Shown here: positions 1 to 64,000 of the stretch, in pieces | How the letters are laid out: the number at the start of each line of letters is the position of its first letter | Position numbering within the stretch: position 1 is the first letter of the stretch | NCBI GenBank assembly: GCA_963797855.1 | Contig: CAWCQX010000003.1 | Location: 10,642 to 74,641, forward strand | Direction of reading: 5' to 3' | Length of the DNA stretch: 64,000 nucleotides | Origin: an uncultured Chloroflexia bacterium | Lineage (GTDB): Bacteria; Chloroflexota; Limnocylindria; QHBO01 | Notes under the pieces: generated by a model | The model's input: the letters and a program-made list of their open reading frames with translations, nothing else | What the model was told of the DNA's origin: nothing | Databases searched by the model: none | Position numbers and translations under genes: made by a program

Positions 1-147
1 GGGGATCGCGCCCTCCTCGACGAGGGCGGTGTAGAGCTCCTCGGCGTCGGCGAAGCCGCGCGTCTCGTGCCCGACCTCGGCCAGGACGGCCATCATCGCG
101 GTGCGGATGAATGGCTCGTCGTCGACGACCCAGACGCGTTGCCCCAT
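1..147 (-). CDS. Response-regulator receiver domain protein, N-terminal 49 codons only (gene runs off window start)
   Basis: Reverse strand from ATG 147-145 reads MGQRVWVVDDEPFIRTAMMAVLAEVGHETRGFADAEELYTALVEEGAIP (CheY-like DD pocket). GGAGG lies 5 nt upstream. It sits 12 nt downstream of the aminotransferase stop on the same strand. Too short for the ORF track. Confidence 0.7.
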   Translation of the reverse strand, partial: MGQRVWVVDDEPFIRTAMMAVLAEVGHETRGFADAEELYTALVEEGAIP

Positions 148-159
148 GTCGACCTCCGT

Positions 160-1443
160 TCAGGCTGCGCTCGCGGCGAGCGCGTCACCGATGACCCCGA
201 TCGCGAGGTCGACTTCCTCCTCGGTCGTCACGAGCGGCGGGATGATCCGCACCACCTGCCCGGACGTGCCGCACGTCAGCAGCAGCAAGTTCCTCGCCAG
301 CGACTCGGCCAGGACCCGCTTGGCCCGTGCCCCGGAGTCGAGCTCGACGGCGACCATCAGGCCGCGACCGCGCACCTCCCGGACCGATTCGTGCGCTCCG
401 ACACGGTCGCGCAGGCCGTCGAGCAGGCGCCCTCCGAGCCGATGCGCGCGCTCGGCGAGGCCCTCGTCATCGATGACGTCGAGCGTCGCGAGCGCGGCGG
501 CGCAGGCGACCGCGTTGCCGCCGTAGGTCCCGCCGTGCGTGCCCGGCTCGAGCCGATCGAGCAGCGAGCGCGCGGCGAGGATGCCGGACAGCGGCAGGCC
601 GGAGGCGATGCCCTTGGCCATGATCACGATGTCGGGCGTCGCATCGGTCCACTCGGTGGCGAAGAAGCGCCCCGTGCGGGCGTAGCCGGACTGGACCTCG
701 TCGACGGCCAGCAGGATCCCGTGTCGGTCGGCCACCTCGCGCAGGGCGGGCAGGAATCCGTCCGGCGGGACCACGTAGCCACCCTCGCCGAGCACGGGCT
801 CGACGACGAACGCGGCCACGTCGTCGGGCGCGGCGGTCGTGGCGAAGACCTCGTCGATCGCCGCGAGCGTGGTGGCCAGGGCCGCATCGGGCCCGCCCAT
901 CCTCAATGGATACGGATACGGAACGTGCTGCACGCCGCCCATGAGCGGCTCGAAGTGGGCGCGGTACTTCACGGTGGACGAGGTGAGCGCCATCGCTCCG
1001 TGGGTGCGGCCGTGGAAGCCGCCGCGGAACGCGATCACCAGCGGGCGGCCCGTCGCGACCTTGGCCAGCTTCACGGCCGCCTCGACCGCCTCGGCCCCGG
1101 AGTTCGAGAGGAAGAGGCCGTAGGCCGTATCGGTCCGGGGATTCGGGAAGCGCTCCGGCAGCCGGCGGTGCAGCTCGAGGCCGGGTTGGTGATAGACGAT
1201 GTTCTGCTGGAGGTGGATGCCGCGCGCGGCCTGCTCGGAGATCGCGGCCACGACGCGCGGATGGGCGTGTCCGGTGTTCACGACGCCGATGCCGCTCGTG
1301 TAGTCGAGGTAGCGCGTGCCGTCGACCGTCTCGATCCAGCAGCCCGATGCGCGCTCCACGATGAGATCGGTGTAGCGAGCCCAGACGGGCGGGACGCCGT
1401 CGCGAAGGGCCGCCCAGTCGGTCAGGACGTCGCGGGATGTCAT
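160..1443 (-). CDS. Class-III PLP-dependent aminotransferase (4-aminobutyrate/putrescine aminotransferase-like)
   Basis: 427-aa ORF with YLDYTSGIGVVNTGHAHP, DEVQSGYARTGRFFA and IVIMAKGIASGLPLSG (PLP-lysine context). Its ATG overlaps the stop of the upstream permease gene (ATGA at 1440-1443). Confidence 0.85.
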   Translation of the reverse strand: MTSRDVLTDWAALRDGVPPVWARYTDLIVERASGCWIETVDGTRYLDYTSGIGVVNTGHAHPRVVAAISEQAARGIHLQQNIVYHQPGLELHRRLPERFPNPRTDTAYGLFLSNSGAEAVEAAVKLAKVATGRPLVIAFRGGFHGRTHGAMALTSSTVKYRAHFEPLMGGVQHVPYPYPLRMGGPDAALATTLAAIDEVFATTAAPDDVAAFVVEPVLGEGGYVVPPDGFLPALREVADRHGILLAVDEVQSGYARTGRFFATEWTDATPDIVIMAKGIASGLPLSGILAARSLLDRLEPGTHGGTYGGNAVACAAALATLDVIDDEGLAERAHRLGGRLLDGLRDRVGAHESVREVRGRGLMVAVELDSGARAKRVLAESLARNLLLLTCGTSGQVVRIIPPLVTTEEEVDLAIGVIGDALAASAA

Positions 1444-2270
1444 GGCATCGAGGGCGCGGTGGCAGCGGCGACCATCTTTCGCTCGTCAGCCGCCTGCCGC
1501 TGGCTCCAGAGCTGGACGGCGATGAAGGCGATCGCGACGAGGAAGATCAACGTGCCCAGCACGTTGACCTCCGGCGGGATGCCGACGCGGCTGGCACCGA
1601 AGACCCACAGCGGGAAGGTGACGGTGCGCCCGGCGCTGAACAGCGTGATGACGTAGTCGTCGATCGACAGCGCGAACGCCAGCAGCCCGGCCGCGAGGAT
1701 GCCCGGGAAGATGATCGGGAAGGTCACGCGCCAGAACGTCTGGCGTTCGTTGGCGTAGAGGTCCATGCCGGCCTCCTCGAGCTGGCGGTTGAAGCCGACG
1801 AGGCGCGGCCTCAGGGTGACGATCACGTAGCTGATGTTGAACATCACGTGGGCGATCAGGATCGTGAGGAAGCCGCGGGGAACGCCGATCGAGATCCACA
1901 TCGTCAGCAGCGAGGCGCCCAGGATGATCTCGGGTGCCGCCATCGGGATGAAGATCAGCAGGTTGAGCGCGCCGCGGCCACGGAACTCGTATCGCGAGAG
2001 GGCGAGGGCGATCATCGTCCCGAACGTCGTCGCCAGGACGGTTGAGATCGCGGCGATGGCAAGGCTCGTGACCATCGGTCCCGTGATCTGCGGCCGGCTC
2101 CAGATGTCGAGGTAGTTCTCGAACGTGAAGCCCTGCCAGGTGATGTTCTGCCGCCCGGCCGGGTCGTTGAAGCTGAAGACGATCATCACGACGATCGGCG
2201 CGAACAGGAACACCACGACGAGGGCCGTGAAGACCCGCAGCAGGGCGCGGGAGGTCTTTGAATCGCCCAT
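1440..2270 (-). CDS. ABC transporter permease, PotC/PotI-like
   Basis: 276-aa ORF with multiple TM segments and an EAA loop, LEEAGMDLYANERQTFWRVTFPIIFPG. Start overlaps the upstream permease stop. Confidence 0.85.
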   Translation of the reverse strand: MGDSKTSRALLRVFTALVVVFLFAPIVVMIVFSFNDPAGRQNITWQGFTFENYLDIWSRPQITGPMVTSLAIAAISTVLATTFGTMIALALSRYEFRGRGALNLLIFIPMAAPEIILGASLLTMWISIGVPRGFLTILIAHVMFNISYVIVTLRPRLVGFNRQLEEAGMDLYANERQTFWRVTFPIIFPGILAAGLLAFALSIDDYVITLFSAGRTVTFPLWVFGASRVGIPPEVNVLGTLIFLVAIAFIAVQLWSQRQAADERKMVAAATAPSMP

Positions 2271-3121
2271 CAGGTCGTCAGCCGATCGGTGCCGACCGCG
2301 CGGCTGTACCCCGCGACGAGGATCGTCACCCCGATGACGAGGACGAACGAGAGCGCCGCGGCCGAGGGGTAGTCGTTCGCGTTGATGTACTTGAACTGGA
2401 TGACGTTCCCGATCATCTGCACCTCGGGGTTGCCGGCACCGATGATCTCGGCGTTGATGAAGTCGCCGATGGCCGGGATGAACGTCAGCAACGAGCCTGC
2501 GACGACGCCGGGGAGCGAGAGGGTGAACGTCACCCGCCAGAACGCCTGCCAGCGGCTGGCGTACAGGTCGGTCGCGGCCTCGATCAGGCGCTTGTCGAGC
2601 TTCTCGAGGGCGACGTAGAGCGGCAGGATCATGAACGGCAGGAAGTTGTAGGTCAGCCCGAACACGACCGAGGCGGGGGTCGCCAGGAAGTGGAACGCCT
2701 GGTCGAGGACGCCGAGGTCCTTCAGCGTGCCGAAGACGAGGCCGTTGTCCGATAGCAGCATCCGCCAGTTCAGGGTGCGGATGACGAAGCTGACGAAGAA
2801 CGGCAGGATGACGACGAAGAGCAGGGCCGTCTTGAAGCGCCCTCCGTGGAACGCGATCGTGTACGCCATCGGGTACCCGATCAGCAGCGTGATCGCCGTG
2901 GTCAGCAGCGCATAGATGGCCGAGCGAAGGAAGAGGTCACCGAACTGGCCGATGACCTGCGGATAGATCCCGAAGTTCCAGGTCAGCGTGTAGCCGGTGT
3001 CGAGCGACCCTTCCTGCAGCGAGACGCTCAGCATGATCGCCATGGGGATGGCGAAGAAGACGATCAGCCAGAGCCCTCCCGGCAAGAGCAGGAGGTAGGG
3101 CGTCAGGCGGCCGCGGCCCAT
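2270..3121 (-). CDS. ABC transporter permease, PotB/PotH-like
   Basis: 283-aa ORF with multiple TM segments and an EAA loop, IEAATDLYASRWQAFWRVTFTLSLPG. Confidence 0.85.
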   Translation of the reverse strand: MGRGRLTPYLLLLPGGLWLIVFFAIPMAIMLSVSLQEGSLDTGYTLTWNFGIYPQVIGQFGDLFLRSAIYALLTTAITLLIGYPMAYTIAFHGGRFKTALLFVVILPFFVSFVIRTLNWRMLLSDNGLVFGTLKDLGVLDQAFHFLATPASVVFGLTYNFLPFMILPLYVALEKLDKRLIEAATDLYASRWQAFWRVTFTLSLPGVVAGSLLTFIPAIGDFINAEIIGAGNPEVQMIGNVIQFKYINANDYPSAAALSFVLVIGVTILVAGYSRAVGTDRLTT

Positions 3122-3143
3122 GGCGGTCGAGCTCTGCCTGCGC

Positions 3144-4403
3144 TCAGCTGCTCACCTCGAGCCAGAGGTCGTTCCACTCGGCCTCCTCGTCTTCGGTGAG
3201 CTCCTTGTCGGTGTACGTGTTCGCGAGCTGGTCCTCGGTCGGCACGACCGTCGGCGCCACGGCGTCGTAGTAGTCGGCATTCTCCGTGTCGCCATCGGCG
3301 CGATACGCCTCGGCGTCGGCGACGATCTGCTCCTGGACGCCGTTCACCCCGGTGAAGTAGCCGATGTACTCCGAAATCAGCGTCGCGCCCGGGACGCCGT
3401 AGTAGTAGTTCATGAGCTTGTGGGCGCCATGGATGTGGGAGGTGCCCTTCGGGATCGCGAAGTTGTCGTTCCAGCGCATCGCCCCGTCCTGCGGGATGAC
3501 GAACTGGACCTTGTCGTTGTCGTTCAGCTGCATCTGCGTGATGTCGCCCGACCAGGCGATCGAGATCGCGAGATCGCCCGCGGCCAGTGCGTCGTAGTAC
3601 TCGTTGCCGTAGTAGCCCCGGAACTGGTTGCGGCCATTGGCCTCGAGCAGCTTGTCGCGCGCACGAGTGACGTCGTCGACCGTCGCGTTTGCCGGCTCCA
3701 CGCCGAGGGACAGCAGCGTGAGCCCGAACGTGTCGCGCATGTCGCTGAACGCGCCCGCGACCCCGGCAAAGGCCGGGTCGAGCAGGTCGTCGAACGTCGT
3801 GATCTCGCGGCCGGTGAGCTCGGGATCGTACGCGATCCCGGTGATGCCGCCCTGCCACCAGAGGCTGTACTTGTTGTCCGGGTCGAACCAGAGGCCCTTG
3901 GCGTAGTCGGCCGCGTTCGCCGTCCAGTTCGGCAGCTGGCTGTGGTCGAGCTCCTCGAGCACCTCGAGCCGAGCCAGGCGTTCGACCACCCAGCCACCGG
4001 GCGTGATGATGTCCCAGCCGGTGGCGTTGCCGGCCTGGAGGTCGGGGAGGATCACGCCCATGAAGTCGGCGTTGTCCTGGATCGCCTCGGTGTAGTTGAC
4101 CTCGAGGCCGCTCTCTTCGGTGAAGGCGACGATGCTCGGATAGTTGCCGTCGTCGTCGATGTCGATGTAGAGGGGCCAGTTCGCCCACTCGAGCGCGCCG
4201 GCGGCGTCCGATGCGCTCGCGGAGCCCGCCGCGGAGCTTCCGGGCCGGATCCCGCACGCCGCGAGGATCGACGCGATCGACAACGTCGACCCGGCAACGA
4301 GAGCGCCCCGCCCGGTCTGCCGCAGGAAGCTTCGCCGGCTCACCCGCTTGTCCGGTCGGAACGCTCGGGCAATGGCTCGTTCGAGGTCGGTACGCTCACT
4401 CAT
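3144..4403 (-). CDS. Polyamine-type (PotD/PotF-like) ABC substrate-binding lipoprotein
   Basis: 419-aa ORF with a Tat/lipoprotein-type leader, SRRSFLRQTGRGALVAGSTLSIASILAACG. The mature part resembles spermidine/putrescine-binding proteins. Start overlaps the ATPase stop by 8 nt. Confidence 0.8.
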   Translation of the reverse strand: MSERTDLERAIARAFRPDKRVSRRSFLRQTGRGALVAGSTLSIASILAACGIRPGSSAAGSASASDAAGALEWANWPLYIDIDDDGNYPSIVAFTEESGLEVNYTEAIQDNADFMGVILPDLQAGNATGWDIITPGGWVVERLARLEVLEELDHSQLPNWTANAADYAKGLWFDPDNKYSLWWQGGITGIAYDPELTGREITTFDDLLDPAFAGVAGAFSDMRDTFGLTLLSLGVEPANATVDDVTRARDKLLEANGRNQFRGYYGNEYYDALAAGDLAISIAWSGDITQMQLNDNDKVQFVIPQDGAMRWNDNFAIPKGTSHIHGAHKLMNYYYGVPGATLISEYIGYFTGVNGVQEQIVADAEAYRADGDTENADYYDAVAPTVVPTEDQLANTYTDKELTEDEEAEWNDLWLEVSS

Positions 4404-5559
4404 CGGTCTGGGCTTCCTCCAACTCCGCGTCCCCCGAGGTCTCCGGTCCGGCAGCGGGACCGATCACGAACGTGTGCTGTGGCTTCCAGGTGAGGCGAAC
4501 CCGCTGGCCGTCGGCCAGCACCTCGCTCGCGCCACCCGTCTCGAGATTCTGTGCGTAGACGGTGAGCGTGTGCCCATCCGCGGTCTTGACCAGGTACTGC
4601 GTGCTCACCCCGATGTATGACGCGTCGAGCACGTTCCCCTCGATGACGTTCGACTCGCCGTCGAACCCCGGCGCGGAATCGTCGCCGATGGCGATGACGC
4701 GCAGCTTCTCGGGGCGGACGCCGAGCCGGACCTTCGTCTCGCCGTTCAGCGCCGAGGCCGGTGCGCGCAGCATCGTCCCGTCCGCCAGGCGCACGTCGGC
4801 ATAGCGACCGTCGCGGCTGGCGACCTCACCGTCGAGCAGGTTGCTGACGCCGAGGAAGCCCGCGACGAACTCGGTCGCGGGGCGCTCGTACAGCTCCTCC
4901 GGTGCCCCGAGCTGCTCGATCCGGCCCTGCCGCATGACGGCGATGCGATCGGACATCGTCATCGCCTCTTCCTGGTCGTGGGTGACGAAGATGAAGGTGA
5001 TGCCGATCTCGCTCTGGATGCGCTTCAGCTCGATCTGCATCTGCTTGCGCAGCTTGAGGTCGAGGGCGCCGAGCGGCTCGTCGAGCAGCAGGACCTGCGG
5101 ATTGTTGACGAGGGCCCGAGCCAGCGCGACGCGCTGCTGCTGGCCGCCCGACAGCTGCGAGGGACGGCGCTCCTCGTATCCGGGCAGCTCGACGAGCTTG
5201 AGCATGAACGCCACCTGGTGGCGAATCTCCTTCGTGGGCGTCCCACGCCGGCGCAGGCCGAAGGCGATGTTCTCGAAGACGCTGAGGTGCGGGAAGAGGG
5301 CGTAGCTCTGGAAGACGGTGTTCGTCGCCCGCTTGAACGGGGGGAGGTCGGTGACCTCGGTGTCGCCGAGGAAGATCTTGCCCTCGGTGACCTCCTCGAA
5401 GCCGCCGATCATGCGCAGGGTGGTCGTCTTTCCGCAGCCTGAGGGGCCCAGCAGGGAGAAGAATTCGCCCGGGGGAATCTCCAGTGACATGTCGTCCACG
5501 GCGACGAAGTCACCAAAGCGCTTCGTGACGCTTTCCAGACGGACGTCGGCCTCAGGCAC
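4396..5559 (-). CDS. ABC transporter ATP-binding protein, PotA-like
   Basis: Walker A GPSGCGKTT, signature [14 protein letters not shown], Walker [12 protein letters not shown], plus a C-terminal TOBE-like region. Homology starts at VRLESVTKRF, so I place the start at GTG 5559. The first 57 aa of ORF-track entry 4396-5730 look non-coding. Confidence 0.85.
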   Translation of the reverse strand: MPEADVRLESVTKRFGDFVAVDDMSLEIPPGEFFSLLGPSGCGKTTTLRMIGGFEEVTEGKIFLGDTEVTDLPPFKRATNTVFQSYALFPHLSVFENIAFGLRRRGTPTKEIRHQVAFMLKLVELPGYEERRPSQLSGGQQQRVALARALVNNPQVLLLDEPLGALDLKLRKQMQIELKRIQSEIGITFIFVTHDQEEAMTMSDRIAVMRQGRIEQLGAPEELYERPATEFVAGFLGVSNLLDGEVASRDGRYADVRLADGTMLRAPASALNGETKVRLGVRPEKLRVIAIGDDSAPGFDGESNVIEGNVLDASYIGVSTQYLVKTADGHTLTVYAQNLETGGASEVLADGQRVRLTWKPQHTFVIGPAAGPETSGDAELEEAQTDE

Positions 5560-5605
5560 GCTCGAGCACTCGCGAAACCTTGTCTCGTTGCGGCAGGATC
5601 GGGCG

Positions 5606-5636
5606 AGTATAGGTTTCGGCTGGACTCGGGTGTCAA
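5606..5636 (-). promoter_or_regulatory. Candidate sigma-70-type promoter of the ABC importer operon
   Basis: On the minus strand: TTGACA (5636-5631), 19 nt spacer, TATACT (5611-5606), about 45 nt upstream of the proposed GTG start. The spacer is longer than optimal. Confidence 0.35.
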
Positions 5637-5658
5637 CGTCCTTCCCAATTTCTGCAAC

Positions 5659-5687
5659 TTGACGACGTCGCCACGCGTCTTTAGCGC
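5659..5687 (+). promoter_or_regulatory. Candidate promoter for the small arginine-rich ORF
   Basis: TTGACG (5659-5664), 17 nt spacer, TAGCGC (5682-5687). The -10 element is weak. Confidence 0.25.
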
Positions 5688-5723
5688 ACATACCGTGCAC
5701 TGCGGGGGAGAGGACCGAGACCG

Positions 5724-5855
5724 ATGGCAAAGCTCAACCACCAGAAGCGGCACCGCCCGCGCCCGACCGCGTCGCGGCGACGTCGATCCAGCCTTCAGCG
5801 CGCAGAGGATCAGCGGAGCCGCCGCAACCTCGAGCGCTGGCGCAAGTCGACGTAG
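5724..5855 (+). CDS. Small arginine-rich protein (43 aa), unknown function
   Basis: ATG at 5724 is preceded by GGGGGAGAGGA (5704-5714). Translation: MAKLNHQKRHRPRPTASRRRRSSLQRAEDQRSRRNLERWRKST. About 84% G/C at third codon positions. A strong intrinsic terminator follows 20 nt after the stop. Below the ORF-track length cutoff. Confidence 0.4.
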   Translation: MAKLNHQKRHRPRPTASRRRRSSLQRAEDQRSRRNLERWRKST

Positions 5856-5875
5856 CGCCCGACCGCCACCCCTCC

Positions 5876-5914
5876 GGACCCGATCGATCCACCTCCGATC
5901 GGGTCCTTTTCGTT
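5876..5914 (+). terminator. Rho-independent terminator
   Basis: Perfect 11-bp stem GGACCCGATCG (5876-5886) / CGATCGGGTCC (5896-5906), 9-nt loop, followed by TTTTCGTT. Confidence 0.6.
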
Positions 5915-5922
5915 GCTAGACT
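5914..5922 (+). promoter_or_regulatory. Extended -10 element TGcTAGACT upstream of the acyl-CoA dehydrogenase gene
   Basis: TGCTAGACT lies 38 nt upstream of ATG 5960. The identical 9-mer occurs upstream of tRNA-Glu (30995-31003). Confidence 0.35.
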
Positions 5923-5959
5923 CCGGGCACCGACCACGCCCCACGGAGCCTGCCCGCCG

Positions 5960-7111
5960 ATGGACTTCGCCCTCTCTCCCCAGCACGCCGAAATCCAGCG
6001 CACGGTGCGCGAGTTCGCCGAGCGGCGGATCGTGCCGGTCGCCGACGAGCTCGAGCGCAAGGGCGAGTTCCCCCACGAGATCATCCGCGAGGCGGCTGGC
6101 CTGGGCTTCCTCGGCGTGCCGTACCCCGAGGAGATCGGCGGCACCGGGCTCGACTCGCTGGCCTACGCGATCACCGTCGAGGAGCTCAGCCGCGCGAGCG
6201 GAAGCGTCGGGATCATCGTCAGCGCCCACACGAGCCTCGGCTGCAACCCGATCTGGCTGGCCGGGACCGATGCGCAGAAGGAGCGCTACCTGCGACCGAT
6301 GGCATCCGGCCAGGTGATCGGCGCCTACGGCCTCACCGAACCCGGTGCGGGCAGCGACTCACGCGGAACGAAGACGCGTGCTCGTCGCGATGGCGACGAG
6401 TGGATTCTCAACGGCAGCAAGCGCTTCATCACCAACGCGGGCGTGGCCGGCACGTACATCGTCACCGCGGTGACCGAGCGGGAGCACGAGAGCGGGAAGA
6501 TCAGCGCCTTCATCCTGGAGGCCGATACGCCGGGCTTCAGCATCGGCCGCATGGAGGAGAAGATGGGCCTCCATGCCAGCAACACCGGCGAGCTGATCTT
6601 CGAGGACGCTCGGATCCCCCTCGAGAACCTCCTCGGAGAAGAGGGCCAGGGCGACAAGCTGTTCCTGAAGACGCTCGACGGCGGGCGCATCGGCATCGCG
6701 TCGATGGCGCTCGGGCTGGCCCAGGCGGCCTACGAGGCGGCATCGGCCTACGCGAAGGAGCGACGCCAGTTCGGGCGGCCGATCGGCGAGTTCCAGGGCG
6801 TCGCCTTCATGATCGCCGACATGGCGACGCGGATCGACGCCGCTCGGCTGATGACCTATCGCGCGGCGTGGCTGAAGGATGCCGGCAAGCCGTACTCGAC
6901 CGAGGCGGCCATGGCCAAGCTCTTCGCCTCCGAGGTCGCCCGCGACGTCACGAACGACGCGATCCAGGTGCACGGCGGCTACGGCTACATCACCGAGTAT
7001 CGCGTCGAGCGCTATCTCCGCGACGCGAAGCTCACCGAGATCGGGGAGGGCACGAGTGAGATCCAGCGGATGGTGATCGCTCGAAACCTGCTCGGCCTGC
7101 GAGCGATGTAG
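5960..7111 (+). CDS. Acyl-CoA dehydrogenase (short/branched-chain type)
   Basis: 383-aa intact ORF with GAYGLTEPGAGSD, RFITNAG, QVHGGYGYITEYRVERYLRDAKLTEIGEGTSEIQ (ACAD N, middle and C-terminal signatures). Confidence 0.9.
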   Translation: MDFALSPQHAEIQRTVREFAERRIVPVADELERKGEFPHEIIREAAGLGFLGVPYPEEIGGTGLDSLAYAITVEELSRASGSVGIIVSAHTSLGCNPIWLAGTDAQKERYLRPMASGQVIGAYGLTEPGAGSDSRGTKTRARRDGDEWILNGSKRFITNAGVAGTYIVTAVTEREHESGKISAFILEADTPGFSIGRMEEKMGLHASNTGELIFEDARIPLENLLGEEGQGDKLFLKTLDGGRIGIASMALGLAQAAYEAASAYAKERRQFGRPIGEFQGVAFMIADMATRIDAARLMTYRAAWLKDAGKPYSTEAAMAKLFASEVARDVTNDAIQVHGGYGYITEYRVERYLRDAKLTEIGEGTSEIQRMVIARNLLGLRAM

Positions 7112-7172
7112 CGCGCCGATCCTGCTACGCTCCCGACACCCCACACACCCGCCCACGAGGTATCTCCAGACC

Positions 7173-7765
7173 ATGAGCAGCCGCATCGACGAGCTGGACG
7201 CCATCGTCCGCCGGTTCGACCTGAACGATCATCCCTTCTACACCGAGTGGCGCGCCGGCACGCTGCCGGTCGAGCGCCTTGCCGAGTACGCGGACGAATG
7301 GGCGCCCTTCATCGGCGCGGTCGACGCGGGCTGGGAGCGGATCGGGTACCCCGCCTACGCCGCCGAGGAGCGCGAGCACGACGAGCTCTGGAGCCGCTTC
7401 CGCGGCGCGCTCGGCGCGACCGGCGAGATGCGACGCCCGCAGTCGCGCACGCTTGCTGGCCGTGGGCGAGAACGCGTTCGCATCGGTCCCTGAGGCGCTC
7501 GGAGCGCTGTACAGCTTCGAGGTCCAGCAGCCGGCCACCGCGAGCTCGAAGCTCGCCGGTCTCCGCGAGCACTACGCCGGGACGGTCGACGCCGACGCGC
7601 AGCAGTACTTCGTCGAGCATGCGGTCGAGACCGATGAGCCGGCGATGCTCGCCGCGCGGATCGACGCGCCTGACCGACGGCGAGTTCGCTCGGGCGAAGA
7701 CGGCCTGCGCGATCTTCAGCGCGGCGGCGTGGGGTGCCCTGGACGGGGTCTACTACACCGACTGA
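7173..7765 (+). pseudogene. Heme-oxygenase-like (PqqC/TenA/CADD-type) protein; frame broken at ~7454 and ~7679 (pseudogene or assembly indel)
   Basis: Three frames join into one product: MSSRIDELDAIVRRFDLNDHPFYTEWRAGTLPVERLAEYA...SRTL / LAVGENAFASVPEALGALYSFEVQQPATASSKLAGLREHYAG...AARIDA / LTDGEFARAKTACAIFSAAAWGALDGVYYTD*. HPFYxxW is typical of the PqqC/CADD fold. Confidence 0.6.
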
Positions 7766-7775
7766 CCGGCGCCGC

Positions 7776-8165
7776 TCAGCCGCGGCGGTTGCTGAACTCG
7801 ACCGACCAGCGCCAGGCGCTTCCGTCCTCGGCATTCCACCAATGGGTGAGGATCCCGGCCTCGCCGCCGGGGAGGATCACGATGGCGCCGAGGTCCGCCT
7901 GGGTCGGCCAGCGATCCTCGCGCGTGATCTCTTCGCCGTCCAGGGCGAATCGGGTCATCGGGAGGTACTTGGCCTTGCGTGCCAGTCCCTCCCCGCGCGC
8001 GACGACGCGGTCGTCGCCCTGGCGCACGGTCACCGCGACCTTGCGCGGGACCGAGTGTGCCCACACGACGTCGTGCGGATCGATGCGGGCGCGTGCCAGT
8101 GGGAGGCCCGTCGCACCCGCTCCGGGGTACCACAGCTCCCAGGTGTGCAGCTCGTCGTAGGCCAT
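7776..8165 (-). CDS. Hypothetical protein (129 aa)
   Basis: Intact ORF, MAYDELHTWELWYPGAGATGLPLARARIDP...WNAEDGSAWRWSVEFSNRRG, with coding-like composition. It lies directly downstream of the acetoacetyl-CoA synthetase on the same strand. No family recognised. Confidence 0.55.
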   Translation of the reverse strand: MAYDELHTWELWYPGAGATGLPLARARIDPHDVVWAHSVPRKVAVTVRQGDDRVVARGEGLARKAKYLPMTRFALDGEEITREDRWPTQADLGAIVILPGGEAGILTHWWNAEDGSAWRWSVEFSNRRG

Positions 8166-8191
8166 CCGGCAATCCTACGCTGCGCGTCCGA

Positions 8192-10159
8192 TCAGACGCC
8201 CGACCGGCGAGCTCCACGAACGGATCGAGCGAGGTCGGATCGGCGAGCGAGCCGCGCGAGGCGGCCTCGTCGGCCGGCGTTCCGGTGAGGATCCGCTTCA
8301 CCGGCACTTCGAGCTTCTTGCCGGACAGCGTGCGCGGGATCGCGGGCACGGCGAGGATCTCGTCCGGCACGTGGCGCGGGGACAGCGCCGCATCGCAGCT
8401 CGTCGCCGATGCGCGCGCGCAGCGCATCGGTCAATGCACCCCCGTCACGCAGGGCGACGAACAGGAGCAGCCGGTCGCCGGCGTCGAGATGGACGACGAG
8501 CGAGTCGGCGATCTCGGGCAGGCCCTCGACGACGGCGTAGAACTCGGCCGTCCCGACCCGCACCCCACCGCGGTTGAGCGTCGCGTCGGACCGCCCGCTG
8601 ATGACGCATGAACCGCGCTCGGTGAAGGTGATCCAGTCGCCGTGGCGCCACACGCCGGGGAAGTCGTCGAAGTAGGCCGCGCGGTAGCGCGAGCCGTCGG
8701 GGTCGTTCCAGAACCCGACGGGCATCGACGGCATCGGCCGGGTGATGACGAGCTCTCCCTGCTCGCCGACGATCGGGCGGCCCTCTGGATCGAACGCCTC
8801 GACGGCACAGCCGAGGTGGCGACAGCTGATCTCGCCCTCCCAGACCGGGACGAGCGGAGACGCACCGACGAACGCCGTGCACACGTCGGTGCCGCCGGAG
8901 ACCGACTGGAGATGGACCGATGGGCTGACCGCCTCGTAGACGTAGCGGAACCCCTCCGCCGGCAGCGGCGCGCCGGTCGAGCCGATCCCTCGGAGCCGCG
9001 ACAGGTCGACGAGCTCGCCCGGCTGCAGGCCCTCCTTGCGGCAGGCCATCAGGTACGGCGCCGATGCCCCGAAGTAGGTGACGCCCTCCTCGGCGGCCAG
9101 CTGCCAGAGCGCCCCGAGGTCCGGATGGGCCGGCGACCCGTCGTACAGGACGATGCTCGCGTCGACGGCGAGCCCCGAGACGAGGTAGTTCCACATCATC
9201 CAGCCGGTCGTGCTGAACCAGAAGAACCGATCCGCCGGCCCGAGATCGTGATGCAGCGCATGGATCTTCAGGTGCTCGAGCAGGATGCCGCCGTGCCCGT
9301 GGACGATCGGCTTCGGCAGCCCGGTCGTTCCCGACGAGTAGAGGACGAAGAGCGGGTGATCGAACGGCACCGGCTCGAAGCGCAGGTCGCCCTCGTCCGC
9401 GGCCAGCTCGTCCCAGGTCATCGCGTCGTCGACGCCGGACGCATCGGTCCGGAGGTAGGGGAGGATCACGGTCGCGGCGAGGCTCGGGAGCGCAGCGCGG
9501 ATGGCGGCCACCTCGGCGCCGCGGTCCACCTCGCGCTCCCCGTATCGGTAGCCGTCGACCGCGAGGAGCACCTTCGGCTCGACCTGGCTGAATCGGTCGA
9601 CGACCGATCGCACGCCGAACTCGGGCGCGCAGCTGGTCCAGGTCGCCCCCAGCGAAGCCGTGGCGAGCAGCGCGACGACGGCCTCGGGGACGTTCGGCAG
9701 GTAGCCGGCGACGCGGTCGCCACGGCCGACCCCGAGGCCCTCGAGCCCGGCGCGCACGCGACCGACCTCGGCGCGCAGCTCGTCGGCGGTCAGGGTCATC
9801 CGATCCCGCGTCTGCGAGCGCGCGACGACCACCGTGTCCGACCCGAGACGGCCCGCCAGGCGCAGGCAGTGCTCGGCCCAGTTCAGGTGCGCGGTCGGGA
9901 ACCAGCGCGCGCCGGGCATCGTCTCGTCGGCCAGCGCCGGCCCCGAGTGGGTCTCCGAGGAAACCTCGAAGTGATCCCAGATCGAGCCCCAGAAGGCGTC
10001 GAGGTCGCTGGTCGACCAGCGCAGGAGATCGTCATAGCCGGCGAAGCGGAGCCCGCGCTCGCGCCAGAGCCAGTCGAGGTAGGCGCCGATGCGGGTCGTG
10101 GCCCGCACGTCGGGGTCGGGCGTCCAGAGGATCGGGGGCACTGGCATCCGTTCGATCAT
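8192..10159 (-). pseudogene. Acetoacetyl-CoA synthetase (AMP-forming acyl-CoA ligase); frame broken at ~8392, 3' end ambiguous
   Basis: N-terminus PILWTPDPDVRATTRIGAYLDWL, AMP motif LYSSGTTGLPKPIVHGHGG, GSTGAPLP. After RIGDELR the conserved C-terminus (ALSPRHVPDEILAVPAIPRTLSGKKLEVPVKRIL) continues in the frame of ORF 7753-8427. Confidence 0.85.
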
Positions 10160-10176
10160 GCCAGAAGGCCGAGCGT

Positions 10177-12307
10177 ATGCTCGGACCGATGCTCACGTGG
10201 GCGCTGCCCGCCTTGTTCTCTGCGCTGGTCGCCGGGGGCGCCGCGCTGCCGCCTCCGGGCCCGCTCGCCGTCGTCCACGTGCCCGACGAGCCGGGGGCGA
10301 TCGTCCTGCCCGATGGCGCGCCCACGCTCCAGGCGGTGGCCGCCGACCTCGACGCGGATGGCGCGCCGGAGGTCGTGCGCCTCGTGGCCGGAGACAACGG
10401 AACGGTCTGGATCGAGGCCTGGGTGCAAGGCGGCGAGGGCTGGGTGCTGATGGCGGCTCCGGCGCTGGCCGTGCCGGGACCAGCCGGGCAGGGCGAGGCC
10501 GCCTACGCTCGACGCCCGGCGCGACTGCTCGTCCGGCAGATCGGCGGGCGAGATCGGGTCACGCTCGTGCGCCAGCCGTTGTTCTCCGGGCCGGAGGATG
10601 AGCGCGAGTGCTGCCTCCTCATCGATGACCTCGTCGTCGATCGCAATACGCTCCGCCTCGAGACCGTCGCCGATCCGTCCGATCCCGTCGCCGACGCGGT
10701 GCACGTCATCGATCTCGACGGCGACGGGACCGACGAGCTGCTCGCCTCGTACTTCCTCGCCCCGCTCAACGATGCCAGCAGCCTGACCGAGGCGCGGGTC
10801 TTCCGCTGGGCCGGCGACCACTTCGCGTTGCTGACGACCGGCCGGCTGCCCGTCGGCTCGGGCAGCTCCCCCTTCGTCCTCGGCGACAGCGATGGCGTTC
10901 CGGGCGACGAAGCGGCCTTCATCAGCAGCTCCGCTCTCGACGTGCTGTTCCGGATCCGCCTCGATCACGACACGCTGATCACCGAGGACTCCGGCCTCAT
11001 CGTCGACGACGCGCTGGCGGTGCCGCTGAGCGCCACGAGCCGCGGACTCGCCGTGCTCGCCCCGAGGTTCGGCCTCGCCGTCCTCTCGTGGCCACCTGGC
11101 GGTCAACCCAGCGACCCGATTGCCGCGCAGCCGATCCACAGCGCGCGACTCCTCGGCGTCGTCGACATCGGCGGCGCCCCACGGCTGCTCGTGCACCGCA
11201 CCGATCCGGACGAGCTCGAGATTCGCGCCCTGCCCGACCTGACTCCGACTCTTCCGCGCGGGCCGATCGCCCCGAGCCAATCGGCCGCCACCCTCGGCCG
11301 CGGACCGCTCTTCCCGTATGTCGGTCCGCTGCCCGGAGGCGGACCCCACGGCGCGTTCTCGGCAATCGTCGCCGGCAGCCTCATCCCGGCGCAGGTCCTC
11401 GACGACCCGGCTGCCCCGATCGGTGCGCTGGCGGCCGCCCGGCCGATCGGCCTCGTCGGTCGTGACCGCGCGTGGCTGGCGATCCAGCAGGGTGCCATCG
11501 GCCTGCCTCCGCTCGACCCAACGGGTGGGCGCCTCGACCCGCCCGCCATCCGAGCCGGCGTCGGCCGTGGCGATCGTCCCGATCGACGTGGCGACGAGAC
11601 CGGAGGGAAACGGTGGTGCCTACGATCCCGCGATCCAGGGCGGCGTCGCGCTGGCCGACGGCGTGATCGGTGTCGACCGGGACGGCCTCGTGGCCGATGT
11701 CGTCGCGCCGCCCGGCTCGCGCGTCTACCTGCCGGGCCGAGACGAGCCCGAGAGACCCGAGGTGCTCGTGGTCGGCGATGACGGCGCGCTCGACGTCAGG
11801 ATCGAGGTGCCCGCCGGCGTCACGGCCGACGCGGACGGGGCGGCGACGATGACCGTCGTCACCCCAGCCGGCCACGCCTATACCAGCTCGTGGGACCTGC
11901 GGCTGGTGGACGGGCCCCCGGACATCCGCGCCACGGCCGAGACGACGCTCGGCTCGTCACGAGTGATCGTCGCGGGCCGCGCACCCCCGTACGCGGAGGT
12001 CGAGGTCGCCGGGAAGGTCGTGGCCGTCGACGAGCAGGGTCGGTTCTCGACGAGCGTCGACCTGCCTCCGTGGCCGACCGCGGTCACGGTCAGCGCCCGG
12101 GACCCGATCGGGCACGAGGCGAGCCTCATCGTCAGCGGCATCGGGATCCTCGACTACCGAGGGCTTCCCTGGCTGCCGATCGCGCTCGTCCTCCTTGGTG
12201 GCGTCGCCGTCGCGCTGATCCTGCGTGTCCCGAAGCCACGCTCGGCGCCGCGCTCGATCGGGGACGACGCGGTCCTCGAGGAGATCGATCCGGCCGACCC
12301 GCCCTAG
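10177..12307 (+). pseudogene. Secreted, C-terminally anchored FG-GAP/VCBS-like repeat protein with Ig-like domain; frame broken at ~11550-11575
   Basis: Signal-like N-terminus MLGPMLTWALPALFSALVAGGAA and Ca-binding-like DLDADGAPE and DLDGDGTDE loops. The second frame (ORF 11318-12307) supplies an Ig-like segment (VIVAGRAPPYAEVEVAGKVVAVDEQGRFSTSV) and the TM anchor WLPIALVLLGGVAVALIL. Confidence 0.55.
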
Positions 12308-15266
12308 CCGCCGCGTCGACGCCGCGCCAGGCGCTCGGCCAGCGTCTCGCCGGGATCCGCCGGCGGTTCGACGGCGGGGGCCGGATCGGCGCGCGGGGCC
12401 GGCGTCGGTCGCGGCCTGGATGGCCGGACGCGGGGCCGGCTTCGGCGGCGTGGCCGCTGCCGCGGTCGCCGGCCGTGCATCCGGCACCGGCTCGGGGGCG
12501 GGCGGTCGCTCCGCGCGCTCGGTGCGGCGGTCGCTGCGAGCCTTCGCCGCGCGCAGCTCGGCGAGCCCGGGCACGGCCTCCGGCTCGGGCCGCCCGAGGC
12601 CGACACGGCGACCCACCCAGCCCCGCGCTCGCCGGAGATCGGCTCGGGTGAGCGCCACGCGGCGGACGCCGACGTCGAGCGGGACGAGGACGATCGCCAG
12701 CAGCAGGAGCCACGGCCAGATCGGCGTCGGGAAGGCCCCGGCCGTGATGTCATGCCGCCAGACCTCCGCCCCCGGCTCATCGGCCTCGAGTGGCAGGCGG
12801 CGTCCGTTCCCGGCATCGGCGTAGGCGGCGAGCGCATCGGTGTCGATGCCGAGACGCCGGAACTCGTCGGCGGTCGGGGAGACGATGCCGAGCGTGCGGC
12901 TTGCCGAATCGGTCCCCTCCGGGCTCTCCAGCGTCTGTGCCACGCGCACGAGGTAGGCGCCGGGATCCTCGGCGAGGACGGTGCCGGCATAGCGACCCGG
13001 GCCGACCTGCTCGAGGACCGCCTCCGTCGGCTCGAGGTCGGGCGAGATGAGGCGCATGACCGTGCGGTAGAAGTTGCGCGGGCCGCCCTCGTCGTCGAAC
13101 GAGGTCACCTCGACGTTCAGCTCGCCTCGATCGCCGGGGCTGAAGCGCACGTCGATGCCCTCGGCGTCCTGCGGGGGAAGCGTCCACGCCACGAGCTGCG
13201 CGGTCAGGGTCCCGAACTCGGGCGTCCCGATCCAGGGCGTCGCCCACTGCTGGCGCGCATCGCTCGTCCACGCGACCGCGCGTCCGAGGCCGTACTGCCA
13301 CTGCGCGAGGAGCGGGTCCTCGCGGCCGGTCAGCAGCGAGACCGTCGCGCTGCCCTTGGCCGTCGTGGCGTTGTAGCCGAGGAGCTGCGGCAGCCGGCCG
13401 GCATCGAGCCCGTCGAGGACCTCGGAGCTCGCCGATGGGATCGGCTGGAACGTCTCCTCGACGATCTGCTCGCCGGCGGTGCGGATCGTCTCGCGCAGGA
13501 AGATGTCCGGGATCGTCGTCGCGTCCGCCGCGTCGTAGTAGCGACCACCCGACTCCTCGGCCAGCTGGCGGAGAACCCGAGCCGACCCGCCGCCCGTGCC
13601 GATCGTCGAGAGCGTGATCCCGGCCGCCCGCATGTCGTCCAGCAGCGCGTCGTAGGCGCCGGATGACGACCAGCCGTCGGTGATGAGGACGATGTGCCGA
13701 AGGGTGGCCGGGTTGTTGACGAGGTCGTCGTAGGCCGCCTTCAGGCCGGCGTAGATGTTCGTGTTGCCGTCCGCACGGAAGCCGAGCCCGTTGCCGATGG
13801 CGCCGAAGTCGATCGGCGCGGTTCGGACCGCCCAATGGGCATTGCCGTCGAAGGCGACGACGCCGAGCTGGTCGGTCGGCGCGAGCGCCTCGGCCGCACG
13901 AAGGATCGCCTCCTTGGCGATGTCGACCTTCTCGAAGCCTCGCTGTCCCGATGGGTTGGCCGAGTCCCGGTTGTCGCCGGTGCAGTGGCAGTCGGCCATG
14001 CTCCCGGACTTGTCCACGACCGCCACCATCGCCACGTCCGGGGAGCGCTCACGGTCGCGGACCGTCATGTACACCGGCAGCGCCTCCTCGAGCGGCGTGT
14101 CGAGGTAGCCGCCGGCGCCGTAGCTCTCGCGCCCGCCGAGCATGACCAGGCCCTCGCCCGAGATCGCGAACGTAGGACTGGATCGCGGCCATCGTCGAGG
14201 TTCCGAGGGCGTCGGCGGGCACGTTGTCGAGGACGACGCTGTCGTAGCTGGCCAGGCCCGTGAGCGACGACGGGACGCCGTCCGACGGGACGACCGTCAC
14301 CTCCAGCTCGCCGTCCTCGAGGGACGCGACGAGGTCGGCGGCGCGCTCGGCATCGTCGGTGGCGACGAGGACCTGCGGTGGGCCGGTGACGAGCACGTAG
14401 GCATCGGCGGCGTTGTTCTCGGCGAACCGATCGGTCTCCGGCTCGATGACCGCCCGGAAGACGTGGAAGCCGGGTTCGTCGGCGGTGACGCTGAACGGGA
14501 TCGCGGTGACGCCCGGCTCGAGGTCGAGCTCGCGGGTGGCCACGGTCGCGCCATCGGCCAGCAGGCGAAGGGTGGCTCCGGTCGTGATCGTCGACCGCAG
14601 CCGGACGGTGAGATCGATCGTCTCGCCGACCCGCGCGCCGGGTGGCGCGTCGAGCGCGTCGACCAGCACCTCGGCGGCCGACTCGTCGGCGGGCGTGACG
14701 GCGTCGAGCCGGATGCCCCGGGCGGCCGCGGCGGCGATCGCGTCCTCGGCCTCGCCGGAGGTGTCGTTCCCGTCGGAGAGCAGCACGATCCGCTGCTGCG
14801 TGCCGGCTGGGAAGATCGCGGCCGCCAGGCGCACCGCCGCCCCGACGTCGGTCGCACCGGCCACCGGGGCCGACGCGGGTTCGGACAGCTCGTCGAGCTC
14901 CGACGGCAGGCGATCGACCAGCGCGTTGGCCCCGAAGACGACGACGCCGGCGGTGTCGCCCTCGGGCATGTCGCGAATCGCCGCCCGTGCCCAGTCGACG
15001 AGGTCCTCGCGGGTCGCGTCGAGCATCGATGCCGATGCGTCGAGCAGGAAGACGACGCTCAGCCGATCCGACGGGAGCGCGAGGCGCATCCCCGCCAGCG
15101 AGAGGACCAGGCAGGCCGCGAGCGCGAGGCGAATGACGAGCGAGGCGATCCGGCGTCCGCGCGGCAGGGTCCGAGACGCCGCCAGCCAGCCGACGAGCAC
15201 GATCGCCCCGACCGGCACGGCCAGCCACAGCCAGATCGGGTCGGCGAAGTTCAGCGGCAGGGTCAT
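12304..15266 (-). pseudogene. BatA-like membrane protein with two VWA domains; frame broken at ~14155 and ~12380-12480
   Basis: N-terminal double-TM segment MTLPLNFADPIWLWLAVPVGAIVLVGW. VWA MIDAS motifs LLDASASM and VVDKSGSM. C-terminal TM IWPWLLLLAIVLVPLDV. Pieces are ORFs 14049-15515, 11957-14143 and 12304-12990. ATG overlaps the upstream stop (ATGA, 15263-15266). Confidence 0.75.
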
Positions 15267-17217
15267 CGCGCCCGCCCGCCGAGCGGCTGCGGCCGGCGTC
15301 CGAACGCCCGCGCCAGGGTCCGACGCGTCGGGCGGTGGTAGAGGATCCACTCGACCGCGAGCAGCGCGAGCGCGGCGAGGGCGAGCGGCCACCACCACTC
15401 CGCGCGAGCCGGCTGGCCCGGGGCCGTCGTCGTCGGCCGGCACGCGGCCCATGTCGACGATGCGCTGTGGATCGCCGGGCGCGACGTCGGACTCGTCGGT
15501 GCTGAACAGGTTCACCGCGGTCCGTCCGAGGACCTGGTTCCCGATCGCCGGCGTCGTCGCTGACGGCGCGCACCTCGCGGACGCCCACGGCGTCGGCGCC
15601 GGCCAGGGTGAGCTGTCCGCCGACGACCGGCACCTCGACCGCGGTGCCCGCCCCGTCGGCGCCGGTGGTCACGACGCTGACGCGCTCGATGCCTGGATCG
15701 ACGGCTGCGGTCACCGACGTGCCCAGCGGCATCGACGATGGCAGGATGCCCTCCGCCACCGGCAGGAGGTGGTCGACGAGGTTGCTCATCAGCAGCGGGA
15801 AGGCGACCTGCAGCGGCAGATCGGACTCGCCGAGATCGAAGCCGATGAGCCCGAGCTGCCGCCCGTCCCGCTCGCCGACCGCCACCAGCGGACGACCGGC
15901 TCCGGTGTCGACGACCGATCGCACTCCCTCGGCGAGGGCGACCTCACGCGCACGACCGATGTGGACGGTCGTCAGGTCGACGAATCGCAGGATCGGCTCG
16001 TCCGGATCGGTGCGATCGATGAGCGGACCCTCGATCCTGCCCTCGACCGTCCCGAACTCGCCGTCCGAGGGCGGGTCGATGTACAGCGCGGCACCGGGCG
16101 GGGGCTCGTCGGGGACGAGGCCGTCGAAGACGAAGAGCCCGTAGGGGGTCCCGGCGTCCTCGGCCTCGGCGAGCGCGTCCGCATAGCCTTCGTCGCCGAC
16201 GGCGTAGAGCTCGAGGCGGGGGAGGAGGGCCATCGCGTTCTCGAGGTACGCGTTGCCCTCGCCGACGAGGAGGGCGCGCGTGCGGCCCTGGGCCGGCACG
16301 ATCGCGAACGCCCGATCGTCCGTCGCGAGCGCATCGGAACCGGCGAGTCGAGCCTCGATCGTCGCCGCGCTCGGCGGAACCGTGCTGACCAGCGCCTCCG
16401 AACGCTGGCCGGGCGGAATCGTCAGCTCGCGCGCGTCGACGAGCGCGCCATCGGCGTAGATCTCGAGCCGTCGCGTCGCCTCGACGGTCGACGGGTTGGC
16501 GACGGCCACGAAGACGTCCAGCTGCGCGCCGCCCGATCGGCGCAGGGCCGACAGCGCGGCGACCGACTGGTTCGCATCGGTCTCGCCGACGCGCTCGACG
16601 AGCACGGGCGCCCCGACGCCCACCTCCGGCAGCTCGTCGTCGGACGCGTCGCTGACGACGACGATCGTCGAGTCGGAGTCTCGCGCCGCGAGCGCCGACG
16701 CGAGCGCGAACGCATCGGTCAGGTCGCCCGGGAGCTGGGTGGCCGTGATCCCGTCGATCGCCTCGAGCGCGGCCTCGCGGTCATCGGTCTCGCTGACGAG
16801 GACGTTGGCGGTGTCGGCCGCCGCGATGACCGTCACGCGCCCGCCCTCCGGCAGCCGGCCGACGACGTCCGCGGCTCGCTCGCGCGCCAGCGCCATCCGA
16901 TCCTCGCCGTCGGTACGGGTCGCCATCGACGCGCTGGTGTCGACGATCAGGACGACGTTCGCGGCGAGGTCCGACGTCGTCGCGCTGAACGGGCGCGCCG
17001 CGGCGAGCACGATGAGCGTCGCGATGAGCAGCTGCACGAGCAGCAGCCAGCTGAATCGCAGCCGCTGCCACGGCGCGTTGGCCTCGACGTCGCGGATGAG
17101 CTGCTGCCACAGGAACGTCGAGCCGACGGGGTAGTCGCGCCGGCGCAGCCGCAGCATGTAGAACGCCACGATCACCGGCAGGCTCACGAGGCCGATGAGC
17201 GCGAGCGGCAGGATCAT
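15263..17217 (-). pseudogene. BatA-like VWA-domain membrane protein; frame broken at ~15561 and ~15406
   Basis: Aerotolerance-type N-terminus MILPLALIGLVSLPVIVAFYMLRLRRRDYPVGSTFLWQQL and VWA MIDAS motif IVDTSASM. The C-terminus is recovered in two other frames (VNLFSTDESDVAPGDP, then EWWWPLALAALALLAVEWILYHRP). ATG overlaps the DUF58 stop (ATGA, 17214-17217). Confidence 0.75.
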
Positions 17218-18105
17218 TCCACGACCCTCCGACGCCGCAGGACGTCGAAGAGGAGATCGGCGAGCTCGATGTCCGCGGGGACCTGGACGTACGCCCCGCC
17301 GCGCTTGCTCACGAACGAAGAGATCTCGGCCTGCCACTCGGCGAGTCGCGTGCGGTAGCGCTCGACGAGGTCGTCGTCGCCGGAGACCTCGACGGCGTGG
17401 CCGGTCTCGTTGTCGACCAGGCGCGCGTCGGGCGGCACCTCCGGCTCGATCTCGTCCGGCGCGAGCAGGTGCAGCACGGAGAGCTGGGATCGGGTGCCGG
17501 CCAGGTCGCGCAGCGCGTCGAGGTAGCCGGGGTCCATGAGGTCGCTGATCAGGATGAGCGGGCCGCTGCCGCGCATCCGCGACGCGTAGGCGCGCGCCGC
17601 CGACGCCAGCCCCGTGAGCCGCTCGGTGCGCGGCTCGGAGAGGAATCGGAACAGCTCGAGCGCCCGCCGCTTGCCGCGGAGCGGCCGCATCCCGCTGGAG
17701 GCGCCGTCACCGAGGAACGCGACGCTGACGCGATCCATGCTCGCGAGCCCGAGGTATCCAAGCGCGGCCGCCGCCCGCCGTGGCGGCATCGAGCTTGTTC
17801 GGCTCGCCGTAGTCCATGCTCCGGCTCGCGTCGACGAGGATGTGGACGGTGACGTCCTCCTCCTCGACGAAGAGCTTCACGAAGAGGCGCTCGAGCCTCG
17901 CGTACGCGTTCCAGTCGAGCTGGCGCAGGTCGTCGCCGGCGGTGTAGTTGCGGTAGTCGGCGAACTCGACGCTCTGGCCGCGCCGCACGCTGCGCCGCTC
18001 GCCCTTCATCCGCCCGGCGGTGAGGCGGCGCGAGGCCAGCTCGAGCTGCTCGAGCCGGCGGAGGAAGGCCTCGTCGAAGAACGGTGCGCGCTCGGTGGCG
18101 GTCAT
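17214..18105 (-). pseudogene. DUF58 family protein; frame broken at ~17781 (apparent extra A)
   Basis: GQSVEFADYRNYTAGDDLRQLDWNAYARLERLFVKLFVEEED and ILVDASRSM are DUF58 signatures. The join KLDAA / RRAAAALGYLGLASMDRVSVAFLGDG links ORFs 17707-18105 and 17214-17789. Confidence 0.8.
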
Positions 18106-18121
18106 CGGTCGGGGTCGCTCA

Positions 18122-18143
18122 CGCGTATATACGTATATACGCG
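18122..18143. promoter_or_regulatory. Perfect 22-bp AT-cored palindrome in the only intergenic gap of the operon
   Basis: CGCGTATATACGTATATACGCG is exactly self-complementary. It lies between the MoxR stop (18156) and the DUF58 start (18105). The sequence is certain; the function (operator, internal promoter or RNA hairpin) is unknown. Confidence 0.4.
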
Positions 18144-18155
18144 AGGGCCGCCACG

Positions 18156-19186
<1,031 letters not shown>

Positions 19187-19190
<4 letters not shown>

Positions 19191-21039
19191 TCCGTGGGTT
19201 CCAGGCGCGAGAAGTAGTCGCGGACGAAGTCCTTCAGCGTGATCGGCACCTGCTGGCGATCGAGCGCCGTCTGCGCGTAGTCGTAGAAGAGATTGAAGAC
19301 CGATGCGTACGGCACGACGCTGTCGTTGTCGAAGCCGACCCCCGATCCGGACCCGGTCTGGTCGGTGCCGCCGTTGCCGCCCTGGCCGGCGATGAAGTCC
19401 GGATCGCCGGGCCGCCCGAAGCGGTCGAAGTCGGTGAGGATGCTGCCCTGGTCATCGGTCTGGAAGCCCTGGTTGCCGCGGGTCGGGCCGTCGAAGCTGC
19501 CGGTGCGGAGGCCGCCGCCCGGAATCCGCCGCACGTTCGTTCCGCCGCCGCCACCGAGCTGATTGCCCTGCCCGGGCTGGTTGCCGGGCTGGTTCCCGGG
19601 CTGGTTCCCCGGCTGGTTCCCGGGCTGGTTGCCGGGCTGGTTGCCCGGCTGATTGCCCGGCTGGCTCCCGGGTTGACCGGATGCGCCGGGCTGACCCGAA
19701 GCCCCGGCTGACCCGGCGACCCGGCTGTCCGGATGCTCCGGGCTGGCCCGAAGCGCCGGGCTGCCCCGAAGCGCCGGGCTGTCCGGACGCGCCTGGCTGG
19801 CCCGAAGCGCCCGGCTGGCCGGACGCACTCGGCTGTCCGGCGGTCGGCTGCCCGGCACGAGCGACCTGGCGCGCGCCCTCCTGCAGGGCCGACTGCGCCT
19901 GAGCGACGTCTCGCTGGAGCTGGCGGTCGCGCTCGGACTGGCGGAAGGCGTCGGCGGCGCGCTCCAGGGCCTCCTGCGCCGCCCGCTGATCCTCCTCGGA
20001 GCCGGACCGCGCGGCCGCGTCGAGCGCGTCGGCCGCCTCGGCCAGCGCCTGGGCGACCTGCGGCTGAGACGCGGCCCCGGCCTGGGCCGCCTGGCGCAGC
20101 TCGGCGGCGCGCGCGAGCGCATCCTCGCGGTCGAGCTCGGGAGTCCGATCGGCGAGCTCGTCGAGGTCGTTGGCGGCCTGCTCCGGGTCGCCCTCGTCGT
20201 TGGCCTCCTCGTCGCCGGTCGCGGCCCGGGACGTCGAGCGCGCCAGCTGGGTGAGGCCGGCGTCTCGCTCGGCGGCCTGGGGATCGGTCATCCGGGACAG
20301 CTCCTCCTGCACCGATCCGATGCGCGCCAGCGTCGCCTCGCGGTCGGCGCCCTGCTCGCGCAGCTGCCGGGCGAGCTCGCGGAGCTGGCGCTCGAGCTCC
20401 TCGCGCCGCGGGTCCGGGTTCTCGACGTTCTTCTCGCCGACCTCGTCGGCGACGTCCTCGACGCGCTCGGCGACCCGTTCCGCCGCCTCGCGTGCGGCGC
20501 GGCGCTGGGCGACCACGTCGTCCTGCGGGTTCGGCCACGCGACGAGGAGCAGGGTCATCGCCAGTCCGATGCCGACGACCGCGAGCGGCCGCCGGGCCAG
20601 CCGCGGCCGGAACGCCCGACGCAGATCGACCGCGTTCAGGCGGGCGCGAGCGTCGTCGAGCTGACGGACCTCGAGCGGATCATCGGCCTCGTGGCCGGCC
20701 AACTCGAGGGCCGTTCCCAGCCGCTGGCGAAGGGCGAGCTCCTCGTCCGCCCGTCTGGCGGCCTCGACGAGCGACGGGCGCGAGCGAATGACCATGACCG
20801 CCCATGCCAGCGCCCCGACCCCGACGACGCCGATCTGGACGTACGGCGCGAACTCGAATGGAAAGCGCGCGGGACAGCAGCTGGACGAGCGCGACGCAGA
20901 GGACGGTCGCGGCGAGCACCAGGATCCCGGCGCGGACGGCGCGACGCCACCACAGCCGGCGACGGAGGCTGCGCAGCCGGCCGATGGCATCGGGGCCGAG
21001 GCGACGCGCGACCGCCTCGCTGACGGTTCGGTCGCTCAC
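19187..21039 (-). pseudogene. Two-TM, coiled-coil, Gly/Gln/Pro/Asn repeat protein of unknown function; frame broken at ~20865 and twice at ~19700-19725
   Basis: GTG 21039 overlaps the permease stop (GTGA). N-terminus VSDRTVSEAVARRLG... with TM segments AGILVLAATVLCVALVQLL and YVQIGVVGVGALAWAVMVI. A long acidic/Arg-rich helical region follows, then GQPGAS and NQPG repeats and a C-terminus VVPYASVFNLFYDYAQTALDRQQVPITLKDFVRDYFSRLEPTE. Confidence 0.55.
19562..19852 (-). repeat. In-gene tandem repeats: ~9 x 12 bp (NQPG) followed by ~8 x 18 bp (GQPGAS)
   Basis: Plus-strand units GGCTGGTT(G/C)CC(G/C)G at ~19566-19675, and GGCTG(N)CC(C/G)GA(A/C)GCGCC-type units at ~19676-19852, read directly from the sequence. 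Confidence 0.9.
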
Positions 21040-22184
21040 CGCTCGACCTCGCCCAGGTCCTCGACCGTGGCCTGCCCGGGATCGTCGTCCACTCCCACCG
21101 CGATCGGTCCGGCAGCGACGGCGGGCCGGCGACGTCGGAATGCCCAGCGCATGCCCGCGGGCACGACGAGCCGGGTCGAGAGGAAGGTCAGCAGCGCGGC
21201 GAGGGCGACGAACGTGATCGCGATGCGCGGCCACCAGTAGCCCGACCCGCTCTCGACCGCCTGATTGACCGGATTGCCGAACTGGTCCACCGGCTGGCAC
21301 ACGTCGCCGACGCAGTCGACCCCGCCGCCGAAGTTCGGCGTCTCACCGCGAAGCTGAGCCAGCAGGCCGTTGATGCCGCCGAAGCCGCCCGGCTCGGTGT
21401 TGCCGACGACGTCGAGCATCGCGATGCCCGGGTTGACGTACAGCAGCTGCTCCGGCGCACGCCGGGGTGGACCGATGCCGAAGCCATTCTCCTGGTTGAT
21501 CAGGAGGGTCCAGAAGCCGAAGAGCATGACCGTCCCGACCGTCAGCGCCAGCATCGTGATGTAGCTCAGGACGGTCGCGGCCTGCGTGCGCTTGAGGAGC
21601 GCGGAGAAGAAGAGGCCGATGGCGCCCAGCGCGACCGCCGTCGCGAGCAGGACCAGCTGCTGGCGCACGATGTCCTCGACCGACGCGCCGCCGTACATCA
21701 GCACGATCGCCGTGATCGGCACGGCCGCCACGATCATCAGCACGACGAAGGCGAGCGCGGCCAGGAGCTTGCCGAGGACGATCGCTCCGGGGCGCATCGG
21801 CGTGCTCACGAGCAGGTCGAGCGTCTGCTTCTCGCGCTCGAGGCTGATCTGCCCGGCCGTGAAGCCGGGTGCGATGAAGCAGATGAGGATGAGCTGGAAG
21901 ATCGAGAGAAGCGTGAAGATCGTCTGGCCCACGATCGCCGAGGTATTGGCCTGGTTCACGAAGCCGCCGCCGCCGAAGTTGTCGCGGGCAGTCGGCGCGA
22001 CGACCAGGTACGAGCCGTAGGTGATCAGCGCCAGCAGGCCCAGATAGATCGTCAGCACGATGAACGCCCGACGCCCGCGCATCCGCGAGCGCAGCTCCTT
22101 GACCATGATCGTGCCGACGCCGGCGAGGAACTCGCGGAACGCGGACCGGCGCGCCGGACGGATCGCCTCTGCCGTCGCCGTCAT
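21036..22184 (-). CDS. ABC-2 type transporter permease
   Basis: 383 aa from ATG 22184, which overlaps the ATPase stop (ATGA). Six or more TM segments. LSIFQLILICFIAPGFTAGQISLEREKQTLDLLVSTPM is typical of ABC-2/NosY-GldF-like permeases. The upstream part of ORF 21036-23177 is out-of-frame read-through. Confidence 0.8.
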   Translation of the reverse strand: MTATAEAIRPARRSAFREFLAGVGTIMVKELRSRMRGRRAFIVLTIYLGLLALITYGSYLVVAPTARDNFGGGGFVNQANTSAIVGQTIFTLLSIFQLILICFIAPGFTAGQISLEREKQTLDLLVSTPMRPGAIVLGKLLAALAFVVLMIVAAVPITAIVLMYGGASVEDIVRQQLVLLATAVALGAIGLFFSALLKRTQAATVLSYITMLALTVGTVMLFGFWTLLINQENGFGIGPPRRAPEQLLYVNPGIAMLDVVGNTEPGGFGGINGLLAQLRGETPNFGGGVDCVGDVCQPVDQFGNPVNQAVESGSGYWWPRIAITFVALAALLTFLSTRLVVPAGMRWAFRRRRPAVAAGPIAVGVDDDPGQATVEDLGEVER

Positions 22185-23158
22185 GCCGCCGCCTCGCTCC
22201 CGTCCTGCCCGGTGACCTTGAGGAAGATCTCCTCGAGATCGCTGGTGGCCTGCGCGAAGCCGACCACGCGGTGACCGGCCTCGATCATCGATCGCAGCAG
22301 CACGGCCTGGTCGTCGCCGGTGCCGTCGAACGCGACCTCCAGCCGCGTCGACCCGTCCGGGCTCTGCGCCGGCAGGACGTCGCCCACACGCGGATCGGTT
22401 CCGAGCCAGTCGGCCGCCGCCTGGATTGCCTCCGGGTCGCCGAGGATGTCGATGCGCAGGAGCGCGGTCGCGCGGAGGGAGCGCTCGATCTCGCTGATGC
22501 TTCCCGAGCGCAGGACGCGGCCGTGGTCGACGATCGCGACGCCGGTGCACATCTCGCCGAGCTCGGGGAGGATGTGGCTGCTGACGAGGATCGTCTTGCC
22601 CATCGCCCGCAGCTCGCGGAGGATCTCGCGCATCTCGACTCGCGCCCGCGGATCGAGGCCCGATGCCGGCTCGTCGAGGATCAGCAGCGTCGGGTCGTGG
22701 ACGAGCGTGTGGGCGAGGCACAGGCGCTGGCGCATGCCTCGCGACAGCGTCTCGACGTACGCCTGGCGCTTGTCGGCCAGCCCGACGATCTCGAGCAGCT
22801 CGCCGACCATCGTCGGTCGGCGGTTGGCGGCGATGCCATAGCAGCGAGCGAAGAAGTCGAGGTACTCCCAGACGCGCAGGTCGTCGTAGACGCCGTAGAA
22901 GTCGGGCATGTAGCCGATGCGGCGCCGGACCTCGATCGGGTCGGCGGCCACCGGGATCCCGGTGATGTACGCCTCGCCCGAGGACGGAGCGAGCAGGGTG
23001 GCGAGGATCTTCATCGTCGTCGTCTTGCCGGCCCCGTTCGGGCCGACCAGCCCGAAGATCTCGCCATGGCCGATGACGAGGTCGAGGCCGGCGACGGCGA
23101 GCTGGTCGTCGTAGCGCTTCACGAGGCCACGGGTCTCGACGACGGGAACGTCGATCAT
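22181..23158 (-). CDS. ABC transporter ATP-binding protein (ABC-2 exporter type)
   Basis: From ATG 23158 (MIDVPVVETRGLVKRY): Walker A GPNGAGKTT, signature LSRGMRQRLCLAHT, Walker B LILDEPASGLD. ATG overlaps the upstream stop (ATGA, 23155-23158). Confidence 0.9.
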   Translation of the reverse strand: MIDVPVVETRGLVKRYDDQLAVAGLDLVIGHGEIFGLVGPNGAGKTTTMKILATLLAPSSGEAYITGIPVAADPIEVRRRIGYMPDFYGVYDDLRVWEYLDFFARCYGIAANRRPTMVGELLEIVGLADKRQAYVETLSRGMRQRLCLAHTLVHDPTLLILDEPASGLDPRARVEMREILRELRAMGKTILVSSHILPELGEMCTGVAIVDHGRVLRSGSISEIERSLRATALLRIDILGDPEAIQAAADWLGTDPRVGDVLPAQSPDGSTRLEVAFDGTGDDQAVLLRSMIEAGHRVVGFAQATSDLEEIFLKVTGQDGSEAAA

Positions 23159-25565
23159 CGGTCCAGCACCCCGGCAACCTGTGCGCTCGGGTAGACGCCG
23201 CCCTGGCCGAAGTCCGGATTGTTCGGGACGCCCGTCACGCGGACGACGATACGCCCGGTTGAGCTCAGCACGGTGGATGGATCGTCGATCACGAACTCGC
23301 TCTGCTGGCCCAGGTCGCCGAGCTCGGTCCAGGCTCCGGTCGTCGGGTGCTGGACCTCGACCGTGAATCCCTGCGGCCAGAAGCCGCCGAACCCGCCCGG
23401 GTCGCTGAAGACGAAGCTCGGATCCGGCCCGACGATGATCTCGACTTCGGTCGGGACGATCCCGGCCGCCTCGAGCGGCAGGGCGATGCTCCACGTCGCC
23501 GAGCCCTCGCCGAGGGTCATCATCCCGCCGCCGGCCGGGTTCGCATCGCCCTCGGTCTCGATCACGTCGACGCCCATCTGGTGCGGGAGGATCGTGACCT
23601 GCCCGGTGGCCAGCGCGGGCCGGACGCTGAGCACCTCCACCGACGCGCGATAGACCTGCGCCTGCAGGTTGTCGATCGCCACCGGCATCGGTCCGGCCTC
23701 GTCGCGCCAGCCGATGACGTACGGCCCGCGCCGGCCGACGTCCACGCTCACCGGCCCGAACGAGGCGTAGCCGACGAGCGAGTCGATCACCTGGCGGCGC
23801 AGCGTGACGAGTCGCTGCTGCTCATCGCCGGCCTCGAAGCCGCCGAATCCATAGACCTGGTCGGCCGCCGACGAGCCGTTGAAGTTCGTGCCCGGCAGCT
23901 GGAACTCGGCGCTGGCGCCCGGCGCGAGGTCGCCGATCCGCTCGCCGCCGACCATGCTGATGTACGCGACGTCCTCGATCGCGGCGTCGGAGGTGTTCGT
24001 GACGGTCCCGACGACCTTCCCGTCGTTCGTGCTCCACTCGACGGACAGGGCGGCCTCGTGCTCGACGATGCCGGTGGCGCGGACGGCCTCGAAGCCGAAG
24101 ACCGGGATCGTCAGGCCACGGAGGTGGGCGGGCTCGCCCTGGTCGATCTCCACGTCGCTCGCCTGGCGCGGCAGGCCGTCCTGGCGTTGCAGCTGGCCGA
24201 TCAGCGCATCGGCCTCGACGGTCAGGTCGTAGGTGCTTCGATCGGGCGAGACGATCCCGGAGAACGTGTCGACGGTCGCGGAGCCGCCCTCGGATGTCGT
24301 GCGGATGACGGAGATCTCGTTCACGACGACGTCACCGCCCTTCATCGTCCGGCCGATCCCATACGAGCAGGCCGTGAAGAGGACGACGAGGATCGGAGCC
24401 GTGACCCAGGCCAGCTCGCGGCGGTCGATTCGTCGCAGGACGAAGTAGCTGATCGGGCCGATGAGCAGGATGTACGCGACGATCACCACGAGGAGCAGCT
24501 CGGCCGGCGGCACGTCGAGCGCGGGGAGCGTGCTCAAGGCGCCGCTCATCGCGTTCTCCATCTCCTGCCGAACCGGGAATTGACCGCCGAAGAACTGCTC
24601 GAGGGCGGCGTTCGTCGGGAGCAGCCGCGACCAGAGGCGAGTCGCGCCCGGCCAGCCGCGGAACTCGTCCGTCGCCAGGTCGGTCCCGACGAAGATGACG
24701 CGACCGGCGCCGATCGGGCGCATCGAGACGAGGACCTCGCCATCATCGGCCGCGATCAGCTCCGCCGCGCCGTCGCGCAGGTCGCCGGTCGAGACGGTTG
24801 CCGTCGCAACGGGAGCCTCCGCCTCGCCGGAGAATGCCGCGAACGCGTCCTGCGAGACGCCGTCGACGGCGGCGAGGTTCTCGAGCGGCAGGAGGTCGGC
24901 GAAGCCCGCGGTTCGAGCCTGCCAGTCGCCCCCGCCGATCACGACCAGCTGCCCGCCTTCGCCGACCCAGCGCTCGACGGCGCGTCGCTGCGCCTCGTTC
25001 AGCTCGCTGCTGTCACCGGCCCACACGATCGCGGCGAGGCCGCCGAGCGGCTCGGGTCGTTCGGGGATGTCGCTCGGGCCGAGGGCGATCGGCTCGGGTC
25101 CGGAGAGCTCGCCATCGCCGATCAGCTGCGGCCGGAGGGCTCCCGTCCCGTCGCCGACGACCACGACCTGGTCGTTGGACTGCTCGAGGACTCGGACGTC
25201 GACCTTCGCGTTGACCGCGCCGTTCGGCTCGTCGTACGTCACGGTCGACCTCGCGCTGGAAGGCCTCCGGCTGGACGTAGAGCATCACGACCTTGCGGGC
25301 GCCCGCGGGCATCTCGACGAAGCGGCGCACCGTCCCGATCGAGGTCTCGGCGACGAGGTAGCCGCTCGTCGGCTCGCCCTCGTTCGCGAGCGACACCGAG
25401 AGCGCGAGCCAGCCGCCGACCTCGTACCGGCCGCGCGACGAGCGCGCGCGCCTCGATCTGCACCGCGCTGGCCGCGTGAGCGGGGAGGGGAGCGAGCAGC
25501 ACGACCATCGCAGCGCCGAGCACGGCGGCGCGAATGGCACGGGTCAGGAGGGTCCGGCTCGTCAT
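23155..25565 (-). pseudogene. Large exported/membrane protein, possible ABC auxiliary (GldG-like) component; frame broken at ~25440 and ~25246
   Basis: Signal peptide MTSRTLLTRAIRAAVLGAAMVVLLAPLPAHAAS (ATG 25565, GAGAGGA upstream). Segment AAIVWAGDSSELNEAQRRAVERWVGEGGQLVVIGGGDW. Central TM pair LLLVVIVAYILLIGPISYFVL / VTAPILVVLFTACSYGIG. The GldG-like assignment is a weak recollection. Confidence 0.5.
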
Positions 25566-25698
25566 CGTCCTCTCGGGTTGGGTGAATGGCCCGGGCCCCG
25601 GGTCCCCCGGTAGACGCCCCCGGACAGCGTCGAGTTGCACGCTGGCGCTCGGGTGCGCGGCGAGTGTAGGGAAGCCGGACACCCGATGCTAGAGTGCA

Positions 25699-27610
25699 AT
25701 GCTGGTCATGGAATCCCGGTCCGATCGTCCGCATGAGCTCGAGCGCCAGCTCGAGCGACGGATGCGCGCCCAGGAGCGCCAGCTCGCCTGGGTTCGGCTG
25801 GGGATGGTGGCGCTGGCGGCCGCCGTCCTGCTCATCGTCGCGCCGACGATGCCGGGCATCGAGATCCTTCTCGCCGTCCTCGGCGTGGTCGCCGCCTGGA
25901 GCGTCCTCGTCTTCTGGCTCCTGCGCCGCTTCCCGGCGCGCGAGGTCGGGATCATCAGCACGGTCGTCGAGATGGCCGCGGTCACGATCGCGGTCTACGT
26001 CGCGGTGGACGCGCCCGACCTCTATCTCCTGTACGGGCTCGTCATCCTCGGTGCCGCGCTGCGGTTCGGCCTCGGCGCCGCGGTGTGGTCCTCGATCGTC
26101 ATGACCGGCATGTACCTCGCGGTCGTGCTCCCGGGCGACCGGCTGGACGAGGCGAGCCTCGACGCGCTGCCCGTTCGGATCGCCTACCTCATCGGCTTCG
26201 GCGTCGTGGCCGGCCTCTTCAGCCGGATCGTCATCGGCCGCGCGGAGGAGAACGCGAAGCTCCAGGCACAGCTCGTCGAGGAGGAGCGCGAGCGCGAGCA
26301 GACGCGGGAGCGCGAGCTGCTCAGCCGGCTCGGCCGCGACTTCGGCGCCTCGCTCGAGCGGGCGGCGACGCTCGAGGCGATCGCCGTCGGTTCGGCACCG
26401 GTGCTCGGCGGCGCGACCCTCGTCTTCACGATCGACGACGTCGAGCAGTGCCTCGAGCCGGCGGCGGCCGCCGGTCCCGACGGCGAGCTGGTCGAGGCGT
26501 GGCGCGCGTTCGCCGATGGACGCCACCCGCGGCTCGGCGACGGGCTGATCGGCGCCGTCGGCGCGACCGCCGCGACGCGCCAGGCCACCGCCACGGATAT
26601 CCCGACCGGCGATCCCGACGGGATGCGCGCGCTCGGCGTCGACTGGCTCGTGGCGGTGCCGATCCTGGCCGGCGGCCGCCTCCAGGGCGTGCTCGCCACC
26701 GCCGGCCGAAGCGATCGGCCGCTCGAGGAGCGGATCCCGCGCATGGCCGAGGCGGTCGCCGAGCGGGCCGGGCCCGGCGCTCCAGAACGCGCAGCTGTGG
26801 TCCGACCTCCAGGAGCGGATGGCGCGCGAGCAGGCGGCGACGCGGATCAAGGACGACTTCCTCTCGATCGTCAGCCACGAGCTGCGGACGCCGCTGACCA
26901 GCATCCAGGGCTACTCCCAGCTGCTCGAGGGTCGCCTGCGCAGCGAGCACGACGGCGAGAGCAAGGAGATGGCGCACCTCCGCGTCATCCGCTCGCAGGT
27001 CGGGCGCATGCGCCGGCTCGTCGACGACCTGCTCGACGTGAGCCGCATCGACCGGCGCGGCGGCGTGAGCATCGAGCCGATCGACTTCGACCTTGCGGAC
27101 GAGATCCACGAGGCGGTCGGCCGCGTCCGCCGCGAGCACACCGACCGGACGATCGCGATCAGCGCGCCGGACAGCCTGCCGATCCACGCCGATCGCGACC
27201 GGCTGGGCCAGGTGATCAGCAACCTGCTCGAGAACGCGGTGAAGTACTCGCCGGACGGCGGGACGATCGATGTCGTCGCCGAGCGCCGCGGGGGCGAGGT
27301 CGAGGTCCGCGTCTCCGACACCGGCGTCGGGATTCCCGCCGAGCACCGAGAGAACGTGTTCGAGCGCTTCTACCAGGCCGATGGGGATGCCGGGCGGCGC
27401 CGATTCGGCGGCCTCGGCCTCGGCCTCTACATCAGCCGGGCGATCATCGACGCGCACAGCGGGCGGATCTGGGCGGCCGAGAACGTCGAGGCCGGGTCGG
27501 GCTCGGTCTTCGGCTTCCGGATCCCGCGCGTGGCGATGCCGCTCGCGAGATCGGAGATCGCCCCGACCGGCGAGGCGCCGGCATTCGTCCTCCGCCGCAG
27601 AGAGGAGTGA
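25699..27610 (+). pseudogene. Membrane sensor histidine kinase with GAF-like domain; frame broken at ~26777 (apparent extra G)
   Basis: N-terminal multi-TM region and GAF-like middle. After the frame shift: ALQNAQLWSDLQERM, H-box FLSIVSHELRTPLTSI, N-box NLLENAVKYSP, G1 DTGVGIP, G2 GGLGLGLYISR. The start may be ATG 25699 or 25708. Confidence 0.85.
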
Positions 27611-27611
27611 G

Positions 27612-28699
27612 GTGAGCGTCTCGAGGACGCGCCGGCGGCTGGACGAGCTGGCCGCCCGACACGGGCTGCACCTCGTCGGCGTCACGAGCGCCGAGCCGAT
27701 GCCTGCCGACCGCGATCGGATGGAGGAGAGCGTCGCCGCCGGCCGGATGGGTCGGATGGGCTGGATGGGCGGCTCGCGGCCGGCGCAGGCAACCGATCCT
27801 CGCCGGCATGACCCGGAGGCGCGGTCGGTCATCACCGTTGCCGCGCCGTACGTCGGGGCCGAGCGCGCCGCGTGGGACGACCGGCCCGGGGCACTCCACG
27901 AGGCGCTCGCGCCGGTCCTCGCCGGTGCGCCGGCGCGAGCCCGCCGGGCGGATCGCCCGCTACGCGATCGGCAGCGACTACCACGGCGCCCTCCGCGGGC
28001 GCCTCGAAGGGCCTTGCCGCCGACCTGCGGGCGTCGGGGATCGCGGCGGGCGAAACCGCCTACGTCGACGACCGGCCGCTGGCCGAGCGCGCGCTCGCCG
28101 CGCGCGGCGGTCTCGGCTGGATCGGCAAGAACACGAACCTGCTCACCCACGAGCGCGCCGGCTCCTGGGTCTTCCTCGGCGCGATCCTCACCTCCGCCGA
28201 GCTGCCGGCCGACGCACCGGTGCGCACGTCATGCGGCTCGTGCACGCGGTGCCTCACCGGCTGCCCGACGGGTGCGCTCGTCGCGCCGCGGACGATCGAC
28301 GCCCGGCGCTGCATCAGCTATCTCACGATCGAGCATCCCGGGGTCCTCGACGCGTGGGAGGCGGGAGCGATCGGCGACTGGATCTTCGGCTGCGACGTGT
28401 GCCAGGAGGTCTGCCCGGTCAATGCCGACGCCGACGACTCCGGCCCGCTCCGCGTCCCGCTGCTGCCGCTCATCGAGTGGCTCCTCCCGATCGGCACGCG
28501 CGCCTTCGAGCGCGCGTTCGCCGCGACGGCGCTCACGCGGGCGGGCCGCCATCGCCTCCTGCGGAATGCGATCGCGGCGCTCGGGAATGCCGGTCCGCTG
28601 ACCGATGACGGGCGTGCGCTCCTGGAGCGGGCTGCGCGCGACCGGCGGGAAGAAGTCCGGGCACAGGCCGCGGGCGTCCTGGCGGCCGCGACGGCCTGA
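27612..28699 (+). pseudogene. queG: Epoxyqueuosine reductase; frame broken at ~27937 and ~28010
   Basis: GRIARYAIGSDYH, GLGWIGKNTNLLT, ferredoxin-type clusters CGSCTRCLTGCP and CDVCQEVCP, and a HEAT-like C-terminus. The pieces lie in three frames (ORFs 27270-28601, 27808-28608, 27872-28699). Confidence 0.8.
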
Positions 28700-28730
28700 C
28701 GGGCGGAATCGCCACTATCCTTGCGCGCGA

Positions 28731-30074
28731 ATGCCGCGCGTCGCGCCCTTCCGCGGGCTGCACTACTCCATCGAACGATTCGGCGGGACGGCCGTGCCCG
28801 ATCGCGTGCGGCTGGCCGACGACGACGACGCCGCGCCGACCCGGCTCGCCGACATCACCGACGTCGTCTGCCCGCCGTACGACGTCATCGACGAGGAGAT
28901 GCGCCGCGCGCTCCTGGCTCGCGATCCGCACAACGCCGTTCGGCTCGAGCTCAGCGCGGAGACCGATCCGCACGCCGCCGCCGCGGAGGCGCTGGCATCG
29001 TGGACCGCCGATGGAATCCTCGAGCGGCGGGCGGAGCCGGCCGTCTACTACTACCGGCACGCGACCGCCGGCGACCCGAACACGCCGACGGTCGAGGGCG
29101 TGGTCGCGCGCGTGCTGCTCGAGCCGTGGGGCGATGGCGTCCGCCGCCACGAGCACACGATGCCGGGTCCGAAGGCCGACCGACTGGCGCTGCTTCGCTC
29201 CACGAACGCGCAGCTCAGCCCGATCATCGGCCTCTACTTCGACCGCTCCGAGCGCTACCACCACATCATGAGCCGGGCCTGGAGCGACGAGTGGCGGGCG
29301 CGCGACGGCGACGGGCTCCTCCACCAGGTGGCCGCGACCGAGGCGGACGATCGGCTCATCGGCTACCTCGGTCGTCAGACCCTGTTCGTGGCCGACGGCC
29401 ATCATCGGTACGAGACGGCCCTCGCGTACCAGGCCGAGGTCCGCGACGACGCGCGCTGGGCCGATGCGCCCCCGGGCTCGCTCGGCGCCGACTGGATCAT
29501 GATGCTGCTCGTCAACGCGGAGCTCGTCGAGCTCGAGATCCGGCCGACGCATCGGCTCCTGCTGGGCGTCGACACCGATCCGCTTCGCGAGCTGGTGGCC
29601 GGCGAGGATCCGCTGTGGCAGGCGATCCCGATCGCGCCGGCGCAGCTCGGCGAGGTCCTCGAGGAGCGCGCCGGCGACGAGGAACCGACCTTCGGCCTCG
29701 TCCTGCCCGATGACGACGGGTACCTGCTGGTCGGCGATCCCGACGGCCTGGACGATCGCCTGCGTCGCGAGGGGATGGGCCGCGAGGTTCGTGCCCTCGA
29801 CCTCTCCGCGCTCCACGTGTCGGTCCTCGATGACCGGCTCGGCATCGGCCCCGACGAGGTCGCCGCCGGCACCCGCCTGGCCTACACTAGGAGCGAGTCC
29901 GATGCGCGCGAGCGCGTGGCACGCGGCGAGGCGACCGCCGCCATCCTGGTGCGGCCCACGCGCCTCGATCAGCTGGCCGCCGTGGCCGCAGCCGGCGACG
30001 TGATGCCGCAGAAGTCGACGTACTTCTACCCGAAGCTGCTGACCGGCATGGTCTTCAACCCCCTGGAGGACTGA
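28731..30074 (+). CDS. DUF1015 family protein
   Basis: From ATG 28731: MPRVAPFRGLHY, VADGHHRYETALAY, VMPQKSTYFYPKLLTGMVFNPL, all DUF1015 hallmarks. The first 42 codons of ORF 28605-30074 are probably not translated. Confidence 0.8.
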   Translation: MPRVAPFRGLHYSIERFGGTAVPDRVRLADDDDAAPTRLADITDVVCPPYDVIDEEMRRALLARDPHNAVRLELSAETDPHAAAAEALASWTADGILERRAEPAVYYYRHATAGDPNTPTVEGVVARVLLEPWGDGVRRHEHTMPGPKADRLALLRSTNAQLSPIIGLYFDRSERYHHIMSRAWSDEWRARDGDGLLHQVAATEADDRLIGYLGRQTLFVADGHHRYETALAYQAEVRDDARWADAPPGSLGADWIMMLLVNAELVELEIRPTHRLLLGVDTDPLRELVAGEDPLWQAIPIAPAQLGEVLEERAGDEEPTFGLVLPDDDGYLLVGDPDGLDDRLRREGMGREVRALDLSALHVSVLDDRLGIGPDEVAAGTRLAYTRSESDARERVARGEATAAILVRPTRLDQLAAVAAAGDVMPQKSTYFYPKLLTGMVFNPLED

Positions 30075-30083
30075 CGAGCCCAC

Positions 30084-30959
30084 ATGGTGCAGGCGATCAA
30101 GCGCGACGAGGTGTTCATCGAGCCCGAGGGGATCCACATCGAGACGCACCAGCCCGAGCGCCGCTCGCGGAAGCCTCCGCTGCTGCTCGTGCACGGCGCC
30201 CTCACCGGCTCGTGGCTGTGGACCGAGCTCGCGGCCTACCTCGCCGAGCGCGGCTGGGAGGCCCACGCGATGAACCTCCGCGGCCACTTCACCTCCGACG
30301 TCGCCGATCTCGAGACGACGACGATGCGCGACTACGCCAACGACATCGGCGTGGCGATGCGCCAGCTCGGCCGGCCGGCCGTCATCCTCGGTTGGGGAAT
30401 CGGTGCGCTGGCCGCGCTGATGTACGCCGAGCGCTCCCCGGTGCTCGGCCTCGTCCTGCTGGCTCCGTCACCCCCGGCCGCGGCACTGCCCCGCCGGCCC
30501 GAGGAGCACGAGCTCCGCGCCGTCCCCGCCGTGTACGACGCCGAGTGGTGGGGCTGGACCGGCACGCTCGAGGAGCTTCGGGAGCGGATGCCGGACATGG
30601 ACGAGCACGACCTGACGAAGATGAGCGAGCTCCTCGACGGCGCCCGGGAGTCCGGGCTCGCGCGACGCGAACGGATGGAGGGCGTGGCCGTCGACACCTC
30701 CGGGCTGGTCGATACCCCGAGCCTCGTCATCGGCGCCGGGATGGACGACGTCATCCACCCCAACGAGGCGCGCCAGACGGCCGATCTCCTCGGCGCCTCG
30801 TACGAGTACTTCCCGTCCGCCTCGCACTTCGGGCTGGTGATGGGGGAGCACACCTGGCCGGCGGTGGCACAGAGCGTCCTCGGCTGGCTCGAGGAGCGAC
30901 GACCCGCCATGGCCGCCGCCGCGGCGGCCTCCGGCGTCCCGGTCGGAGCGCGCCGCTAG
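30084..30959 (+). CDS. Alpha/beta-hydrolase-fold protein with Gly at the nucleophile position
   Basis: 291-aa ORF with PPLLLVHGALTGSWLW and the elbow ILGWGIGALAALMYA (GxSxG replaced by GWGIG). Confidence 0.7.
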   Translation: MVQAIKRDEVFIEPEGIHIETHQPERRSRKPPLLLVHGALTGSWLWTELAAYLAERGWEAHAMNLRGHFTSDVADLETTTMRDYANDIGVAMRQLGRPAVILGWGIGALAALMYAERSPVLGLVLLAPSPPAAALPRRPEEHELRAVPAVYDAEWWGWTGTLEELRERMPDMDEHDLTKMSELLDGARESGLARRERMEGVAVDTSGLVDTPSLVIGAGMDDVIHPNEARQTADLLGASYEYFPSASHFGLVMGEHTWPAVAQSVLGWLEERRPAMAAAAAASGVPVGARR

Positions 30960-30994
30960 CGGTTCGATCGGTTTGCCAGCTCGCTCGCGGCCCT

Positions 30995-31003
30995 TGCTAG
31001 ACT
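30995..31003 (+). promoter_or_regulatory. Extended -10 element TGcTAGACT upstream of tRNA-Glu
   Basis: TGCTAGACT lies 24 nt upstream of the tRNA 5' end. TTGCCA at 30973-30978 is a possible -35 (19-nt spacer). Confidence 0.35.
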
Positions 31004-31026
31004 CGGGCCCGTCCAGAGGACGTCGT

Positions 31027-31103
31027 GCCGCATTCGTCTAGAGGCCTAGGACACCGCCCTCTCAAGGCGGAGATCACCGGTTCGAATCCGGTATGCGGTA
31101 CCA
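31027..31103 (+). tRNA. tRNA-Glu (anticodon CUC), CCA encoded
   Basis: GCCGCAT acceptor stem pairs with ATGCGGT. D-loop TCTAGAGGCCTAGGAC. Anticodon stem CCGCC/GGCGG with loop CTCTCAA. T-arm GGTTCGAATCC. Ends in ACCA. Confidence 0.9.
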
Positions 31104-31120
31104 GCACTCATTGCAAGAGA

Positions 31121-31146
31121 GCCCCGATTCGAGCTCGAATCGGGGC
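31121..31146. terminator. Bidirectional hairpin terminator between tRNA-Glu and the convergent peptidase gene
   Basis: Perfect 26-bp palindrome GCCCCGATTCGAGCTCGAATCGGGGC, followed by TTCCTGTT on the plus strand. Confidence 0.5.
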
Positions 31147-31191
31147 TTCCTGTTGGTCTCGGATCGGCTGATTCGCCGCCCGTCGAGGGCG

Positions 31192-32133
31192 TCAGGTTGC
31201 GCGCCAGAACAGCCAGGCGTCGCGCATCCGCTGGACCTGGCCCGGGGTGAACTGCGTGATGCACGAGTCGTCCGAGTAGTCCATGTAGTTGTGGATCGGG
31301 TCGAGACCCGGAGCCGGGCAGGTGTCCTTGCCCTCGGGCAGCCGGACGTCGCGGACTTCTGGGGCGGCGTGTCGCTGACGAAGTCGCCGTTCTTGTTGCA
31401 CTGCCCGAAGAAGGTGTGCTCGAGGTTCAGCCAGTGGCCGGCCTCATGGGTGAGCGTGTCGCCCTCATCGGAGACGCCTGCGTATTCGGTCGAGACGCCG
31501 GGCATCGTCCGCCAGTCGATCACGATGCCGTCGAGGTAGGCCTGGGCGGTGTCGGTGATCTCGGGCAGATACGCGTAGCCGAGAAGGGCTCCGCCGCTCG
31601 TCGAGTAGACGTTGAGGGCGTTATCGCCACCCTGCTTCAGCGCTCGCTTCATGTCGTGCTCGGCGCCGGCTGACTGGGACCTGATACCAGACGGCGTTGT
31701 TCGTGCGGGTGACGCCGGAGAGCGAGAACGTGAAGCCGGTGGCCGCCCCACCCTCGCCGCCGCTGAAGCCACGGTTGATCGCGCTGATCTGGCTGTGGAT
31801 CTGCGCATTCGTGACGGCGCCCGCGGCACCGTCCGTCACGACGTGCCAGTACACCGGGACGGTGACCGAGAAATTGCTCGGCGCGCGGCCCTTGGCCGCC
31901 TTCGGGAGGTCGTGAACGACCTGGGCTGTGTCCTTGTCGCGGACAAGACCGTGGCTGTCGACCGACCCGCCTCGGGCTTCGGCGCTCGCGCCCGCGGCAG
32001 CGGCGATCTCATCCGGAGAGCACGCCCAGGCGGGCGCGCCATTCCCCGCGGGCGACGCCGTGGCCGGGCCGGCCAGCGAGAGGGACAGGGCGGCCGACGC
32101 GAACAGGGTCAGGGCGCGACGTACGACGGTCAT
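31192..32133 (-). pseudogene. Secreted M43-family (pappalysin/ulilysin-like) zinc metallopeptidase; frame broken at ~31678 and ~31335
   Basis: Signal peptide MTVVRRALTLFASAALSLSLAGPATA. Zinc site [15 protein letters not shown]-terminus [39 protein letters not shown] is recovered in a third frame (ORFs 31621-32148, 31074-31829, 31192-31401). Confidence 0.75.
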
Positions 32134-32216
32134 CAGGCGGTCCTCCAACTGGGGCGGCCGTGTCCGCCGCCATCTCCCGTGCCCGGCTGAATGTACTCGA
32201 GAGCCGACGGGCAGGG

Positions 32217-35200
32217 CTAGCTCCCGACGTTCGCTGCGGTGGCCGCCGTCAGCTCGTCGAGGAGCGCACGGGCGCGCGCGGCGGCGGGAAGGACCTCCTT
32301 GCGCTCGTAGCGCTCGAGCGCATCGATGACGACCGGGATGGCCTCCTCCCGGCGGCCGGCCACCAGCAGCACCTCGACGAGGTCCATGAGCGCCGCGGTC
32401 TGCGTATCGACCCGATCGGTCCGCAGCGCGAGCTCGACCGCTTCCCTGGCGAGCGCCTCTCCCGCCTCGACCTCGCCACGCTGCGCGAGCAGCAGCGCTC
32501 GCACCCCTCGCCAGGTCACCTGCGCGGCGATCCAGCTCCTGGCTGCGGCCTGCTCGGAGATCGTCGCGAGCTCATCGGCCTCCTCGTATCGGCCCAGCGC
32601 ATACAGGCAGCGCGCGAGCCAACCGGCGGTGAGGGAGAGGTAGCTCTTGTCGCCCATCGACGACAGCTCCTCGTAGGCTCGTCGCAGCTCGAGCTCGGCC
32701 GCGTGCCAATCTCCGCGGACCATCTCGATGTAGTACCCGAGGCCCTCGCCGCGGGACATCGCCGCTCCGGGGAGGTCGCCGAGGACCTGCCGGTCGGCGA
32801 CGCCCTTGAGGATCATCTCGCGGGCCGCATCGCGCTCTCCGAGCATCCCTCGCAGCTGGCCGAGGAAGCACAGCGCGTACGCCTCGGCGCCGCGATGGCC
32901 GCGAACCCGCTCGAGGACCTCCGATCCCTCCACCAATGCGCGTGAGGCGGGGGTCGGGCCGAACGAGAGCGCGACGATGATGCCGACCAGGTCGTCGTGC
33001 GGATAGTGCGGATCCTTCGCCCGCGAGTCGAACTCGTAGGCGCGCTCAGCGGGCTCGCGCATGCCCTCGAGCTGGCAGAGGCCGTACCGAGCCCAGCTCA
33101 CGAGGCGCCAGGCGCGCGCGGCGCTGAAGTCGTCGCCGTTCGCCTCGCATCGTGCCGCCATCGCCAGCCCTTCGGCCTCGAGCTCCGCGTAGTCCACGTC
33201 CGGGTCGACCTGGAAGCGAAGCCGCAGCTGCGAGAGGTACGAACGGATGCGCGTTCGCTCGTCACCAGCTCGATCCGCCAGCTCGATCGCCTCGGCCAGG
33301 GCGCGGTCGGCGTCCTCGAATTGCCCGGCCCACAGCAGCGCGTCGCCGAGGTCGCCGAGGAGCTGCGGGCGTCGTGGATCGTCGGGCGCCATCAGCGCCA
33401 GTGCTCGGGATCGGAGCTTGACCCCGGCGCTCGTGTCCCCGCGCGAGGAGGCGGTCCATCCGGCGCCGGCGAGGCGATCGGCCGCGCGTCGCGCCAGCTC
33501 CGCTCCGCGCTCGTCGATCGGGCCCAGCTCCGCCAGGTACCGATGCGCCTGCTCGAGGTGCCAGCCGACGATCTCGGCGTACTCGGCCAGGCGCTCGCCG
33601 GCGGTTCTCTCGAGCCAGTCGGCAAAGCGGGCGTGGAGGTCGGCGCGGGACTCCTTGGTCACCGCGTCGTAGGCGGCGTCCCGGATCAGGAGATGGCGAA
33701 ATTCGAACGCTTCCTCGTCGCGGAAGTCCGACCGGCTCGGGCGAATGAGCTCCTTGCGAACCAGCTCGAGCAGGAGGGACGGGATCCGCATCGCGAGGTC
33801 CGGGCTCGACAGATCCGCGACCGCGCCGACATAGAAGGTCTGGCCCATGACCGCCGCGCGGCCGAGAACGGCACGCTCGTCCGGGCCGAGGAGCTCGAGG
33901 CGCGCCGCGAGCAGCGCGTGGATCCCGGGCGGGACGGTGACGTTGTCGAGGTCGCCCACGGCCACCCAGCGACCGTCGAGCGACTCCAGCTTGCCATCGT
34001 CGATGAGCATCGAGATCAGCTGCTCGATGAAGAGCGGGTTGCCCTCGGCGCGACCCGCGACGTGATCCCGAACCTCCGGGAGGCTCTGCGTCTCGCCGAG
34101 CAGCTCCGCGATCAGGCGGTCGCAGGCGGCATCGTCCAGCGGCTCGAGCCGCACGACCGTGCTGGGGCCGGCGCCCGCGCTGTGCCCCCATTCCGGGAGC
34201 CGCTCGAGCAGCTCGGGGCGGCTGGCGCAGAGCAGGACGATCGGGACCGACTCGGAATGGCGCGCGAGGTTCTCGATCAGCTCGAGCAGCGTCGCCTCGG
34301 CCCAGTGCGCATCGTCGAGGAGGACGACGAGGGGACGCTCGGCGGCGAGGGTCGCGAACAGCCTTCGGACCGCCCAGAAGCCCTCCGCGACGACGCCGGT
34401 CGTCTCCTTCAGGCCGGTGATATGGGCGATCGTCTCGGCGATCGAGTGAGCGTCGTCATCGGGCGGGAGCAGCGCCTCGATCCGCGCCACGCTCTCGCCC
34501 GGTCCTTCGTCCTCCTGGATCCCCGCCGCCTGCCTGACCATCTGGGCCAGCGGCCAGAACGTGATGCCCTCGCCGTACGGGAGGCACCTGCCGCGGAGCA
34601 CCGTCGCGCGTCCGTCGAGGGACTCCACGAACTCGTGCGTCAGTCGCGACTTGCCGATGCCCGGACCTCCGACGACCGTGACGAGGCGGCAGTCGCGCTC
34701 GGCCTCCGCTCGCTCCAGCACCCATTCGAGCTGGGCCAGGGCATCCCGGCGGCCGACGAGCGGAGCGTCGAGTCGAGAGGCCGCATCGGGTCCCTCGCGG
34801 AGGGCAAGCAGGCGGTAGGCACCGATCGCGTCGCGCTTGCCCTTCAGCTCGAGGGGTGCCAGCCGCTCGGCGTCGACGGCATCGCGCACGAGCCGGTACG
34901 TCGACTCGGCGAGGAGGATCTCGCCCGCCTCCGCGTGCTGCTGGAGGCGGGCCGCCGCGTTGGCCGCGTCGCCGGCAACGAAGTTGCGATCGGGAACGAG
35001 GCCCTTTCCGGCGACCGTCCCCGTGTTCAGGCCCGTGCGCGTCGCGAGGGTGACGCCATACCGTCGCTGGAAGTCGTCGTTCAGCCGGGCGAGCGTGTGC
35101 CGCATCTCGACCGCTGCGCGCACGGCGCGCAGCGCATCGTCCTCGTGAAGCTCGGTCAGGCCGAAGACCGCCATCACCGCGTCGCCGATGAACTTCGCGA

Positions 35201-35441
35201 GCTTCCCTCCATGCCGCTCGACGACGGGCCCGACCCCCTCGAAGAAGGCGGTCATGACCTGGTCCAGCGTCTCCGGGTCGAGCCGCTCCCCGAGCCCCGT
35301 GGAGTCGACGACGTCGGAGAAGAGGATCGTCACCACTCGGCGGAAGCGCTCGGCGGGCTGTTCGGGCAACGCCTCCCCGCAGGCCAGGCAGAACCTGGCT
35401 CGCTCGGGATTCTCCTCGCCGCAGACCCGGCAGATCGGCAC
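32217..35441 (-). CDS. Zinc-ribbon + class III nucleotide cyclase + P-loop (STAND/AAA_16-like) NTPase + TPR-like repeat protein
   Basis: 1074-aa intact ORF. Zinc ribbon CRVCGEENPERARFCLACG. Cyclase motifs VTILFSDVVDST, KFIGDAVMAVFG, GDAANAAARLQ. Walker A VVGGPGIGKS at ~aa 257-265. The C-terminal ~600 aa are helical-repeat rich. No HTH seen. Confidence 0.85.
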   Translation of the reverse strand: MPICRVCGEENPERARFCLACGEALPEQPAERFRRVVTILFSDVVDSTGLGERLDPETLDQVMTAFFEGVGPVVERHGGKLAKFIGDAVMAVFGLTELHEDDALRAVRAAVEMRHTLARLNDDFQRRYGVTLATRTGLNTGTVAGKGLVPDRNFVAGDAANAAARLQQHAEAGEILLAESTYRLVRDAVDAERLAPLELKGKRDAIGAYRLLALREGPDAASRLDAPLVGRRDALAQLEWVLERAEAERDCRLVTVVGGPGIGKSRLTHEFVESLDGRATVLRGRCLPYGEGITFWPLAQMVRQAAGIQEDEGPGESVARIEALLPPDDDAHSIAETIAHITGLKETTGVVAEGFWAVRRLFATLAAERPLVVLLDDAHWAEATLLELIENLARHSESVPIVLLCASRPELLERLPEWGHSAGAGPSTVVRLEPLDDAACDRLIAELLGETQSLPEVRDHVAGRAEGNPLFIEQLISMLIDDGKLESLDGRWVAVGDLDNVTVPPGIHALLAARLELLGPDERAVLGRAAVMGQTFYVGAVADLSSPDLAMRIPSLLLELVRKELIRPSRSDFRDEEAFEFRHLLIRDAAYDAVTKESRADLHARFADWLERTAGERLAEYAEIVGWHLEQAHRYLAELGPIDERGAELARRAADRLAGAGWTASSRGDTSAGVKLRSRALALMAPDDPRRPQLLGDLGDALLWAGQFEDADRALAEAIELADRAGDERTRIRSYLSQLRLRFQVDPDVDYAELEAEGLAMAARCEANGDDFSAARAWRLVSWARYGLCQLEGMREPAERAYEFDSRAKDPHYPHDDLVGIIVALSFGPTPASRALVEGSEVLERVRGHRGAEAYALCFLGQLRGMLGERDAAREMILKGVADRQVLGDLPGAAMSRGEGLGYYIEMVRGDWHAAELELRRAYEELSSMGDKSYLSLTAGWLARCLYALGRYEEADELATISEQAAARSWIAAQVTWRGVRALLLAQRGEVEAGEALAREAVELALRTDRVDTQTAALMDLVEVLLVAGRREEAIPVVIDALERYERKEVLPAAARARALLDELTAATAANVGS

Positions 35442-35506
35442 GGACCGAGTCTAGGGCCGGGTGGCGCCATGTGGAACGTTCGGCCTGCGGTATCGTTCGC
35501 GCGCTG

Positions 35507-35971
35507 ATGGCCGACTCCCCGCCGATCCCCACGGACGCCTCACTCGGCCTCGTCGAGCGCGTCGCCGCGCTGCACCGCACCGATCTCTTCGCGGGTGTCC
35601 CCGGGCGAGTGCTCGCCGCCGTCGCGGAAGCCACGACCGAAGTCCGCGCCGCTCCCGGCGACGTGCTGATCACCGAGGGTGCGGTCGACGCGCACCTCTA
35701 CGCCATCGTGGACGGTCGCGTCCGGGTCCATCGCGGCGGCGAGACGGTCGTCGAGCTCGGTCCGGGGGTCACCGTGGGTGAGCTGGCCGCCCTGGTTCCC
35801 CAGCCGCGGACGGCATCGGTGACGGCGCTGGAGCCGACGCTCCTCCTGCGCCTCGACAAGGCGGTGCTCGACGATCTTCTCGCCGACTGGCCGGAGCTCG
35901 CCCACGGCGTGATCGCCGTGCTCGTCGGGCGGTTGACCGAGATCGCGGAACGGGCCGACCGAGGCCAGTGA
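35507..35971 (+). CDS. Stand-alone cyclic-nucleotide-binding (CNB/CAP-effector) domain protein
   Basis: 154 aa from ATG 35507. LFAGVPGRVLAAVAEA...APGDVLITEGAVDAHLYAIVDGRV, with phosphate-binding cassette GELAAL...RTASVTA. Stop overlaps the next start (GTGA, 35968-35971). The alternative GTG 35471 is less likely. Confidence 0.8.
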   Translation: MADSPPIPTDASLGLVERVAALHRTDLFAGVPGRVLAAVAEATTEVRAAPGDVLITEGAVDAHLYAIVDGRVRVHRGGETVVELGPGVTVGELAALVPQPRTASVTALEPTLLLRLDKAVLDDLLADWPELAHGVIAVLVGRLTEIAERADRGQ

Positions 35972-38387
35972 CCAGCGCGCCCCCGCGCGGCGTCGTCGGC
36001 CTGCTGACCGCCCAGGCGCTCGCCTTCGGGGTCACCCTCGCGCTCCTGGTCATCCCCGCCAACGCGCTGTTCCTCGACGCGTACGGGTCGGAGTGGCTGC
36101 CCGCGACGTACATCGCCACCGCCGTCGTCGGCAGCCTCGCGTCGATCTTCATCGCCCGAGCGGCCCGCCATACCCGACTCGTTCGCCTGGCGACGGTCAC
36201 GCTCGGCGCGCTCGCCGCCGTGTACGCCGCGTCGTGGGTGATCCTCGTCGCCGGTGGCGTCTGGGTCTCGGCGGTCCTGCTCGTCGCGTTTCCGATCGCG
36301 CTCCAGCTTGGCTTCGTGTTCATCGGTGGCCAGGCAGGCCGGCTCCTCGACGTGCGGCAGATGAAGGAGCGCTTCCCGCGCATCGTGTCGGGGTTCGCGG
36401 TCGGGTTCTTCCTCGGCGGCCTGCTGGGGATCCCGCTCCTCTCGCTGCTTGGCTCGACCGAGCAGCTGATGCTCGCCACGACCGCCGCCGACATCGCGTT
36501 CCTCGGCCTCCTGATCGCCACGGAGCGCCGGTTCCCGGAGATCCGCGAAGCCCCGGCCGGCGAGGGGCCGGCGGTCGCGCGGCCGCCGTTGCGGACGCTC
36601 TTCGCTCCGGGCATCGTCCTGCTCCTGCTCATCTACCAGATCCTGTCCGCGATGGGGTCGCAGGTGTTCGACTTCCTCCTCTTCGACCGCGCCGCAACGC
36701 AGTACAGCGGGGATGAGCTCACCAAGTTCCTCTCCGCCTATACCGCGGTGCTCAACCTCGTCGACATCCTCTTCCTCGCGATCCTCGCCGGTCCGCTGAT
36801 GCGGCGATTCGGACTGCGTCTCGGCCTCGTCTTCAATCCCGCCGTCGTCAGCGTCGTGCTCGCCGTGATGACCGTGATCGCCACGGGGGGTAGCTCGGCA
36901 GCGTTCGGGCTCTTCGTGCTGGCCGGCGCGCTTCGCATCGCCGACATCGCGGCGACCGATGGAACGACCCGCACGTCGATCAATGCGGCGTTCCAGGTCG
37001 TTCCGATCGGCGAGCGCCTCGCGGTGCAGGCGGTCGTCGAGGGTGTCGGCGTGCCCGTCGCGATCGGCGTGACCGGGGTCATCCTCCTCGGGCTGAACAT
37101 CCTCGATCTCGGGATCGGTGCGGTGATCGTGTTCGGCCTCGTGCTCTCGGTCATCTGGACGGGAATCGCCGTCGGGGTGTATCGGTCGTACCGGCGAACG
37201 CTCGCCGCCCAGATGCGCCGGCGCTCGCTCCTCGCGGGTGCGGTTGGATTCGCCGAGGACGAGGCCTCGCTTCGCGAGCTCCTCCGGTCAACCGACGTTC
37301 GAGACGTTCGCCTCGGCCTCGACCTGCTTGCCGGCGTCGAGTCCGAGACATCCGGAGCCGACCTCCAGCAGCTGGCCGACCATGCCGATCCCGAGGTCCG
37401 CGTGCAGGGCACTCGTCGAGCTCGCCGTCCCGCGGAGACGCGGGGGCGGCCGCGGAGGTCGCGCCGCTCGTCGCCAGCCTCGCCGGCTCGGCCGAACCCT
37501 CGGACCGGCGCGCCGCCGCCGTGGCGATGGGCGCTCGAGGCGTCGTCGCCGACGATCGGACCGTCCTCATCGGCCTCCTGGGAGATCCGGACCGGACGGT
37601 GCGCGCCGCCGCGCTCGATGCCGTGGCGCCCGAGGATGGCGCGGACGAACGGGTGATCCGTCACGTGGTCGCAGCGATGGGAGAGCCACGCACCGCCGGA
37701 CCGGCGGCCGACGCGCTGAAGCGGCTGGGCGAGCCGGCCATCCCGTTCCTGGTCGCTGCGCTCGCCGGCGAGCACGGGCCAAGGCGGCCGTGCCTCGTCC
37801 GGGCCGCGGCCGGAGCCGCGGCCACGCACGGCGTGACGATCATCGCGCCGGCGCTCCGCGACCCGGATCGGGACGTCGTCCTCATCGCCCTCGAGGCATT
37901 GGACGCGGCCGGCGGCGCCGACGTCGTCCTTCCGGTGATCCTCGACGACATCTTCCGCGACGCGGCAGCGCATGCGGCGCGCGCGCAGGCGGCGCGAGCC
38001 GCCATCGAACCAACCGATGACCCGCTCCATCGAGCACTGGACGACGAGCTCGAGCTTGCGCGAAGGCTCGTCATCGCCGTGCTCGCGCTGCGGCACGGCG
38101 ATCGGGTCCGTGAGGCCGTTCGGGTCGCGGATTTCGCGGACGGACAACGCCGCGCGCTCGGAGTCGAGGCGCTCGAGGTGATCCTCTCCCGCGAGGAGGC
38201 CGAGGTCGTCCTCCCGCTCGTCCGGCGCGAGATCAGGAAGGGTGCCTCGCTGCGAGCCGCGGAGATCGGGCGCAGCCGGGAGCAGTGGGTCGCCGACATC
38301 GTCGCCGACCCGGACGCGGTCTGGCGCTCGTCGTGGCTCGCCGCGTGTGCCCGCCATGCATCCGCGCGGGCGGGAGACCCGGGATGA
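35968..38387 (+). pseudogene. Multi-TM NTT(ATP/ADP-translocase)/MFS-like transporter fused to HEAT repeats; frame broken at ~37406 and ~37428
   Basis: The first ~430 aa carry ~12 hydrophobic segments (LLTAQALAFGVTLALLVIPANALFLDAYGSEWLPATYIATAVV...). The C-terminal half has HEAT-like repeats DPEVRV(R)ALVELA, DPDRTVRAAALDAV, RDPDRDVVLIALEAL. Pieces are ORFs 35968-37656, 37238-38020 and 37521-38387. Confidence 0.65.
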
Positions 38388-38394
38388 GGCGGCC

Positions 38395-39015
38395 CTATCG
38401 GGCTTCGGCAGACGCTCGCGCCTTGACCTCGACCACGCGATAGCGAAGGACGACGGCTCCGCCCTCGAAGGTCCGGCTCTCGACGAGATCGAGGGCCAGA
38501 TCGGCCTCGAGGCCGTCGAACAGGCCCGGGCCTTCCGCGAGCACGGCTGGGTGGATCGCGACGACGTACTCGTCGATCAGGCCCGGCGTCGCCGCCAGCG
38601 GGGCGAGCGTGCGAGGGCCGCACGACAGGATGATGTCGGCGCCGTCATCGGCCTTCAAGGCCGCAAGCTGTGCCGCCAGGTCGCCGTGGATCACCCGACG
38701 ATCCGCCGAGGGCTCGAGCGACGTCGAGAAGACGAGCTTGAGGAGGCCGTGCTGGATCGTCGCGAACTCGAGGTCCGCCGGATGGAGCTCGACCGCATCG
38801 TCCGGCAGCCGGCCGGCCGCGATCTCCTCCCACCACGGCACGATCGCGTCGAACATCCGCCGGCTCATCGCCCAGGTATCGGCCCGACGGAAGACCTCGT
38901 TGATCCATGCCTGCTCCGGCTCGCCCCACGGAAAGGGCTCCCAGAACACCCCGAACTCGCTCGAGCCGATCCGGTTGTTCAGCGTCGTCTGCATGACGAC
39001 GACGATCCGTCTCAT
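38395..39015 (-). CDS. Dihydrofolate-reductase-like (RibD C-terminal domain) family protein
   Basis: From ATG 39015 (MRRIVVVMQTTLNNRIGS...), with DIILSCGPRTLAPLAATPGLIDEYVVAIHPAVLAEG. ATG overlaps the upstream stop (ATGA, 39012-39015). The N-terminal part of ORF 38395-39357 belongs to the upstream gene. Confidence 0.65.
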   Translation of the reverse strand: MRRIVVVMQTTLNNRIGSSEFGVFWEPFPWGEPEQAWINEVFRRADTWAMSRRMFDAIVPWWEEIAAGRLPDDAVELHPADLEFATIQHGLLKLVFSTSLEPSADRRVIHGDLAAQLAALKADDGADIILSCGPRTLAPLAATPGLIDEYVVAIHPAVLAEGPGLFDGLEADLALDLVESRTFEGGAVVLRYRVVEVKARASAEAR

Positions 39016-40366
39016 GGGGCGGCCGGCGCGATGTTCTGGTTCAGGTGGAAGACGTTGTCGGGATCCCACCGGCGCTTCAGCGCCGACAGCCGCTCGCAGC
39101 TTCGCGTCGCCGTAGGCGCGACGAACGGCCGCCTCGTCGTCTTCGACGAGCGCGTTGACGTAGACGCCGCTGGCGAAGGGCTCGAGCGCATCGCCGAAGG
39201 CGCGTGCCGAGTCGATGCGATCCGCGTCCTCGGCGGGATCGGCCCACGTGTGGCCACCGAAGAACTCCACGAGCGTGTCGCGGTGGCTGAATGCCGAGTC
39301 CTCGTTCGCCACGTCGGCGATCGCGCCGCCGTAGCCCTGGAGGCCGCCGGGCGCCACGCGTGACCAGTCGGCTTCGCCGGCCGCCGAGACGCCGCGGGTC
39401 AGGAAGGCCTCGATCGCGGGATCGGTCAGCTCGGTGAAGTAGTGGCCGTTGGCGTATCGCCGCAGGCCATGGTGGTGGTTGTGCGTCGCCGATGCTCTGG
39501 AGCTCGAGATAGCTCATCTCGACGACGCTCTCGTCGGCGGCCTGGCCGATGCTCCGCATCGTCGGCAGGTACGCACGCGCGTCGTCGGGATCGCCGACCC
39601 AGGCGTAGCCGATGAGGACGACGGGCCGGCCATCCACGGTCACGGCGTCCGCCGTCAGGGTCGCCTGCCGCGGCGCGTCGGGAAGGAGGTCGCGCCAGCG
39701 GCGCATCGGCTCGAGGGCGTCGGCAGCCGGGAAGGCGAGCTCGACGACGACCGCACGCCCGGCGACGGGGTGCAGGCGGAACGTGAACTCCGTCACGACC
39801 CCGAAGTTGCCGCCGCCCCCGCGCAGGCCCCAGTACAGCTCCGGCTCCTCCGAAGCGGTCGCGCGGACGAGCTCGCCGTCGGCGGTGACGAGCGTGTAGC
39901 GCTCGACGTTGTCGCACGCGAGGCCCGCCTGGCGGGCGAGCCAGCCCATGCCGCCACCGAGCGTGAGGCCACCGACCCCGGTGTGCGAGACGTTGCCCGC
40001 CGTGGTCGCGAGCCCGTGTGCCTGCGACGCGCGATCGAGGTAGCGGAGGAGCGCGCCGCCCTCGACGACGGCGCGTCGGGCGTCGGGGTCGACGGTGACC
40101 GTGGACATCGGCGAGAGGTCGATCATCAGGCCGCCCTCGGGCACCGAGTGGCCCAGGACGCTGTGGCCGCCGCACTTCACCGCGATCTCGAGGCCCTCCG
40201 CGCGGGCGTGGCGAATGGCCGCCGCGACGTCGTCGGGACTCGCGCAGCGGGCGATGAGCGCGGGCCGGCGGTCGACCATCGCGTTCCAGACCTCTCGATG
40301 CGCGTCGTACTCGGCGTCATCCGGACCGATCAGCGTGCCGCCGAAGCCACGGATCGCCTGTGTCAT
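39012..40366 (-). pseudogene. FAD-linked (PCMH/BBE-type) oxidoreductase; frame broken at ~39478 and ~39096
   Basis: From ATG 40366: MTQAIRGFGGTLIGPDD, IAVKCGGHSVLGHS, GVGGLTLGGGMGWLARQ, LYWGLRGGGGNFGVVTEF. The C-terminal BBE-like tail ERLSALKRRWDPDNVFHLNQNI lies in a third frame. Confidence 0.8.
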
Positions 40367-40450
40367 TGGGTCGTCCCTCGATGCGGGTGCCTTGCCGATG
40401 CCCATAGGATGGCCGTCTGGCCCGAAACTCATCGTGGAGGATGCGCTCCA

Positions 40451-41623
40451 GTGGCGGATCGGTACGACGCAATCGTCATCGGCCTCGGGGGGATGGGGTC
40501 GGCGGCGGCGTATCACCTCGCGCGACGCGGCAAGCGCGTGCTCGGGCTGGAGCAGTTCGACCTCCTCCACGAGCTCGGCTCGTCGCACGGCGTCACCCGG
40601 ATCATCCGCCTCGCGTACCACGAGGATCCGTCGTACGTGCCGCTGCTCCGGCGGGCGTACGAGCTGTGGCACGACCTCGAGGCCGATGCCGGCGAGCGGC
40701 TGCTCATCACCACCGGCTCGCTCGAGGGCGGGCCGGAGGACGGGAGCACGTTCCGTGGCGCGCTCGAGGCGGCCGAGCTTCACGACCTGCCACACGAGGT
40801 GCTCGACGCGTCCGAGATGCGACGTCGGTATCCCGCGTATGCCGGATTCGACTCGACGACGCGGGTCGTCTTCCAGCCCGACGGCGGCTTCCTCCTCGCC
40901 GAGCGCACGATCCTGGCGCACGTCAACGGTGCGCTGGCGGCCGGCGCCGAGCTGCGCTTCCGCGAGCCGGTGCTGGCCTGGGAGCCGATCGGCGACGGCG
41001 TCCGCGTCGTGACCGAGCGCGGGAGCCACGATGCCGACCGCCTCGTCGTCTGCGCCGGCGCGTGGGCCCGAACCCTCGTCCCCGACCTGGAGCGCCTCGC
41101 GGTGCCGGAGCGCCAGGTCCTCGCCTGGCTGCAGCCGACGCGCGTGGAGCTCTTCGAGCCCGATCGGTTCCCGGTGTTCCTCATCGACGTCGAGGAGGGC
41201 AGCCACTACGGCTTCCCGGTGCACGACGTGCCCGGCTTCAAGTTCGGCCGCTACCACCACCTCGGCGAGCCGATCGATCCGTCGGATCCGGACCGCTCGG
41301 TCCGACCCGGGGACGAGGCGGTGCTGCGCGCGTTCGCCGAGCGCTACTTCCCCGACGGAGCCGGCCCGACCGTGATGCTCAAGGCGTGCATGTTCACGAA
41401 CTCGCCCGACGAGCACTTCCTGCTCGGGACGATGCCCGACGCGCCCCAGGTCTCACTCTTTGCCGGCGAGTCGGGCCACGGCTACAAGTTCGCATCGGTC
41501 GTCGGCGAGATCCTCGCGGACCTCGCCGTCGACGGCGTCACCCGCCACGACATCGGCCTCTTCGGGCTCGACCGATTCGCCGCCGGCCTGCCGACAGCCG
41601 GGCATCCGGAGCACGTCGCGTAA
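40451..41623 (+). CDS. Monomeric sarcosine oxidase / N-methyltryptophan oxidase-like FAD enzyme
   Basis: GTG 40451: VADRYDAIVIGLGGMGSAAAYHLARRG (GxGxxG), and KACMFTNSPDEHFLLG (the covalent-FAD Cys context of the MSOX family). The first 334 codons of ORF 39449-41623 are antisense to the oxidase gene. Confidence 0.8.
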   Translation: MADRYDAIVIGLGGMGSAAAYHLARRGKRVLGLEQFDLLHELGSSHGVTRIIRLAYHEDPSYVPLLRRAYELWHDLEADAGERLLITTGSLEGGPEDGSTFRGALEAAELHDLPHEVLDASEMRRRYPAYAGFDSTTRVVFQPDGGFLLAERTILAHVNGALAAGAELRFREPVLAWEPIGDGVRVVTERGSHDADRLVVCAGAWARTLVPDLERLAVPERQVLAWLQPTRVELFEPDRFPVFLIDVEEGSHYGFPVHDVPGFKFGRYHHLGEPIDPSDPDRSVRPGDEAVLRAFAERYFPDGAGPTVMLKACMFTNSPDEHFLLGTMPDAPQVSLFAGESGHGYKFASVVGEILADLAVDGVTRHDIGLFGLDRFAAGLPTAGHPEHVA

Positions 41624-41818
41624 TCGCGGCCGCTCGGGGGCCATTCGTACGGGGCCGGGTCCAGTGTTGAACAAGATGTGGACAAGTTGGTGGACATTCC
41701 CCTTCCCGATGGCGACCCGACGCGCCTACGATCCGCCCCGGCCCTGCACACTCAACCGAGGCGCAGTGCCACCGTCATCATCCATTTCCACTCAACCGCA
41801 TACGGAGGGTGCCATCGC

Positions 41819-42163
41819 ATGACGCAGCGGTCGCTGGCGTCCGGAGTCGCCGTCCCACGACCCGGAGAAGGGGAGTTGCCCACTCCCGACATCATCGCCT
41901 TCATCCGCTACTGCCACGGGAGGAGAGGAGCGTCCTGGCCTGAGCTCTACGACGAGATGTGCGCGGTCGCCGCGCGCCGAGAGTTCAACGGCTGGGACCA
42001 CGCGCAGCTCGCGGCCCGCGGAGTGACCTTCACGCTGCTCGAGATGCCTCAGCTCGCCGGCTGGGCGCGCGCCGTCCTCGCCGGGATGGCGGAGCAGCGC
42101 GAGATCGACGATCATCGCGGACCAACGACACCACGTCTCGAGGCGCAGGCCGCGGTCGCCTGA
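41819..42163 (+). CDS. Hypothetical protein (114 aa)
   Basis: ATG 41819 with GGAGGG 9 nt upstream. Translation MTQRSLASGVAVPRPGEGELPTPDIIAFIRYCHGRRGASWPELYDEMCAVAARREFNGWDHAQLAARGV... A terminator follows. The in-frame upstream extension to 41678 is also open, so the start is uncertain. Confidence 0.45.
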   Translation: MTQRSLASGVAVPRPGEGELPTPDIIAFIRYCHGRRGASWPELYDEMCAVAARREFNGWDHAQLAARGVTFTLLEMPQLAGWARAVLAGMAEQREIDDHRGPTTPRLEAQAAVA

Positions 42164-42203
42164 GCGTCGCTCCTGCGCAGGGGAATGAGTCCACTCCCCG
42201 GAG

Positions 42204-42239
42204 CCCCGACCCGAGCTCGGCGGGTCGGGGCTTCTTCTT
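42204..42239 (+). terminator. Rho-independent terminator
   Basis: 10-bp stem CCCCGACCCG / CGGGTCGGGG (42204-42230), followed by CTTCTTCTT. Confidence 0.55.
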
Positions 42240-42242
42240 GGG

Positions 42243-42542
42243 TCAGTACGTGTGGCGGCGGGCCATCTCGCGCTCGATCATCCGCTCCATGACCATGTAC
42301 TTCTCGATCCGTCGCCGGAGCTCGTTCGCCTCGGGCGTGTAGAGATGGACGTACTGCTGGAGCTCGAGGCTGAGCTTGCGGCTGAACATGCGGGCGTGGT
42401 CGAGATTGCGACGCAGGAGGACCTGGTCCATGCGGCGGAGATGCTCCTCGTTGAGGAGGTCCTCGTCGCGGAGCAGCTCGCGATCGGCATCCAGCTGGGT
42501 GCGCTGGAGCTGGACCGGGGTGATGAGCGTTTCGTCGGCCAT
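42243..42542 (-). CDS. Hypothetical all-helical charged protein (99 aa)
   Basis: MADETLITPVQLQRTQLDADRELLRDEDLLNEEHLRRMDQVLLRRNLDHARMFSRKLSLELQQYVHLYTPEANELRRRIEKYMVMERMIEREMARRHTY. Starts 13 nt after the response-regulator stop on the same strand. No family recognised. Confidence 0.55.
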   Translation of the reverse strand: MADETLITPVQLQRTQLDADRELLRDEDLLNEEHLRRMDQVLLRRNLDHARMFSRKLSLELQQYVHLYTPEANELRRRIEKYMVMERMIEREMARRHTY

Positions 42543-42555
42543 CGGCGACGCCAGT

Positions 42556-42960
42556 CTAGCCCGACGCCGGCACGGCTCGCCCGATCAGCCTCTCGACGAG
42601 CTCGGTGATCTCGTCGATCGCGAACGGCTTGGCGAGAACGCGCACGTTGCCGATCCGTTCGAGGTCGGACTCCCGATCTCGCAGGGCGGTGACGTCAGCC
42701 GAGCAGACGATGATCGGCACCGTCGCCAGGCGCTCGTCGGAACGCGCGAGCGTGACGATCTCCCACCCGGATGCTCCTCCGAGGAGCAGGTCGACGATGA
42801 TCAGGTCGGGATCCGATGCGGCCAGCTCGGAGATCTCGACGACCTCGCCCTTGAAGAGGCTGACGTCGTAGCCCGCGTCCTCGTCGAGGATCGCGGCCAT
42901 GAGGTCGAGGAACTCGGCGTTGTCGTTCACCACGCTGATGCGCGGTCGTCGCTCGGGCAT
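42556..42960 (-). CDS. Single-domain (CheY-like) response regulator
   Basis: 134 aa. Phospho-acceptor context DLIIVDLLL, conserved Ser (IIVCSAD) and Lys (LAKPF). AGGAG upstream. No output domain. Confidence 0.8.
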   Translation of the reverse strand: MPERRPRISVVNDNAEFLDLMAAILDEDAGYDVSLFKGEVVEISELAASDPDLIIVDLLLGGASGWEIVTLARSDERLATVPIIVCSADVTALRDRESDLERIGNVRVLAKPFAIDEITELVERLIGRAVPASG

Positions 42961-42984
42961 CGGGCGCTCCTGCGATGGGTGACG

Positions 42985-42990
42985 AGTATA
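42985..42990 (-). promoter_or_regulatory. Candidate -10 (TATACT) for the response-regulator operon
   Basis: Minus-strand TATACT lies ~25 nt upstream of ATG 42960, with AGGAG in between. Confidence 0.3.
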
Positions 42991-43012
42991 GGCGAGCGCT
43001 ATCCTCTCGACG

Positions 43013-43089
43013 GTCCCCGTAGCTCAGTGGATCAGAGCAGCCGCCTTCTAAGCGGCCGGTCGCAGGTTCGAATCCTGCCGGGGACGCCA
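43013..43089 (+). tRNA. tRNA-Arg (anticodon UCU), CCA encoded
   Basis: GTCCCCG acceptor stem pairs with CGGGGAC. D-arm TAGCTCAGTGGATCAGAGC. Anticodon stem GCCGC/GCGGC with loop CTTCTAA. T-arm GGTTCGAATCC. Ends in GCCA. Confidence 0.9.
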
Positions 43090-43100
43090 CCTCCCCGCGC

Positions 43101-44315
43101 TCAGCCTCCGAGCCTCTCGATCGCATCGGCGGCCTCGTCGAGACCGCGCTCCTTCTCGAGCTCGCTCGCCAGGGCGCCAGCACGCTGGCGCATGGCCGGA
43201 TCGGCGGCGCTGGCGAGGGCCGCCGAGGCCAGGCGCTCGGCCTGCAGACCGCGCACGGGCTGGGGCTCCGGCGCGACTCCGAGCCGCCGAAGCCGATCGG
43301 CCCAGTAGGGCTGGTCACCGACATGCGGAATCACGAGCGACGGAACGCCGGCCGCGACGACGGCGTGGGTCGTTCCCGAGCCGCCGTGATGCACGACGAG
43401 CGCCGCGCGCGGGAAGAGCGCGCGGTGGTCGACCGCACCGATGCGGATCAGGCCGGGCGAGGTGACGCCCGCGGCGATCGATCCCTGGACGACGACCCGA
43501 CGACCGCTCTCGAGGATCGCTCGCACGGCGCCGTCAATCGCCGCCTCCGACGCGCCGGCCATCGAGCCGAAGCCGATGACGATCGGGGCGGCACCATCGG
43601 CAAGAAAGGCCTCCAGCTCCGATGGCAGCGGAGACACGGGACGGTCGTCGAGCCAGGCGCCCGTGACGAGCGTGCCCGCCGGCAGGTCGGGAGGCACCCG
43701 GATGATCGCCGGAGAGCACGCGAGGAGATGGAGCCGCGGCGAGCGAGCGCGGAAGAGCGGCAGGCCACGCTGCGCACTCCCGGCGCGCGCCAGGACGCCG
43801 TCGACGGGGCGCCCGACCCGCGCGAGGATCCGGTCGAGCATCCACCACGCGGGCCGGTTCAGCGGACCGAGCGGGGGCAGGCCCGGTGGAGGCGCGCTGC
43901 GCGTCGGCAGCAGGACCGGGTCGAACACCGCCGTGGCGAACGCCAGCCCGGCGTCGAGGACCGCGGCGTGCGCGAGGACGTGAATGCCATGGACGACGAC
44001 GACGTCGTGACCCGGCAGCAGCGTCCTCAGCCGCCGATAGTGGTCCTCGCCGTCCGCGATGTGGAAGTCGCGAAGGATGGCGACCTGCTGGAGCGGTGGC
44101 CGCCCGGCGACGTCCGCCGCGACGGCGGCGATCCGACCGGCGTCTGCATGCGGGCCGGCGACCTCGACCCGCACGCCCGCCTCCGAGAGCGCGGCGCGAT
44201 GGACCGGCCAGCTGATCGCCGTCACCTCGTGGCCGCGGGCGACGAGCCGCCGGGCGAGCAGCACGAACGGCGCAACGTCCCCGGTGGTGCCGACCGTCGC
44301 CAGCGCGATCCGCAT
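43101..44315 (-). CDS. GT1-family (MGT/UGT-type) glycosyltransferase
   Basis: 404-aa intact ORF. MRIALATVGTTGDVAPFVLLARRL and the C-terminal donor-binding motif VVHHGGSGTTHAVVAAGVPSLVIPHVGDQPYWA. Confidence 0.8.
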   Translation of the reverse strand: MRIALATVGTTGDVAPFVLLARRLVARGHEVTAISWPVHRAALSEAGVRVEVAGPHADAGRIAAVAADVAGRPPLQQVAILRDFHIADGEDHYRRLRTLLPGHDVVVVHGIHVLAHAAVLDAGLAFATAVFDPVLLPTRSAPPPGLPPLGPLNRPAWWMLDRILARVGRPVDGVLARAGSAQRGLPLFRARSPRLHLLACSPAIIRVPPDLPAGTLVTGAWLDDRPVSPLPSELEAFLADGAAPIVIGFGSMAGASEAAIDGAVRAILESGRRVVVQGSIAAGVTSPGLIRIGAVDHRALFPRAALVVHHGGSGTTHAVVAAGVPSLVIPHVGDQPYWADRLRRLGVAPEPQPVRGLQAERLASAALASAADPAMRQRAGALASELEKERGLDEAADAIERLGG

Positions 44316-44318
44316 CGG

Positions 44319-45212
44319 TCAGATGGCGGCGATGCTGCGCGGCGCCAGGCGCGGGCCGTACCGCGGCGCGACGATCCCTCCGACCTCCAGCAGCCGCTGC
44401 ACGCGGCCGCGCTGGCCGCGGTATGGCTCGAGCAGCTCGAGCATGCGAGCGTCGTCGGCGCGCGGCTCGCCCGCGAGCGCCCAGGCGACCGTGTTCGGGA
44501 TGTGGAAGTCGCCGACGCTCACGGCGTCGGGGTCGCCGAAGGCGCAGCGAACGACCTCCGCGGCGGTCCACGCACCGATGCCGGGAAGCGACCGCAGCCG
44601 GGCCGTCGCTTCGGCCGCGGAGCCCGCCGCATCCAGCCACGCGGCCCGCGCCGCTGCGCGGCGGATGACCTCGGCGCGCCGCCGCTCGACGCCGAACGGG
44701 TGGAAGGCGTGATACGGCAGGCCGGCCAGCGTGGCCGGAGCCGGCGGGAGGTGCAGGTCGCCGGGTCCGGGGGCGGGCTCGCCGTGGTGGCGCAGCAGAG
44801 CCGCATACGCGCGGAACGCCTCGGTGCCGGTCACCTTCTGCTCGAGGACCGATGGCAGCAGCGCGTGGAAGACCCGGCGGGTCTGCGGCAGGCGCAGCCC
44901 GGGGTTCTCGCGCTGGAGACGGCGGAGGATCGGGTGGACGGCGGTGAACGCCTCGGGCCGATCCTCCTCGCCGACGAGGAGCGGCGCTCCGTCGAGGGCG
45001 TGCTCGGCGCCCGGACCCCAGGCGGACGCATCGAGCCGCATCGGCGACGAGTGCCGCAGGCGGAGCGTGGCCGGTCCGTCCGGCGTGCGGAAGGCGAGCC
45101 ACGCCTCGCCGCGGGCGAGACGGATCGTGCGATCGCCGCGACCGTGGGCCAGCGGCCCGAGCGTGGCCGGGAGGTCGAGCGGGCCGCGCAGGTCGAGCCC
45201 GCGCTCGATCAC
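44319..45212 (-). CDS. HhH-GPD superfamily DNA glycosylase-like protein (AlkA/3-methyladenine glycosylase II-like)
   Basis: GTG 45212 overlaps the upstream stop (GTGA). HhH-GPD motif LRSLPGIGAWTAAEVVRCAFGDPDAVSVGDFH. The earlier part of ORF 44319-45587 is out-of-frame read-through of the upstream gene. Confidence 0.7.
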   Translation of the reverse strand: MIERGLDLRGPLDLPATLGPLAHGRGDRTIRLARGEAWLAFRTPDGPATLRLRHSSPMRLDASAWGPGAEHALDGAPLLVGEEDRPEAFTAVHPILRRLQRENPGLRLPQTRRVFHALLPSVLEQKVTGTEAFRAYAALLRHHGEPAPGPGDLHLPPAPATLAGLPYHAFHPFGVERRRAEVIRRAAARAAWLDAAGSAAEATARLRSLPGIGAWTAAEVVRCAFGDPDAVSVGDFHIPNTVAWALAGEPRADDARMLELLEPYRGQRGRVQRLLEVGGIVAPRYGPRLAPRSIAAI

Positions 45213-46210
45213 CGGCGCATCGAGAGGAGGAGCGGAGTCGGGCCGGCCTGGGCGGCCTCGAACTCGGATCGGCTGCGCAGGCCCCGGTATCCCTCGGCGA
45301 CGGCGATCTGCGCGCAGGCCGTCCCCAGCGAGCCGCCCGGCCCGGGAAGGAGCACGACGTCGGGCGCGTATTCGCGGAGCGCGAGCCGCAGGCTGGTCGC
45401 GAAGTCGTACGTGGTGCCGCCCTGCCCGCGCAGCGAGAGCTCGGCCAGCTCGTCCGGATCGGTCGACCACGGCGTGAACCGGACCCCTCGCCCGTCGATG
45501 AGGGTCACGTTCGGCCGATCCCAGCGCAGGTCGCCGAGCCGGCTCGCCGCCTCCTCCGCGGCCGCCGCGCGAAGGGGGGTATGCCACGCGTCCGCGCTGG
45601 CGAGGCGAAGTGGATAGTCCCGATCCGCGATCTGCACGGGTTGCAGGCGTCCCGCGAGCGAGTCGATGCCGTCCGAGGTCCCGGCGATCACCGCGAACGG
45701 GCCGAGATCGATCGCGACGGCGGTGCCTCCGTTGGTCTCGCCGAGCGCGTCGCTCAGACCCTCGATGCGCGCCTGGGCCGGCTGCCAGGCCTCATCGGTG
45801 AGCGGGTAGATGAGCTCCGCCGGCGCCGAATCGCCCTGGAGCGGTGCCTCGGCGGCGGCCGCCATCTCCTGCACGAGCCGGAAGGCGTCGTCGAATCCGA
45901 GGGCGCCCGAGGCGGCGAGCGCGGTATACCAGCCCGTCGAGTTCGCGACCACGACGACCACCTCGTGGTCATCGGCGATGCGCTCCGCGTCGAGGAGGCT
46001 GCACAGGAAGACGAGCGGCCAGGCATTCGACGGCCGCAGGTGCACGCTCGGGTCGAAGCGTTCGGCGCCGTCGATCTCCGCGAGCGGCTGAAGGCCGGCG
46101 GCCGCACGCAGCTCGTCTGCGCGGCGCACCCACGGATGGCCGGACGGCAGCGAGCCCAGGGAGGGCGGCCCGTACGAGCCCCGGCCGGGAAAGGCGACCG
46201 CTGCGCGCAT
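45209..46210 (-). CDS. FabD/malonyl-CoA:ACP-transacylase-fold acyltransferase-like protein
   Basis: ATG 46210 overlaps the E1 stop (TGATG). MRAAVAFPGRGSY resembles FPGQGSQ, and the nucleophile elbow VVANSTGWYTALAASGAL resembles GHSLGE. The rest is divergent. Confidence 0.6.
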   Translation of the reverse strand: MRAAVAFPGRGSYGPPSLGSLPSGHPWVRRADELRAAAGLQPLAEIDGAERFDPSVHLRPSNAWPLVFLCSLLDAERIADDHEVVVVVANSTGWYTALAASGALGFDDAFRLVQEMAAAAEAPLQGDSAPAELIYPLTDEAWQPAQARIEGLSDALGETNGGTAVAIDLGPFAVIAGTSDGIDSLAGRLQPVQIADRDYPLRLASADAWHTPLRAAAAEEAASRLGDLRWDRPNVTLIDGRGVRFTPWSTDPDELAELSLRGQGGTTYDFATSLRLALREYAPDVVLLPGPGGSLGTACAQIAVAEGYRGLRSRSEFEAAQAGPTPLLLSMRR

Positions 46211-48474
46211 CACGTTCGCGACGCCGCGTGCTTGCGCCTGCCCACCGCGGCAACCGCGGCCGCGACGACCTGGTCGACGCCAACGAGCACGGCCGCCGTC
46301 GCGGGACCGAGCGGCACGAACGAGTCGACCGCCCGGACCGAGGCGAGACGCTTCGCGATCTTGTGCTCGGCGAGGTCCGCGATGATCGCGTCGGCCACCC
46401 CGCCGCCGGTCGCGCGACACTCGTCGACGACGACCACGGTGCCGATGCCCTTGGCCTGCGCCCGAATCGCCTCCGTCGGCAGCGGGTTGAGCCATCGGAC
46501 ATCGATGACGCGAGCCCGCAGGTCGTGCTCGTCGGCGAGGCGTTTCGCCGCCTGGAGGCTGAGCCGAAGGCCGTTGGCGTAGCTGATCAGCAGCAGATCG
46601 TCCGCATCGGTCTCGTTGTGGAGGCCGATCTCGCCGGGAAGCAGCACCTCGGGCGGAGCGGGGTAGGTCGTGAGCCATCCCTCGTCGCCGTCGGCGTGGA
46701 GGTCCTTCTCGTGGTAGAGGGCGATCGGCTCGAGGAAGACGACGACGCGGCCGTCCTCGGCCGCCATGGCGATCGCGCCGCGGAGCATGCGGGCGGCATC
46801 GTCGCCGCGCGCCGGCGCGGCCAGCACCAGGCCGGGAATGTCCCGCAGCGCCCCGACGCTGTTGTCGTTGTGGAAGTGGCCGCCGAACCCCTTCTGGTAC
46901 GCGAGACCGGGCACGCGCACGACCATCGGGTTGCGGAACTGGCCGGAGCTGAAGAACTGGAGCGTGGCGGCCTCGCCGCGAAGCTGGTCGATCGCGTTGT
47001 GGACGTAGGCGAGGTACTGGATCTCGGGCACGGGGAGCAGGCCGATGTGGGCCGCGCCCTCGGCGATCCCGAGGATGCTCGTCTCGTCGAGGAGCGTGTC
47101 GAAGACGCGCGCCGGGCCGAATCGCCGCTGCAGCCCGTTCGTGACGTTGTAGACGCCGCCCTTTCGCCCGACGTCCTCGCCGAAGACGAGCAGCTCCGGC
47201 CGCCGGAGGAGCTCGTCGGCCAGGGCGGCGTTGATCGCCCCCGCCAGCGTGCGGGCGTTCGGGGTTCCGGCCGTCTCCGGCAGCGCGCCGCCGAACGACG
47301 CGGACCGCTCCTCGGGCGTCGCCACGGGCGCTCCCGCGCGCTCCCGGACCCGATCGGCGTGGTAGGGAGCCATCGGTGCGACGACCTCCTCGGTCGTCTG
47401 GAGCTGCGGACGCCGCGCCGCCTCTTCGGCGACGGCCATGACTCGCTCCCGCGTCTCACGGACGAGGTCCCGCAGCTCGTCCGGCGTTGCCGCGCCGAGC
47501 TCGACCAGGCGCCGCGCGTTGCGCACGAGCGGGTCGCGTGCCTCGACCTCCTCGATCTGCGGGATCGACCGATAGGTCGGCTCGGCATCGCTGCCGGCGT
47601 GCCCCCACAGCCGCACCGTCCGCAGGTGGAGGAAGACGGGCTGGCGCGCGCCGCGGACGTGGGCGATCGCCGTCTCGACGGCGGTCCACGTTTCGTCGAG
47701 CTCACCGTCGGCCGCGATGTAGCGGAGGTGGGGCATGCCACCGAACGTGGACTCGATCCAGCCCTCTGGCGTCGGCACGCTGATGCCGGTGCCGTTGTCC
47801 TCGCAGACGAGCAGCAGGGGCATCGGCAACCCCATGCGCACGGCGTAGCGCGCCGTGTTGATCGCGGCGAGGGCGGTGGCGTGGTTCGCGCTCGCGTCGC
47901 CGAACGAGCAGACGACGACGGCGTCCTCCGGCAGGTCGATCCCGACGCCGATGCGCTTCGCGCGGGCCAGGCTGAAGGCGAGGCCCATCGCCTTCGGCAG
48001 GTGGCTCGCGATCGTGCTCGTCTGGGGCGGGATCCACAGCGGCCGGCTGCCCCACACCTTGTGGCGGCCCTGGGCGATCGGGTCCTCGCTCGAGGCGACG
48101 ATCCCGAGCAGCGTATCGAGCGTCGGCGTGGTGCCGGCGCGCTGGCGGGAACGGGCCATGACGAACCCGCCCGAGCGGTAGTGCAGGAACGCCGGGTCGT
48201 CCGTGCGCAGCTGTGCGCCGATGATCGCGTTGTCCTCGTGCCCGGCCGAGCTGATCGTGTAGAAGCTGCGGGCGGTCTTCTTCAGCTCGCGGGCAGCGAC
48301 GTCGATCTGCCTCGAGGCGAGCTGGTCCTCGAACAGCGCCACCGCGGCGGCGGCCGTGAGGGTGGTCCCGGGGTGGAGGGCCGCGTGCGGGGCAAGGGGA
48401 CTCCCGGCCGGCTCCGCGCCGGCGAGGTACGTATCGAGACGGTTTTCGACGATCGCGACGCGATCCCAGGTCAT
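46210..48474 (-). CDS. Fused alpha/beta E1-type thiamine-diphosphate-dependent 2-oxoacid dehydrogenase component
   Basis: 754-aa intact ORF. TPP motif FGDASANHATALAAINTARYAVRMGLPMPLLLVCEDNG in the N-terminal half; E1-beta-like FGEDVGRKGGVYNVTNGL...FDTLLDETSILGIAEGAA in the C-terminal half. Confidence 0.85.
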   Translation of the reverse strand: MTWDRVAIVENRLDTYLAGAEPAGSPLAPHAALHPGTTLTAAAAVALFEDQLASRQIDVAARELKKTARSFYTISSAGHEDNAIIGAQLRTDDPAFLHYRSGGFVMARSRQRAGTTPTLDTLLGIVASSEDPIAQGRHKVWGSRPLWIPPQTSTIASHLPKAMGLAFSLARAKRIGVGIDLPEDAVVVCSFGDASANHATALAAINTARYAVRMGLPMPLLLVCEDNGTGISVPTPEGWIESTFGGMPHLRYIAADGELDETWTAVETAIAHVRGARQPVFLHLRTVRLWGHAGSDAEPTYRSIPQIEEVEARDPLVRNARRLVELGAATPDELRDLVRETRERVMAVAEEAARRPQLQTTEEVVAPMAPYHADRVRERAGAPVATPEERSASFGGALPETAGTPNARTLAGAINAALADELLRRPELLVFGEDVGRKGGVYNVTNGLQRRFGPARVFDTLLDETSILGIAEGAAHIGLLPVPEIQYLAYVHNAIDQLRGEAATLQFFSSGQFRNPMVVRVPGLAYQKGFGGHFHNDNSVGALRDIPGLVLAAPARGDDAARMLRGAIAMAAEDGRVVVFLEPIALYHEKDLHADGDEGWLTTYPAPPEVLLPGEIGLHNETDADDLLLISYANGLRLSLQAAKRLADEHDLRARVIDVRWLNPLPTEAIRAQAKGIGTVVVVDECRATGGGVADAIIADLAEHKIAKRLASVRAVDSFVPLGPATAAVLVGVDQVVAAAVAAVGRRKHAASRT

Positions 48475-48534
48475 TGGACAGGTCCGGCTTGGGTGGCGTG
48501 GGGCTCGGGGGCGCGCTCATGATAGCGCCGCGGG

Positions 48535-48741
48535 TCACAGGAACGTCAGGAGGGCCCGAAGTCGCGGGAAGTCTCCGCCGCCGGTGGACGCGGCGGTGGC
48601 GGCGGCCAGCAGCAGCTGGGCCGCGAGCGCCGCGATCGGCGACCAGATGAGCCAGATGCGGAGTCGACGCGGATGCACGGGCGGAACCTCGTACGGTGCG
48701 CCGTCGCCGGGCCGCGCCCGCGTCCTGGCGCATCGCCGCAT
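48535..48741 (-). CDS. Possible small single-TM protein (68 aa)
   Basis: ATG 48741 with GGAG 4 nt upstream. High third-position GC. Hydrophobic core LRIWLIWSPIAALAAQLLLAAATAAS. Sits 60 nt upstream of the E1 gene. No homology recognised. Confidence 0.35.
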   Translation of the reverse strand: MRRCARTRARPGDGAPYEVPPVHPRRLRIWLIWSPIAALAAQLLLAAATAASTGGGDFPRLRALLTFL

Positions 48742-48753
48742 GGGACTCCGTCA

Positions 48754-48783
48754 CCGCTTACCAGCCGCTTACGCGCGGCTTAC
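48754..48783. promoter_or_regulatory. Three helically phased direct repeats (CCGCTTAC / CCGCTTAC / CGGCTTAC, 11-bp period)
   Basis: The GCTTAC cores start at 48756, 48767 and 48778. They lie between the EamA stop (48792) and the small ORF/E1 operon start. Candidate binding array for a transcription factor. Confidence 0.4.
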
Positions 48784-48791
48784 CGGCCCGC

Positions 48792-49628
48792 TCACCCGCC
48801 GACGGAGATGAGGACAATCCCGAGGAGCGCGAGGGCCACCCCGACCAACCCGACGGCCGGTAGTCGCTCACCGATCACGAACCGGGCGAGGAGCATCGTG
48901 ACGACGGGGTAGAGGCCGACGATCGCGGCGGCCAGCCCGATCGGGATCGCGTCCCGCGCGAGCACGAAGAAGATGTTGCCGCCGACATCGAGAAGCCCGG
49001 CGGCGACGAGGAGCGCCCAGGGAATCGCAGACCGATCGATGCCGCGCGCGACCACGACGACCGTCGCGATGCCGGCGGAAGCCGCACGGCTGAAGACAAG
49101 GGCCCAGAGGGAGTCGCCCGCGGACGCGGCGAGGTCGATCAGGACGTACCACGCGCCGAACGCGAGGGCCGCCAGCCCGGCGAGGGCCAGCGCTCGGCGC
49201 CCGAGCTCATCCCGCGATGCCCCGCTGGCTGCAGCGGCCGCCGCGGCCGCGCACGCGACGCCGACGAGCTGGAGGGGACCAACGGGCTGGCCGCGCAGGG
49301 CGCCGACCGCCAGCGGCAGGACGAGGGAGCCGGCGCCGGCGACCGCGGTCACGATCCCCATGCTGCCGACGGCCATGCCGCGATACAGGGCGGCGAGGCC
49401 GACCATGCCGGCGACACCCGCCGCCGTCGCGATGGCGATCGCATCGGCCCCCGGCACCGGCGGCCGGACGACGGCCAGGGCCACGAGGAGCGCGACGAGA
49501 CCGATGCCGTGTGCGCCGGCGACGGCCAGCAGCGCCCCGGCGCGCCGAGCTGCCGATGCACCGGCGAAATCGCCGCCACCGAAGGAGAGCGCGCCGAGGA
49601 GGCCGGAGACGACGCCGGTCGAGAGCAT
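48792..49628 (-). CDS. EamA/DMT-family transporter
   Basis: 278-aa intact ORF with ~10 hydrophobic segments and a two-repeat DMT architecture (…LYRGMAVGSMGIVTAV… / …IVGLYPVVTMLLARFVIGERL…). Confidence 0.75.
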   Translation of the reverse strand: MLSTGVVSGLLGALSFGGGDFAGASAARRAGALLAVAGAHGIGLVALLVALAVVRPPVPGADAIAIATAAGVAGMVGLAALYRGMAVGSMGIVTAVAGAGSLVLPLAVGALRGQPVGPLQLVGVACAAAAAAAASGASRDELGRRALALAGLAALAFGAWYVLIDLAASAGDSLWALVFSRAASAGIATVVVVARGIDRSAIPWALLVAAGLLDVGGNIFFVLARDAIPIGLAAAIVGLYPVVTMLLARFVIGERLPAVGLVGVALALLGIVLISVGG

Positions 49629-49764
49629 GGGCGGCGCGACTGTAGCGCATGGGCACGCGCCGTGTCCGCGACCCTGCGGAACGCCGGAATCATTGCTCTC
49701 GGCAGGCTTGGAGCACCGATCCCGGACCGGCGGGCCCCGGAGATCGCGGAATGCGTGCGATGTC

Positions 49765-49793
49765 TTGACACTGCGCCGGTCGCCACGGATAGT
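49765..49793 (+). promoter_or_regulatory. Candidate promoter of the second ABC importer locus
   Basis: TTGACA (49765-49770), 17 nt spacer, GATAGT (49788-49793), ~75 nt upstream of GTG 49868. Confidence 0.4.
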
Positions 49794-49867
49794 GCGCGGA
49801 ACCGACAGCGGTCATCCCGAGCGTCGCAGCGAGCGAGCGCGCATGGCCGCGGCCCAACGAGGTATGC

Positions 49868-50987
49868 GTGGCGGTCGAATCCAACCAGCCGGGGAGGGCG
49901 ACGCTGGGAGTCGAGGAAGCGCCGCCAGCCGTGCGCCTCGAGGGGGTCACGAAGCGCTTCGGTGACGTCGCCGCCGTCGCGGGCATCGATCTCGAGATCG
50001 CCGACGGCGAGTTCTTCAGCATGCTCGGGCCGTCAGGGTCCGGAAAGACGACGACCCTTCGGATGATCGCCGGATTCGAGGTCCCGACCGAGGGCTCGAT
50101 CCAGCTCCACGGACGTGACGTGACCGGCGTGCCGCCGTTCGACCGTGACATCAACACCGTCTTCCAGGACTACGCCCTCTTCCCGCACATGACCGTCGGC
50201 GACAACGTCGCCTACGGCCTGGTGGTGCGTGGGGTCGCCGAAGTCGGAGCGCAACACGCGGGTCACCGAGGCGATGCGCATGGTGCGTCTCGAGGGATAC
50301 GAGGCGCGCCGCCCGGGCCAGCTGTCAGGCGGTCAGCGGCAGCGGGTCGCGTTGGCGCGCGCGCTGGTGAACCGCCCGCGCGTGCTGCTGCTGGACGAGC
50401 CGCTCGGCGCCCTCGACCTGAAGCTGCGCGAGGAGATGCAGATCGAGCTCAAGGCGATCCAGGCGCAGGTGGGCATCACGTTCATCTACGTGACCCACGA
50501 CCAGGAGGAGGCGCTCACGATGAGCAACCGCCTGGCGGTCTTCAACCTCGGATCCATCGAGCAGATCGGGACGCCCGCAGATGTCTACGAGCATCCCGCC
50601 ACGACCTTCGTGGCGGGGTTCGTCGGGACGTCGAACCTCCTCACGGGAGACTCCGCACGAGCGGTCATTGGCGAGGACGGAGTCTTCACCGTCCGTCCGG
50701 AGAAGATCCGGATCGCCCAACCGGACGTGGAGCCAGCACCGGACGAGGGCTCTGCCCTCGGCACGATTCGAGAGGTCGTCTACATCGGACCGGACACGAG
50801 ATTCTTCGTGGCGCTGGACACGGGTGGGGAGCTCGTCGTCATGCGCCAGAACCAGGAAACCCTGTCGATGGAGGCGCTTGCGGCGCAGGGCCAGCGGGTC
50901 CGGCTGCTCTGGAAGCGTCGCCATGTGCTGAGCCTCGCCACGAGCGAGGACCCAATGGGGGACGCGGAGGAAGAGACGAATCCATGA
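49868..50987 (+). pseudogene. ABC transporter ATP-binding protein, PotA-like; frame broken at ~50235
   Basis: Walker [10 protein letters not shown] in ORF 49868-52150. After AYGLVVRG the protein continues in ORF 50229-50987: [40 protein letters not shown]. Confidence 0.85.
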
Positions 50988-52150
50988 GGCAGTTGCGCGT
51001 ACCTGTGCTGGTGACGGCGGTCGCCATGCTCCTCGCCGCATGTAGCAGCGGGGGTGACGACGCCAGCGCCACGCCGATCTCGGAGATCGGTGAGGGTGAG
51101 GGCGAGCTCAACCTGGTCATCTGGACCGGATATGCCGAACGCGGCGAGGCCGATGCCGCCTATGACTGGGTCACGCCGTTCGAGGATGAGACCGGCTGCA
51201 TCGTCAACACGATCGACATGTCGGACTCCAACAACGGCGTCTCGCTGATTCAGTCGGGCGAGTACGACGGCATCTCGGCATCCGGCGACGCGACGACCCG
51301 TCTGATCGCCAGCGGCCTCGCCGCGCCGATCGACACGAGCGTGTTCGAGAACTACGACGCGGTCTACGACAGCCTGAAGGACCTCCCGCACAACACCGTC
51401 GATGGCGTCAACTACGGCGTTCCCCATGGCCGAGGCGCGAACGTCCTCGCCTGGAACACGGACGTGGTCACCGAGGCCCCGACGTCGTGGGACATCATCT
51501 GGGAGCAGGGCGCCGACTACGCGGGTGACATCAGCATCTACGACTCGTCGATCTTCATCGCCGATGCGGCCCTTCATCTGATGTCCACGCAGCCCGATCT
51601 GGGGATCGAGAACCCGTACCAGCTGAACCAGGAGCAGTTCGACGCGTCGATCGCCCTCCTCGAGGACCTCAACGCGAACGATCCGCTCTACTGGGGGGCC
51701 GCGGCCGATCAGATCGCGTCACTCGACTCCGGCGACGTCACGGTCGGGACGACCTGGCAGTACCAGGTGAACAGCGTGACGACGGCGCCCATCGAGGCGA
51801 CCCTCCCCGATGAGGGCTCCACCGGCTGGTCCGACACGTGGATGATGTACTCCGAGGCCGCGCACCCGAACTGCATGCTCATGTGGATGGACCACATGAT
51901 GTCGGCCGAGGCGAACGCCCAGGCCACGGTCTGGTTCGGCGAGGCGCCGACGAGCGACGCGGCATGCGCAGCGGCCGAGGAGATCTCGCCCGGCCACTGC
52001 GACACGTTCCACGCCACCGACGAGGCGTACTTCGATCGCGTCTGGTACTGGAGCACTCCGCAGGAGGATTGCGCCGATGACGACGATGCGACCACGTGCG
52101 TGACGCAGGAGGATTGGGTCGGGGCCTGGACCACGCTGCGCGGCGGATGA
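50984..52150 (+). CDS. ABC substrate-binding lipoprotein (polyamine/PotD-type fold)
   Basis: ATG 50984 overlaps the ATPase stop (ATGA). Lipoprotein leader [24 protein letters not shown]. 388 aa, intact. Confidence 0.8.
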
Positions 52151-52245
52151 TCGGACCCTCCGCGTGCTGATCCGATGCTCCCCGGGGCCTTCGTCCTCGG
52201 GGAGCATCATCGCCATCGGATGCGACTCGACCGCTCGGTGACCCG

Positions 52246-53154
52246 ATGACCAGCCCGACCGCGCCAGTCGCGACGCCGGCCGCGCCCGGTCGGATGCGGC
52301 GCGTCGCGGGCTGGCTGCACGCCAGGCCGGGGACGCAGTGGCGCCTGCTCCTCGCCGCCCCGTTGGCGTGGATGGTCCTCGTCTACCTCGGCTCGCTGGC
52401 CGTCCTGCTCGTCAGCGCGTTCTGGGACACCGACAGCTTCACCGGCCAGGTCCAGCCGTTCAGCTGGACCCTCGACGCGTTCGAGGAGCTCGCGACGAAC
52501 CCGGTCTACCGCACGATTGCGGTGCGGACCGTGGCCGTCGCCGCGGCCGTCACGTTGACCGACGCGCTGCTCGCGTTCCCGATCGCCTACTACATGGCGC
52601 GGGTGGCCTCGCCCCGCACGCGACGGGCGATGGTCGTCGCGGTTCTCATGCCGCTGTGGGCGGCCTACCTCGTCAAGGTGTACGCCTGGCGGGTGATCCT
52701 CCAGGAGAACGGATTCCTCGAGTGGATCCTCACGCCATTCGGGATCGATGCGCCGGGCCTCGGGCAGATCCTGAACGCGTGGCTCGTCTTCAGCTACCTC
52801 TGGCTGCCCTACATGGTCCTGCCGATCTACGCGGGCCTCGAGCGGATTCCGAGCTCGCTGCTCGAGGCCTCGGCGGACCTCGGTGGCCGGAACTTCACGA
52901 CGTTCCGCCGCGTCGTCCTGCCGCTCGTCTTCCCCGCGCTCGTGGCGGGATCGATCTTCACGTTCTCGCTGACCCTCGGTGACTACATCACCCCGGACCT
53001 CGTTGCCGACGCGAAGTTCATCGGCAACGTGATCTACGACAATTCGAGCCTTGGCAACCTGCCGCTGGCGGCTGCCTATTCCTTCATCCCGATCGCGATC
53101 ATGGTCGTGTACCTCCTCGTCGCGCGCCGGCTTGGCGCGTTCGAGTCGTTGTAG
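52246..53154 (+). CDS. ABC transporter permease, PotB-like
   Basis: 302-aa intact ORF with EAA loop LLEASADLGGRNFTTFRRVVLPLVFPA. Confidence 0.85.
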   Translation: MTSPTAPVATPAAPGRMRRVAGWLHARPGTQWRLLLAAPLAWMVLVYLGSLAVLLVSAFWDTDSFTGQVQPFSWTLDAFEELATNPVYRTIAVRTVAVAAAVTLTDALLAFPIAYYMARVASPRTRRAMVVAVLMPLWAAYLVKVYAWRVILQENGFLEWILTPFGIDAPGLGQILNAWLVFSYLWLPYMVLPIYAGLERIPSSLLEASADLGGRNFTTFRRVVLPLVFPALVAGSIFTFSLTLGDYITPDLVADAKFIGNVIYDNSSLGNLPLAAAYSFIPIAIMVVYLLVARRLGAFESL

Positions 53155-53163
53155 GCGGATGCG

Positions 53164-53968
53164 ATGACCGAATCGCGCGTGGGTCCGCATCGGCCTCCGA
53201 GTCGCGACGATCCTCGTGCTCGGCTTCCTCTACCTGCCGCTGGTGATCCTCGGGATCTACGCGTTCAACGAAAGCCGGTCGCAGGCCTGGCCGCCGACCT
53301 CGTTCTCACTCGACTGGTTCATCGATGCCGCCGCCAACGCGGCCGTGCGACGGGCGCTCGTGAACTCGCTGATCGCGGCGACCGCGGCGACGGCGATCGC
53401 GCTCGTGCTCGGATCGCTGGCCGCGCTGGCTGTCCAGCGGTTCAAGTTCTTCGGGCGCGACACGATCTCATTCCTGTTCATCCTGCCGATCGCGCTGCCG
53501 GGCGTCGTGACGGGGATCGCGCTGCGCACGACCTTCCAGACGGCCGGCATCGACTTCGGGCTGATGACGATCGTCATCGGGCACGCCACGTTCTGCGTGG
53601 TCGTCGCCTTCAACAACGTGGTCGCCCGGCTGCGTCGCCTCCCGCGCTCGCCGGAGGAGGCATCCGCGGACCTCGGAGCCGACACGTGGACGACGTTCCG
53701 GCGCATCACGTTGCCCGGCCTGGGAACCGCGCTCCTCTCGGGTGCGCTGCTCGCGTTCGCGCTCTCGTTCGACGAGATCATCGTCACGAACTTCACCGCC
53801 GGCCCGGGGACGCAGACGATTCCGATGTGGATCTTCTCCGCGATCCAGCGCCCGCGGGAGCTGCCCGTGGTCAACGTCGTCGCGCTCGTGCTGATCCTCG
53901 TGTCGACGATCCCGGTCTACCTCGCCCAGCGCATCGGCAGCGCCGCTGAGGGTGGCGGCCGGTACTGA
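53164..53968 (+). pseudogene. ABC transporter permease, PotC-like; probable frame break at ~53175 (alternatively an intact CDS from GTG 53216)
   Basis: ORF 53216-53968 has EAA loop PEEASADLGADTWTTFRRITLPGL. The upstream in-frame sequence (AWVRIGLRVATILV) completes TM1 but has no start codon. ATG 53164 is in the adjacent frame. Confidence 0.75.
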
Positions 53969-54060
53969 TCCGATCGTCCGGTGCGCCGCCTGGGCGTCCG
54001 TCGTACCCTAGGCGCGCTTCCGGCCCGTGCCTGCCGGACCCGAGCACAGGGGAGACCGCG

Positions 54061-55811
54061 TTGACCGCCACCCAGACCACGACTTCCACGCCCGCGTGGC
54101 GGGCCGCCGTCATCGGCATCGTCGCCGTCCTCGCCGTCGGCATCGGAATCGCCGTCGGCGCATTCCTCATGGGCGCGCGCGACGCAGCCATCGGCAGCGG
54201 AGCGAGCTATGTTCCCGCCACGGCGCCGATCTACTTCGAGGTGCGCCTCGAGCCCTCCGAGGCGCAGGACGCCGCCCTCCGAGAGTTCCTCGGCCGCTTC
54301 CCGGAGATCGAGGGCGTCGACCTGAGTCAGCCGCTCTACGGCCAGCTCACCGCGATGCTGGACGAGATGGTCGCCGCCACCGGCACCGACCTCAGCTGGT
54401 CGGCGGATGTCGAGCCATGGTTCGACGGCCGCGTCGGGGTGGCCCTGCTCGAGTTCCCGGACGAGGCGCTGGACCCGGCCATGCCCGAGACGGAGGTCTT
54501 CGGCAGCACGTCCGCGGTCGTCCTCGTCGCGATCACCGATCCGGTCGCGGCGCAAACGTCGCTCGAGCGAATCTTCGCGGAGTCCGAGGCCCCGGTCACG
54601 TTCACCGACCAGGAGCACGCCGGCGTGACGATCCACGTGGACGAGCAGTCGTCGGCCGCCTACGCGCTCACCGATGACCAGCTCCTCGTCGCGACGTCCG
54701 CGGACGACATCGTTGCCGCGCTGGACGCCCACGCCAACAGCTCGACCACGCTGTCGGAGGCGGACTCGATCACGGCCCTGACCGATGCGCTCCCCGACGA
54801 GTGGCTCGTCTTCGGCATCTACGACTTCACCGATGCGCTGGCGAGTGCCTTCGAGCGGTCCGGCGGCGGCCTCTCCCGGCGCGGACATCATGCGCGACCT
54901 GATGGCGAACCAGTCGCTGCGCGGAGCGATGGCGCTGACGGTCGACGGCGACCGCGTCAGCCTGCCGATGGTGAGCGATGCCCCGACCGGCCCGTTCACG
55001 GTCACGAACGCCGACCGCGGCCTCGCCGACGAGGTGCCCGGCGATGCCCTGTACTACGCCGAAGGCGGGAACGTCGGGGAGTCGTTGAGCAGCTTCGTCC
55101 GAACGTTCAAGGAGATGATGGGCACGATGCCCGATGGGGCCGGGCAGCTCGACATGGCCGAGGGCGCCCTCGGAGGGAACCTCGAGGAGCTCGTTGAATG
55201 GATCGGCGACGTCGCGACCGTCGGCGGCTTCGACGGCGAGCAGCCATGGGGCGGCGCGATCATCGTGCCGACCGACATGGAGGCAGGCGCGTCGCACGAT
55301 GGACCGGCTCGAAACCTTCGCCGGTCTCGCGACGCTCGATCCCTCGATCGGGATCACCGTCGACCAGCGGGACGTCGAGGGCGTCGAGATCACGAGCCTG
55401 ACCTGGCACGATCCGAACGCCGCAACCGAGCCCGATCCGGCGATGGCGTTCGCACCGACCGAGGTCGTCGTCGAGTGGGCCGTCACCGACGACCGCGTCC
55501 TGCTCGGCGTCGGCGACCAGTTCGTCGAGCGCGCGCTCGGCCAGGACGCGGCGGGTTCGCTGGCCGAGACCGCCGGCTACAGCGACGCGGTCGCCGACCT
55601 GGGTGGGTCGAGCAACGCCGGCGTGACCTGGATCGACCTGCGCGGCCTGCGGCTCGCGCTCGAGCCCACCTTCGCCGAGATGGACCCATCGGGGATGGAG
55701 ATGTACGAGACGGAGATCGTCCCGTGGCTCGAGCCCCTCGACCGATTCGTGTCGGTCGTGCACGTCGACGGTGACATCCTCCGCACCGACGCGGTCCTGC
55801 TCGTCGATTGA
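54061..55811 (+). pseudogene. N-terminally anchored extracytoplasmic protein of unknown function (DUF3352-like by recollection); frame broken at ~54875 and ~55292
   Basis: TM WRAAVIGIVAVLAVGIGIAVGAFLMG followed by a long soluble part. Three frames join: ...ALASAFERSGG / PGADIMRDLMANQSLRG...PTDMEAGA / RTMDRLETFAGLATLD...VHVDGDILRTDAVLLVD*. Confidence 0.45.
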
Positions 55812-56131
55812 GGCTGCCGGCTCCGCTCCGGCCGTTGCCGGGCGGCTCGCCGATCGCGACGGGCGTCGCGGCCGCATCGGCACACCTGCGCGCCGCCGGT
55901 GTCGAGCCCCAGGCGTGGAGCAACGGGCCGGGCGATCGCTACGCGGCGCACGAGCACGGCTTCACGAAGCTGCTCGTCTGCGCGGAGGGCTCGATCACGT
56001 TCCTCATCGGTGCGGACGAGGAGCCCGTCGAGCTGTCGGCCGGCGACGGCTTCGAGCTTCCACCCCACACGACGCACGCCGCCATCGTCGGCCCGGCGGG
56101 CTGCACGTGCGTCGAGGGTCATCGCCGCTAG
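55808..56131 (+). CDS. Cupin-domain protein (107 aa)
   Basis: YAAHEHGFTKLLVCAEGSITFLI and GDGFELPPHTTHAAIVG resemble cupin motifs 1 and 2. TTG start overlaps the upstream stop. Confidence 0.55.
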   Translation: MRLPAPLRPLPGGSPIATGVAAASAHLRAAGVEPQAWSNGPGDRYAAHEHGFTKLLVCAEGSITFLIGADEEPVELSAGDGFELPPHTTHAAIVGPAGCTCVEGHRR

Positions 56132-56421
56132 GCGCGCTTCCGCCTCGCCGCCGCCCTGGCTTCGGCCTCGAACCGGTTGTCGTGGTACCACCGCCCGCCG
56201 GCGCGTCGCGCGCGCAGCGACTCCGCGAAGTAGGCGAGCGGATAGCGCACGCCGAGGCGGCCCCACTGGCGGACGTGCTCGAGCTCATGCTCGAGCTCGT
56301 CATCGGTCAGCGCGCGCCAGGCGAAGACCGTGCGCCCGATCGTGATGGCCAGCCAGTCTCGAAGGACGAGCCCGCCAACGCCACGCAACCAGGGCCAGGT
56401 CACGACGCGATGGCGCGTCAT
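56128..56421 (-). CDS. Small HExxH-motif protein (DUF4157-like putative metallopeptidase core)
   Basis: 97 aa from ATG 56421, which overlaps the GT2 stop (ATGA). ITIGRTVFAWRALTDDELEHELEHVRQW contains HELEH in a DUF4157-like context. Confidence 0.45.
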   Translation of the reverse strand: MTRHRVVTWPWLRGVGGLVLRDWLAITIGRTVFAWRALTDDELEHELEHVRQWGRLGVRYPLAYFAESLRARRAGGRWYHDNRFEAEARAAARRKRA

Positions 56422-57335
56422 CGGTCGGGGTCGGGGTGGAGCAGGAGGTCGGGACGGTCGCCCCATCGGTCCAGGAAGCGGTAGAAGTTGCGCTTGCTGA
56501 GCCGATCGCGTTCGGCGTCGGGAAGCGCCGTCCAGCCCCGATGCTCGTGGTGCTCCAGCGGCAGCGGATCGGTCCGTACCGCGGTCCAGCCGGCGTCGCG
56601 GACCGAGAACGAGAAGTCGAGGTCGGCATTGCGGTAGTAGCGGAAGCGGCGATCGAAGCCGCCAACCGCGCGCAGTGCCTCGCGCCGGATCGCAAGACAG
56701 TAGGCCTCGACGGCATCCACCGGTCCCGGCGGCGCCTCGTCGAACTCTCGAGCGTCGGCGCTCGTGACGCCCCAGCCGCCGGCGATCCCAACGGCTGGGT
56801 CGTCGAAGGCCGCCAGGAGCGGGCGAACGAAGTCGCCGGTCGGCTCCAGCGACGTATCGAGCAGGATCGTCACCTCGCCGCGGGAGTGACGCAGGCCGAG
56901 CGTCCGCGAGTCGGCCCATCCGAGGCGGCCGTCGCTCTCGAGGACGATGGGCTCGACCGGCAGCGCGACCGCTCCGAGCGTCGTCGCGACGGGCTCGGCC
57001 GGCGCGTTGGCCACGATCACCAGCTCCCACCTCGCGGACGGCGGGTGGGCGGCGAGGCCGCGCAGGAACCGACCCAGGTCGTCGGGGTGATCCTCGGCCG
57101 TGACCTGCACGGACGCGTCGACCTCCGCCGGTCGGTCGATCGGATCCGGGGCCTCGGCCTCGCGCACGAGGATCGGCCGGGCCGTGGTTGCCCCTTCGGT
57201 GTCCTGCACCTCCCACCCGAGCGCCGCGATTCGGTCGCGGATCGCGTCCGCCCGCGCCCAGTCGCGTTGCGACCGCGCCTCGGCCCGTTCTTCGAGCAGC
57301 CGGCGGACGTCGTCGGGGAGGGAATTGGGGGGCAT
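56418..57335 (-). CDS. GT2-family glycosyltransferase with N-terminal CysRS-C-terminal-like helical motif
   Basis: GT-A-like core: WELVIVANA, ILLDTSLEP, CLAIRREALRAVGGFDRRFRYYRNADLDFSFSV. N-terminus LPDDVRRLLEERAEARSQRDWARADAIRDRIAALGWEVQDT. I prefer ATG 57335 (AGGAG upstream) over GTG 57356. Confidence 0.65.
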   Translation of the reverse strand: MPPNSLPDDVRRLLEERAEARSQRDWARADAIRDRIAALGWEVQDTEGATTARPILVREAEAPDPIDRPAEVDASVQVTAEDHPDDLGRFLRGLAAHPPSARWELVIVANAPAEPVATTLGAVALPVEPIVLESDGRLGWADSRTLGLRHSRGEVTILLDTSLEPTGDFVRPLLAAFDDPAVGIAGGWGVTSADAREFDEAPPGPVDAVEAYCLAIRREALRAVGGFDRRFRYYRNADLDFSFSVRDAGWTAVRTDPLPLEHHEHRGWTALPDAERDRLSKRNFYRFLDRWGDRPDLLLHPDPDR

Positions 57336-57486
57336 GAACGGAAGTACTCCTGGCACTGACCTGAACGTACCGGGCGGCCGGAGAGCACCGCAACCTTACT
57401 ATCCGGCCACGAGCCGCTCCTACCGCACCAAGCCCGTGCGGACGGCACGCTCTGTCAGTGCCCATGACGAGGACGAACAGCAAGCC

Positions 57487-57672
57487 ATGATGACGAATGA
57501 GGTCGGCAAGCTGCTCACGGCGGCCGAAGTCGCCGAGATGCTGCACCTGCACGTGAACACGGTCAAGCGGCTTGGCGATCGCGGCGAGCTGCCCTTCTTC
57601 CGGGTCTGCAAGCGCGGTGATCGTCGATTCCGCTACGACGACGTGATCGACTTCCTGCACCGGGCCAAGTAG
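57487..57672 (+). CDS. Excisionase-family / MerR-type helix-turn-helix DNA-binding protein (61 aa)
   Basis: MMTNEVGKLLTAAEVAEMLHLHVNTVKRLGDRGELPFFRVCKRGDRRFRYDDVIDFL is the typical HTH_17 pattern. It is the C-terminal part of ORF 57100-57672. Confidence 0.7.
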   Translation: MMTNEVGKLLTAAEVAEMLHLHVNTVKRLGDRGELPFFRVCKRGDRRFRYDDVIDFLHRAK

Positions 57673-57729
57673 CCCGCATTTCATGCTCCCGGCCAACGCC
57701 GGGCGGCGCCCCTGCCAGGGGCTGAGCCA

Positions 57730-57761
57730 CGACCGCCGAGGTGCCAATCTCTCGGCGGTCG
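57730..57761 (+). terminator. Hairpin, possible terminator after the HTH gene
   Basis: 11-bp stem CGACCGCCGAG / CTCGGCGGTCG with a 10-nt loop. The tail CCTCTTGTCC is only weakly U-rich. Confidence 0.35.
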
Positions 57762-57787
57762 CCTCTTGTCCCGCATAATCCGCGGCG

Positions 57788-58960
57788 ATGGCCGACGACC
57801 CGACCCAACGCCTGGATGAGGCTCGCAGGCTCCTCGACAGCGGCGAGCCCGATGCGGCCACCGCGATCGCGGAGCCCATCAGCCGGCATCCCGATCCCGA
57901 CGTCGCCGGCGAGGCCTGGCTGATCATCGGCATGGCTCGCTATCGGACCGATGACGAGCCGGGCGCCCTGATGGCGTGGCGGTCCGCAGCAGAGTCCGGC
58001 GGCCGAAGCGCGTGGCTCGGATGGCGGAGCGTCGCGGAACAGCTCGTCCGTGACGGCGACCTCGAGGGCGCCGTCACCGCGTACCGCGAGGCCGATCGCC
58101 GCGCTCCTCCGGCGGAGCGAGGCGCGATCGCCAACCGCATCGCGTGGCTGCTCAAGGAGACCGGCCACGACTTCGCCGCCCGGCGCCAGTTCAACCGGGC
58201 CCGTGGCGCCTACGCGACCCACACCCCGTACGTCACGTACGCGATCATCGCGATCTGCGTGGCGGTCTTCGTCGCCGATGCGATCCTCGCGAACGGCTCG
58301 ACGCTCGGCGGTGGGCTCTTCGGCGGTGGCGCCCTCGGCCCGATCGGCGAGGCGAACCTCATCAACGCCTTCGCCGTTGCCGACGGCGAGTGGTGGGTGA
58401 TCTTCACGAGCGCCTTCATCCACCTCAGCCCCCTCCACCTCGCCTTCAACATGTTCGTCCTCTACCAGTACGGCTCGCTCGTCGAGCGGATGTACGGACA
58501 CGTCGAATACGCGCTGATCTACCTGCTCTGCGCGGCGGGCGGCAGCGTCCTCACGATCCTCGTCGACCCCACCCAGTCGGCCGCGGGGGCGTCCGGCGCG
58601 ATCTTCGGCCTCGTCGGCCTGCTGTTCGTCGTCTCGCGACGCCATCACGCGGTGCTCGGGCGCGAGGCGCGGACGATGGTCGCGGGCATCGGCGGATTCG
58701 TCATCTACCTCCTCGTGTTCACCTTCGTGTTTCCCGGGATCAGCTGGACCGGCCACGTCGGCGGCCTGATCGTCGGCGCGGTGCTCGGCTTCTTCCTGCC
58801 ACCGACCGGCGTGGCCACGATGAGCGGGATGTGGCGCACGCCGAGCGGGGAGCGTCTGCACGGGTCGATGCCGGTCGCGCTTCGGCTGGCCGTCTACGCC
58901 GGTGTCGCCTTGGTGCTCGCGGTCGGGTCGTTCGTCGCGGTCGATCGCCTGATCGGCTGA
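57788..58960 (+). CDS. Rhomboid-family intramembrane serine protease with N-terminal TPR-like domain
   Basis: 390-aa intact ORF with FIHLSPLHLAFNM, the catalytic Ser motif GASGAIFGL, and the catalytic His context WTGHVGGLIVG. Confidence 0.85.
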   Translation: MADDPTQRLDEARRLLDSGEPDAATAIAEPISRHPDPDVAGEAWLIIGMARYRTDDEPGALMAWRSAAESGGRSAWLGWRSVAEQLVRDGDLEGAVTAYREADRRAPPAERGAIANRIAWLLKETGHDFAARRQFNRARGAYATHTPYVTYAIIAICVAVFVADAILANGSTLGGGLFGGGALGPIGEANLINAFAVADGEWWVIFTSAFIHLSPLHLAFNMFVLYQYGSLVERMYGHVEYALIYLLCAAGGSVLTILVDPTQSAAGASGAIFGLVGLLFVVSRRHHAVLGREARTMVAGIGGFVIYLLVFTFVFPGISWTGHVGGLIVGAVLGFFLPPTGVATMSGMWRTPSGERLHGSMPVALRLAVYAGVALVLAVGSFVAVDRLIG

Positions 58961-59002
58961 TCCGTCCGCCCGGCCGGGCACGCGTCATGCGATCCTGACG
59001 GC

Positions 59003-59764
59003 ATGTGCTTCGACGATGACGCCCGACCACCCCTCCCGCCGATCCGCGGCGGGGCCATCGATGCCCGAGACGTTCGCCTGACGAGCGCCGACGGGACCGA
59101 GTTCGCGGCCTACGCGGCCCGCGCCGACGCGCCGACCGGCGCCGGGATCGTGATCATCCCGGACGTCCGCGGCCTCCACCCGTACTACGAGGAGCTGACG
59201 CTGCGGTTCGCCGAGGCCGGCGTGCACGCCGTGTCGATCGACTTCTACGCCCGCTCCGCCGGCGGGGAGAAGCGGGCTGCGGGCTTCGAGTACGAGCCGC
59301 ACGTCCTCCAGCTGGATCCCGCGGCGATCGACGGCGACGTGGCCGCCGCCGTCGACTTCCTGCGCTCGGGCGAGGGCGGCGAGGCCGAGCGCCTCTACAC
59401 CGTCGGCTTCTGCATCGGGGGCCGGATCAGCCTGCTCCAGGCGCGGTCAGGCCTCGACCTGAGCGGCGTCATCGGCTTCTACCCCTGGCCGGTCGGAGCG
59501 CATCGCAGCGGCCTGCCCGCCCCCGCCGACGAGGCGTCGCGCTTCGGATGCCCGGTGCTCACGATCTACGGCGGGGCCGACGCGGGCATCCCGGCCGAGG
59601 CGCGGGAGGAGTTCGATCGCGCGCTCGAAGCGGGCGGCGTGGAGCACCACACGATCGTCTACGAGGGTGCGCCGCACTCCTTCTTCGATCGCAAGTCCGA
59701 GTTCGCCGAGGCCAACGCCGCCTCCTGGGACGAGGTCCTGCGCTTCATGGGCGTCTCGGCCTAG
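59003..59764 (+). CDS. Dienelactone hydrolase family protein
   Basis: 253-aa intact ORF with the Cys nucleophile elbow VGFCIGGRISL and C-terminal YEGAPHSFFD. Confidence 0.85.
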   Translation: MCFDDDARPPLPPIRGGAIDARDVRLTSADGTEFAAYAARADAPTGAGIVIIPDVRGLHPYYEELTLRFAEAGVHAVSIDFYARSAGGEKRAAGFEYEPHVLQLDPAAIDGDVAAAVDFLRSGEGGEAERLYTVGFCIGGRISLLQARSGLDLSGVIGFYPWPVGAHRSGLPAPADEASRFGCPVLTIYGGADAGIPAEAREEFDRALEAGGVEHHTIVYEGAPHSFFDRKSEFAEANAASWDEVLRFMGVSA

Positions 59765-59778
59765 GCCCGGACGCGAGA

Positions 59779-59811
59779 ACGCCCGCCGCGGCGACCGGCC
59801 GCGACGGGCGT
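59779..59811. terminator. Imperfect long hairpin between convergent genes
   Basis: ACGCCCG...CGGGCGT outer stem with an inner GC-rich pairing, lying between stops at 59764 (+) and 59827 (-). Confidence 0.35.
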
Positions 59812-59826
59812 CACTGCAACGGGACG

Positions 59827-60712
59827 TCAGGCGCCGACTGGCTTCTGCTCCGGGCTCGCCACGGGCGCGTCGCTCCGTCGGACGGGCCGGGTGTAGAGGT
59901 ACAGCACGACGACCACGTAGACCAGCCACACCGCGAGGGTGATCCACTCGGGGGTGCTCGTGTAGCCGAACATCGCCCGCAGGATCGAGCCCACGACCCC
60001 GAGCCCGCCGTCCGCGGCCTCGTGAGGCAGGATCGCGCTGATGTCGAACGCCGTGCCCGTCCCGATCGTGATCCAGCCGATCTCGACGAACTCGTGGACC
60101 GCGTGGGCGAGGAGCCCGGCCGCGATGAAGATCAGCGCGACGCCGGTCCAGAGGAAGAACGTGCGCAGGTTCAGCACCCGCGCGCCAACGTAGAGGCCGT
60201 AGCCGATGGCGGCGGCGAGCGCCAGGCCGACGATCGCGCCGACGAGCGTGCTCGACGCCTCCGCGCCGGCGGCCGTCGCCTGGCCCATGAGGAAGAGCGC
60301 CGTCTCGATGCCCTCTCGGATCACCGCCATGAAGGCGAGGACCGAGAGACCGAGGATGCCGCCGTTCATGAGGGCGCGGTCGACGCCGGCGTGCAGCTCA
60401 CCCTTGATGTTCATCGCGGTGCGCCGCATCCAGAACAGCATCCACGTGACGACGCTCGGCGGCGACGAGCATCGCGATGCCCTCGAAGATCTGCTCCGCC
60501 GGCTCCTCCAGCCCACCGATGGTGTTGAAGAGCACGAGCCCGATGACGACGCTGAGCGCGACGGCCGCGCCGGCCCCGAGCCAGATCTGCCCGAAGTACC
60601 GCTGATTCCCGGTCTTCGCGAGGTACGCCATGACGATGCTGACGATGAGGGCCGCCTCGACGCCCTCGCGCAGGCCGGTCAGCAGGCCTGAGATGAAGAA
60701 TCCGAAGTCCAA
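59827..60712 (-). pseudogene. FTR1/EfeU-family high-affinity iron permease; frame broken at ~60457
   Basis: Two RExxE motifs (LREGVEAAL and IREGIETALF). The join IAMLVAA / VVTWMLFWMRR links ORFs 60398-60712 and 59827-60516. Confidence 0.8.
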
Positions 60713-60770
60713 CGTGAACTCCCCTGGTGCGTGGCGCTCCGTGGGCCCGGAGCGGGCTGGTCAACGGGGA

Positions 60771-60786
60771 GTAAGGCTAGCCTTAC
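60771..60786. promoter_or_regulatory. Perfect 16-bp palindrome in the divergent FTR1 / acyl-CoA dehydrogenase intergenic region
   Basis: GTAAGGCTAGCCTTAC is exactly self-complementary. It lies 59 nt upstream of the FTR1 start. Possible operator. Confidence 0.3.
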
Positions 60787-60854
60787 GTCCAGTGTTCGTC
60801 AAACCGAATCACCGACGCCGCGGTCAGGATTCGATCCGGTCCCGGCTCACGCTC

Positions 60855-60860
60855 TAGAAT
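60855..60860 (+). promoter_or_regulatory. Candidate -10 (TAGAAT) for the second acyl-CoA dehydrogenase gene
   Basis: TAGAAT lies 30 nt upstream of ATG 60890, with ACGGAG as RBS. Confidence 0.3.
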
Positions 60861-60889
60861 CAGCGTCCCGCCCGCCCCACGGAGTACCG

Positions 60890-62088
60890 ATGATCGACTT
60901 TTCGCTGACCGATGCGCAGCGGGAGGTGCAGCGCACCGCGCGCGCCTTCGCCGAGCGCGAGATCCTGCCGCGCATCCGCGAGCTCGACGAGACGGCGACC
61001 TACGACCGCACGCTCTACGAGAAGATGGGCTCGGAGGGCCTTCTCGGCCTACCCGGTCCCGGAGCGCTACGGCGGCGCCGGAATGGACTACATCGCCTTC
61101 GCCCTGCTGTGCGAGGAGATGGAGCGAGCGGACACCGCCTTCCGGGTCATCCTCAGCGTCCACACCGGCCTGAACTCGCTCACGCTCCTCCAATGGGGCA
61201 GTCGAGGAGCAGAAGGAGAAGTACCTCGTCCCGCAGGCGCGCGGCGAGAAGCTGGCGACCTTCGGCCTGACGGAGCCCGGCGTCGGCTCCGATGCGGCGA
61301 ACCTCGCCAGCACGGCGCGGCGGGACGGCGACCGCTACATCCTCAACGGGTCCAAGATCTGGATCAGCCTGGCCGACACGGCCGACCACGTTCTCGTCTT
61401 CGCCAGCGTCGACCGCAGCAAGGGCCACCGGGGGATCACGGCCTTCATCGTCGAGCGCTCGTTCCCCGGGTTCAGCAGCGAGTCGCTCCACGGCAAGCTC
61501 GGCGTTCGCGCGGGGAATACGGGGATCCTCACCTTCGACGACTGCGAGGTGCCCGCCGCGAACCGGGTCGGGGAGGAGGGCGAGGGCTTCGCGATCGCGA
61601 TGAGCGCGCTGGACCAGGGCCGCTACACCGTCGCGGCGGGATCGGTCGGGCTGGCACGGGCGTGCCTCGACGCATCGGTCCGCTACGCGCACGAGCGCAA
61701 GACGTTCGGCAGCGAGATCGGCGAGCACCAGCTCGTGAAGCAGATGCTGGCGAAGATGGAGCAGGGGATCGAGGCCGGGCGCCTGCTCGTCTGGAAGGCG
61801 GGCTGGAAGAAGAACCGCGGCGAGCGCAACACCCGCGAGACGTCGCTCGCGAAGTGGTTCACGACCGACCATGCGGTGCAGTCCGCCATGGACGCCATCC
61901 AGGTCCACGGCGCCTACGGCTACTCGAACGAGTACCCGGTCGAGCGCTACCTGCGCAACAGCAAGGGATCGGTCATCTACGAGGGGACGTCGCAGATCCA
62001 CACGATCATGCAGGCCGATTACCTGCTCGGCTACCGCAAGGACAAGCCGTCGCGGATGCCGCAGCCGGCGTTCGAAGGGGAGATGTAG
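60890..62088 (+). pseudogene. Acyl-CoA dehydrogenase; frame broken at ~61052 and ~61203
   Basis: MIDFSLTDAQREVQRTARAFAEREILP / PVPERYGGAGMDYIAFALLCEEM...LLQWGS / [30 protein letters not shown]...[34 protein letters not shown]. Spread across ORFs 60731-61270, 60912-62120 and 61549-62088. Confidence 0.85.
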
Positions 62089-62097
62089 GTCGCCGCG

Positions 62098-62643
62098 TCA
62101 GGCCGGTGACTTGCGGCTGAGCCGATCGGCCAGGCCGCCGACGGTCAACGCCACGCCGAGCGCGAGGATGCCGATGGCGGCCACCACCCGGAAGGCCTCG
62201 CCGCCGAAGGCGGTGGCGAAGACGAGGTACGCGACGACGCCTCCGATGGCCAGGCCGGAGCCGATCCACTTGAAGGCCGGCGCATCGGCGATCCATCCGG
62301 CGGCGTACATCCCGAGGCCGAGGCTGAAGGGGAAGACGCTCCAGAGGTAGGCCCACGCGTTCCAGCGGTCCGTGAGGCTCGTGTAGAGCAGCGCACAACC
62401 GACGCCGGCGAGGAGCGCTCCGGGGATCACCATCCCCGCCCGCAGCCGCCGGTTCGGGCCCCCGACCAGGGCGGGCACGAGGAAGAACAGCGACAGGCCG
62501 ATGATGAGGACCGGCCACCATCGCAGCACGTCCTCGTCGATGCCGAGCCCACCGATGAAGTCGGCGAGGGGCTCGCTGGCGAGCAACAGGACGCCGACGA
62601 TGAGCAGCAGCAGCCCCGCCAGGAGCTCGATCGTGCGACTCAC
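62098..62643 (-). CDS. Hypothetical integral membrane protein (181 aa)
   Basis: Intact ORF with ~6 hydrophobic segments (LLAGLLLLIVGVLLLA, WWPVLIIGLSLFFLVPALV...). No family recognised. Confidence 0.55.
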   Translation of the reverse strand: MSRTIELLAGLLLLIVGVLLLASEPLADFIGGLGIDEDVLRWWPVLIIGLSLFFLVPALVGGPNRRLRAGMVIPGALLAGVGCALLYTSLTDRWNAWAYLWSVFPFSLGLGMYAAGWIADAPAFKWIGSGLAIGGVVAYLVFATAFGGEAFRVVAAIGILALGVALTVGGLADRLSRKSPA

Positions 62644-62666
62644 GAGGCCGAGTATACGGTGGCATC

Positions 62667-64000
62667 ATGCCGCGGATGCCCGCCCGGCCCGGCACGCGAA
62701 CGCTGCTCCACGCCCTCGGCCGGCGGCTGCCCCGGACGCGAGGGGCAATGGCGGTGGCGGGACTCGGCCACGAGGTCGTCGTCGATCGTGACCGATGGGG
62801 GATCCCGCACATCGAGGCCGGCGACGACGCCGACGCCTGGTTCGCGCTTGGCTTCTGCCACGGACAGGATCGCTCGTTCCAGCTCGAGCTGATCGCGCGC
62901 GCCGGCCGCGGCCGCCTGGCCGAGCTGCTCGGGCCGGGGGCGCTGCCGATCGACCGGCTCTCGCGGACGCTCGGGTTCCGCCGATTGGCGCTGGCCCAGG
63001 TGCGGACGCTCGACGCCGACGTCCTCGCCACGATCACCGCCTACGTCGCGGGCATCAACGCCGCGCGGACGAGCGCGCGACGGCCGCACGAGCTCGTGCT
63101 GCTCCGGGCGCAGCCCAGTGCCTGGACCGTCGAGGACGTGCTGGCATTCGACGGCCTCCAGTCGCTCGCGCTCGGCGGCAGCTGGGATAGCGACCTGGCG
63201 CGGCTCGCGATCCTCGACGCCGATGGCCCCGAGGCGCTGGCGGCCGTCGAGCCGCCATACGCCGCGTGGCAGCCGGCCGTGACGCCGACCGGCGGGCGGG
63301 CCGGCGAGCCGCTCGCTCGGCTCGCCGATGACCTGTCGCGGCTCCGCGACCTGGTCGGCGCGTCCGGCGGCTCGAATGCCTGGGCCGTCGCCGGACCACG
63401 GACCGCATCGGGCGCCCCGATCCTGGCCAACGACCCGCACCTCGGCCCGGCGATCCCGCCGCCGTGGTACCTCGCGCACCTGCGGACGCCGGGGTGGGAG
63501 ATCGCCGGCGCCTCGTTCGTCGGCGGGCCGGCGTTCCCGACCGGCTTCAACGGCCACGTGGCGTGGGGCATCACGGCCGGCTGCACGGACTCGTCCGACC
63601 TCTTCTGGGAGGAGCTCTCCGCCGACGGGCGGACCGCGCGCGGTCCCGATGGCCCGGAGCCGGTGGAGCGGATCGTCGAGTCGATCCCGGTGCGGGGCGC
63701 GACCGCGGTCGTCGAGGAGGTCCTCGTCACCCGGCGCGGCCCGATCGTGACCGCAGTCCTCGGGCAGCGGCCTCAGCCGGGCGCTCTCGATCAAGGCAAC
63801 GTGGCTCGAGCCACGGCCGGTGCGCGGCTTCCTTGGCGCGCAGCTGGCGCGCGACTTCGAGACGCTTCCGGGGCGCGTTCCGGTCGTGGCCGGGTCCGTC
63901 GCTGAATGTCGTCTACGCCGACGTCGAGGGCCACGTCGGCTGGCAGCTGGTCGGGACGCTGCCGCGGCGGCGGTCGGGGAGCGGGATGCTGCCGGTGCCG
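62667..64000 (+). pseudogene. Penicillin acylase (Ntn-hydrolase, S45) family protein, 3' truncated by window; frame broken at ~63775 and ~63869
   Basis: RDRWGIPHIEAG, FCHGQDRSFQLEL, and the nucleophile context GGSNAWAVAG. Later segments ALSIKATWLEPRPVRGF and WPGPSLNVVYADVEGHVGWQLVG lie in the other two frames. TATACG -10 sits 8 nt before the ATG. Confidence 0.8.

Follow-up and report, generated by a model that had tools for sequence, protein, structure and literature searches.

The window, a 64,000-nt stretch from an uncultured Chloroflexia bacterium, carries conserved genes that are each spread over two or three reading frames. The affected genes range from a haem-oxygenase-like gene and an acetyl-CoA-synthetase-like gene with an AMP-binding domain match, through genes with DUF58 and VWA domains, to genes for an FTR1 iron permease and a penicillin amidase (Table 1). 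The initial annotation had claimed about 30 single-base frame breaks in about 19 genes, and this claim was borne out, given that we located approximately 32 breaks, each backed by one or more of three kinds of evidence: an unbroken frame in relatives, a Pfam match whose coordinates proceed from one frame into the next, or short-read contigs. All of the approximately 32 breaks are present in the deposited sequence, at an offset of ~0 to 25 nt from where they had first been placed. The lesion had been described as mostly an extra base and rarely a lost G, which agrees with our count of 29 insertions and 3 deletions: a base is missing from the window at 19703, 19719 and 31335, and at each of the other 29 sites it has one base too many. 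Base-level placement came from alignment to relatives, and other sites were placed by a coding-score frame switch or by three-frame reading. Refined positions on the + strand cover 7443 to ~63867 (~32 sites).

Table 1. Single-base frame breaks and non-coding indels in the window (+ strand positions; X labels denote Illumina metagenome runs, L labels loci and G labels genomes).
Feature	Position	Strand	Evidence
Non-coding extra base	7148	.	X1 contig (~98.5% alike) lacks 1 base
Haem-oxygenase-like gene 7173-7762, break 1, +1 type	7443..7456	+	coding-score frame switch; one frame in G017, G002 (joined query residues 1-197)
Same gene, break 2, +1 type	7664..7680	+	coding-score frame switch; one frame in relatives
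Acetyl-CoA-synthetase-like gene (10159 down to ~8200), extra base	8391..8392	-	absent in X1, X5 Illumina contigs (1 base, at 8391); one frame in relatives
FG-GAP/Ig-like surface protein gene 10177-12298, +1 type break	11552..11565 (~11557)	+	coding score; single frames in G018, G017, G009 (query residues 10-708)
Double-VWA gene (15341 down to 12307), extra base near 3' end	12424	-	base absent in Illumina contigs; single frame in six relatives
Same gene, extra C	14157	-	extra C absent in L013, L014, L017, L018
BatA-VWA gene (17358 down to 15266), extra base	15417	-	relatives' ORFs and alignment; X5 contig one base shorter
Same gene, extra C	15552	-	relatives' ORFs and alignment; X5 contig (at least 98% alike) lacks base
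DUF58 domain gene (18141 down to 17244), extra base inside domain	17781..17783	-	Pfam DUF58 1-53 vs 74-214 in different frames; relatives; X2, X5 contigs lack base
Repeat-rich coiled-coil gene (~21255 down to 19190), missing base	19703	-	relatives' ORFs and alignment (ambiguous because the region is repetitive)
Same gene, second missing base	19719	-	base-level alignment
Same gene, extra C	20866	-	relatives; all four Illumina runs lack 1 base at 20865
DUF7408 protein gene (~25650 down to 23158), extra G	25247	-	relatives' ORFs and alignment
Same gene, extra G	25435	-	relatives; X1 contig (at least 98% alike) lacks 1 base at 25433
Histidine kinase gene 25693-27607, extra C	26775	+	638-aa ORF unbroken in L013 to L018; alignment
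Fer4_16 (QueG-like) gene ~27630-28660, extra base	27936	+	relatives' ORFs, alignment, Pfam
Same gene, extra A	28007..28008	+	relatives' ORFs and alignment
Peptidase_M43 gene (32145 down to 31204), missing base	31334..31335	-	X1, X5 contigs add base; Pfam M43 66-104 vs 126-150 in different frames; single frame in G003
Same gene, +1 type break	31670..31678 (~31674)	-	coding score; relative's single frame
MFS/HEAT transporter-like gene 35968-38345, extra base	37404..37406	+	X2, X5 lack base; single 884-aa frame in G003
Same gene, second extra base, 22 nt downstream	37428	+	X2 contig over 37234-37460 with 2 gaps; three-frame reading
FAD_binding_4 oxidase gene (~40360 down to 39021), extra C	39093	-	relatives' ORFs and alignment
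Same gene, extra G	39481	-	relatives; X1 contig lacks 1 base
Divergent-promoter spacer, indel difference	40366	.	X1, X5 lack 1 base; X3 adds T
tRNA-Arg(TCT) 43013-43089, extra base in D-loop	43032..43033	+	three Illumina runs lack 1 base; tRNA prediction
+1 type break inside ABC_tran ATPase domain	50228..50240 (~50235)	+	Pfam ABC_tran 3-79 vs 81-136 in different frames; coding score
Second ABC permease gene (start 53164), +1 type break five codons in	53175..53180 (~53178)	+	relatives align from first Met, one 287-aa frame; three-frame reading
DUF3352 gene 54031-55805, +1 type break	54873..54878 (~54875)	+	coding score; single 584-641-aa frames in six relatives
Same gene, second +1 type break	55282..55296 (~55290)	+	coding score; relatives' single frames
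FTR1 iron permease gene (60724 down to 59830), extra base	60456..60458	-	Pfam FTR1 5-84 vs 86-279 in different frames; X1 contig and JGI contig L019 lack base
Acyl-CoA dehydrogenase gene 60890-62085, extra base	61051..61055	+	Pfam Acyl-CoA_dh_N 1-47 vs 47-91 in different frames; L019 lacks base; 112-nt X1 contig matches window in all but this base
Same gene, second extra base	61203	+	X1, X2, X3 contigs lack 1 base; Pfam
Penicillin amidase gene (from 62655), +1 type break	63763..63775	+	X1 contig lacks 1 base at 63763; three-frame reading; Pfam
Same gene, second +1 type break	63860..63870 (~63867)	+	Pfam Penicil_amidase 1-298 vs 333-377 in different frames; three-frame reading

The initial annotation probably overlooked further indels at 8167-8204, at the 3' end of the acetyl-CoA synthetase gene, as well as the non-coding indels at 7148, 40366 and 43032, the last of which lies inside the tRNA-Arg gene. 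Three other candidates were dismissed: a break at ~40450 is the divergent DAO gene seen from the opposite strand, one at ~22190 is a true gene boundary, and a synthetase-DUF7712 fusion at ~8185 corresponds to separate genes in relatives.

Related genomes and short-read contigs

Comparison with related genomes had been proposed as a check, and in it each break corresponded to a single intact ORF in relatives, with break positions that were not common to any of them. By tblastn, ORFs from six related loci were each found as one ORF in the relative and as two or three frames in the window, and other genomes of the genus likewise encode the joined fragments in one uninterrupted frame. The related loci include three from Illumina/MEGAHIT MAGs (L014 to L016), in which we found no breaks with multiple support. 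Among MAGs of the genus with few contigs and low completeness, G003, L013 and L018 have breaks of their own at other positions. For DUF58, Peptidase_M43, ABC_tran, FTR1, Acyl-CoA_dh_N and Penicil_amidase, the Pfam coordinates carried on from one frame to the other.

Illumina-derived contigs 96 to 100% identical to the window, from at least four soil metagenomes, lacked the window's indel wherever they spanned it. Short-read sequence (including one JGI contig) could be brought to bear on 15 of the 32 sites and restored the frame at all 15; the JGI contig, L019, is 96.2% identical over 3.9 kb and does so at 60456 and 61055. No spanning contig kept the window's version at these 15 sites, the contigs coming from samples other than the source. 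At some sites contigs were clipped rather than spanning, and the missing support for the window's version was counted from spanning contigs. In coding DNA, indels between the short-read contigs and the window were confined to the break sites, with the frame restored each time; indel differences also occurred in non-coding DNA and in the tRNA gene.

The type of lesion was uniform. An alignment-based count found no in-frame stop codon in 30,705 aligned residues; we chose this count over a coding-signal scan, which is noisy owing to adjacent genes and antisense frames. The nonsense codons and larger deletions expected of gene decay were not seen in the window, where the lesions were single-base indels only. 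Fragments on either side of the breaks are 87 to 95% identical to their L017 orthologues, equal to the intact neighboring genes. No k-mer was enriched at the junctions and no motif was common to the break sites, which rules out GATC or another methylation motif.

Distribution in the window and the genome

The breaks had been called unevenly distributed, for which support within the window is marginal: some stretches of 7 to 10 kb are clean, yet the longest clean gap is ordinary (P=0.09), and the one excess is of neighboring breaks separated by less than 200 nt (7 pairs versus 2.9 expected, P=0.02). The related suggestion of locally varying quality is weakly supported inside the window, while genome-wide the junctions are over-dispersed (index of 2.1 in 5-kb bins). 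The genome (71% GC; completeness, 54.65%) is a bin of 1.43 Mb in 13 contigs of 44 to 207 kb, and all 13 carry frameshift-like junctions, ~880 in total or about one per 1.6 kb, 679 of them of the +1 type. No contig is free of them, and their density, 3.2 to 9.3 per 10 kb, shows a three-fold spread between contigs and a mild increase with GC content.

Essentiality and coding status are no bar to these lesions, given that essential single-copy genes, spacers and a tRNA gene are all affected. The rpoC gene passes through three frames in the space of 110 nt (two breaks), secY is read in three frames (two breaks) with consecutive Pfam coordinates of 23-209, 207-245 and 247-306, and a single break puts the N- and C-terminal domains of rpoA in different frames. 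The rpoB gene is unbroken, which is compatible with chance.

Discussion

We consider it very probable that the breaks stem from single-base consensus errors left behind in a long-read MAG that was assembled without accurate-read polishing. The indels are single-base, genome-wide and present in essential genes, and they are absent from short-read contigs of the same population. Spurious insertions would make up the great majority of the residual errors, with low read depth and high GC content possibly setting the local error density, and the genes themselves would be intact in the living population (soil Chloroflexota, class Limnocylindria). The breaks are almost certainly errors of this kind, and the broken genes should accordingly count as intact in the living bacterium. 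The initial annotation had weighed uncorrected assembly indels against a gene decay that spares some operons; the former is strongly supported and the latter is contradicted.

Watson and Warr reportedly drew attention to gene-fragmenting indels in long-read assemblies in 2019, and the classic residual error of Nanopore sequencing is a deletion in a homopolymer. A strong insertion bias outside homopolymers is atypical of Nanopore residual errors and counts against our reading. Gene-fragmenting indels are a known trait of long-read assemblies according to PMC12007338, and the errors of Nanopore and PacBio assemblies described there resemble ours in that conserved genes fall apart into adjacent ORFs in different frames through single-base indels, which are scattered over the genome and missing from short reads. 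Here, however, the bias toward insertions is strong, and the sites lie mostly outside long homopolymers in a genome of 71% GC. The closest catalogued relatives (L013, L017 and L018) are Microflora Danica (MFD) long-read MAGs, which were assembled from Nanopore reads only with Flye and one round of Medaka, and the MFD authors describe Nanopore-associated errors in their low-coverage MAGs (PMC12313526). Two of these three relatives carry the same kind of +1 break. Reduced coding density in the MFD catalogue was tied to low-GC, homopolymer-rich archaeal MAGs (PMC12313526), whereas ours is a high-GC bacterium. We infer that the source assembly is also long-read only, because of its 13 contigs of 44 to 207 kb, its 54.65% completeness and its MFD relatives.

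The alternative that survives best, although we regard it as improbable, is a mixture in which errors account for most breaks and a handful of the frameshifts truly exist, as strain-specific or phase-variable changes. The sites to consider would be those within short runs of G or C and those in the accessory segment at 31 to 39 kb. CCC or GGG runs hold some of the sites (14157, 15417, 26775 and 31335), and at 17 of the 32 no short-read contig crosses the break, which leaves room for such a minority; however, all 15 of the short-read-testable sites behaved as errors, nothing sets the other 17 apart from them, and the accessory-segment sites 31335 and 37404 are contradicted by short-read contigs. 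It is very unlikely that a minority of the breaks, for example those in short C/G runs of the MoxR-VWA operon genes or in the tRNA-Glu-linked accessory segment, are real frameshifts at the strain level or phase variable; if they were, some surface or signalling genes would be switchable in this uncultured Limnocylindria lineage.

Genuine reductive evolution, in which the lineage gathers frameshift pseudogenes while some operons are spared, is likewise very hard to sustain. A genome in true decay shows nonsense mutations, deletions and IS insertions side by side, keeps its essential genes whole, has relaxed protein conservation and has its lesions in common with the rest of its lineage. The breaks are truly in the record, and the clean stretches and the small size of the bin would suit such a process. 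Pseudogene-rich genomes (for example Mycobacterium leprae and recent endosymbionts) are alike in that numerous conserved genes are interrupted. The mixed lesions, spared essential genes, relaxed conservation and lineage sharing of those genomes are nevertheless all missing here. Decay is contradicted because the junctions extend genome-wide and into rpoC, secY and rpoA, because the lesions are single-base indels without a nonsense codon, because conservation of the flanking protein, including downstream of the breaks, is undiminished, and because the breaks occur in no relative and in none of the near-identical short-read contigs. The 29:3 bias toward insertions and clean gaps that fall within chance also argue against it. 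Programmed recoding, by +1 ribosomal frameshifting, quadruplet decoding or transcriptional slippage that restores the frame, would explain why nearly all shifts run in the same direction (+1), but it can be set aside almost entirely, given that the sites have no common motif or slippery sequence and are unconserved, that every relative has the same protein in a single frame and lacks the extra base, and that the same indels occur in non-coding DNA and a tRNA gene.

The importance of residual consensus errors in this record lies in data quality and not in new biology. The MoxR-VWA operon and the cNMP-linked transporter are best regarded as intact, and analyses of the MoxR-DUF58-VWA operon, the histidine kinase, the cNMP-linked MFS/HEAT protein and the other broken genes should start from frame-corrected, intact sequences. 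Equal caution applies to whatever else is found in this genome, and to findings from the genus's other MAGs of few contigs and low completeness, above all if one of these records is used to represent its species. Sequence errors split about a third of the genes in the window and probably 40 to 50% genome-wide, and neither the gene calls, domain architectures and "pseudogene" labels of this genome nor its completeness value of 54.65% can therefore be relied on.

Frame Breaks in Relatives and Short-Read Contigs

We mapped coding segments by a codon-usage log-odds score trained on the genome's long ORFs and found the coding signal switching frame, strand after strand, at junctions without a stop codon. 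A tblastn comparison between the window and the ORFs of six related loci covered 13-31 kb and 39-42 kb, and each relative had one ORF wherever the window switches frame. For the rest of the window, fragments were joined conceptually and searched in six genomes of the genus, where single open frames ran across the joins (see the table). Continuous Pfam profile coordinates also crossed the frame change in DUF58, Peptidase_M43, ABC_tran, FTR1, Acyl-CoA_dh_N and Penicil_amidase. Given these single ORFs, joined-fragment spans and unbroken profiles, the breaks listed in the initial annotation are confirmed as present in the deposited sequence, with coordinates shifted by at most ~25 nt.

By frame shift, 29 of the 32 breaks correspond to one inserted base in the window and three to a single missing base (19703, 19719 and 31335), which bears out the earlier description of lesions as mostly an extra base and seldom a lost one. 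The inserted base was C or G in most cases; some lay within runs of two to three identical bases, and others had no identical neighbor. Neither k-mers in general nor GATC were enriched around junctions.

Independent Illumina metagenomes from soil and rhizosphere yielded Logan contigs that contain 25-38% of the window's 31-mers. Among contigs placed at ≥96-98% identity (lower for the sites so marked in the table), indel differences in coding DNA occurred only at break sites and restored the frame every time. A 112-nt contig equaled the window but for the extra base at 61051-61055, and a JGI metagenome contig (96.2% identical over 3.9 kb) had indels within genes at 60456 and 61055 alone. Examined closely, 15360-15620 had no contig that both spanned a break and kept the window's version; contigs either lacked the extra base or were clipped there. 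Indel differences also fell in non-coding DNA (7148 and 40366) and in the tRNA-Arg(TCT) D-loop (43032), as errors blind to position would produce.

Frame breaks and the evidence placing them (C5 and C16, contigs; G003, genus genome; L013 and L018, Microflora Danica loci)
Feature	Position	Basis
Single extra base	14157, 15417, 15552, 17781, 20866, 25247, 25435, 26775, 27936, 28007, 39093, 39481	Base-level alignments to relatives
Missing base, two sites	19703, 19719	Base-level alignments to relatives
Haem-oxygenase-like gene	two breaks	Single open frame across joined fragments, genus genomes
Acetyl-CoA-synthetase-like gene	8392	Same
FG-GAP surface protein	~11557	Same
VWA C-terminus	12424	Same
M43 peptidase	two breaks	Same
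MFS/HEAT protein	37404-37428	Same
DUF3352 protein	two breaks	Same
Second ABC permease	~53178	Same
Short-read indel restoring frame	15552, 17780/2, 25433	Contigs ≥96-98% identical
Short-read indel restoring frame	37404 + second gap; 39481	
Short-read indel restoring frame	60458, 61051/5, 61203, 63763	
Short-read indel restoring frame	8391, 12424, 20865	Lower identity threshold
Short-read contigs one base longer than window	31334/5	
rpoC	C5:115225, 115336	
secY	C5:97532, 97656	
rpoA	C5:93181	
Clp-type ATPase	C5:133498	
IspDF	C5:129045	
Relatives' own +1 breaks	G003:C16:12179-15176; L013:4558; L018:2860/16072	

The tRNA-Arg(TCT) gene (43013-43089) has a D-loop (GGATCAGAGC) one base longer than in contigs of three Illumina runs, and this extra base is probably a further consensus error, inside an RNA gene; an overlapping minus-strand tRNA-Arg(TCG) call by ARAGORN (43032-43104) is probably spurious. 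An indel cluster against short-read contigs lies at 8167-8204 (bases absent at 8185, 8195 and 8204, a G added after 8167). The synthetase frame has no stop before 7756 in the window, and relatives close the gene at 8167-8204 with DUF7712 separate; this stretch probably holds at least one more error missing from the initial list. Summed short-read contig depth reached 2,000-5,500 at 18339-19005 and 23008-23674, the MoxR AAA_3 ATPase core and an ABC ATPase, versus ~50 elsewhere, which is conserved P-loop sequence piling up from many soil organisms and not copy number.

Assembly Error versus Gene Decay

The window (C3:10642-74641) belongs to a 1.43-Mb genome of 13 contigs with 71% GC and an estimated completeness of 54.65%. 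The junction detector used on the window returned ~880 frameshift-like junctions genome-wide, 679 of them of the +1 type (equal to one extra base). All contigs carry such junctions, at densities of 3.2-9.3 per 10 kb, and C3 is among the least affected. A ribosomal and RNA-polymerase gene region outside the window (C5:92,000-135,000) holds the tabulated breaks in rpoC, secY, rpoA, the Clp-type ATPase and IspDF. The single-copy rpoC has its most conserved region spread over three frames within 110 nt, secY occupies three frames with consecutive Pfam coordinates (23-209, 207-245 and 247-306), and the N- and C-terminal domains of rpoA lie in different frames; rpoB is intact. The rpoC, secY and rpoA breaks cannot be true lesions in a living cell.

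The initial annotation had left open uncorrected assembly indels of locally varying quality or gene decay sparing some operons. Decay would show mixed lesion types, and it is contradicted by the broken essential genes, by the lack of any in-frame stop codon in 30,705 aligned residues of the window (116 HSPs against relatives' proteins), and by conservation on both sides of breaks, where identity to orthologues at the L017 locus was 87-95%, equal to intact neighbors. We are therefore highly confident that the breaks are artifacts of an unpolished consensus rather than gene decay or recoding. We recommend treating as intact the MoxR-DUF58-VWA operon, the ABC-2 exporter neighbors, the histidine kinase, the cNMP-linked MFS/HEAT protein and every other affected gene. 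The finding is unremarkable and its artifact class already well known; its value is as a caution for all other annotation from this genome and similarly built relatives.

Sequencing Technology and Distribution of Breaks

Uncultured Chloroflexota/Limnocylindria MAGs are the nearest relatives in the catalogue: three come from Microflora Danica (MFD; "MFD...bin") and three were assembled with MEGAHIT (Illumina). G003 carries its own breaks in the synthetase and DUF7712, and the MFD loci L013 and L018 have their own +1-type breaks, all at sites other than the window's; the three Illumina-derived loci had no break with multiple support. The break-carrying relatives are few-contig, low-completeness MAGs of the genus, and the same problem may partly explain why G003, G008 and G014 score low on completeness. 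MFD long-read MAGs are Nanopore-only builds (Flye, one Medaka round), and their authors sought and found Nanopore-associated errors in lower-coverage MAGs (PMC12313526). Gene-fragmenting indels are a recognized property of long-read assemblies (PMC12007338). We infer that the window itself comes from a long-read assembly of this kind.

The breaks had been described as unevenly distributed, which holds genome-wide, whereas within the window their placement was near random (longest clean gap, P=0.09; spacing coefficient of variation, P=0.055). Only pairs <200 nt apart were in excess there (7 observed versus 2.9 expected, P=0.02), and GC around breaks was slightly higher (0.725 versus 0.713, P=0.016). 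Genome-wide, junction counts were over-dispersed (index 2.1, 5-kb bins), varied three-fold among contigs and climbed with GC (66-69% GC, 1.9 per 5 kb; above 73%, 4.2). This pattern fits local variation in consensus quality, with depth or strain mixture as candidate causes.

Other Features of the Window

Part of 47000-64000 occurs mostly in human sequencing runs, unlike 59800-64000 taken alone, so some element within 47000-59800 is common to human-associated data, perhaps a strongly conserved gene or contaminant-like sequence. L013 lacks some 8 kb from tRNA-Glu(CTC), 31027-39021, its syntenic site running straight from ~30956 to ~39021, and L017 has no match to the window past this tRNA. Within the segment lie genes for an M43 peptidase, a STAND-type cyclase, a cNMP-binding protein, the MFS/HEAT protein and RibD_C. 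Of these, the M43 and MFS/HEAT genes occur in one of six genus genomes (G003), there on different contigs, and 31027-39021 looks like a tRNA-linked accessory segment.

Follow-up and report, generated by a model that had tools for sequence, protein, structure and literature searches.

Few bacterial gene neighbourhoods of unknown molecular function are as widespread as the MoxR-DUF58-VWA (Bat-like) clusters. In a window of 64,000 nucleotides from a genome of Candidatus Limnocylindria (Chloroflexota), such a cluster follows the genes of an ABC-2 exporter, and the locus raises the question whether these two halves serve one cell-surface structure or only share an operon. Judged from its sequence, the operon is a variant of the Bat-like MoxR-DUF58-VWA cluster that is joined to an ABC-2 exporter. 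The conserved partners added to the cluster are the exporter, a putatively GldG-like accessory protein that has two ectodomains, and an unclassified stalk protein, and these three narrow the range of hypotheses to a structure of the envelope outside the cytoplasm. The carriers, Limnocylindria and Anaerolineae, are abundant in soil and freshwater and, to our knowledge, almost unstudied by experiment.

Layout of the operon and state of its reading frames

GC3 frame analysis, translation and Pfam confirmed the eight co-directional minus-strand genes with named domains that had been proposed for 12304-25565. Their order is G1, ABC ATPase G2, ABC-2 permease G3, G4, MoxR G5, DUF58 G6, BatA/VWA G7 and double VWA G8:

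25566..25698, minus strand: intergenic region 5' of G1, common to the divergent histidine-kinase gene; presumed promoter and 5' UTR
23155..25565, minus strand: G1, about 801 aa (Pfam, topology prediction, AF2 model of an orthologue)
22181..23158, minus strand: G2, ABC ATPase of the DrrA/ABC-2 type, 325 aa, intact (ABC_tran match)
21036..22184, minus strand: G3, ABC-2 permease, 382 aa, intact (ABC2_membrane_2 match)
19187..21039, minus strand: G4, about 615 aa, without a family (topology, model, repeats)
18156..19190, minus strand: G5, MoxR AAA+ ATPase of the AAA_3 type, 344 aa, intact, cytoplasmic (Pfam, topology)
18122..18143, no strand assigned: AT-rich perfect 22-nt palindrome CGCGTATATACGTATATACGCG within the G5/G6 junction
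17214..18105, minus strand: G6, DUF58, about 296 aa (DUF58 102 bits)
15263..17217, minus strand: G7, about 650 aa (BatA N-terminal domain and VWA_2)
12304..15266, minus strand: G8, about 985 aa (two VWA domains and GATase1_like)

All six of the predicted 4-nt start/stop overlaps were present, as ATGA at 23155, 22181, 17214 and 15263 and as GTGA at 21036 and 19187. The sole non-overlapping junction was G5/G6, with a spacer of 50 nt, and variants of the 22-nt palindrome lay in this spacer in 11 related loci. The start of G5 was ambiguous, being either GTG at 19190 or ATG at 19175 (339 aa), 3' of a Shine-Dalgarno-like GAGGGA; L001, a close relative, has this GTG out of frame. Upstream of G1, GAGAGGA ended 3 nt ahead of the ATG, and neither a sigma-70-like site nor an Rfam family was found in region 25566..25698. 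At the other end, the G8 stop at 12304 formed a 4-nt overlap with the end of a convergent gene.

Ten frame breaks were counted, in five of the eight genes:

25435 and 25245, minus strand: G1, two 1-nt insertions
20866, ~19718 and ~19701, minus strand: G4
17781, minus strand: G6
15552 and 15419, minus strand: G7
14157 and ~12400, minus strand: G8

The dense breaks had been noted before, at a count of about 11 that was corrected here to ten. They could mean that the locus is decaying or pseudogenised, which had been named as grounds for refuting the operon. This is very improbable, since seven of the breaks were single-base insertions relative to L001, which is 93% identical and carries different indels of its own elsewhere in the locus, and since GC3 periodicity and protein similarity went on unchanged past every break. 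Many of the related loci came from MAGs with 'MFD' isolate labels, which we take to be long-read assemblies, and this also argues against decay. Because flanking genes were broken too (e.g. at 26775 in the kinase gene) and the orthologues in L002, L003, L086 and L087 were intact, the breaks are, on these sequence comparisons, assembly errors and not decay, and the refutation fails. Dense frame breaks in such a MAG window are to be read as assembly error, not biology.

Conservation of the gene order

The G1-to-G8 order was nearly invariant among 167 related loci and was kept down to 25-30% protein identity and over 48-75% GC. All Limnocylindria loci of sufficient length had G1 to G8 in order, and the metagenome loci retrieved with an Anaerolineae-type G1 had the same order, with a GC of 0.48-0.75 where the set was complete. 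Among the loci with enough sequence 3' of G1, G2 was found in 128/128, G3 in 112/113, G4 in 81/85, G5 in 70/74, G6 in 66/70, G7 in 61/64 and G8 in 57/61; as the loci were retrieved via G1 (few via G4), these counts show, in that direction only, that G1 implies the MoxR half. Elsewhere, MoxR-DUF58-VWA clusters commonly occur with no ABC genes. Independent gene calls with Pfam labels gave the same order in L002, L003, L086, L087 and L170, and the core order was the same in the expanded cluster of L004. A flank with DUF1015 and a hydrolase was conserved at many of the related loci examined. The known carriers were all uncultured MAGs.

A 4-nt overlap was possible at 96/128 G2/G3, 52/64 G3/G4, 30/79 G4/G5 and 33/47 G7/G8 junctions, a statistic that takes the start codon nearest the stop and is biased toward small gaps. 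The order and the overlaps recurred in well over 100 independent loci. G5/G6 alone among the junctions had a consistent spacer across loci. With the order almost invariant, loci that have G1 show no independent assortment of the ABC-2 and MoxR-VWA modules. The synteny and the conserved start/stop overlaps, including those across the module boundary, bore out the original prediction of one tightly packed unit in which the two modules are coupled, with linkage near-invariant over deep divergence.

The operon could still hold two independent systems, namely an ABC-2 exporter with its accessories (G1-G3, perhaps G4) and a Bat-like module G5-G8, which would be co-regulated and both serve the envelope but not form one machine. 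Each half does occur alone elsewhere, as GldAFG-type ABC-2 sets and as Bat/MRP clusters in Bacteroides, spirochaetes and mycobacteria (PMC5700661, PMC12067865), and rare split loci retained G1-G3 only (L159), G1-G4 only, without the MoxR half (L143), or G4-DUF58-G7-G8 only, without the ABC half (L169), which implies that the halves are able to function apart. That the sole consistent spacer lies inside the cluster can be counted for such a division, but it does not lie at the module boundary. The 4-nt overlaps at G3/G4 and G4/G5 run across that supposed boundary, either half can carry G4, and the linkage held over the whole range of identity and GC, in 70 of 74 testable loci for MoxR; two separate systems are on this evidence rather unlikely. 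The operon is probably, though with moderate confidence, a single one that is vertically conserved in Chloroflexota and encodes one cytoplasmic-membrane-anchored cell-surface complex.

Domain composition and related systems

G2 and G3 satisfy the generic definition of an ABC-2 type exporter, that is, an ABC_tran ATPase with a separate ABC-2 family permease. G2 matched PF00005 with 96.3 bits and contained the Walker A, signature and Walker B motifs, and G3 matched PF12679 (ABC2_membrane_2) with 63.9 bits (cut-off 27.2), with six predicted TM helices and a predicted 95-aa loop outside. G1 had been described as an exported protein of about 800 aa with a central TM pair, in agreement with its length, signal peptide and TM hairpin. 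From the N- to the C-terminus, it consists of the signal peptide, a beta-sandwich, an alpha/beta DUF4350/DUF7408 (GATase1-like) domain, the TM hairpin with the conserved cytoplasmic loop LRRxDRRE[WL]AW, and an all-beta C-terminal ectodomain of about 400 aa. Its Pfam score was 29.5 bits for DUF7408 (cut-off 27), while the match to DUF4350 PF14258 was weak (18.7 bits, cut-off 30.4); many G1 orthologues had precomputed matches to PF14258 or PF24157, and hhalign of G1 with the GATase1-like region of G8 gave E = 0.0015. The AF2 model of a 93%-identical G1 orthologue had a pLDDT of 88 and a pTM of 0.86.

An ABC ATPase, an ABC2_membrane_2 permease and a large extracytoplasmic GATase1-like/GIFT-fold accessory protein are also encoded together in GldA/GldF/GldG of Bacteroidota, although the accessory protein and G1 differ in architecture. 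The 'GldA/F/G-type' label proposed earlier holds at the level of architecture but not of family: G2 scored 217.6 bits against GldA TIGR03522 (cut-off 402.6), with the generic DrrA model scoring higher, G3 scored 29.2 bits against GldF TIGR03518 (cut-off 288.5), and G1 had no match to GldG/ABC_transp_aux (PF09822, TIGR03521) at E <= 0.01. Membership in the Gld transporter was rejected, as all three model tests fail, and the literature retrieved does not describe linkage of Gld genes to MoxR/VWA genes.

These scores also weigh on a gliding or adhesion apparatus, in which the VWA proteins would be surface adhesins, powered or supplied by a GldAFG-like ABC system as in Bacteroidota gliding. Some carriers were labelled Anaerolineae, Anaerolineales or Ardenticatenales, largely filamentous groups, and adhesion is a classical role of VWA MIDAS domains, but the described Limnocylindria are small planktonic cells. 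GldA and GldF were the best non-generic NCBIfam matches of G2 and G3, and the G1 domain may lie within the GldG-like DUF4350 group (PMC5898192); set against this are the distance of those matches from their cut-offs, the unmatched GldG, flanks without further gliding genes, and VWA proteins that are predicted to be fixed in the cytoplasmic membrane at both ends. Such an apparatus is unlikely.

G4 is without a known family or fold; Pfam gave nothing beyond a low-complexity repeat. It contains, in order, a basic N-terminus, two TM helices, a conserved cytoplasmic segment of about 69 aa and a third TM helix with a PNPQ motif; a helical-bundle ectodomain of about 225 aa follows, then disordered Gly/Gln/Pro-rich GQPGAS/NQPG repeats and, at the C-terminus, a conserved helix pair (VPY...VRDYFSRLEP). 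It had been taken for a two-TM coiled-coil protein with repeats. The repeats are real, but three TM helices are predicted, not two, and the modelled ectodomain is a bundle of helices of roughly 13-48 residues, not one long coiled coil. Because G4 accompanies either half in the split loci, it is likely a bridge or stalk.

In the MoxR half, G5 scored 211.1 bits against AAA_3 PF07726 (cut-off 27) and 61.5 bits against AAA_lid_2 PF17863, with the Walker A motif GVPGLGKT and the Walker B motif LVLADE. The MRP (MoxR-proper) criterion of Snider & Houry, quoted in PMC12067865, is an adjoining DUF58 gene with VWA-domain partner genes, and G5 fits this subfamily by its AAA_3 and AAA_lid_2 domains and by DUF58 G6 directly downstream, followed by the VWA genes G7 and G8. 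G6 is VWA-like, with DxSxS present and without a TM helix. G7 (PF07584 45.8 bits, cut-off 25.9; VWA_2 with the DxSxS motif DTSAS) consists of the BatA N-terminal double-TM domain, an ectodomain of about 530 aa and a C-terminal TM anchor. G8 consists of an N-terminal double TM, two VWA domains with DxSxS in both, GATase1_like, a C-terminal TM and a basic Pro/Ala-rich cytoplasmic tail. The two are homologous across their first ~300 residues (hhalign probability 97%), though PF07584 was not reported for G8. This homology, together with the fusion of both in L168, speaks for a physical association of G7 and G8.

In the Bat clusters of Borrelia (BB0170-BB0176) and Leptospira (bat), an MRP-type MoxR (AAA_3) is likewise followed by DUF58 and then by BatA-type VWA membrane proteins, with the MIDAS-bearing VWA between TM2 and the C-terminal TM as in G7/G8. 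BatA-type BB0173 has the same three-TM layout, and its VWA domain was shown to face the periplasm (PMC5700661). Like the Bat proteins, G7 has a MIDAS VWA after its BatA N-terminal double-TM domain, but it and G8 exceed those proteins two- to threefold in size and carry GATase1-like domains and beta-sandwiches, and here the ABC-2 exporter, G1 and G4 come first. TPR (BatC/BatE) and BatD were not found in the eight products or the scanned flanking genes. The Bat-like module of the earlier description stands in its AAA_3, DUF58 and BatA/VWA domains; a canonical Bat operon was rejected, with BatC/BatD/BatE-type domains missing from the Pfam matches of the eight products.

An MRP MoxR also shares an operon with membrane proteins in Rhizobium leguminosarum RL3499-RL3502, which contains MoxR, DUF58 and two large membrane proteins, but neither an ABC transporter nor G1. 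Of the two membrane partners, one combines a BatA N-terminus and a GATase1-like domain; the other, with 2-3 TM and Gln/Gly-rich low complexity (TIGR02302/DUF4175), resembles G4. This likeness is one of architecture, and membership of G4 in TIGR02302/DUF4175 was rejected: the NCBIfam library, in which TIGR02302 should be included, gave 0 families for G4 at E <= 0.01, Pfam gave no DUF4175 match, and 22 G4-family members had none even at E <= 1. RL3499, the MoxR protein, has an important role in membrane integrity and cell morphology (PMC3893208).

For archaea, arCOG01314 (DUF4350, GldG-like) with MoxR and vWA was predicted to form a secretion/membrane-remodelling complex (Makarova et al. 2015, PMC5898192). 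It resembles the operon in its signal-peptide protein with a GldG-like flavodoxin-fold ectodomain, linked to COG0714 MoxR, vWA and beta-sandwich-ectodomain membrane proteins, and differs in being archaeal and in lacking an ABC-2 transporter and BatA-type proteins; its DUF4350 protein has a single C-terminal TM, whereas G1 has a central hairpin and a second 400-aa ectodomain. The statement that such a unit had not been characterised must be narrowed by this prediction, which covers DUF4350, MoxR and vWA but no ABC transporter.

MoxR and vWA proteins, together with a third component, are also the core of ternary conflict systems (PMC7159879, Kaur et al. 2020), and a weak bpMoxR Pfam match of 35 bits was found among the operon products. 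A MoxR-vWA conflict or anti-phage system is nevertheless extremely unlikely here, since VMAP, iSTAND, FtsH-type and beta-propeller domains were absent from the Pfam matches of the eight products, none of which had a recognisable effector domain, PADLOC returned only generic P-loop matches, and the conserved DUF1015/hydrolase flank is unlike a variable defence island.

Topology and a possible mechanism

Topology was called from hydrophobicity and the positive-inside rule. G1, G4, G7 and G8 are each predicted to place roughly 450-785 residues outside the membrane, and G2, G5 and G6 (ABC ATPase, MoxR and DUF58) are predicted on the cytoplasmic side. Within the predicted ectodomains lie GATase1-like domains, beta-sandwiches and three VWA domains with a MIDAS, together with a helical stalk that bears a disordered, collagen-like tether. 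Chloroflexota are largely without an outer membrane.

We infer that the products would act as an envelope complex whose assembly or remodelling is driven by two ATPases, one ABC and one AAA+. A MoxR G5 hexamer, with DUF58 G6 as MIDAS adaptor, may grip the short basic cytoplasmic loops or tails of the BatA-type proteins, and also G4, and drive ectodomain assembly or a conformational switch, by analogy with MoxR-VWA pairs on other complexes. Against this, cytoplasmic MoxR/DUF58 would have to reach the outside VWA domains via very short loops. G2/G3 with accessory G1 may either export an envelope component that is bound by the ectodomain scaffold or pass ATP-driven movements to G1 outside the membrane, and G4 would be the bridge or stalk between the halves. 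The net role would be to build or maintain a structure of the surface or envelope, for integrity, adhesion or the organisation of the wall.

Tentatively, and with considerable doubt, this may be a new type of trans-membrane machine, in which the ABC ATPase and MoxR/DUF58, as two cytoplasmic motors unrelated to each other, jointly assemble or actuate a multi-VWA/GATase1-like scaffold of ~2,500 residues, tethered by the G4 stalk and collagen-like linker. If so, Chloroflexota would possess a new system of envelope assembly or surface secretion, which would give a first mechanistic handle on the role of Bat-like MoxR-DUF58-VWA clusters, and two ATPase systems acting on one complex would present a new architecture by which events beyond the cytoplasmic membrane are energised. 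Natural experiments are offered by the half-clusters, by the expanded cluster and by the G7-G8 fusion of L168, in which both are encoded as a single 1583-aa protein.

Gene content and reading frames

The eight minus-strand genes G1-G8 are a conserved operon. Because the G+C content of the window is 70-74%, raw ORF lists were uninformative, and coding frames were taken from GC profiles by codon position and from Viterbi tracking of the frame. Minus-strand coding ran unbroken from about 25565 to 12304, flanked by plus-strand genes, a divergent one starting at 25699 and a convergent one ending at 12307. Translation of the tracked frames gave eight proteins, whose domains in Pfam and NCBIfam scans agreed with the list in the original prediction. 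The DxSxS MIDAS motif, as read from the translations, was kept in 4/4 VWA-type domains.

Products of the eight genes in order of transcription (25565 down to 12304)
G1, minus strand: about 800 aa, signal peptide, DUF7408 (29.5 bits) and weak DUF4350 (Pfam)
G2, minus strand: ABC ATPase (Pfam/NCBIfam)
G3, minus strand: ABC2_membrane_2 permease (Pfam/NCBIfam)
G4, minus strand: no Pfam or NCBIfam family
G5, minus strand: MoxR ATPase, AAA_3 (211 bits, Pfam)
G6, minus strand: DUF58 (102 bits, Pfam)
G7, minus strand: BatA N-terminal domain and VWA_2 (Pfam)
G8, minus strand: two VWA domains and GATase1_like (Pfam)

The six 4-nt overlaps originally claimed were found, each exactly where it had been placed. 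An alternative G5 start, the ATG at 19175, lies downstream of a GAGGGA motif, and the upstream GTG start is out of frame in the close relative L001. A promoter and terminator scan of 11800-26200 gave no signal exceeding shuffled sequence, and Rfam found only two tRNAs across the window, both outside the operon region.

The L001 contig aligned with the window over 18 kb at 93% DNA identity. Relative to it, the window contained seven single-base insertions (25435, 25245, 20866, 17781, 15552, 15419 and 14157), which coincided exactly with jumps of the coding frame, while the single-base indels of L001 itself were different ones (for example 22321, 17194, 15851 and 13474), at which the window frame is open. 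The GQPGAS repeats of G4 contained two further breaks, separated by 17 nt, and G8 another near 12400; the true stop of G8 is at 12304, as backed by a C-terminal motif common to the orthologue in the related locus L003. The frame breaks reported originally were thus present, but numbered ten, not about 11. The genes flanking the operon at 25699-28605 were broken likewise, with single-base indels relative to L001 in a histidine-kinase gene (26775) and a QueG-like gene (27627-28021). Frame switches were seen all along the window, which marks the assembly as a whole as prone to indels; the MAGs of many related loci bear 'MFD' isolate labels, and we take these MAGs to be long-read assemblies. G1 orthologues of 60-96% identity, named Candidatus Limnocylindria or Chloroflexota, were intact at about 800 aa, and coding periodicity and protein similarity carried on unaltered past every break. 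On these grounds a pseudogene or decayed locus, which the original prediction had named as counting against it, was rejected; judged from these sequence comparisons, the breaks are assembly errors.

Gene order across related loci

Loci were collected with G1 as the anchor, from genomes representing each GTDB species once (80 loci) and from JGI metagenomes searched with an Anaerolineae-type G1 alignment (80 loci); ten more came from exact-protein look-ups, and G1-G8 were then placed by tblastn. The 80 genomes, found with a 14-sequence subset of the G1 alignment, were all Limnocylindria-type, and a profile search with a diverse G1 alignment returned mostly Limnocylindria and only three or four distant proteins. 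Named carriers were Limnocylindria, Anaerolineae/Anaerolineales, Ardenticatenales or 'Chloroflexota'. The G1 family comprised 743 clusters (50% identity) at E <= 1e-30, and tblastn of the Anaerolineae G1 against 72,556 plasmids gave no match.

Testable loci (enough sequence downstream of G1) with the gene in order on the same strand, and loci with a possible 4-nt overlap at the junction before it, counted by a method that favours the nearest start codon
G2: 128/128; G1/G2 overlap possible in 73/141
G3: 112/113; G2/G3 overlap possible in 96/128
G4: 81/85; G3/G4 overlap possible in 52/64
G5: 70/74; G4/G5 overlap possible in 30/79
G6: 66/70; G5/G6 overlap possible in only 2/75
G7: 61/64; G6/G7 overlap possible in 28/67
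G8: 57/61; G7/G8 overlap possible in 33/47

The order held even where G1 identity to the window was 25-33%, and also in loci with a GC of 0.48-0.75; gene calls made independently and labelled from precomputed Pfam hits gave the identical eight-gene order in five loci (L002, L003, L086, L087 and L170). As read from the sequences, the start/stop overlaps are conserved among related loci. Exceptions included L159, with G1-G3 only, and L143, with G1-G4 only, which represent the half complementary to that of L169 (7105-14025), a cluster of G4, DUF58, BatA/VWA and double VWA genes from which G1, the ABC genes and any adjacent MoxR gene are absent; G4 was found with either half in such split loci (L143, L169). 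Another locus, L142, looks like a deletion or chimera. From the near-invariant order and these exceptions it follows that the ABC-2 half (G1-G3) and the MoxR-VWA half (G5-G8) do not assort independently where G1 is present, in loci retrieved mainly through G1. Independent assortment was the outcome that the original prediction had set against itself, and the linkage was kept, with G5 in 70 of the 74 testable G1-bearing loci. Chance adjacency of the two halves was rejected on the strength of this linkage at deep divergence. In other phyla it is common to find MoxR-DUF58-VWA clusters that lack ABC genes.

In locus L168 (13504-18255), where the cluster is standard in other respects, G7 and G8 were fused into a single protein of 1583 aa. 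This fusion makes a physical partnership of G7 and G8 very likely, and as a Rosetta-stone pointer it hints at both in one complex. The cluster of L004 (11854-19818), from a Chloroflexota MAG, was expanded by insertions between G4 and G7, which encode 230-aa, 204-aa, 67-aa, 296-aa and 888-aa proteins and a second ABC ATPase.

Seven contigs (L006, L014, L030, L041, L047, L050 and L052) carried a Limnocylindria-type locus with 47-64% G1 identity and unchanged gene order under record titles of Steroidobacteraceae, Angelobacter, Dormiibacterota, Methylomirabilota or Zixiibacteriota. They are probably mis-binned or mislabelled.

Predicted architecture and relation to known systems

Topology was predicted from hydrophobicity and the positive-inside rule. 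G1 was predicted to have a signal peptide, an ectodomain of about 320 aa, a TM hairpin and a second ectodomain of about 400 aa; within the family, conservation is highest in the 9-residue cytoplasmic loop of the hairpin, LRRxDRRE[WL]AW. For G3, the prediction was six TM helices with an outside loop of 95 aa. In G4, three TM helices were predicted instead of the two originally proposed, with the N-terminus inside, a conserved 69-aa cytoplasmic segment after the first two, and PNPQ and about 450 outside residues after the third. G5 and G6 had zero predicted TM helices. G7 and G8 were each predicted to have a double TM at the N-terminus, the cytoplasmic loop of which is basic, a C-terminal TM and a basic cytoplasmic tail, leaving 530 (G7) and 785 (G8) residues outside, in agreement with the layout of the BatA-type protein BB0173, in which experimental mapping placed the VWA domain toward the periplasm (PMC5700661).

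The AlphaFold2 model of a G1 orthologue was confident (pLDDT 88, pTM 0.86); it had a beta-sandwich and an alpha/beta domain in addition to the TM hairpin, and its C-terminal half was all-beta. Foldseek against the PDB gave generic beta-sandwich matches only, at a TM of about 0.1-0.4, to mu-homology and macroglobulin-like domains. The G4 model contained a helical bundle at residues 171-395 (pLDDT mostly >85), followed by about 160 disordered residues rich in Gly, Gln and Pro and then by a conserved pair of short helices. Foldseek of this model against the PDB found nothing below E = 0.8, and no Pfam family recurred among 22 G4 relatives scanned at E <= 1. By hhalign, the first ~300 residues of G7 and G8 were homologous (probability 97%), while G1 and G8 had only a weak GATase1-like motif in common (E = 0.0015).

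Like Bat-type clusters, the operon has a MoxR-DUF58-BatA core, but the TPR and BatD proteins of those clusters are missing from it. The GldA/F/G-type likeness in the original prediction stood for architecture and not for family membership, since all three Gld membership tests on G1-G3 failed (0/3). MoxR-vWA conflict systems are defined by third components and effector domains; a defence or conflict system was rejected, as neither was found in the Pfam hits of the eight products and PADLOC gave nothing specific. Full-text literature searches found no description of the eight-gene arrangement, in line with the claim that it had not been characterised as a unit; however, an archaeal DUF4350+MoxR+vWA set, without an ABC transporter, has been proposed as a 'novel secretion or membrane-remodelling complex' (PMC5898192) and is the closest published idea.

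In the predicted topology, three cytoplasmic components (ABC ATPase, MoxR and DUF58) would stand opposite four proteins whose ectodomains are very large. A single envelope complex is favoured because MoxR-VWA pairs elsewhere are chaperones maturing specific complexes (PMC3893208, PMC7159879), Rhizobium depends on an MRP-type MoxR for the integrity of its membrane and for its cell shape (PMC3893208), and the mycobacterial moxR1-DUF58-vWA operon adjoins cell-wall hydrolase genes (PMC12067865). We consider it somewhat probable that the operon products act as one functional envelope unit, and any specific step of the following mechanism far less so. MoxR and DUF58 may assemble or switch a BatA-type scaffold from the cytoplasmic side, the ABC-2 pair with G1 may export a scaffold component or pass ATP-driven motion outward, and G4 may serve as bridge and stalk.

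The G5/G6 spacer and the flanks

A perfect 22-nt AT-rich palindrome, CGCGTATATACGTATATACGCG, was found at 18122-18143 in the G5/G6 spacer (18106-18155), as a single copy in the window where 0 were expected by chance, in a genome of 72% GC. Variants of the form CGTATAT-N3-5-ATATACG occupied the same ~50-nt spacer in eleven related loci (L018, L020-L023, L028, L030, L031, L040, L067 and L077), with both arms altered in L020. The palindrome could be an intra-operon RNA hairpin, the site of a dimeric regulator or an internal promoter.

In eleven other loci (L002, L012, L013, L017, L026, L035, L039, L044, L057, L061 and L078), the MoxR/DUF58 spacer held 150-250 nt predicted to fold into a highly stable structure (MFE -74 to -124 kcal/mol). 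The core GGCCAC.CA..GGCCGATA common to L012, L026 and L078 hints at a short repeat or an element of MITE type that targets that spot.

Downstream of G8, the convergent plus-strand gene (10177-12307) matched FG-GAP-like and Glucodextran_B weakly, contained a frame break of its own near 11550 and had a 4-nt overlap with the G8 stop; in its place, L003 has genes for a 740-aa protein and a sortase. Elsewhere in the window, ARAGORN placed a tRNA-Arg gene on each strand at 43013-43104, the two overlapping, and Rfam backs only the plus-strand one (43013-43086).

Follow-up and report, generated by a model that had tools for sequence, protein, structure and literature searches.

The described proteins that most resemble the locus analysed here are the NTT-HEAT transporters, whose adjacent cNBD genes and NTT-HEAT-cNBD fusions were described bioinformatically by Major, Embley & Williams in 2017 (PMC5381601), who noted their occurrence in free-living bacteria and suggested that they are controlled by cAMP. 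The sample of that study contained almost no Actinobacteria or Chloroflexi, and an adjacent cyclase was not reported in it. In members of this family, an NTT-like 12-TM domain is followed by PBS-lyase/HEAT repeats, and the cNBD is encoded in an adjacent, downstream gene of the operon or fused to the C-terminus. The closest solved fold is that of the NTT ATP/ADP translocators themselves (C. pneumoniae NTT1 and Arabidopsis NTT1; PDB 9j3j-9j3o). For the enzyme, the comparison is with the mycobacterial Rv0386-type proteins, in which a class III cyclase is joined to an AAA_16/STAND NTPase, helical repeats and a LuxR HTH. In the Pycsar defence systems, a class III cyclase gene lies beside a gene for a CNB domain that is fused to a TM or TIR effector. 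In the cyanobacterial SbtA-SbtB system, a single operon encodes a transporter together with a small regulator that binds cAMP/adenine nucleotides.

The window, meaning the whole stretch of 64,000 nucleotides that was analysed, is Gaiellaceae-like and has a GC content of 72%. A stand-alone CNB gene (35507-35971, plus strand) encodes 154 amino acids from a conserved ATG and is followed by the gene of an NTT-like transporter with HEAT repeats (35968-38387, plus strand), which gives 805 amino acids when two extra bases are skipped. The stop codon of the first overlaps the start of the second by GTGA (35968-35971), just as the preliminary description had it. That description had also called the 154-aa product a stand-alone cNMP-binding protein starting 65 bp from the cyclase, and this holds: Pfam cNMP_binding is matched at E = 7e-18, and the ATG at 35507 is conserved in orthologous loci as ATG(G/A)CCGAC, although a GTG at 35471 is also open and would give 166 amino acids. 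The phosphate-binding cassette (GELAAL...PRTAS) is intact, and 77 of 78 aligned family members, fused copies included, retain its Gly-Glu and Arg. With its membrane domain followed by PBS-lyase/HEAT repeats and its cNBD in an adjacent gene, or fused in its relatives, the pair counts by architecture as a cNBD-first form of the NTT-HEAT/cNBD family; it departs from that family in having the cNBD gene upstream, overlapping the transporter start, and in a TM domain too diverged for Pfam TLC. The association of CNB and NTT-HEAT as such is not new, as it was already in the 2017 survey.

In 69 of 72 species-level genomes, a CNB reading frame runs up to the inferred start of the transporter, with a [G/A]TGA overlap at 61 loci; of the other three loci, two lie on truncated contigs. 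The unit is present across Thermoleophilia, Acidimicrobiia and Chloroflexota. Some relatives fuse the parts, as TM-HEAT-CNB (P0151, P0194, P0233, P0254 and P0263) or as CNB-TM (P0241), and the fused CNB domains are of the same subtype as the separate one in the window, with E-values down to 8e-35. The CNB protein and the 12-TM NTT-like HEAT transporter thus form a strictly conserved and, judged by their gene junctions, translationally coupled two-gene unit, and the proposed coupling of reception to membrane output is strongly supported by the abutting genes and the fusions.

The cyclase gene lies divergently, on the minus strand (32217-35441), and is intact. Pfam confirms most of the make-up first read by eye in its 1074-aa product: a zinc ribbon (Zn_Ribbon_1, aa 4-24, 35370-35432), a class III nucleotide cyclase domain (Guanylate_cyc, aa 36-204, 34830-35336; 69.6 bits, cut-off 21.9) and a STAND/MalT-type NTPase (AAA_16, aa 227-403, 34233-34763; 79 bits). 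A TPR-like sensor of helical repeats follows (aa ~640-1074, 32220-33524, like the others on the minus strand), with TPR families of Pfam reaching only sub-threshold scores in the protein. The NCBIfam model TOMM_kin_cyc gives a partial match spanning cyclase and NTPase. As first described, the domain has both metal aspartates (FSDVVDST, KFIGDAVM) as well as the Asn/Arg pair (ANAAARL); the catalytic motifs are conserved in the orthologues, and the NTPase reads GGPGIGKS at Walker A and VVLLDDAHW at Walker B. The orthologue at L001 has 94% identity and no frame breaks. The nearest solved structure is P. aeruginosa CyaB (3r5g), and in an ungapped register against it the purine-specifying Asp/Thr position is Phe, in agreement with the hand alignment, in a loop that falls two residues short of the canonical length.

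The specificity positions of Rv0386 are Gln/Asn. The window cyclase, with the substrate Lys kept four residues before the second metal Asp, shares with the Rv0386 type the order of N-terminal class III cyclase, MalT-type P-loop NTPase and helical repeats, and differs in its additional N-terminal zinc ribbon and in lacking the LuxR HTH. The search for a DNA-binding domain in the 1074-aa protein found none, which bears out the first reading, so that its output would be the cyclic nucleotide only. Its description as a divergent architecture did not survive. In a search for the form without HTH, in which the word index scored 8000 candidates only, 7993 reached E <= 1e-10, and the best matches listed were of Guanylate_cyc, AAA_16 and TPR, named 'class 3 adenylate cyclase/TPR repeat protein'; STAND cyclases without HTH are thus extremely common.

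Cyclase and CNB starts are separated by a divergent intergenic region of 65 bp (35442-35506). A conserved TAGACT (35449-35454, minus strand) stands 7 nt ahead of the cyclase start, a TAnnnT-like hexamer lies on the plus strand about 10 nt ahead of the CNB ATG, and GAGTCTA is invariant or nearly so in an alignment of 10 orthologous intergenic regions. A consensus sigma-70 scan of the region found nothing, and the two hexamers may be −10 boxes, with transcripts that are leaderless or nearly so.

The link between cyclase and pair was judged from gene neighbourhoods, and it is partial but real. An orthologous STAND cyclase is divergently adjacent at ten loci (L001, L007, L008, L012, L014, L019, L021, L026, L032 and L060), which include basal branches of the window's subfamily; apart from L001, nine of these were tested for shared flanking genes, and eight share none with the window, L012 alone doing so. 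One MAG holds two complete trios (L019 and L026). In the sister subfamily a REC-cyclase accompanies the pair in all eight members, either directly adjacent or at a distance of 4-6 kb, an independent REC-cyclase directly adjoins the pair at L040, and a GAFx3-PAS-cyclase does so at L024. Cyclase genes number 11 per 100 kb at less than 1 kb from the pair against 0.3-2.5 at 1-10 kb, a density about 4- to 30-fold higher. The slot beside the pair is thus recurrently filled by a predicted class III cyclase with a varying sensor part (STAND plus TPR, receiver or GAF-PAS). Paralogous STAND cyclases also lie beside other CNB effectors, namely an MFS_1 and cNMP_binding fusion (L078/L079) and Crp-type regulators (L080 and L083).

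It could be argued that the cyclase and the CNB-transporter operon are mere neighbours, with the pair sensing the cAMP pool of the whole cell while the STAND cyclase serves other targets. The trio is indeed not obligatory, because 44 of the 72 genomes lack any cyclase at up to 10 kb from the pair; the adjacent STAND cyclase is missing in about half of the window's own subfamily, and these genomes hold many STAND-cyclase paralogues, with no CNB neighbour in two of the five paralogue contexts. However, a trio kept in at least eight genomes with otherwise unrelated flanks and duplicated as a unit in one MAG, three other cyclase architectures independently filling the adjacent slot, and the sharp peak of cyclase density next to the pair make this account unlikely. 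What stands of the three-gene module, and of the conserved synteny proposed as its check, is the almost invariant pair and its recurrent cyclase neighbour; what falls is a fixed trio.

The second doubt concerns the transporter gene itself, in which a surplus G at ~37404 and a surplus C at ~37425 (37404-37427, plus strand), each a single-base insertion, cause two +1 shifts within 21 nt. They were called by DNA alignment against the intact orthologues L002 (95% nucleotide identity) and L001 (86%). The 805 amino acids are obtained by reading frame 1, then frame 2 (37406-37426) and then frame 0 (from 37428), the repaired junction, VRVRALVELASRGDA, equals that of P0001 exactly, and the intact orthologues match it residue for residue. 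The repaired protein has 96% identity over its full length to P0001, which is intact at 805 aa. If the gene were a true, recently inactivated pseudogene, the module would be dead in this genome and the family functional elsewhere. The insertions are uncompensated and outside homopolymer runs, and the gene content around the locus is unlike that of the closest relative; five of the six indels in the transporter and two neighbouring genes are likewise insertions outside homopolymers, with no textbook error signature. Yet dN/dS, at 0.18 before the breaks and 0.17 after them, matches the 0.19 between two intact orthologues, and the 320 codons past the breaks contain no stop. Within 9 kb, the conserved Peptidase_M43 and FAD/BBE oxidase genes carry exactly two 1-nt indels each, which points to sequence quality, and similar fragmentation is seen in many long-read MAG loci of the transporter family. 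With similar indel pairs in the neighbouring genes and no relaxation of dN/dS, the breaks are more likely to stem from assembly error, and a dead gene is doubtful.

For the transporter protein, the earlier reading, about 12 TM segments of ATP/ADP-translocase/MFS type with HEAT repeats, holds for the number of helices, the NTT-like fold and the repeats, and less so for family assignment, as the TM domain (aa 1-~425, 35968-~37242, plus strand) reaches no Pfam gathering threshold, MFS_1 being sub-threshold and TLC without a match. The AlphaFold2 model has a pLDDT of 91.4 and a pTM of 0.85, its five best PDB fold matches by Foldseek are NTT1 ATP/ADP translocators (TMt 0.58-0.73), and the sole PDB match of a TM-only profile is C. 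pneumoniae NTT1 (E = 1.1e-4); a fused relative carries the JGI name 'ATP/ADP translocase'. Profile and predicted fold make the membrane domain a remote relative of the NTT ATP/ADP translocators, with 12-14% identity to the characterised ones, which, unlike it, have neither a HEAT domain nor a CNB partner. The cytoplasmic repeat domain (aa ~430-805, plus strand) matches alphaRep and PBS-lyase repeats. Nucleotide transport is weakly founded, because Pfam TLC is not reached and the TKEMAY motif of the aligned C. pneumoniae NTT1 chain is unmatched in this sole, low-confidence sequence alignment. These same two points, and a HEAT domain equal in size to the membrane domain, could also suit not a transporter but a scaffold or receptor anchored in the membrane (a 'transceptor'), with the HEAT domain recruiting the CNB protein and further partners. 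Such a role is improbable for a protein with a complete 12-helix MFS/NTT fold predicted at high confidence, invariant polar and charged residues inside the membrane domain (D127, R124, N289, D330, R334, Q342, R349 and E357) and a GGQAGRLLDVR loop that we read as MFS motif-A-like, typical of working carriers.

In favour of an anti-phage role, STAND NTPases are frequent in defence systems, PADLOC models for PycC and the Pycsar effector match the cyclase domain (E = 1.5e-18) and the CNB domain (E = 1.1e-21), and the cyclase has a non-canonical base-specifying residue. It is nevertheless very improbable that infection would here make the cyclase produce a cyclic (pyrimidine) nucleotide by which, via the CNB, the membrane protein would become a toxic pore. 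Those matches are limited to generic domains, and the transporter matched no PADLOC model. The CNB is a separate protein, with neither a TIR nor a short TM effector fused to it, its membrane partner is a complete MFS/NTT carrier that also has a HEAT domain, and the cyclase, at 1074 aa, is a STAND sensor unlike PycC. Partner cyclases carry housekeeping-type sensors (REC, GAF, PAS), and the pair is conserved and vertical across three phyla under strong purifying selection, among metabolic neighbours with no defence or mobile genes. The Pycsar logic first invoked shares with the locus the cyclase gene beside a CNB linked to a membrane protein; its defining features are absent.

On balance, we favour a local cyclic-nucleotide signalling circuit around a transporter of the NTT-HEAT/cNBD family, in a gene whose frame breaks are more likely assembly indels. 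The STAND cyclase would be inactive until a cue binds its TPR/NTPase part, whereupon NTP-dependent oligomerisation would pair two cyclase domains into a dimeric active site. The product would most likely be cAMP, even though the base-specifying Asp/Thr is replaced by Phe in a shortened loop. The nucleotide would then bind the CNB protein, whose putative docking on the HEAT domain would alter transport of a substrate for which the remote kinship to NTTs suggests, as a guess, a nucleotide or a nucleotide-like anion; both nucleotide transport and its gating through the CNB subunit are put forward in this conditional sense. The working logic is shared with SbtA-SbtB, where a small, soluble, co-transcribed nucleotide sensor modulates a transporter from the cytoplasmic face, although SbtB folds as a PII protein rather than as a CNB domain, the bicarbonate carrier SbtA likewise differs in fold, and that system has neither a HEAT domain nor a dedicated cyclase gene. 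Since so many genomes have no cyclase near the pair, a cNMP source that is distant or global can suffice for it; here the large adjacent sensor-type cyclase probably supplies the signal.

The three genes were found where the preliminary description had placed them, in a window with a G+C content of 72% whose closest relatives are metagenome-assembled genomes (MAGs) of the Gaiellaceae/Thermoleophilia. The intact gene for the 1074 amino acid STAND cyclase, recognised by Pfam, is on the minus strand (32217-35441). On the plus strand are the gene for the stand-alone cNMP-binding (CNB) protein (35507-35971; Pfam cNMP_binding, E = 7e-18) and the transporter gene (35968-38387), which starts with GTG and gives, by homology to an intact protein, 805 amino acids read across three frames. 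The CNB stop and the transporter start overlap as GTGA at 35968-35971, just as had been described. The CNB protein is 154 amino acids long from its ATG, or 166 from a GTG at 35471, and it is the ATG, not the upstream GTG, that is kept in orthologous loci. Seven nucleotides before the cyclase start codon ends a minus-strand hexamer, TAGACT (35449-35454), that resembles an actinobacterial -10 box and is kept in 10 orthologous loci; this conserved -10-like element suggests that the cyclase mRNA may be leaderless. The CNB ATG, too, has a hexamer some 10 nt upstream, of TAnnnT-like sequence. A scan for sigma-70 promoters and terminators gave no match, and an Rfam scan of the whole window found two tRNA genes only, tRNA-Glu(CTC) at 31027-31103 and tRNA-Arg(TCT) at 43013-43089. 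Two small differences in gene content between the window and the syntenic contig L001 lie at or near tRNA genes (L001 3745-4250 and 14500-15374). The Pterin_4a/Glyoxalase_6 gene of L001 is absent from the window exactly at tRNA-Arg, and the window also lacks the glyoxalase gene that L001 carries between Peptidase_M43 and the cyclase. A segment of about 660 bp that is missing from L001 holds a minus-strand RibD_C (dihydrofolate-reductase-like) gene of 205 amino acids (38395-39012); the 320 amino acid ORF reported here by an ORF finder, RibD_C with an oxidase tail, is false and results from a frameshift at 39094.

The reading of the small plus-strand gene as a stand-alone cNMP-binding protein was confirmed, with a single PF00027 domain scoring 64.8 bits against a cut-off of 27.5 and an intact phosphate-binding cassette (GELAAL-PQP-RTAS); 77 of the 78 aligned family sequences retain the Gly-Glu and Arg of this cassette. 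A GTDB survey limited to a single genome for each species yielded 72 loci, from Thermoleophilia/Gaiellaceae, Acidimicrobiia, several orders of Chloroflexota and one bin labelled Verrucomicrobiota, among which identity falls to 32-35%. In 69 of these loci the inferred start of the transporter coincides with the end of a CNB ORF, 61 having a (G/A)TGA overlap, and the three exceptions comprise two on truncated contigs and one that is apparently frame-fused. The survey shows the CNB subunit to be an obligatory, translationally coupled partner of the transporter in Thermoleophilia, Acidimicrobiia and Chloroflexota. Fused relatives occur as well, with a TM-HEAT-CNB architecture in five representatives (one or two CNB copies each) and CNB-TM in one or two, and their CNB domains match that of the window with E values down to 8e-35.

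Several of the surveyed loci have further features. Two copies of the pair are present in MAG MFD10007.bin.2.119, on different contigs and each with its own adjacent STAND cyclase (L019 and L026), and two in MAG MFD02809.bin.2.57 (L015 and L018). Among the Chloroflexota loci (L050, L054, L055, L058, L067 and L077, about 12.7-15.2 kb, minus strand; L053, L057 and L064, about 14.8-16.3 kb), a convergent gene after the transporter encodes a protein of 650-800 amino acids whose sole recognised domain is a C-terminal cNMP_binding, and a CNB + HATPase_c protein lies some 2 kb beyond. These look like clusters of cNMP-responsive genes. In L003 (the same as L010), from a complete-chromosome MAG, a 560 amino acid protein without a Pfam family (5885-7567) precedes the CNB gene with a 4-nt overlap and occupies the place of the cyclase.

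The membrane domain of the transporter is assigned to no family by Pfam or NCBIfam, MFS_1 being sub-threshold only, and the ATP/ADP translocase family TLC (PF03219) had no match at E <= 10 in the window protein and four close relatives. Among 48 diverse full-length relatives, HEAT_2 was matched in 40, MFS_1 in 12, cNMP_binding in six and TLC in four, the last always with 18-19.6 bits where the cut-off is 21. When 1.84 billion representatives were searched exhaustively with a profile, 6557 relatives came out at E <= 1e-3, and 815 at E <= 1e-30. When a profile of 86 relatives was run against the PDB, the sole membrane protein matched was NTT1 of C. pneumoniae (9j3n, E = 2.6e-4), and a TM-only profile of 32 sequences again matched 9j3n alone among membrane proteins (E = 1.1e-4); the alignment covers the C-terminal half only, with low posterior confidence, and pairs TKEMAY of NTT1 with TSINAAY. 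An AlphaFold2 model built from 86 diverse sequences has 12 TM helices and a HEAT solenoid (pLDDT 91.4, pTM 0.85) and superseded a run with 24 close homologues in which the membrane domain was poor (pLDDT 68). Foldseek against the PDB ranked NTT1 of C. pneumoniae and of Arabidopsis in places 1-5 (E = 1.4e-7 to 5e-5), followed by NorA, LmrP, VMAT2 and other MFS carriers, and in JGI an almost identical copy of one of the fused relatives is called 'ATP/ADP translocase'. On the strength of the PDB profile match, the Foldseek ranking and the JGI name, the earlier assignment to an NTT/MFS-like type is right as a distant relationship, but not as TLC membership by Pfam's criterion. The description of about 12 TM segments and C-terminal HEAT repeats agrees with both the model and the profile searches, where HEAT and HEAT_2 are matched along with alphaRep and PBS-lyase repeats.

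In a DNA alignment with two intact orthologues, to which it has 95% and 86% nucleotide identity, the transporter gene carries an extra G at about 37404 and an extra C at about 37425. From end to end, the repaired 805 amino acid protein has 96% identity to an intact protein of metagenomic origin, and the junction peptide VRVRALVELASRGDA is the same in both. Paired one-nucleotide indels were also seen against proteins of L001 in two neighbouring minus-strand genes, those for Peptidase_M43 (31195-32133; 31335, -1, and 31684, +1) and for an FAD_binding_4/BBE oxidase (39021-40366; 39094, +1, and 39482, +1), while no indel was seen in the cyclase gene, the CNB gene or eight others. The common pattern suggests that the window stems from an indel-prone assembly. 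Compared with L002, the repaired transporter gene has a dN/dS of 0.18 before and 0.17 after the breaks, beside 0.19 between two intact orthologues, and the same fragmentation is seen in many long-read MAG loci of the family. Because of the neighbours' indels, these dN/dS values and the long-read fragmentation, we consider sequence error likelier than an inactivated gene, although five of the six indels in the three genes are insertions outside homopolymers, which is not typical of such errors. Programmed frameshifting was rejected: in the orthologues neither site is interrupted, and the two shifts, 21 nt from each other, have no slippery motif in common.

In the cyclase protein, the zinc ribbon, class III cyclase and P-loop NTPase that had been read by eye were all recovered, as Zn_Ribbon_1 at residues 4-24, Guanylate_cyc at 36-204 (69.6 bits against a cut-off of 21.9) and AAA_16 at 227-403 (79 bits) in Pfam, with readable Walker A (GGPGIGKS) and Walker B (VVLLDDAHW) motifs; in NCBIfam, TOMM_kin_cyc is matched over the cyclase and NTPase part only. 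The reported TPR-like repeats are sub-threshold in the window protein itself, but orthologues have precomputed TPR_MalT and TPR_12 matches. No HTH family or other DNA-binding domain is among the Pfam matches, in keeping with the preliminary description and in contrast to Rv0386-type regulators, which end in a LuxR/GerE HTH, and to a neighbouring AAA_16-GerE protein in the related locus L004, which does show one. This architecture is very common, with at least 7993 matches at E <= 1e-10 among 8000 candidates scored in a word-index search, the top ones bearing the name 'class 3 adenylate cyclase/TPR repeat protein'. Among solved structures, CyaB of P. aeruginosa is the best relative. All full-length orthologues keep D43 (FSDVVDST), the Asp of KFIGDAVM and the Asn/Arg of ANAAARL, and the adenine-specifying Lys is present (KFIGD). 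At the Asp/Thr base-specifying position the comparison with CyaB and orthologues gives Phe, the residue obtained earlier by hand alignment, in a loop two residues shorter (DRNF--VAGD), so that the canonical Lys plus Asp/Thr pair is not formed; this feature is kept in all orthologues and is similar in other STAND cyclases (L068 and L074). With its metal Asp pair, Lys and Asn/Arg pair conserved, the cyclase looks enzymatically active.

An orthologous Zn-ribbon STAND cyclase is divergently adjacent to the pair in ten loci (L001, L007, L008, L012, L014, L019, L021, L026, L032 and L060), and in eight of nine tested, all but L012, none of the window's other flanking genes lies within 10 kb. When the TM domains are arranged in a neighbour-joining tree, these loci are scattered through the window's own subfamily, basal branch included, and roughly half of that subfamily is without an adjacent STAND cyclase. 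In the sister subfamily, each of the eight members has a receiver-domain cyclase, adjacent or 4-6 kb away, an independent receiver-cyclase lies immediately upstream in an Ilumatobacteraceae locus, and L024 has a GAFx3-PAS-cyclase immediately downstream. Counted per gene, since the jackhmmer profile yields several domain matches per protein, cyclase genes have a density of 11 per 100 kb up to 1 kb from the pair, against 1.3 at 1-4 kb, 2.5 at 4-7 kb and 0.3 at 7-10 kb; no cyclase is found within 10 kb in 44 of 72 genomes. A recurrent but non-obligatory arrangement of generator, receiver and output is thus supported. Overall, what the preliminary description observed is correct, and its interpretation is supported in part.

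Paralogues of the STAND cyclase have neighbours of their own. A 58%-identical one (L078, L079 6001-10857) is followed immediately by a 540 amino acid MFS_1 + cNMP_binding fusion, a second, different cNMP-linked transporter beside a STAND cyclase in the same organism group. Another, 46-47% identical (L080 5271-9207, L083 2537-6470), has a Crp-type cNMP_binding + HTH_Crp_2 regulator 10 bp upstream and is followed by an NAD synthase gene, with a Peptidase_M50 + cNMP_binding protein nearby in L080. Two further paralogues have no CNB neighbour.

As to mechanism, what is established is the genomic coupling alone, and we infer the remaining steps. The TPR/NTPase part of the cyclase protein would sense a cue, NTP-dependent oligomerisation would bring cyclase domains into pairs, and the CNB subunit would take up the cNMP and dock onto the HEAT domain, modulating transport. 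A rather improbable alternative is that the product would be something other than cAMP (cGMP, cCMP, cUMP or another), made by a cyclase whose base-specifying loop is conserved but non-canonical (Phe, two residues deleted) and private to the co-encoded CNB protein, in an insulated circuit switching an NTT-type carrier; if true, this would be the first defined physiological role and regulator of NTT-HEAT proteins in free-living bacteria. The Pycsar logic mentioned in the preliminary description, by which the trio would be a defence system, is unlikely. PADLOC does return effector matches, but these are domain-level only, confined to the CNB part, and were set aside as defence evidence; the transporter has no PADLOC match. 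Pycsar cyclases make cCMP or cUMP, and the system protects against phage. In its effectors the CNB is joined to a killing domain, either TIR or a short transmembrane one, whereas the window's CNB (154-166 amino acids, one domain) stands alone, the unit is broadly conserved and under purifying selection, the partner cyclases bear REC, GAF and PAS sensors, and the neighbourhood is one of metabolic genes.

NTT carriers are known as transporters for energy parasitism, in chlamydiae, rickettsiae, microsporidia and plastids. The association of a CNB with such a transporter is already published: Major, Embley & Williams 2017 (PMC5381601) described NTT-HEAT proteins, cNBD genes immediately 3' of them and NTT-HEAT-cNBD fusions, and suggested control by cAMP. 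A literature search for functional work on NTT-HEAT or CNB-MFS proteins yielded that paper and two that cite it, and no more. The window's genes share with this family an NTT-like membrane domain with C-terminal HEAT and a cNBD in operon or fused, and differ from its description in that the cNBD comes first and is translationally coupled, in occurring in other lineages and in their greater divergence from canonical NTTs; when the TM domain of a fused member with two CNB copies served as query, six homologues were returned, none of them a named cyanobacterial or chlamydial NTT-HEAT protein. By its architecture the system is probably a cNBD-first, split variant of the known, uncharacterised NTT-HEAT/cNBD family, to which a STAND cyclase is dedicated in particular lineages, and not a new kind of system or a pointer to a new biochemical principle. 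Since 2017 it has been a niche question why free-living bacteria, in their thousands, retain HEAT-fused NTT relatives tied to a CNB domain. Cyclases with interchangeable sensors (STAND, receiver, GAF-PAS) recur in the slot beside the pair, and the coupled CNB together with these cyclases provides a compact, clonable set of generator, receptor and output with which the function and regulation of the family could be tested directly.

Follow-up and report, generated by a model that had tools for sequence, protein, structure and literature searches.

Among the four genes joined in the operon described here, only those encoding a fused thiamine-diphosphate (TPP) E1 enzyme and a FabD-fold acyltransferase stay together as a unit in many phyla. 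In our judgement, the operon is rather probably a composite of three layers, that is, a module leading from a 2-oxo acid to acyl transfer, an ordinary base-excision enzyme and an accessory glycosyltransferase (GT). The glycosylase and the GT are lineage-specific additions and probably not steps of one pathway, and operon accretion has probably given the quartet the misleading look of a pathway. Translational coupling and synteny at the family level do not by themselves prove a common function. The part that deserves attention is the E1-acyltransferase core, which is found across phyla, is strictly paired, keeps the E1 chemistry intact and has no adjacent E2, E3 or ACP gene.

The window, that is, the whole stretch of 64,000 nucleotides that was analysed, belongs to a 143-kb contig of a MAG that is 55% complete. 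Four intact ORFs follow one another on the minus strand: the fused alpha/beta E1 (48474..46210, 754 aa), the FabD-fold acyltransferase (46210..45209, 333 aa), the AlkA-type HhH-GPD glycosylase (45212..44319, 297 aa, with a GTG start) and the GT1 glycosyltransferase (44315..43101, 404 aa). The E1 stop codon TGA (46212-46210) shares one base with the acyltransferase ATG, a 1-nt overlap; the acyltransferase TGA and the glycosylase GTG overlap by 4 nt as GTGA at 45212-45209; and 3 nt (44318-44316) separate the glycosylase from the GT. A preliminary description of this DNA had claimed four intact genes with such junctions, in a window that has frame breaks elsewhere, and was correct on both points: an ABC ATPase gene at 49868-50987 occupies two frames in the window and a single frame in relatives, indicating that this frame break is real. 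The identities it proposed for the four genes also hold, according to Pfam and NCBIfam domain calls and, for the acyltransferase and the glycosylase, AF2 models and Foldseek searches.

In the called frames of the operon genes, GC at third codon positions is about 0.9, and the motifs FPGRGSY and ANSTG (acyltransferase), LPGIGAWTAAE...VGDFH (glycosylase) and HHGGSGTT...GDQ (GT) were recognized in the products. Purifying selection acts on each of the four genes, with dN/dS values of 0.10-0.19 against their closest relatives. A check of neighbourhood conservation, proposed in the preliminary description, revealed the quartet to be syntenic in dozens of related genomes of its family, and because of this recurrence and the low dN/dS the arrangement is beyond chance. 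Soil metatranscriptome contigs (95-99% identity) span parts of the E1 and acyltransferase genes, including their junction. None of the four proteins matched the PADLOC models of anti-phage defence.

The E1-acyltransferase pair

In the E1, the Pfam domains E1_dh (80.1 bits), Transket_pyr (73.4 bits) and Transketolase_C (58.9 bits) all score above their cut-offs (22, 27 and 25.9, respectively); its NCBIfam equivalog scores are all far below cut-off. In the PDB, E1 beta chains score best (about 1e-40), and the BCKDH alpha chains of T. thermophilus and human are matched at 1e-17 to 1e-14. Invariant in 65 homologues are the motif GDA(S)xNH...CEDN and the residues H292 (WGHAGSD), E464 (DTLLDE) and H535 (GGHFHNDNS). 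By alignment, the counterpart of H292 in the human BCKDH alpha chain is His291, and H535, placed by motif comparison, is presumably the lipoamide histidine of the beta half. As judged from its sequence, the protein is a TPP enzyme of the heterotetramer-type 2-oxo acid dehydrogenase class. It has the same three domains as the alpha2beta2 E1s of BCKDH and PDH (T. thermophilus 1UM9, human 1DTW, G. stearothermophilus PDH 1W85), together with the TPP/Mg motif, the activating Glu and both reductive-acylation (lipoamide) histidines, but here a single protein comprises both the alpha and the beta chain. Moreover, complex E1s usually have a lipoyl-E2 and an E3 encoded next to them, whereas the constant partner of this one is the acyltransferase. 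That no E2 or E3 lies near the E1 had been pointed out before, and neither adjoins it; profiles of E2 (PF00198), lipoyl (PF00364) and ACP (PF00550) domains found no match on the 143-kb contig.

The acyltransferase has no match in Pfam, Acyl_transf_1 included, and its NCBIfam matches, MdcH (1e-10) and FabD (2e-7), fall far short of the cut-offs (for TIGR00128 fabD, 30.5 bits against 260.9). Its AF2 model (pLDDT 94.7) finds FabD/MCAT at the top of the Foldseek matches, with TM 0.72-0.83. With the FabD and PKS AT domains (E. coli 1MLA, V. cholerae 3HJV) it shares the two-subdomain fold and the Ser elbow plus His; Ser91 and His210 are invariant in the family and align with FabD Ser92 and His201. 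Unlike FabD, to which it is 17-22% identical, it has no ACP gene nearby on the contig, and its elbow is GNSMG (ANSTG here) instead of GHSxG. An Arg stands at the position of FabD Gln11 and a Met at that of Arg117, the residue that binds the malonyl carboxylate, and malonyl is therefore an unlikely substrate. The family comprises 441 clusters among 1.84 billion representatives and is without a described member. Sequence and model together suggest a FabD-fold serine enzyme of a small, distinct family that is nearly always paired with E1. In the genus studied here it departs from residues that are near-invariant in the family (GNSMG to ANSTG, GGQ to PAE and His206 to Ala), so its activity may have changed.

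Of 80 loci covering at least six phyla (Limnocylindria, Planctomycetota, Acidobacteriota, Bdellovibrionota, Myxococcota, Alpha- and Gammaproteobacteria), 79 have a co-oriented E1 gene directly upstream of the acyltransferase, and 59 of 77 junctions are 4-nt overlaps. Comparison of the loci revealed no conserved third gene next to the pair. Such near-absolute pairing, with the same overlap recurring between phyla, points to a 1:1 partnership, either physical or functional. We found no paper on this pairing in the literature.

Retained in the E1 are the TPP/Mg site, the activating Glu and the two histidines with which canonical E1s acylate a dithiol (lipoyl-type) acceptor, and the enzyme would decarboxylate a 2-oxo acid. 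The acyltransferase may then take over the acyl group on its serine (acyl-O-Ser intermediate) and hand it on to CoA or another thiol, filling the role that the E2 core has in classical complexes. The acyl group might come from a lipoyl arm borrowed from a distant E2, or directly from acyl-TPP. We put forward, with considerable doubt, a broader version in which 2-oxo acids are oxidized by a hitherto undescribed architecture whose free-standing serine acyltransferase stands in for the catalytic core of E2, whether or not a lipoyl arm is borrowed, and in which the Limnocylindria module also recruited the glycosylase and the GT1 as functional partners, for instance to control damage by a reactive intermediate. 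Once solved, the reaction of the pair would add a new route from 2-oxo acids to acyl thioesters and would give a function to a pair that is near-universal in an abundant family of uncultured soil Chloroflexota.

The glycosylase and the glycosyltransferase

The glycosylase matches AlkA of NCBIfam at 8e-11, with 18 bits for PF00730 (cut-off 26.2) and 42 for PRK10308 (cut-off 229); some of its close homologues do receive the PF00730 call. In the PDB, it matched 3-methyladenine glycosylases alone, by sequence as well as by profile. The AF2 model (pLDDT 88.8) has full-length AlkA as its top Foldseek matches (1MPG, 3OH6, 2JHJ) over about 290 columns, including the N-terminal beta-sheet domain and the two-lobe HhH-GPD fold, and the E. 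coli and A. fulgidus enzymes are matched over their full length at TM 0.74-0.79. All 24 sequences compared share D235 (VGDFH), which lines up with the GD of B. halodurans 2H56, and Trp215 occupies the position of AlkA Trp218. Sequence and fold thus agree on an AlkA-type HhH-GPD enzyme, predicted to be monofunctional, with a catalytic Asp and no catalytic Lys. The full-length three-domain fold, the catalytic Asp (VGDFH here, PDDY in AlkA) and the Trp where bifunctional enzymes have Lys are common to it and to the AlkA of E. coli and A. fulgidus; it differs from AlkA in its identity of about 20% and in the translational coupling of its gene to a metabolic pair. Whether it groups with housekeeping AlkA had been raised in the preliminary description, and as far as computation allows it does, profile and fold matching only AlkA-type enzymes.

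For the GT, the Pfam domains EryCIII-like_C (PF06722, 52 bits) and Glyco_transf_28 (PF03033, 28.4 bits) are both above cut-off, and the NCBIfam match to Rgt-like (5e-31) is below it. PDB matches are GtfA, GtfB, GtfD and sterol 3-beta-glucosyltransferase, at 1e-29 to 1e-31, with GtfB and GtfD aligned over their full length. It is predicted from sequence to be a GT1 (GT-B) UDP-glycosyltransferase of the Gtf/MGT/sterol-glucosyltransferase kind, and the GT-B fold with the C-terminal HHGGSGTT...GDQ nucleotide-sugar motif is shared with GtfA/GtfB/GtfD, sterol 3-beta-glucosyltransferase (5GL5) and rifamycin Rgt. In contrast to those GT1s, it stays below every NCBIfam cut-off and is restricted to the 3' end of this operon in one family.

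The distribution of the genes was surveyed in 201 Limnocylindria genomes, 67 from the family of this operon (f1) and 134 from elsewhere in the class, among them those of a sister family (f3). The acyltransferase, and with it the pair, occurs in 61 of the 67 f1 genomes and in none of the 134 others. The glycosylase is present in 49 f1 genomes, directly behind the acyltransferase in 49/49; genus g16 has the pair without it, and in one genome (G042) it is a pseudogene. An orthologue of the glycosylase without E1 or acyltransferase was found in 53 genomes of f3. The GT was detected in 22 f1 genomes, directly after the glycosylase in 21 of them and at a contig edge in the other one, and nowhere outside this operon in the class survey. 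The four-gene order recurs with tight junctions in six f1 genera, and in most genera of the family the acyltransferase and the glycosylase are joined by a 4-nt overlap, a 1-nt overlap or a 3-nt gap. The tight junctions and the constant linkage of the glycosylase could reflect selection for co-expression. Nevertheless, an EamA gene upstream and a gene for a 99-aa protein downstream are as conserved in the family as the glycosylase, and because of this its fixed position is not above the background of synteny.

The f3 orthologues are 51-63% identical to the operon glycosylase, have the same catalytic Asp and adjoin genes of F420 biosynthesis (cofC/cofD/cofE), luciferase-like genes and M23-peptidase genes. 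In a maximum-likelihood tree they intermingle with the operon-linked copies and form no separate clade. The glycosylase would then be the ordinary monofunctional base-excision enzyme of this lineage, which landed behind the pair in the ancestor of one family and is now co-transcribed and translationally coupled with it; its target would be DNA and not the product of the pair. The GT1 would be an optional tail gene, kept in about one third of the family. Fortuitous co-transcription, one of the options listed in the preliminary description, is the best fit for the glycosylase.

Competing explanations

The neighbours of the pair in some genomes bring lysine breakdown into consideration, in which it would turn 2-oxoadipate into glutaryl-CoA. 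In Rheinheimera it is adjoined by a gene matching human glutaryl-CoA dehydrogenase (8e-186), two Bdellovibrionota loci have homologues (53-54% identity) next to it, in Motiliproteus it is followed by a gene of the HglS family (2-oxoadipate dioxygenase/decarboxylase), and in Ruegeria and the Halomonas relative Billgrantia it has LysR regulators at its side. However, gcdH is adjacent in only 3 of the 80 loci, nothing in the Planctomycetota and Limnocylindria neighbourhoods points to lysine, and the substrate may differ by clade, identities between clades being 46-49% for E1 and 33-37% for the acyltransferase. For the organism studied here we regard the reaction as unlikely, and it is unsupported because canonical gcdH is absent from all 61 genomes of this family, where the best matches have 32-36% identity. 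We give slightly less credit to an ordinary fused E1 that docks on an E2 and E3 encoded elsewhere, next to an unrelated FabD-like protein such as a thioesterase or acyl hydrolase. The invariance of both lipoamide-directed histidines agrees with it, as do the E2 genes found elsewhere in this genome and in those of 24 relatives from the class (25/25 searched) and the lipoyl/biotinyl-domain (PF00364) genes on other contigs, but an unrelated neighbour is hard to reconcile with near-absolute pairing and a 4-nt overlap kept across phyla.

As for the quartet, its reading as an odd single pathway is supported only in part; the tight coupling, pointed out in the preliminary description, and the synteny within f1 stand; what does not is the unity of the linkage, which splits into layers, the pair extending across phyla and the glycosylase being alone in f3. 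That the four genes make one glycosylated acyl metabolite, with the HhH-GPD protein as a self-resistance or base/nucleotide-modifying step, is in our view highly improbable: the order shared by six genera, the purifying selection on all four genes and the confinement of the GT to this operon would suit it, but the pair occurs without the glycosylase and the GT in every other phylum and in g16, the f3 glycosylase does without the other three and is not a clade of its own, and two thirds of the operons have no GT. Known self-resistance glycosylases, such as AlkZ (azinomycin) and YtkR2 (yatakemycin), have other folds (HTH_42 and AlkD-like) and reside in large PKS/NRPS clusters. Both they and the present gene are DNA glycosylases amid metabolic genes, but no PKS, NRPS or carrier (PP-binding) gene exists on the 143-kb contig and the glycosylase is also solitary in the sister family. 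A secondary-metabolite cluster with a self-resistance glycosylase is unsupported on this evidence, and of the options in the preliminary description neither a metabolite pathway with such a glycosylase nor base or nucleotide modification found support. A little less improbable is damage control, in which the reaction or substrate of the pair would, in this family, yield a reactive carbonyl or alkylating by-product, the co-expressed AlkA-type enzyme repairing the damaged bases and the GT detoxifying a related small molecule. Translational coupling of glycosylase and acyltransferase is kept across the family and the f1 glycosylase never parts from the pair, and yet outside this phylum the pair has no glycosylase linked to it, g16 kept the pair and lost the glycosylase, the flanking genes are equally syntenic, and a genotoxic intermediate is without evidence.

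Flanking elements

Downstream, a convergent tRNA-Arg(TCT) gene (43013..43089, plus strand; ARAGORN, Rfam tRNA 71.6 bits) closes the operon 12 nt past the GT stop. Upstream, about 45 nt before the E1 start, a GGCGCTATCATG block (48519..48530, minus strand) is kept in nine intergenic regions of the same genus. It carries a candidate -10 box, TATCAT, and may possibly act as a promoter; a scan for the sigma-70 consensus found nothing on the strand of the operon. Between the EamA gene and E1 there is a small ORF of 47 aa (48535..48678, minus strand), with a hydrophobic helix followed by T/S-GGGDFP, whose peptide is kept among nine genomes with variable codon third positions. Three GGTAAGC repeats with 11-bp phasing (48754..48783, minus strand), upstream of both the small ORF and the operon and kept in 9/9 aligned members of the genus, are a candidate operator.

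The EamA-family transporter gene itself (48792..49628, minus strand; Pfam EamA 3e-16) is co-directional with the operon. Among the loci examined, it is beside E1 in no phylum other than that of Limnocylindria, where it lies upstream of E1 in 25 of 33 loci, that is, nearly all those that hold that side. The surroundings of the operon comprise a transporter, an ABC system and a response regulator.

Organization and flanks of the four-gene operon

Four minus-strand genes of the window, encoding a fused thiamine-diphosphate 2-oxo acid dehydrogenase E1 (48474..46210), an acyltransferase (46210..45209), an HhH-GPD protein (45212..44319) and a glycosyltransferase (GT; 44315..43101), form a real, conserved operon. 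The open reading frames and their junctions, in order a single base shared by stop and start (TGATG), an overlap of four bases (GTGA) and a gap of 3 nt, coincide exactly with those of the preliminary description. The enzyme identities read there from motifs (fused E1, FabD-like, AlkA-like and GT1) were upheld by domain, PDB and fold matches. Third-codon-position GC is about 0.9 in the frames of all four genes, which are intact and under purifying selection (dN/dS 0.10-0.19 against the nearest relatives). That they stand intact amid frame breaks elsewhere in the window also proved correct: an ABC transporter ATPase (49868-50987, plus strand) lies in two frames here and in one in relatives, its split being either an assembly indel error or a recent pseudogene. 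The contig measures 143 kb and comes from a metagenome-assembled genome that is 55% complete and has about 72% GC; it is assigned to Candidatus Limnocylindria, a class of soil Chloroflexota, by the source names of its close homologues.

Upstream, 317 nt separate E1 from an EamA transporter gene; at the other end a convergent tRNA-Arg(TCT) gene (43013-43089, plus strand; tRNA search and Rfam) closes the gene row. This tRNA was the only Rfam match, with no riboswitch or other RNA element, and a consensus scan, which says little for Chloroflexota, found no promoters or terminators on the operon strand inside the operon. Alignment of the 317-nt region from nine members of the genus shows three conserved features. 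The first, a likely operator upstream of a small ORF and the E1 operon, consists of three copies of GGTAAGC in 11-bp phase (48754-48783), present in all nine. The small ORF (48535-48678, minus strand), located between the EamA gene and E1, encodes 47 aa, in which a hydrophobic helix precedes an invariant T/S-GGGDFP motif; its codon third positions vary among the nine members, so that the product appears to be a genuine small membrane peptide, and the operon may begin with this gene. The third feature is a GGCGCTATCATG block some 45 nt upstream of the E1 start.

Soil metatranscriptome contigs from relatives (95-99% identity) contain pieces of E1 and the acyltransferase, one of them spanning the junction; these contigs are sparse, cover the glycosylase and GT too thinly to judge, and may include DNA carry-over.

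Distribution within Limnocylindria and the place of the glycosylase

We surveyed 201 genomes of the class, 67 from the same family (f1) and 134 from other families. The four-gene order recurs in most of the own-genus genomes searched and, in its GT-bearing form, in six genera of the family. The acyltransferase follows E1 in 61/67 family genomes and is absent from the 134 others. The glycosylase occurs in 49/67, in all 49 directly after the acyltransferase by coordinates, and in 53/134 genomes of other families, all of the sister family f3, from which the E1-acyltransferase pair is absent. The GT was found in 22 of the 67 and in none of the 134, directly after the glycosylase in 21 cases and at a contig edge in one. 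Across the family, most junctions are overlaps of 4 nt or 1 nt, or gaps of a few nucleotides. One genus (g16) has kept the pair without the glycosylase, and a single genome, G042, carries the glycosylase as a pseudogene. The position of the flanking EamA gene and of a downstream gene for a 99-aa protein is as conserved as that of the glycosylase. Synteny thus extends over the whole neighbourhood, and the fixed place of the glycosylase does not rise above this background.

The 99-aa charged protein (42243-42542, minus strand) is encoded after a CheY-like receiver gene. Its identity is 93-98% within the genus and 77-88% within the family, a conservation far above that of its neighbours, and in operons devoid of glycosylase and GT its gene comes almost directly after the acyltransferase.

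Sequence and profile searches matched the HhH-GPD protein to AlkA-type 3-methyladenine glycosylases only, and its AF2 model (pLDDT 88.8) matched full-length AlkA of Escherichia coli and Archaeoglobus fulgidus. The catalytic Asp, D235 (VGDFH), is invariant, and a Trp occupies the position of the Lys of bifunctional enzymes. The preliminary description had proposed a phylogeny against AlkA clades; beyond the exclusively AlkA-type matches, the maximum-likelihood tree compared stand-alone copies of f3 with operon-linked copies, which were intermingled on short internal branches with no separate deep clade. The f3 proteins share 51-63% identity with the query, and those of other f1 genera 57-66%. 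Such intermingling and similar identity indicate the same orthologue in both settings, which argues for the same predicted job, base excision repair, whether operon-linked or stand-alone. In f3 the gene follows or adjoins genes of F420 biosynthesis (cofC, cofD, cofE), genes for luciferase-like monooxygenases and one for an M23 peptidase. At three f3 loci (L024, L026 and L027) the stand-alone gene adjoins cofE, cofC and cofD; at two others the neighbours are luciferase-like monooxygenase genes. These arrangements probably reflect no more than synteny.

The GT belongs to the GT1/GT-B enzymes and most resembles GtfA/B/D, sterol glucosyltransferase and Rgt. A defence system was considered and rejected, the quartet proteins having no PADLOC match.

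The preliminary description had entertained a single pathway in which the glycosylase would confer self-resistance or modify bases. This was not borne out, since the pair exists in g16 without the glycosylase and the glycosylase in f3 without the pair. A looser functional tie is conceivable, in which the glycosylase would be co-expressed for damage control. The operon is best read as an accretion of three layers: a cross-phylum E1-acyltransferase module, to which would have been added the ordinary AlkA-type repair enzyme of the lineage and, as an optional tail gene, the GT1.

The E1-acyltransferase pair across phyla

We scanned bacteria and archaea, with one genome per species, and used the best 80 of about 600 acyltransferase matches. 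These 80 come from Limnocylindria, Planctomycetota, Acidobacteriota, Bdellovibrionota, Myxococcota, and Alpha- and Gammaproteobacteria, with Halomonas relatives, Ruegeria and Rheinheimera as cultured carriers. In 79 of these best 80 loci a fused E1 lies directly upstream of the acyltransferase on the same strand, and 59 of 77 junctions from the same set are 4-nt overlaps. Such universal pairing and overlap suggest that the two proteins may be 1:1 partners. The sole locus with no E1 match within 7 kb upstream (L081) belongs to a Planctomycetota metagenome-assembled genome.

All-against-all clustering of the flanking ORFs at the 80 loci revealed no third conserved gene beyond shadow ORFs. According to Pfam searches at 20 loci the neighbours are functionally unrelated, and include LysR regulators, acyl-CoA dehydrogenases, an HglS-like gene, aminotransferases and kinases. 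Full-text literature searches gave no description of any pairing of a fused E1 with a FabD-like enzyme. The pair is the novel part of the operon, around which the lineage has its own variant, the four-gene combination.

The E1 carries the three domains of heterotetramer-type E1 in one fused chain of 754 aa, and its PDB matches are the E1 alpha and beta chains of BCKDH and PDH. Invariant in 65 homologues from several phyla are the TPP/Mg motif (GDASxNH...CEDN), the Glu of DTLLDE, and two histidines, H292 (WGHAGSD), which corresponds in alignment to His291 of human BCKDH alpha, and H535 (GGHFHNDNS). With these residues kept, the E1 appears to be a fully functional enzyme that could also acylate a dithiol acceptor.

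The acyltransferase (333 aa) has no Pfam match and only weak similarity to MdcH/FabD, and its AF2 model (pLDDT 94.7) can be superposed on those of FabD and of PKS AT domains with TM 0.72-0.83. In the alignment, the FabD dyad corresponds to Ser91 and His210. A patatin-like reading of its PGRGSY / GNSMG / DGRG motifs was discarded because alignment and fold group the protein with FabD. An exhaustive search of 1.84 billion representatives returned 441 clusters at E ≤ 0.001, a small and distinct family with the consensus PGRGSY...GNSMGWYTAL...GGQxxYP...HxAFHTPL...IDGRG...LGPG. Against its near-invariant positions, the genus studied here has ANSTG for GNSMG (G89A, M92T), PAE for GGQ130-132 and H206A, while Ser91 and His210 are kept and dN/dS is about 0.1, indicating purifying selection. 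These replacements hint at a genus-specific change in specificity.

Possible role and substrate of the pair

A domain search found no E2, lipoyl or ACP genes on the 143-kb contig, so that the early remark that no E2 lies near the E1 held; E2 genes are present elsewhere in the genome and in 24/24 class relatives searched. We propose that the acyl group made by E1 would be transferred to the FabD-fold enzyme, which in turn would pass it to CoA or another thiol. Unlike FabD, the acyltransferase lacks the malonyl-binding Arg (Arg117 aligns with Met, and Gln11 with Arg), a feature compatible with an acyl group unlike malonyl.

In Rheinheimera the neighbour of the pair is a glutaryl-CoA dehydrogenase gene (gcdH; 8e-186 to the human enzyme), and gcdH lies beside the pair in 3 of the best 80 of about 600 loci, those of Rheinheimera and two Bdellovibrionota. 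Canonical gcdH was found in 0/61 family genomes (best matches 32-36% identity), so the gcdH lead lends no support to a conversion of 2-oxoadipate to glutaryl-CoA by the pair in the lineage studied here. Full-text literature searches named no bacterial gene for this conversion.

In the genus studied here, an E2 catalytic domain (G000:C12:90063-90707, and relatives) is embedded in an open frame some 1200 aa long, an arrangement that calls to mind the E2-E1o fusion of OdhA/Kgd type in actinobacteria.
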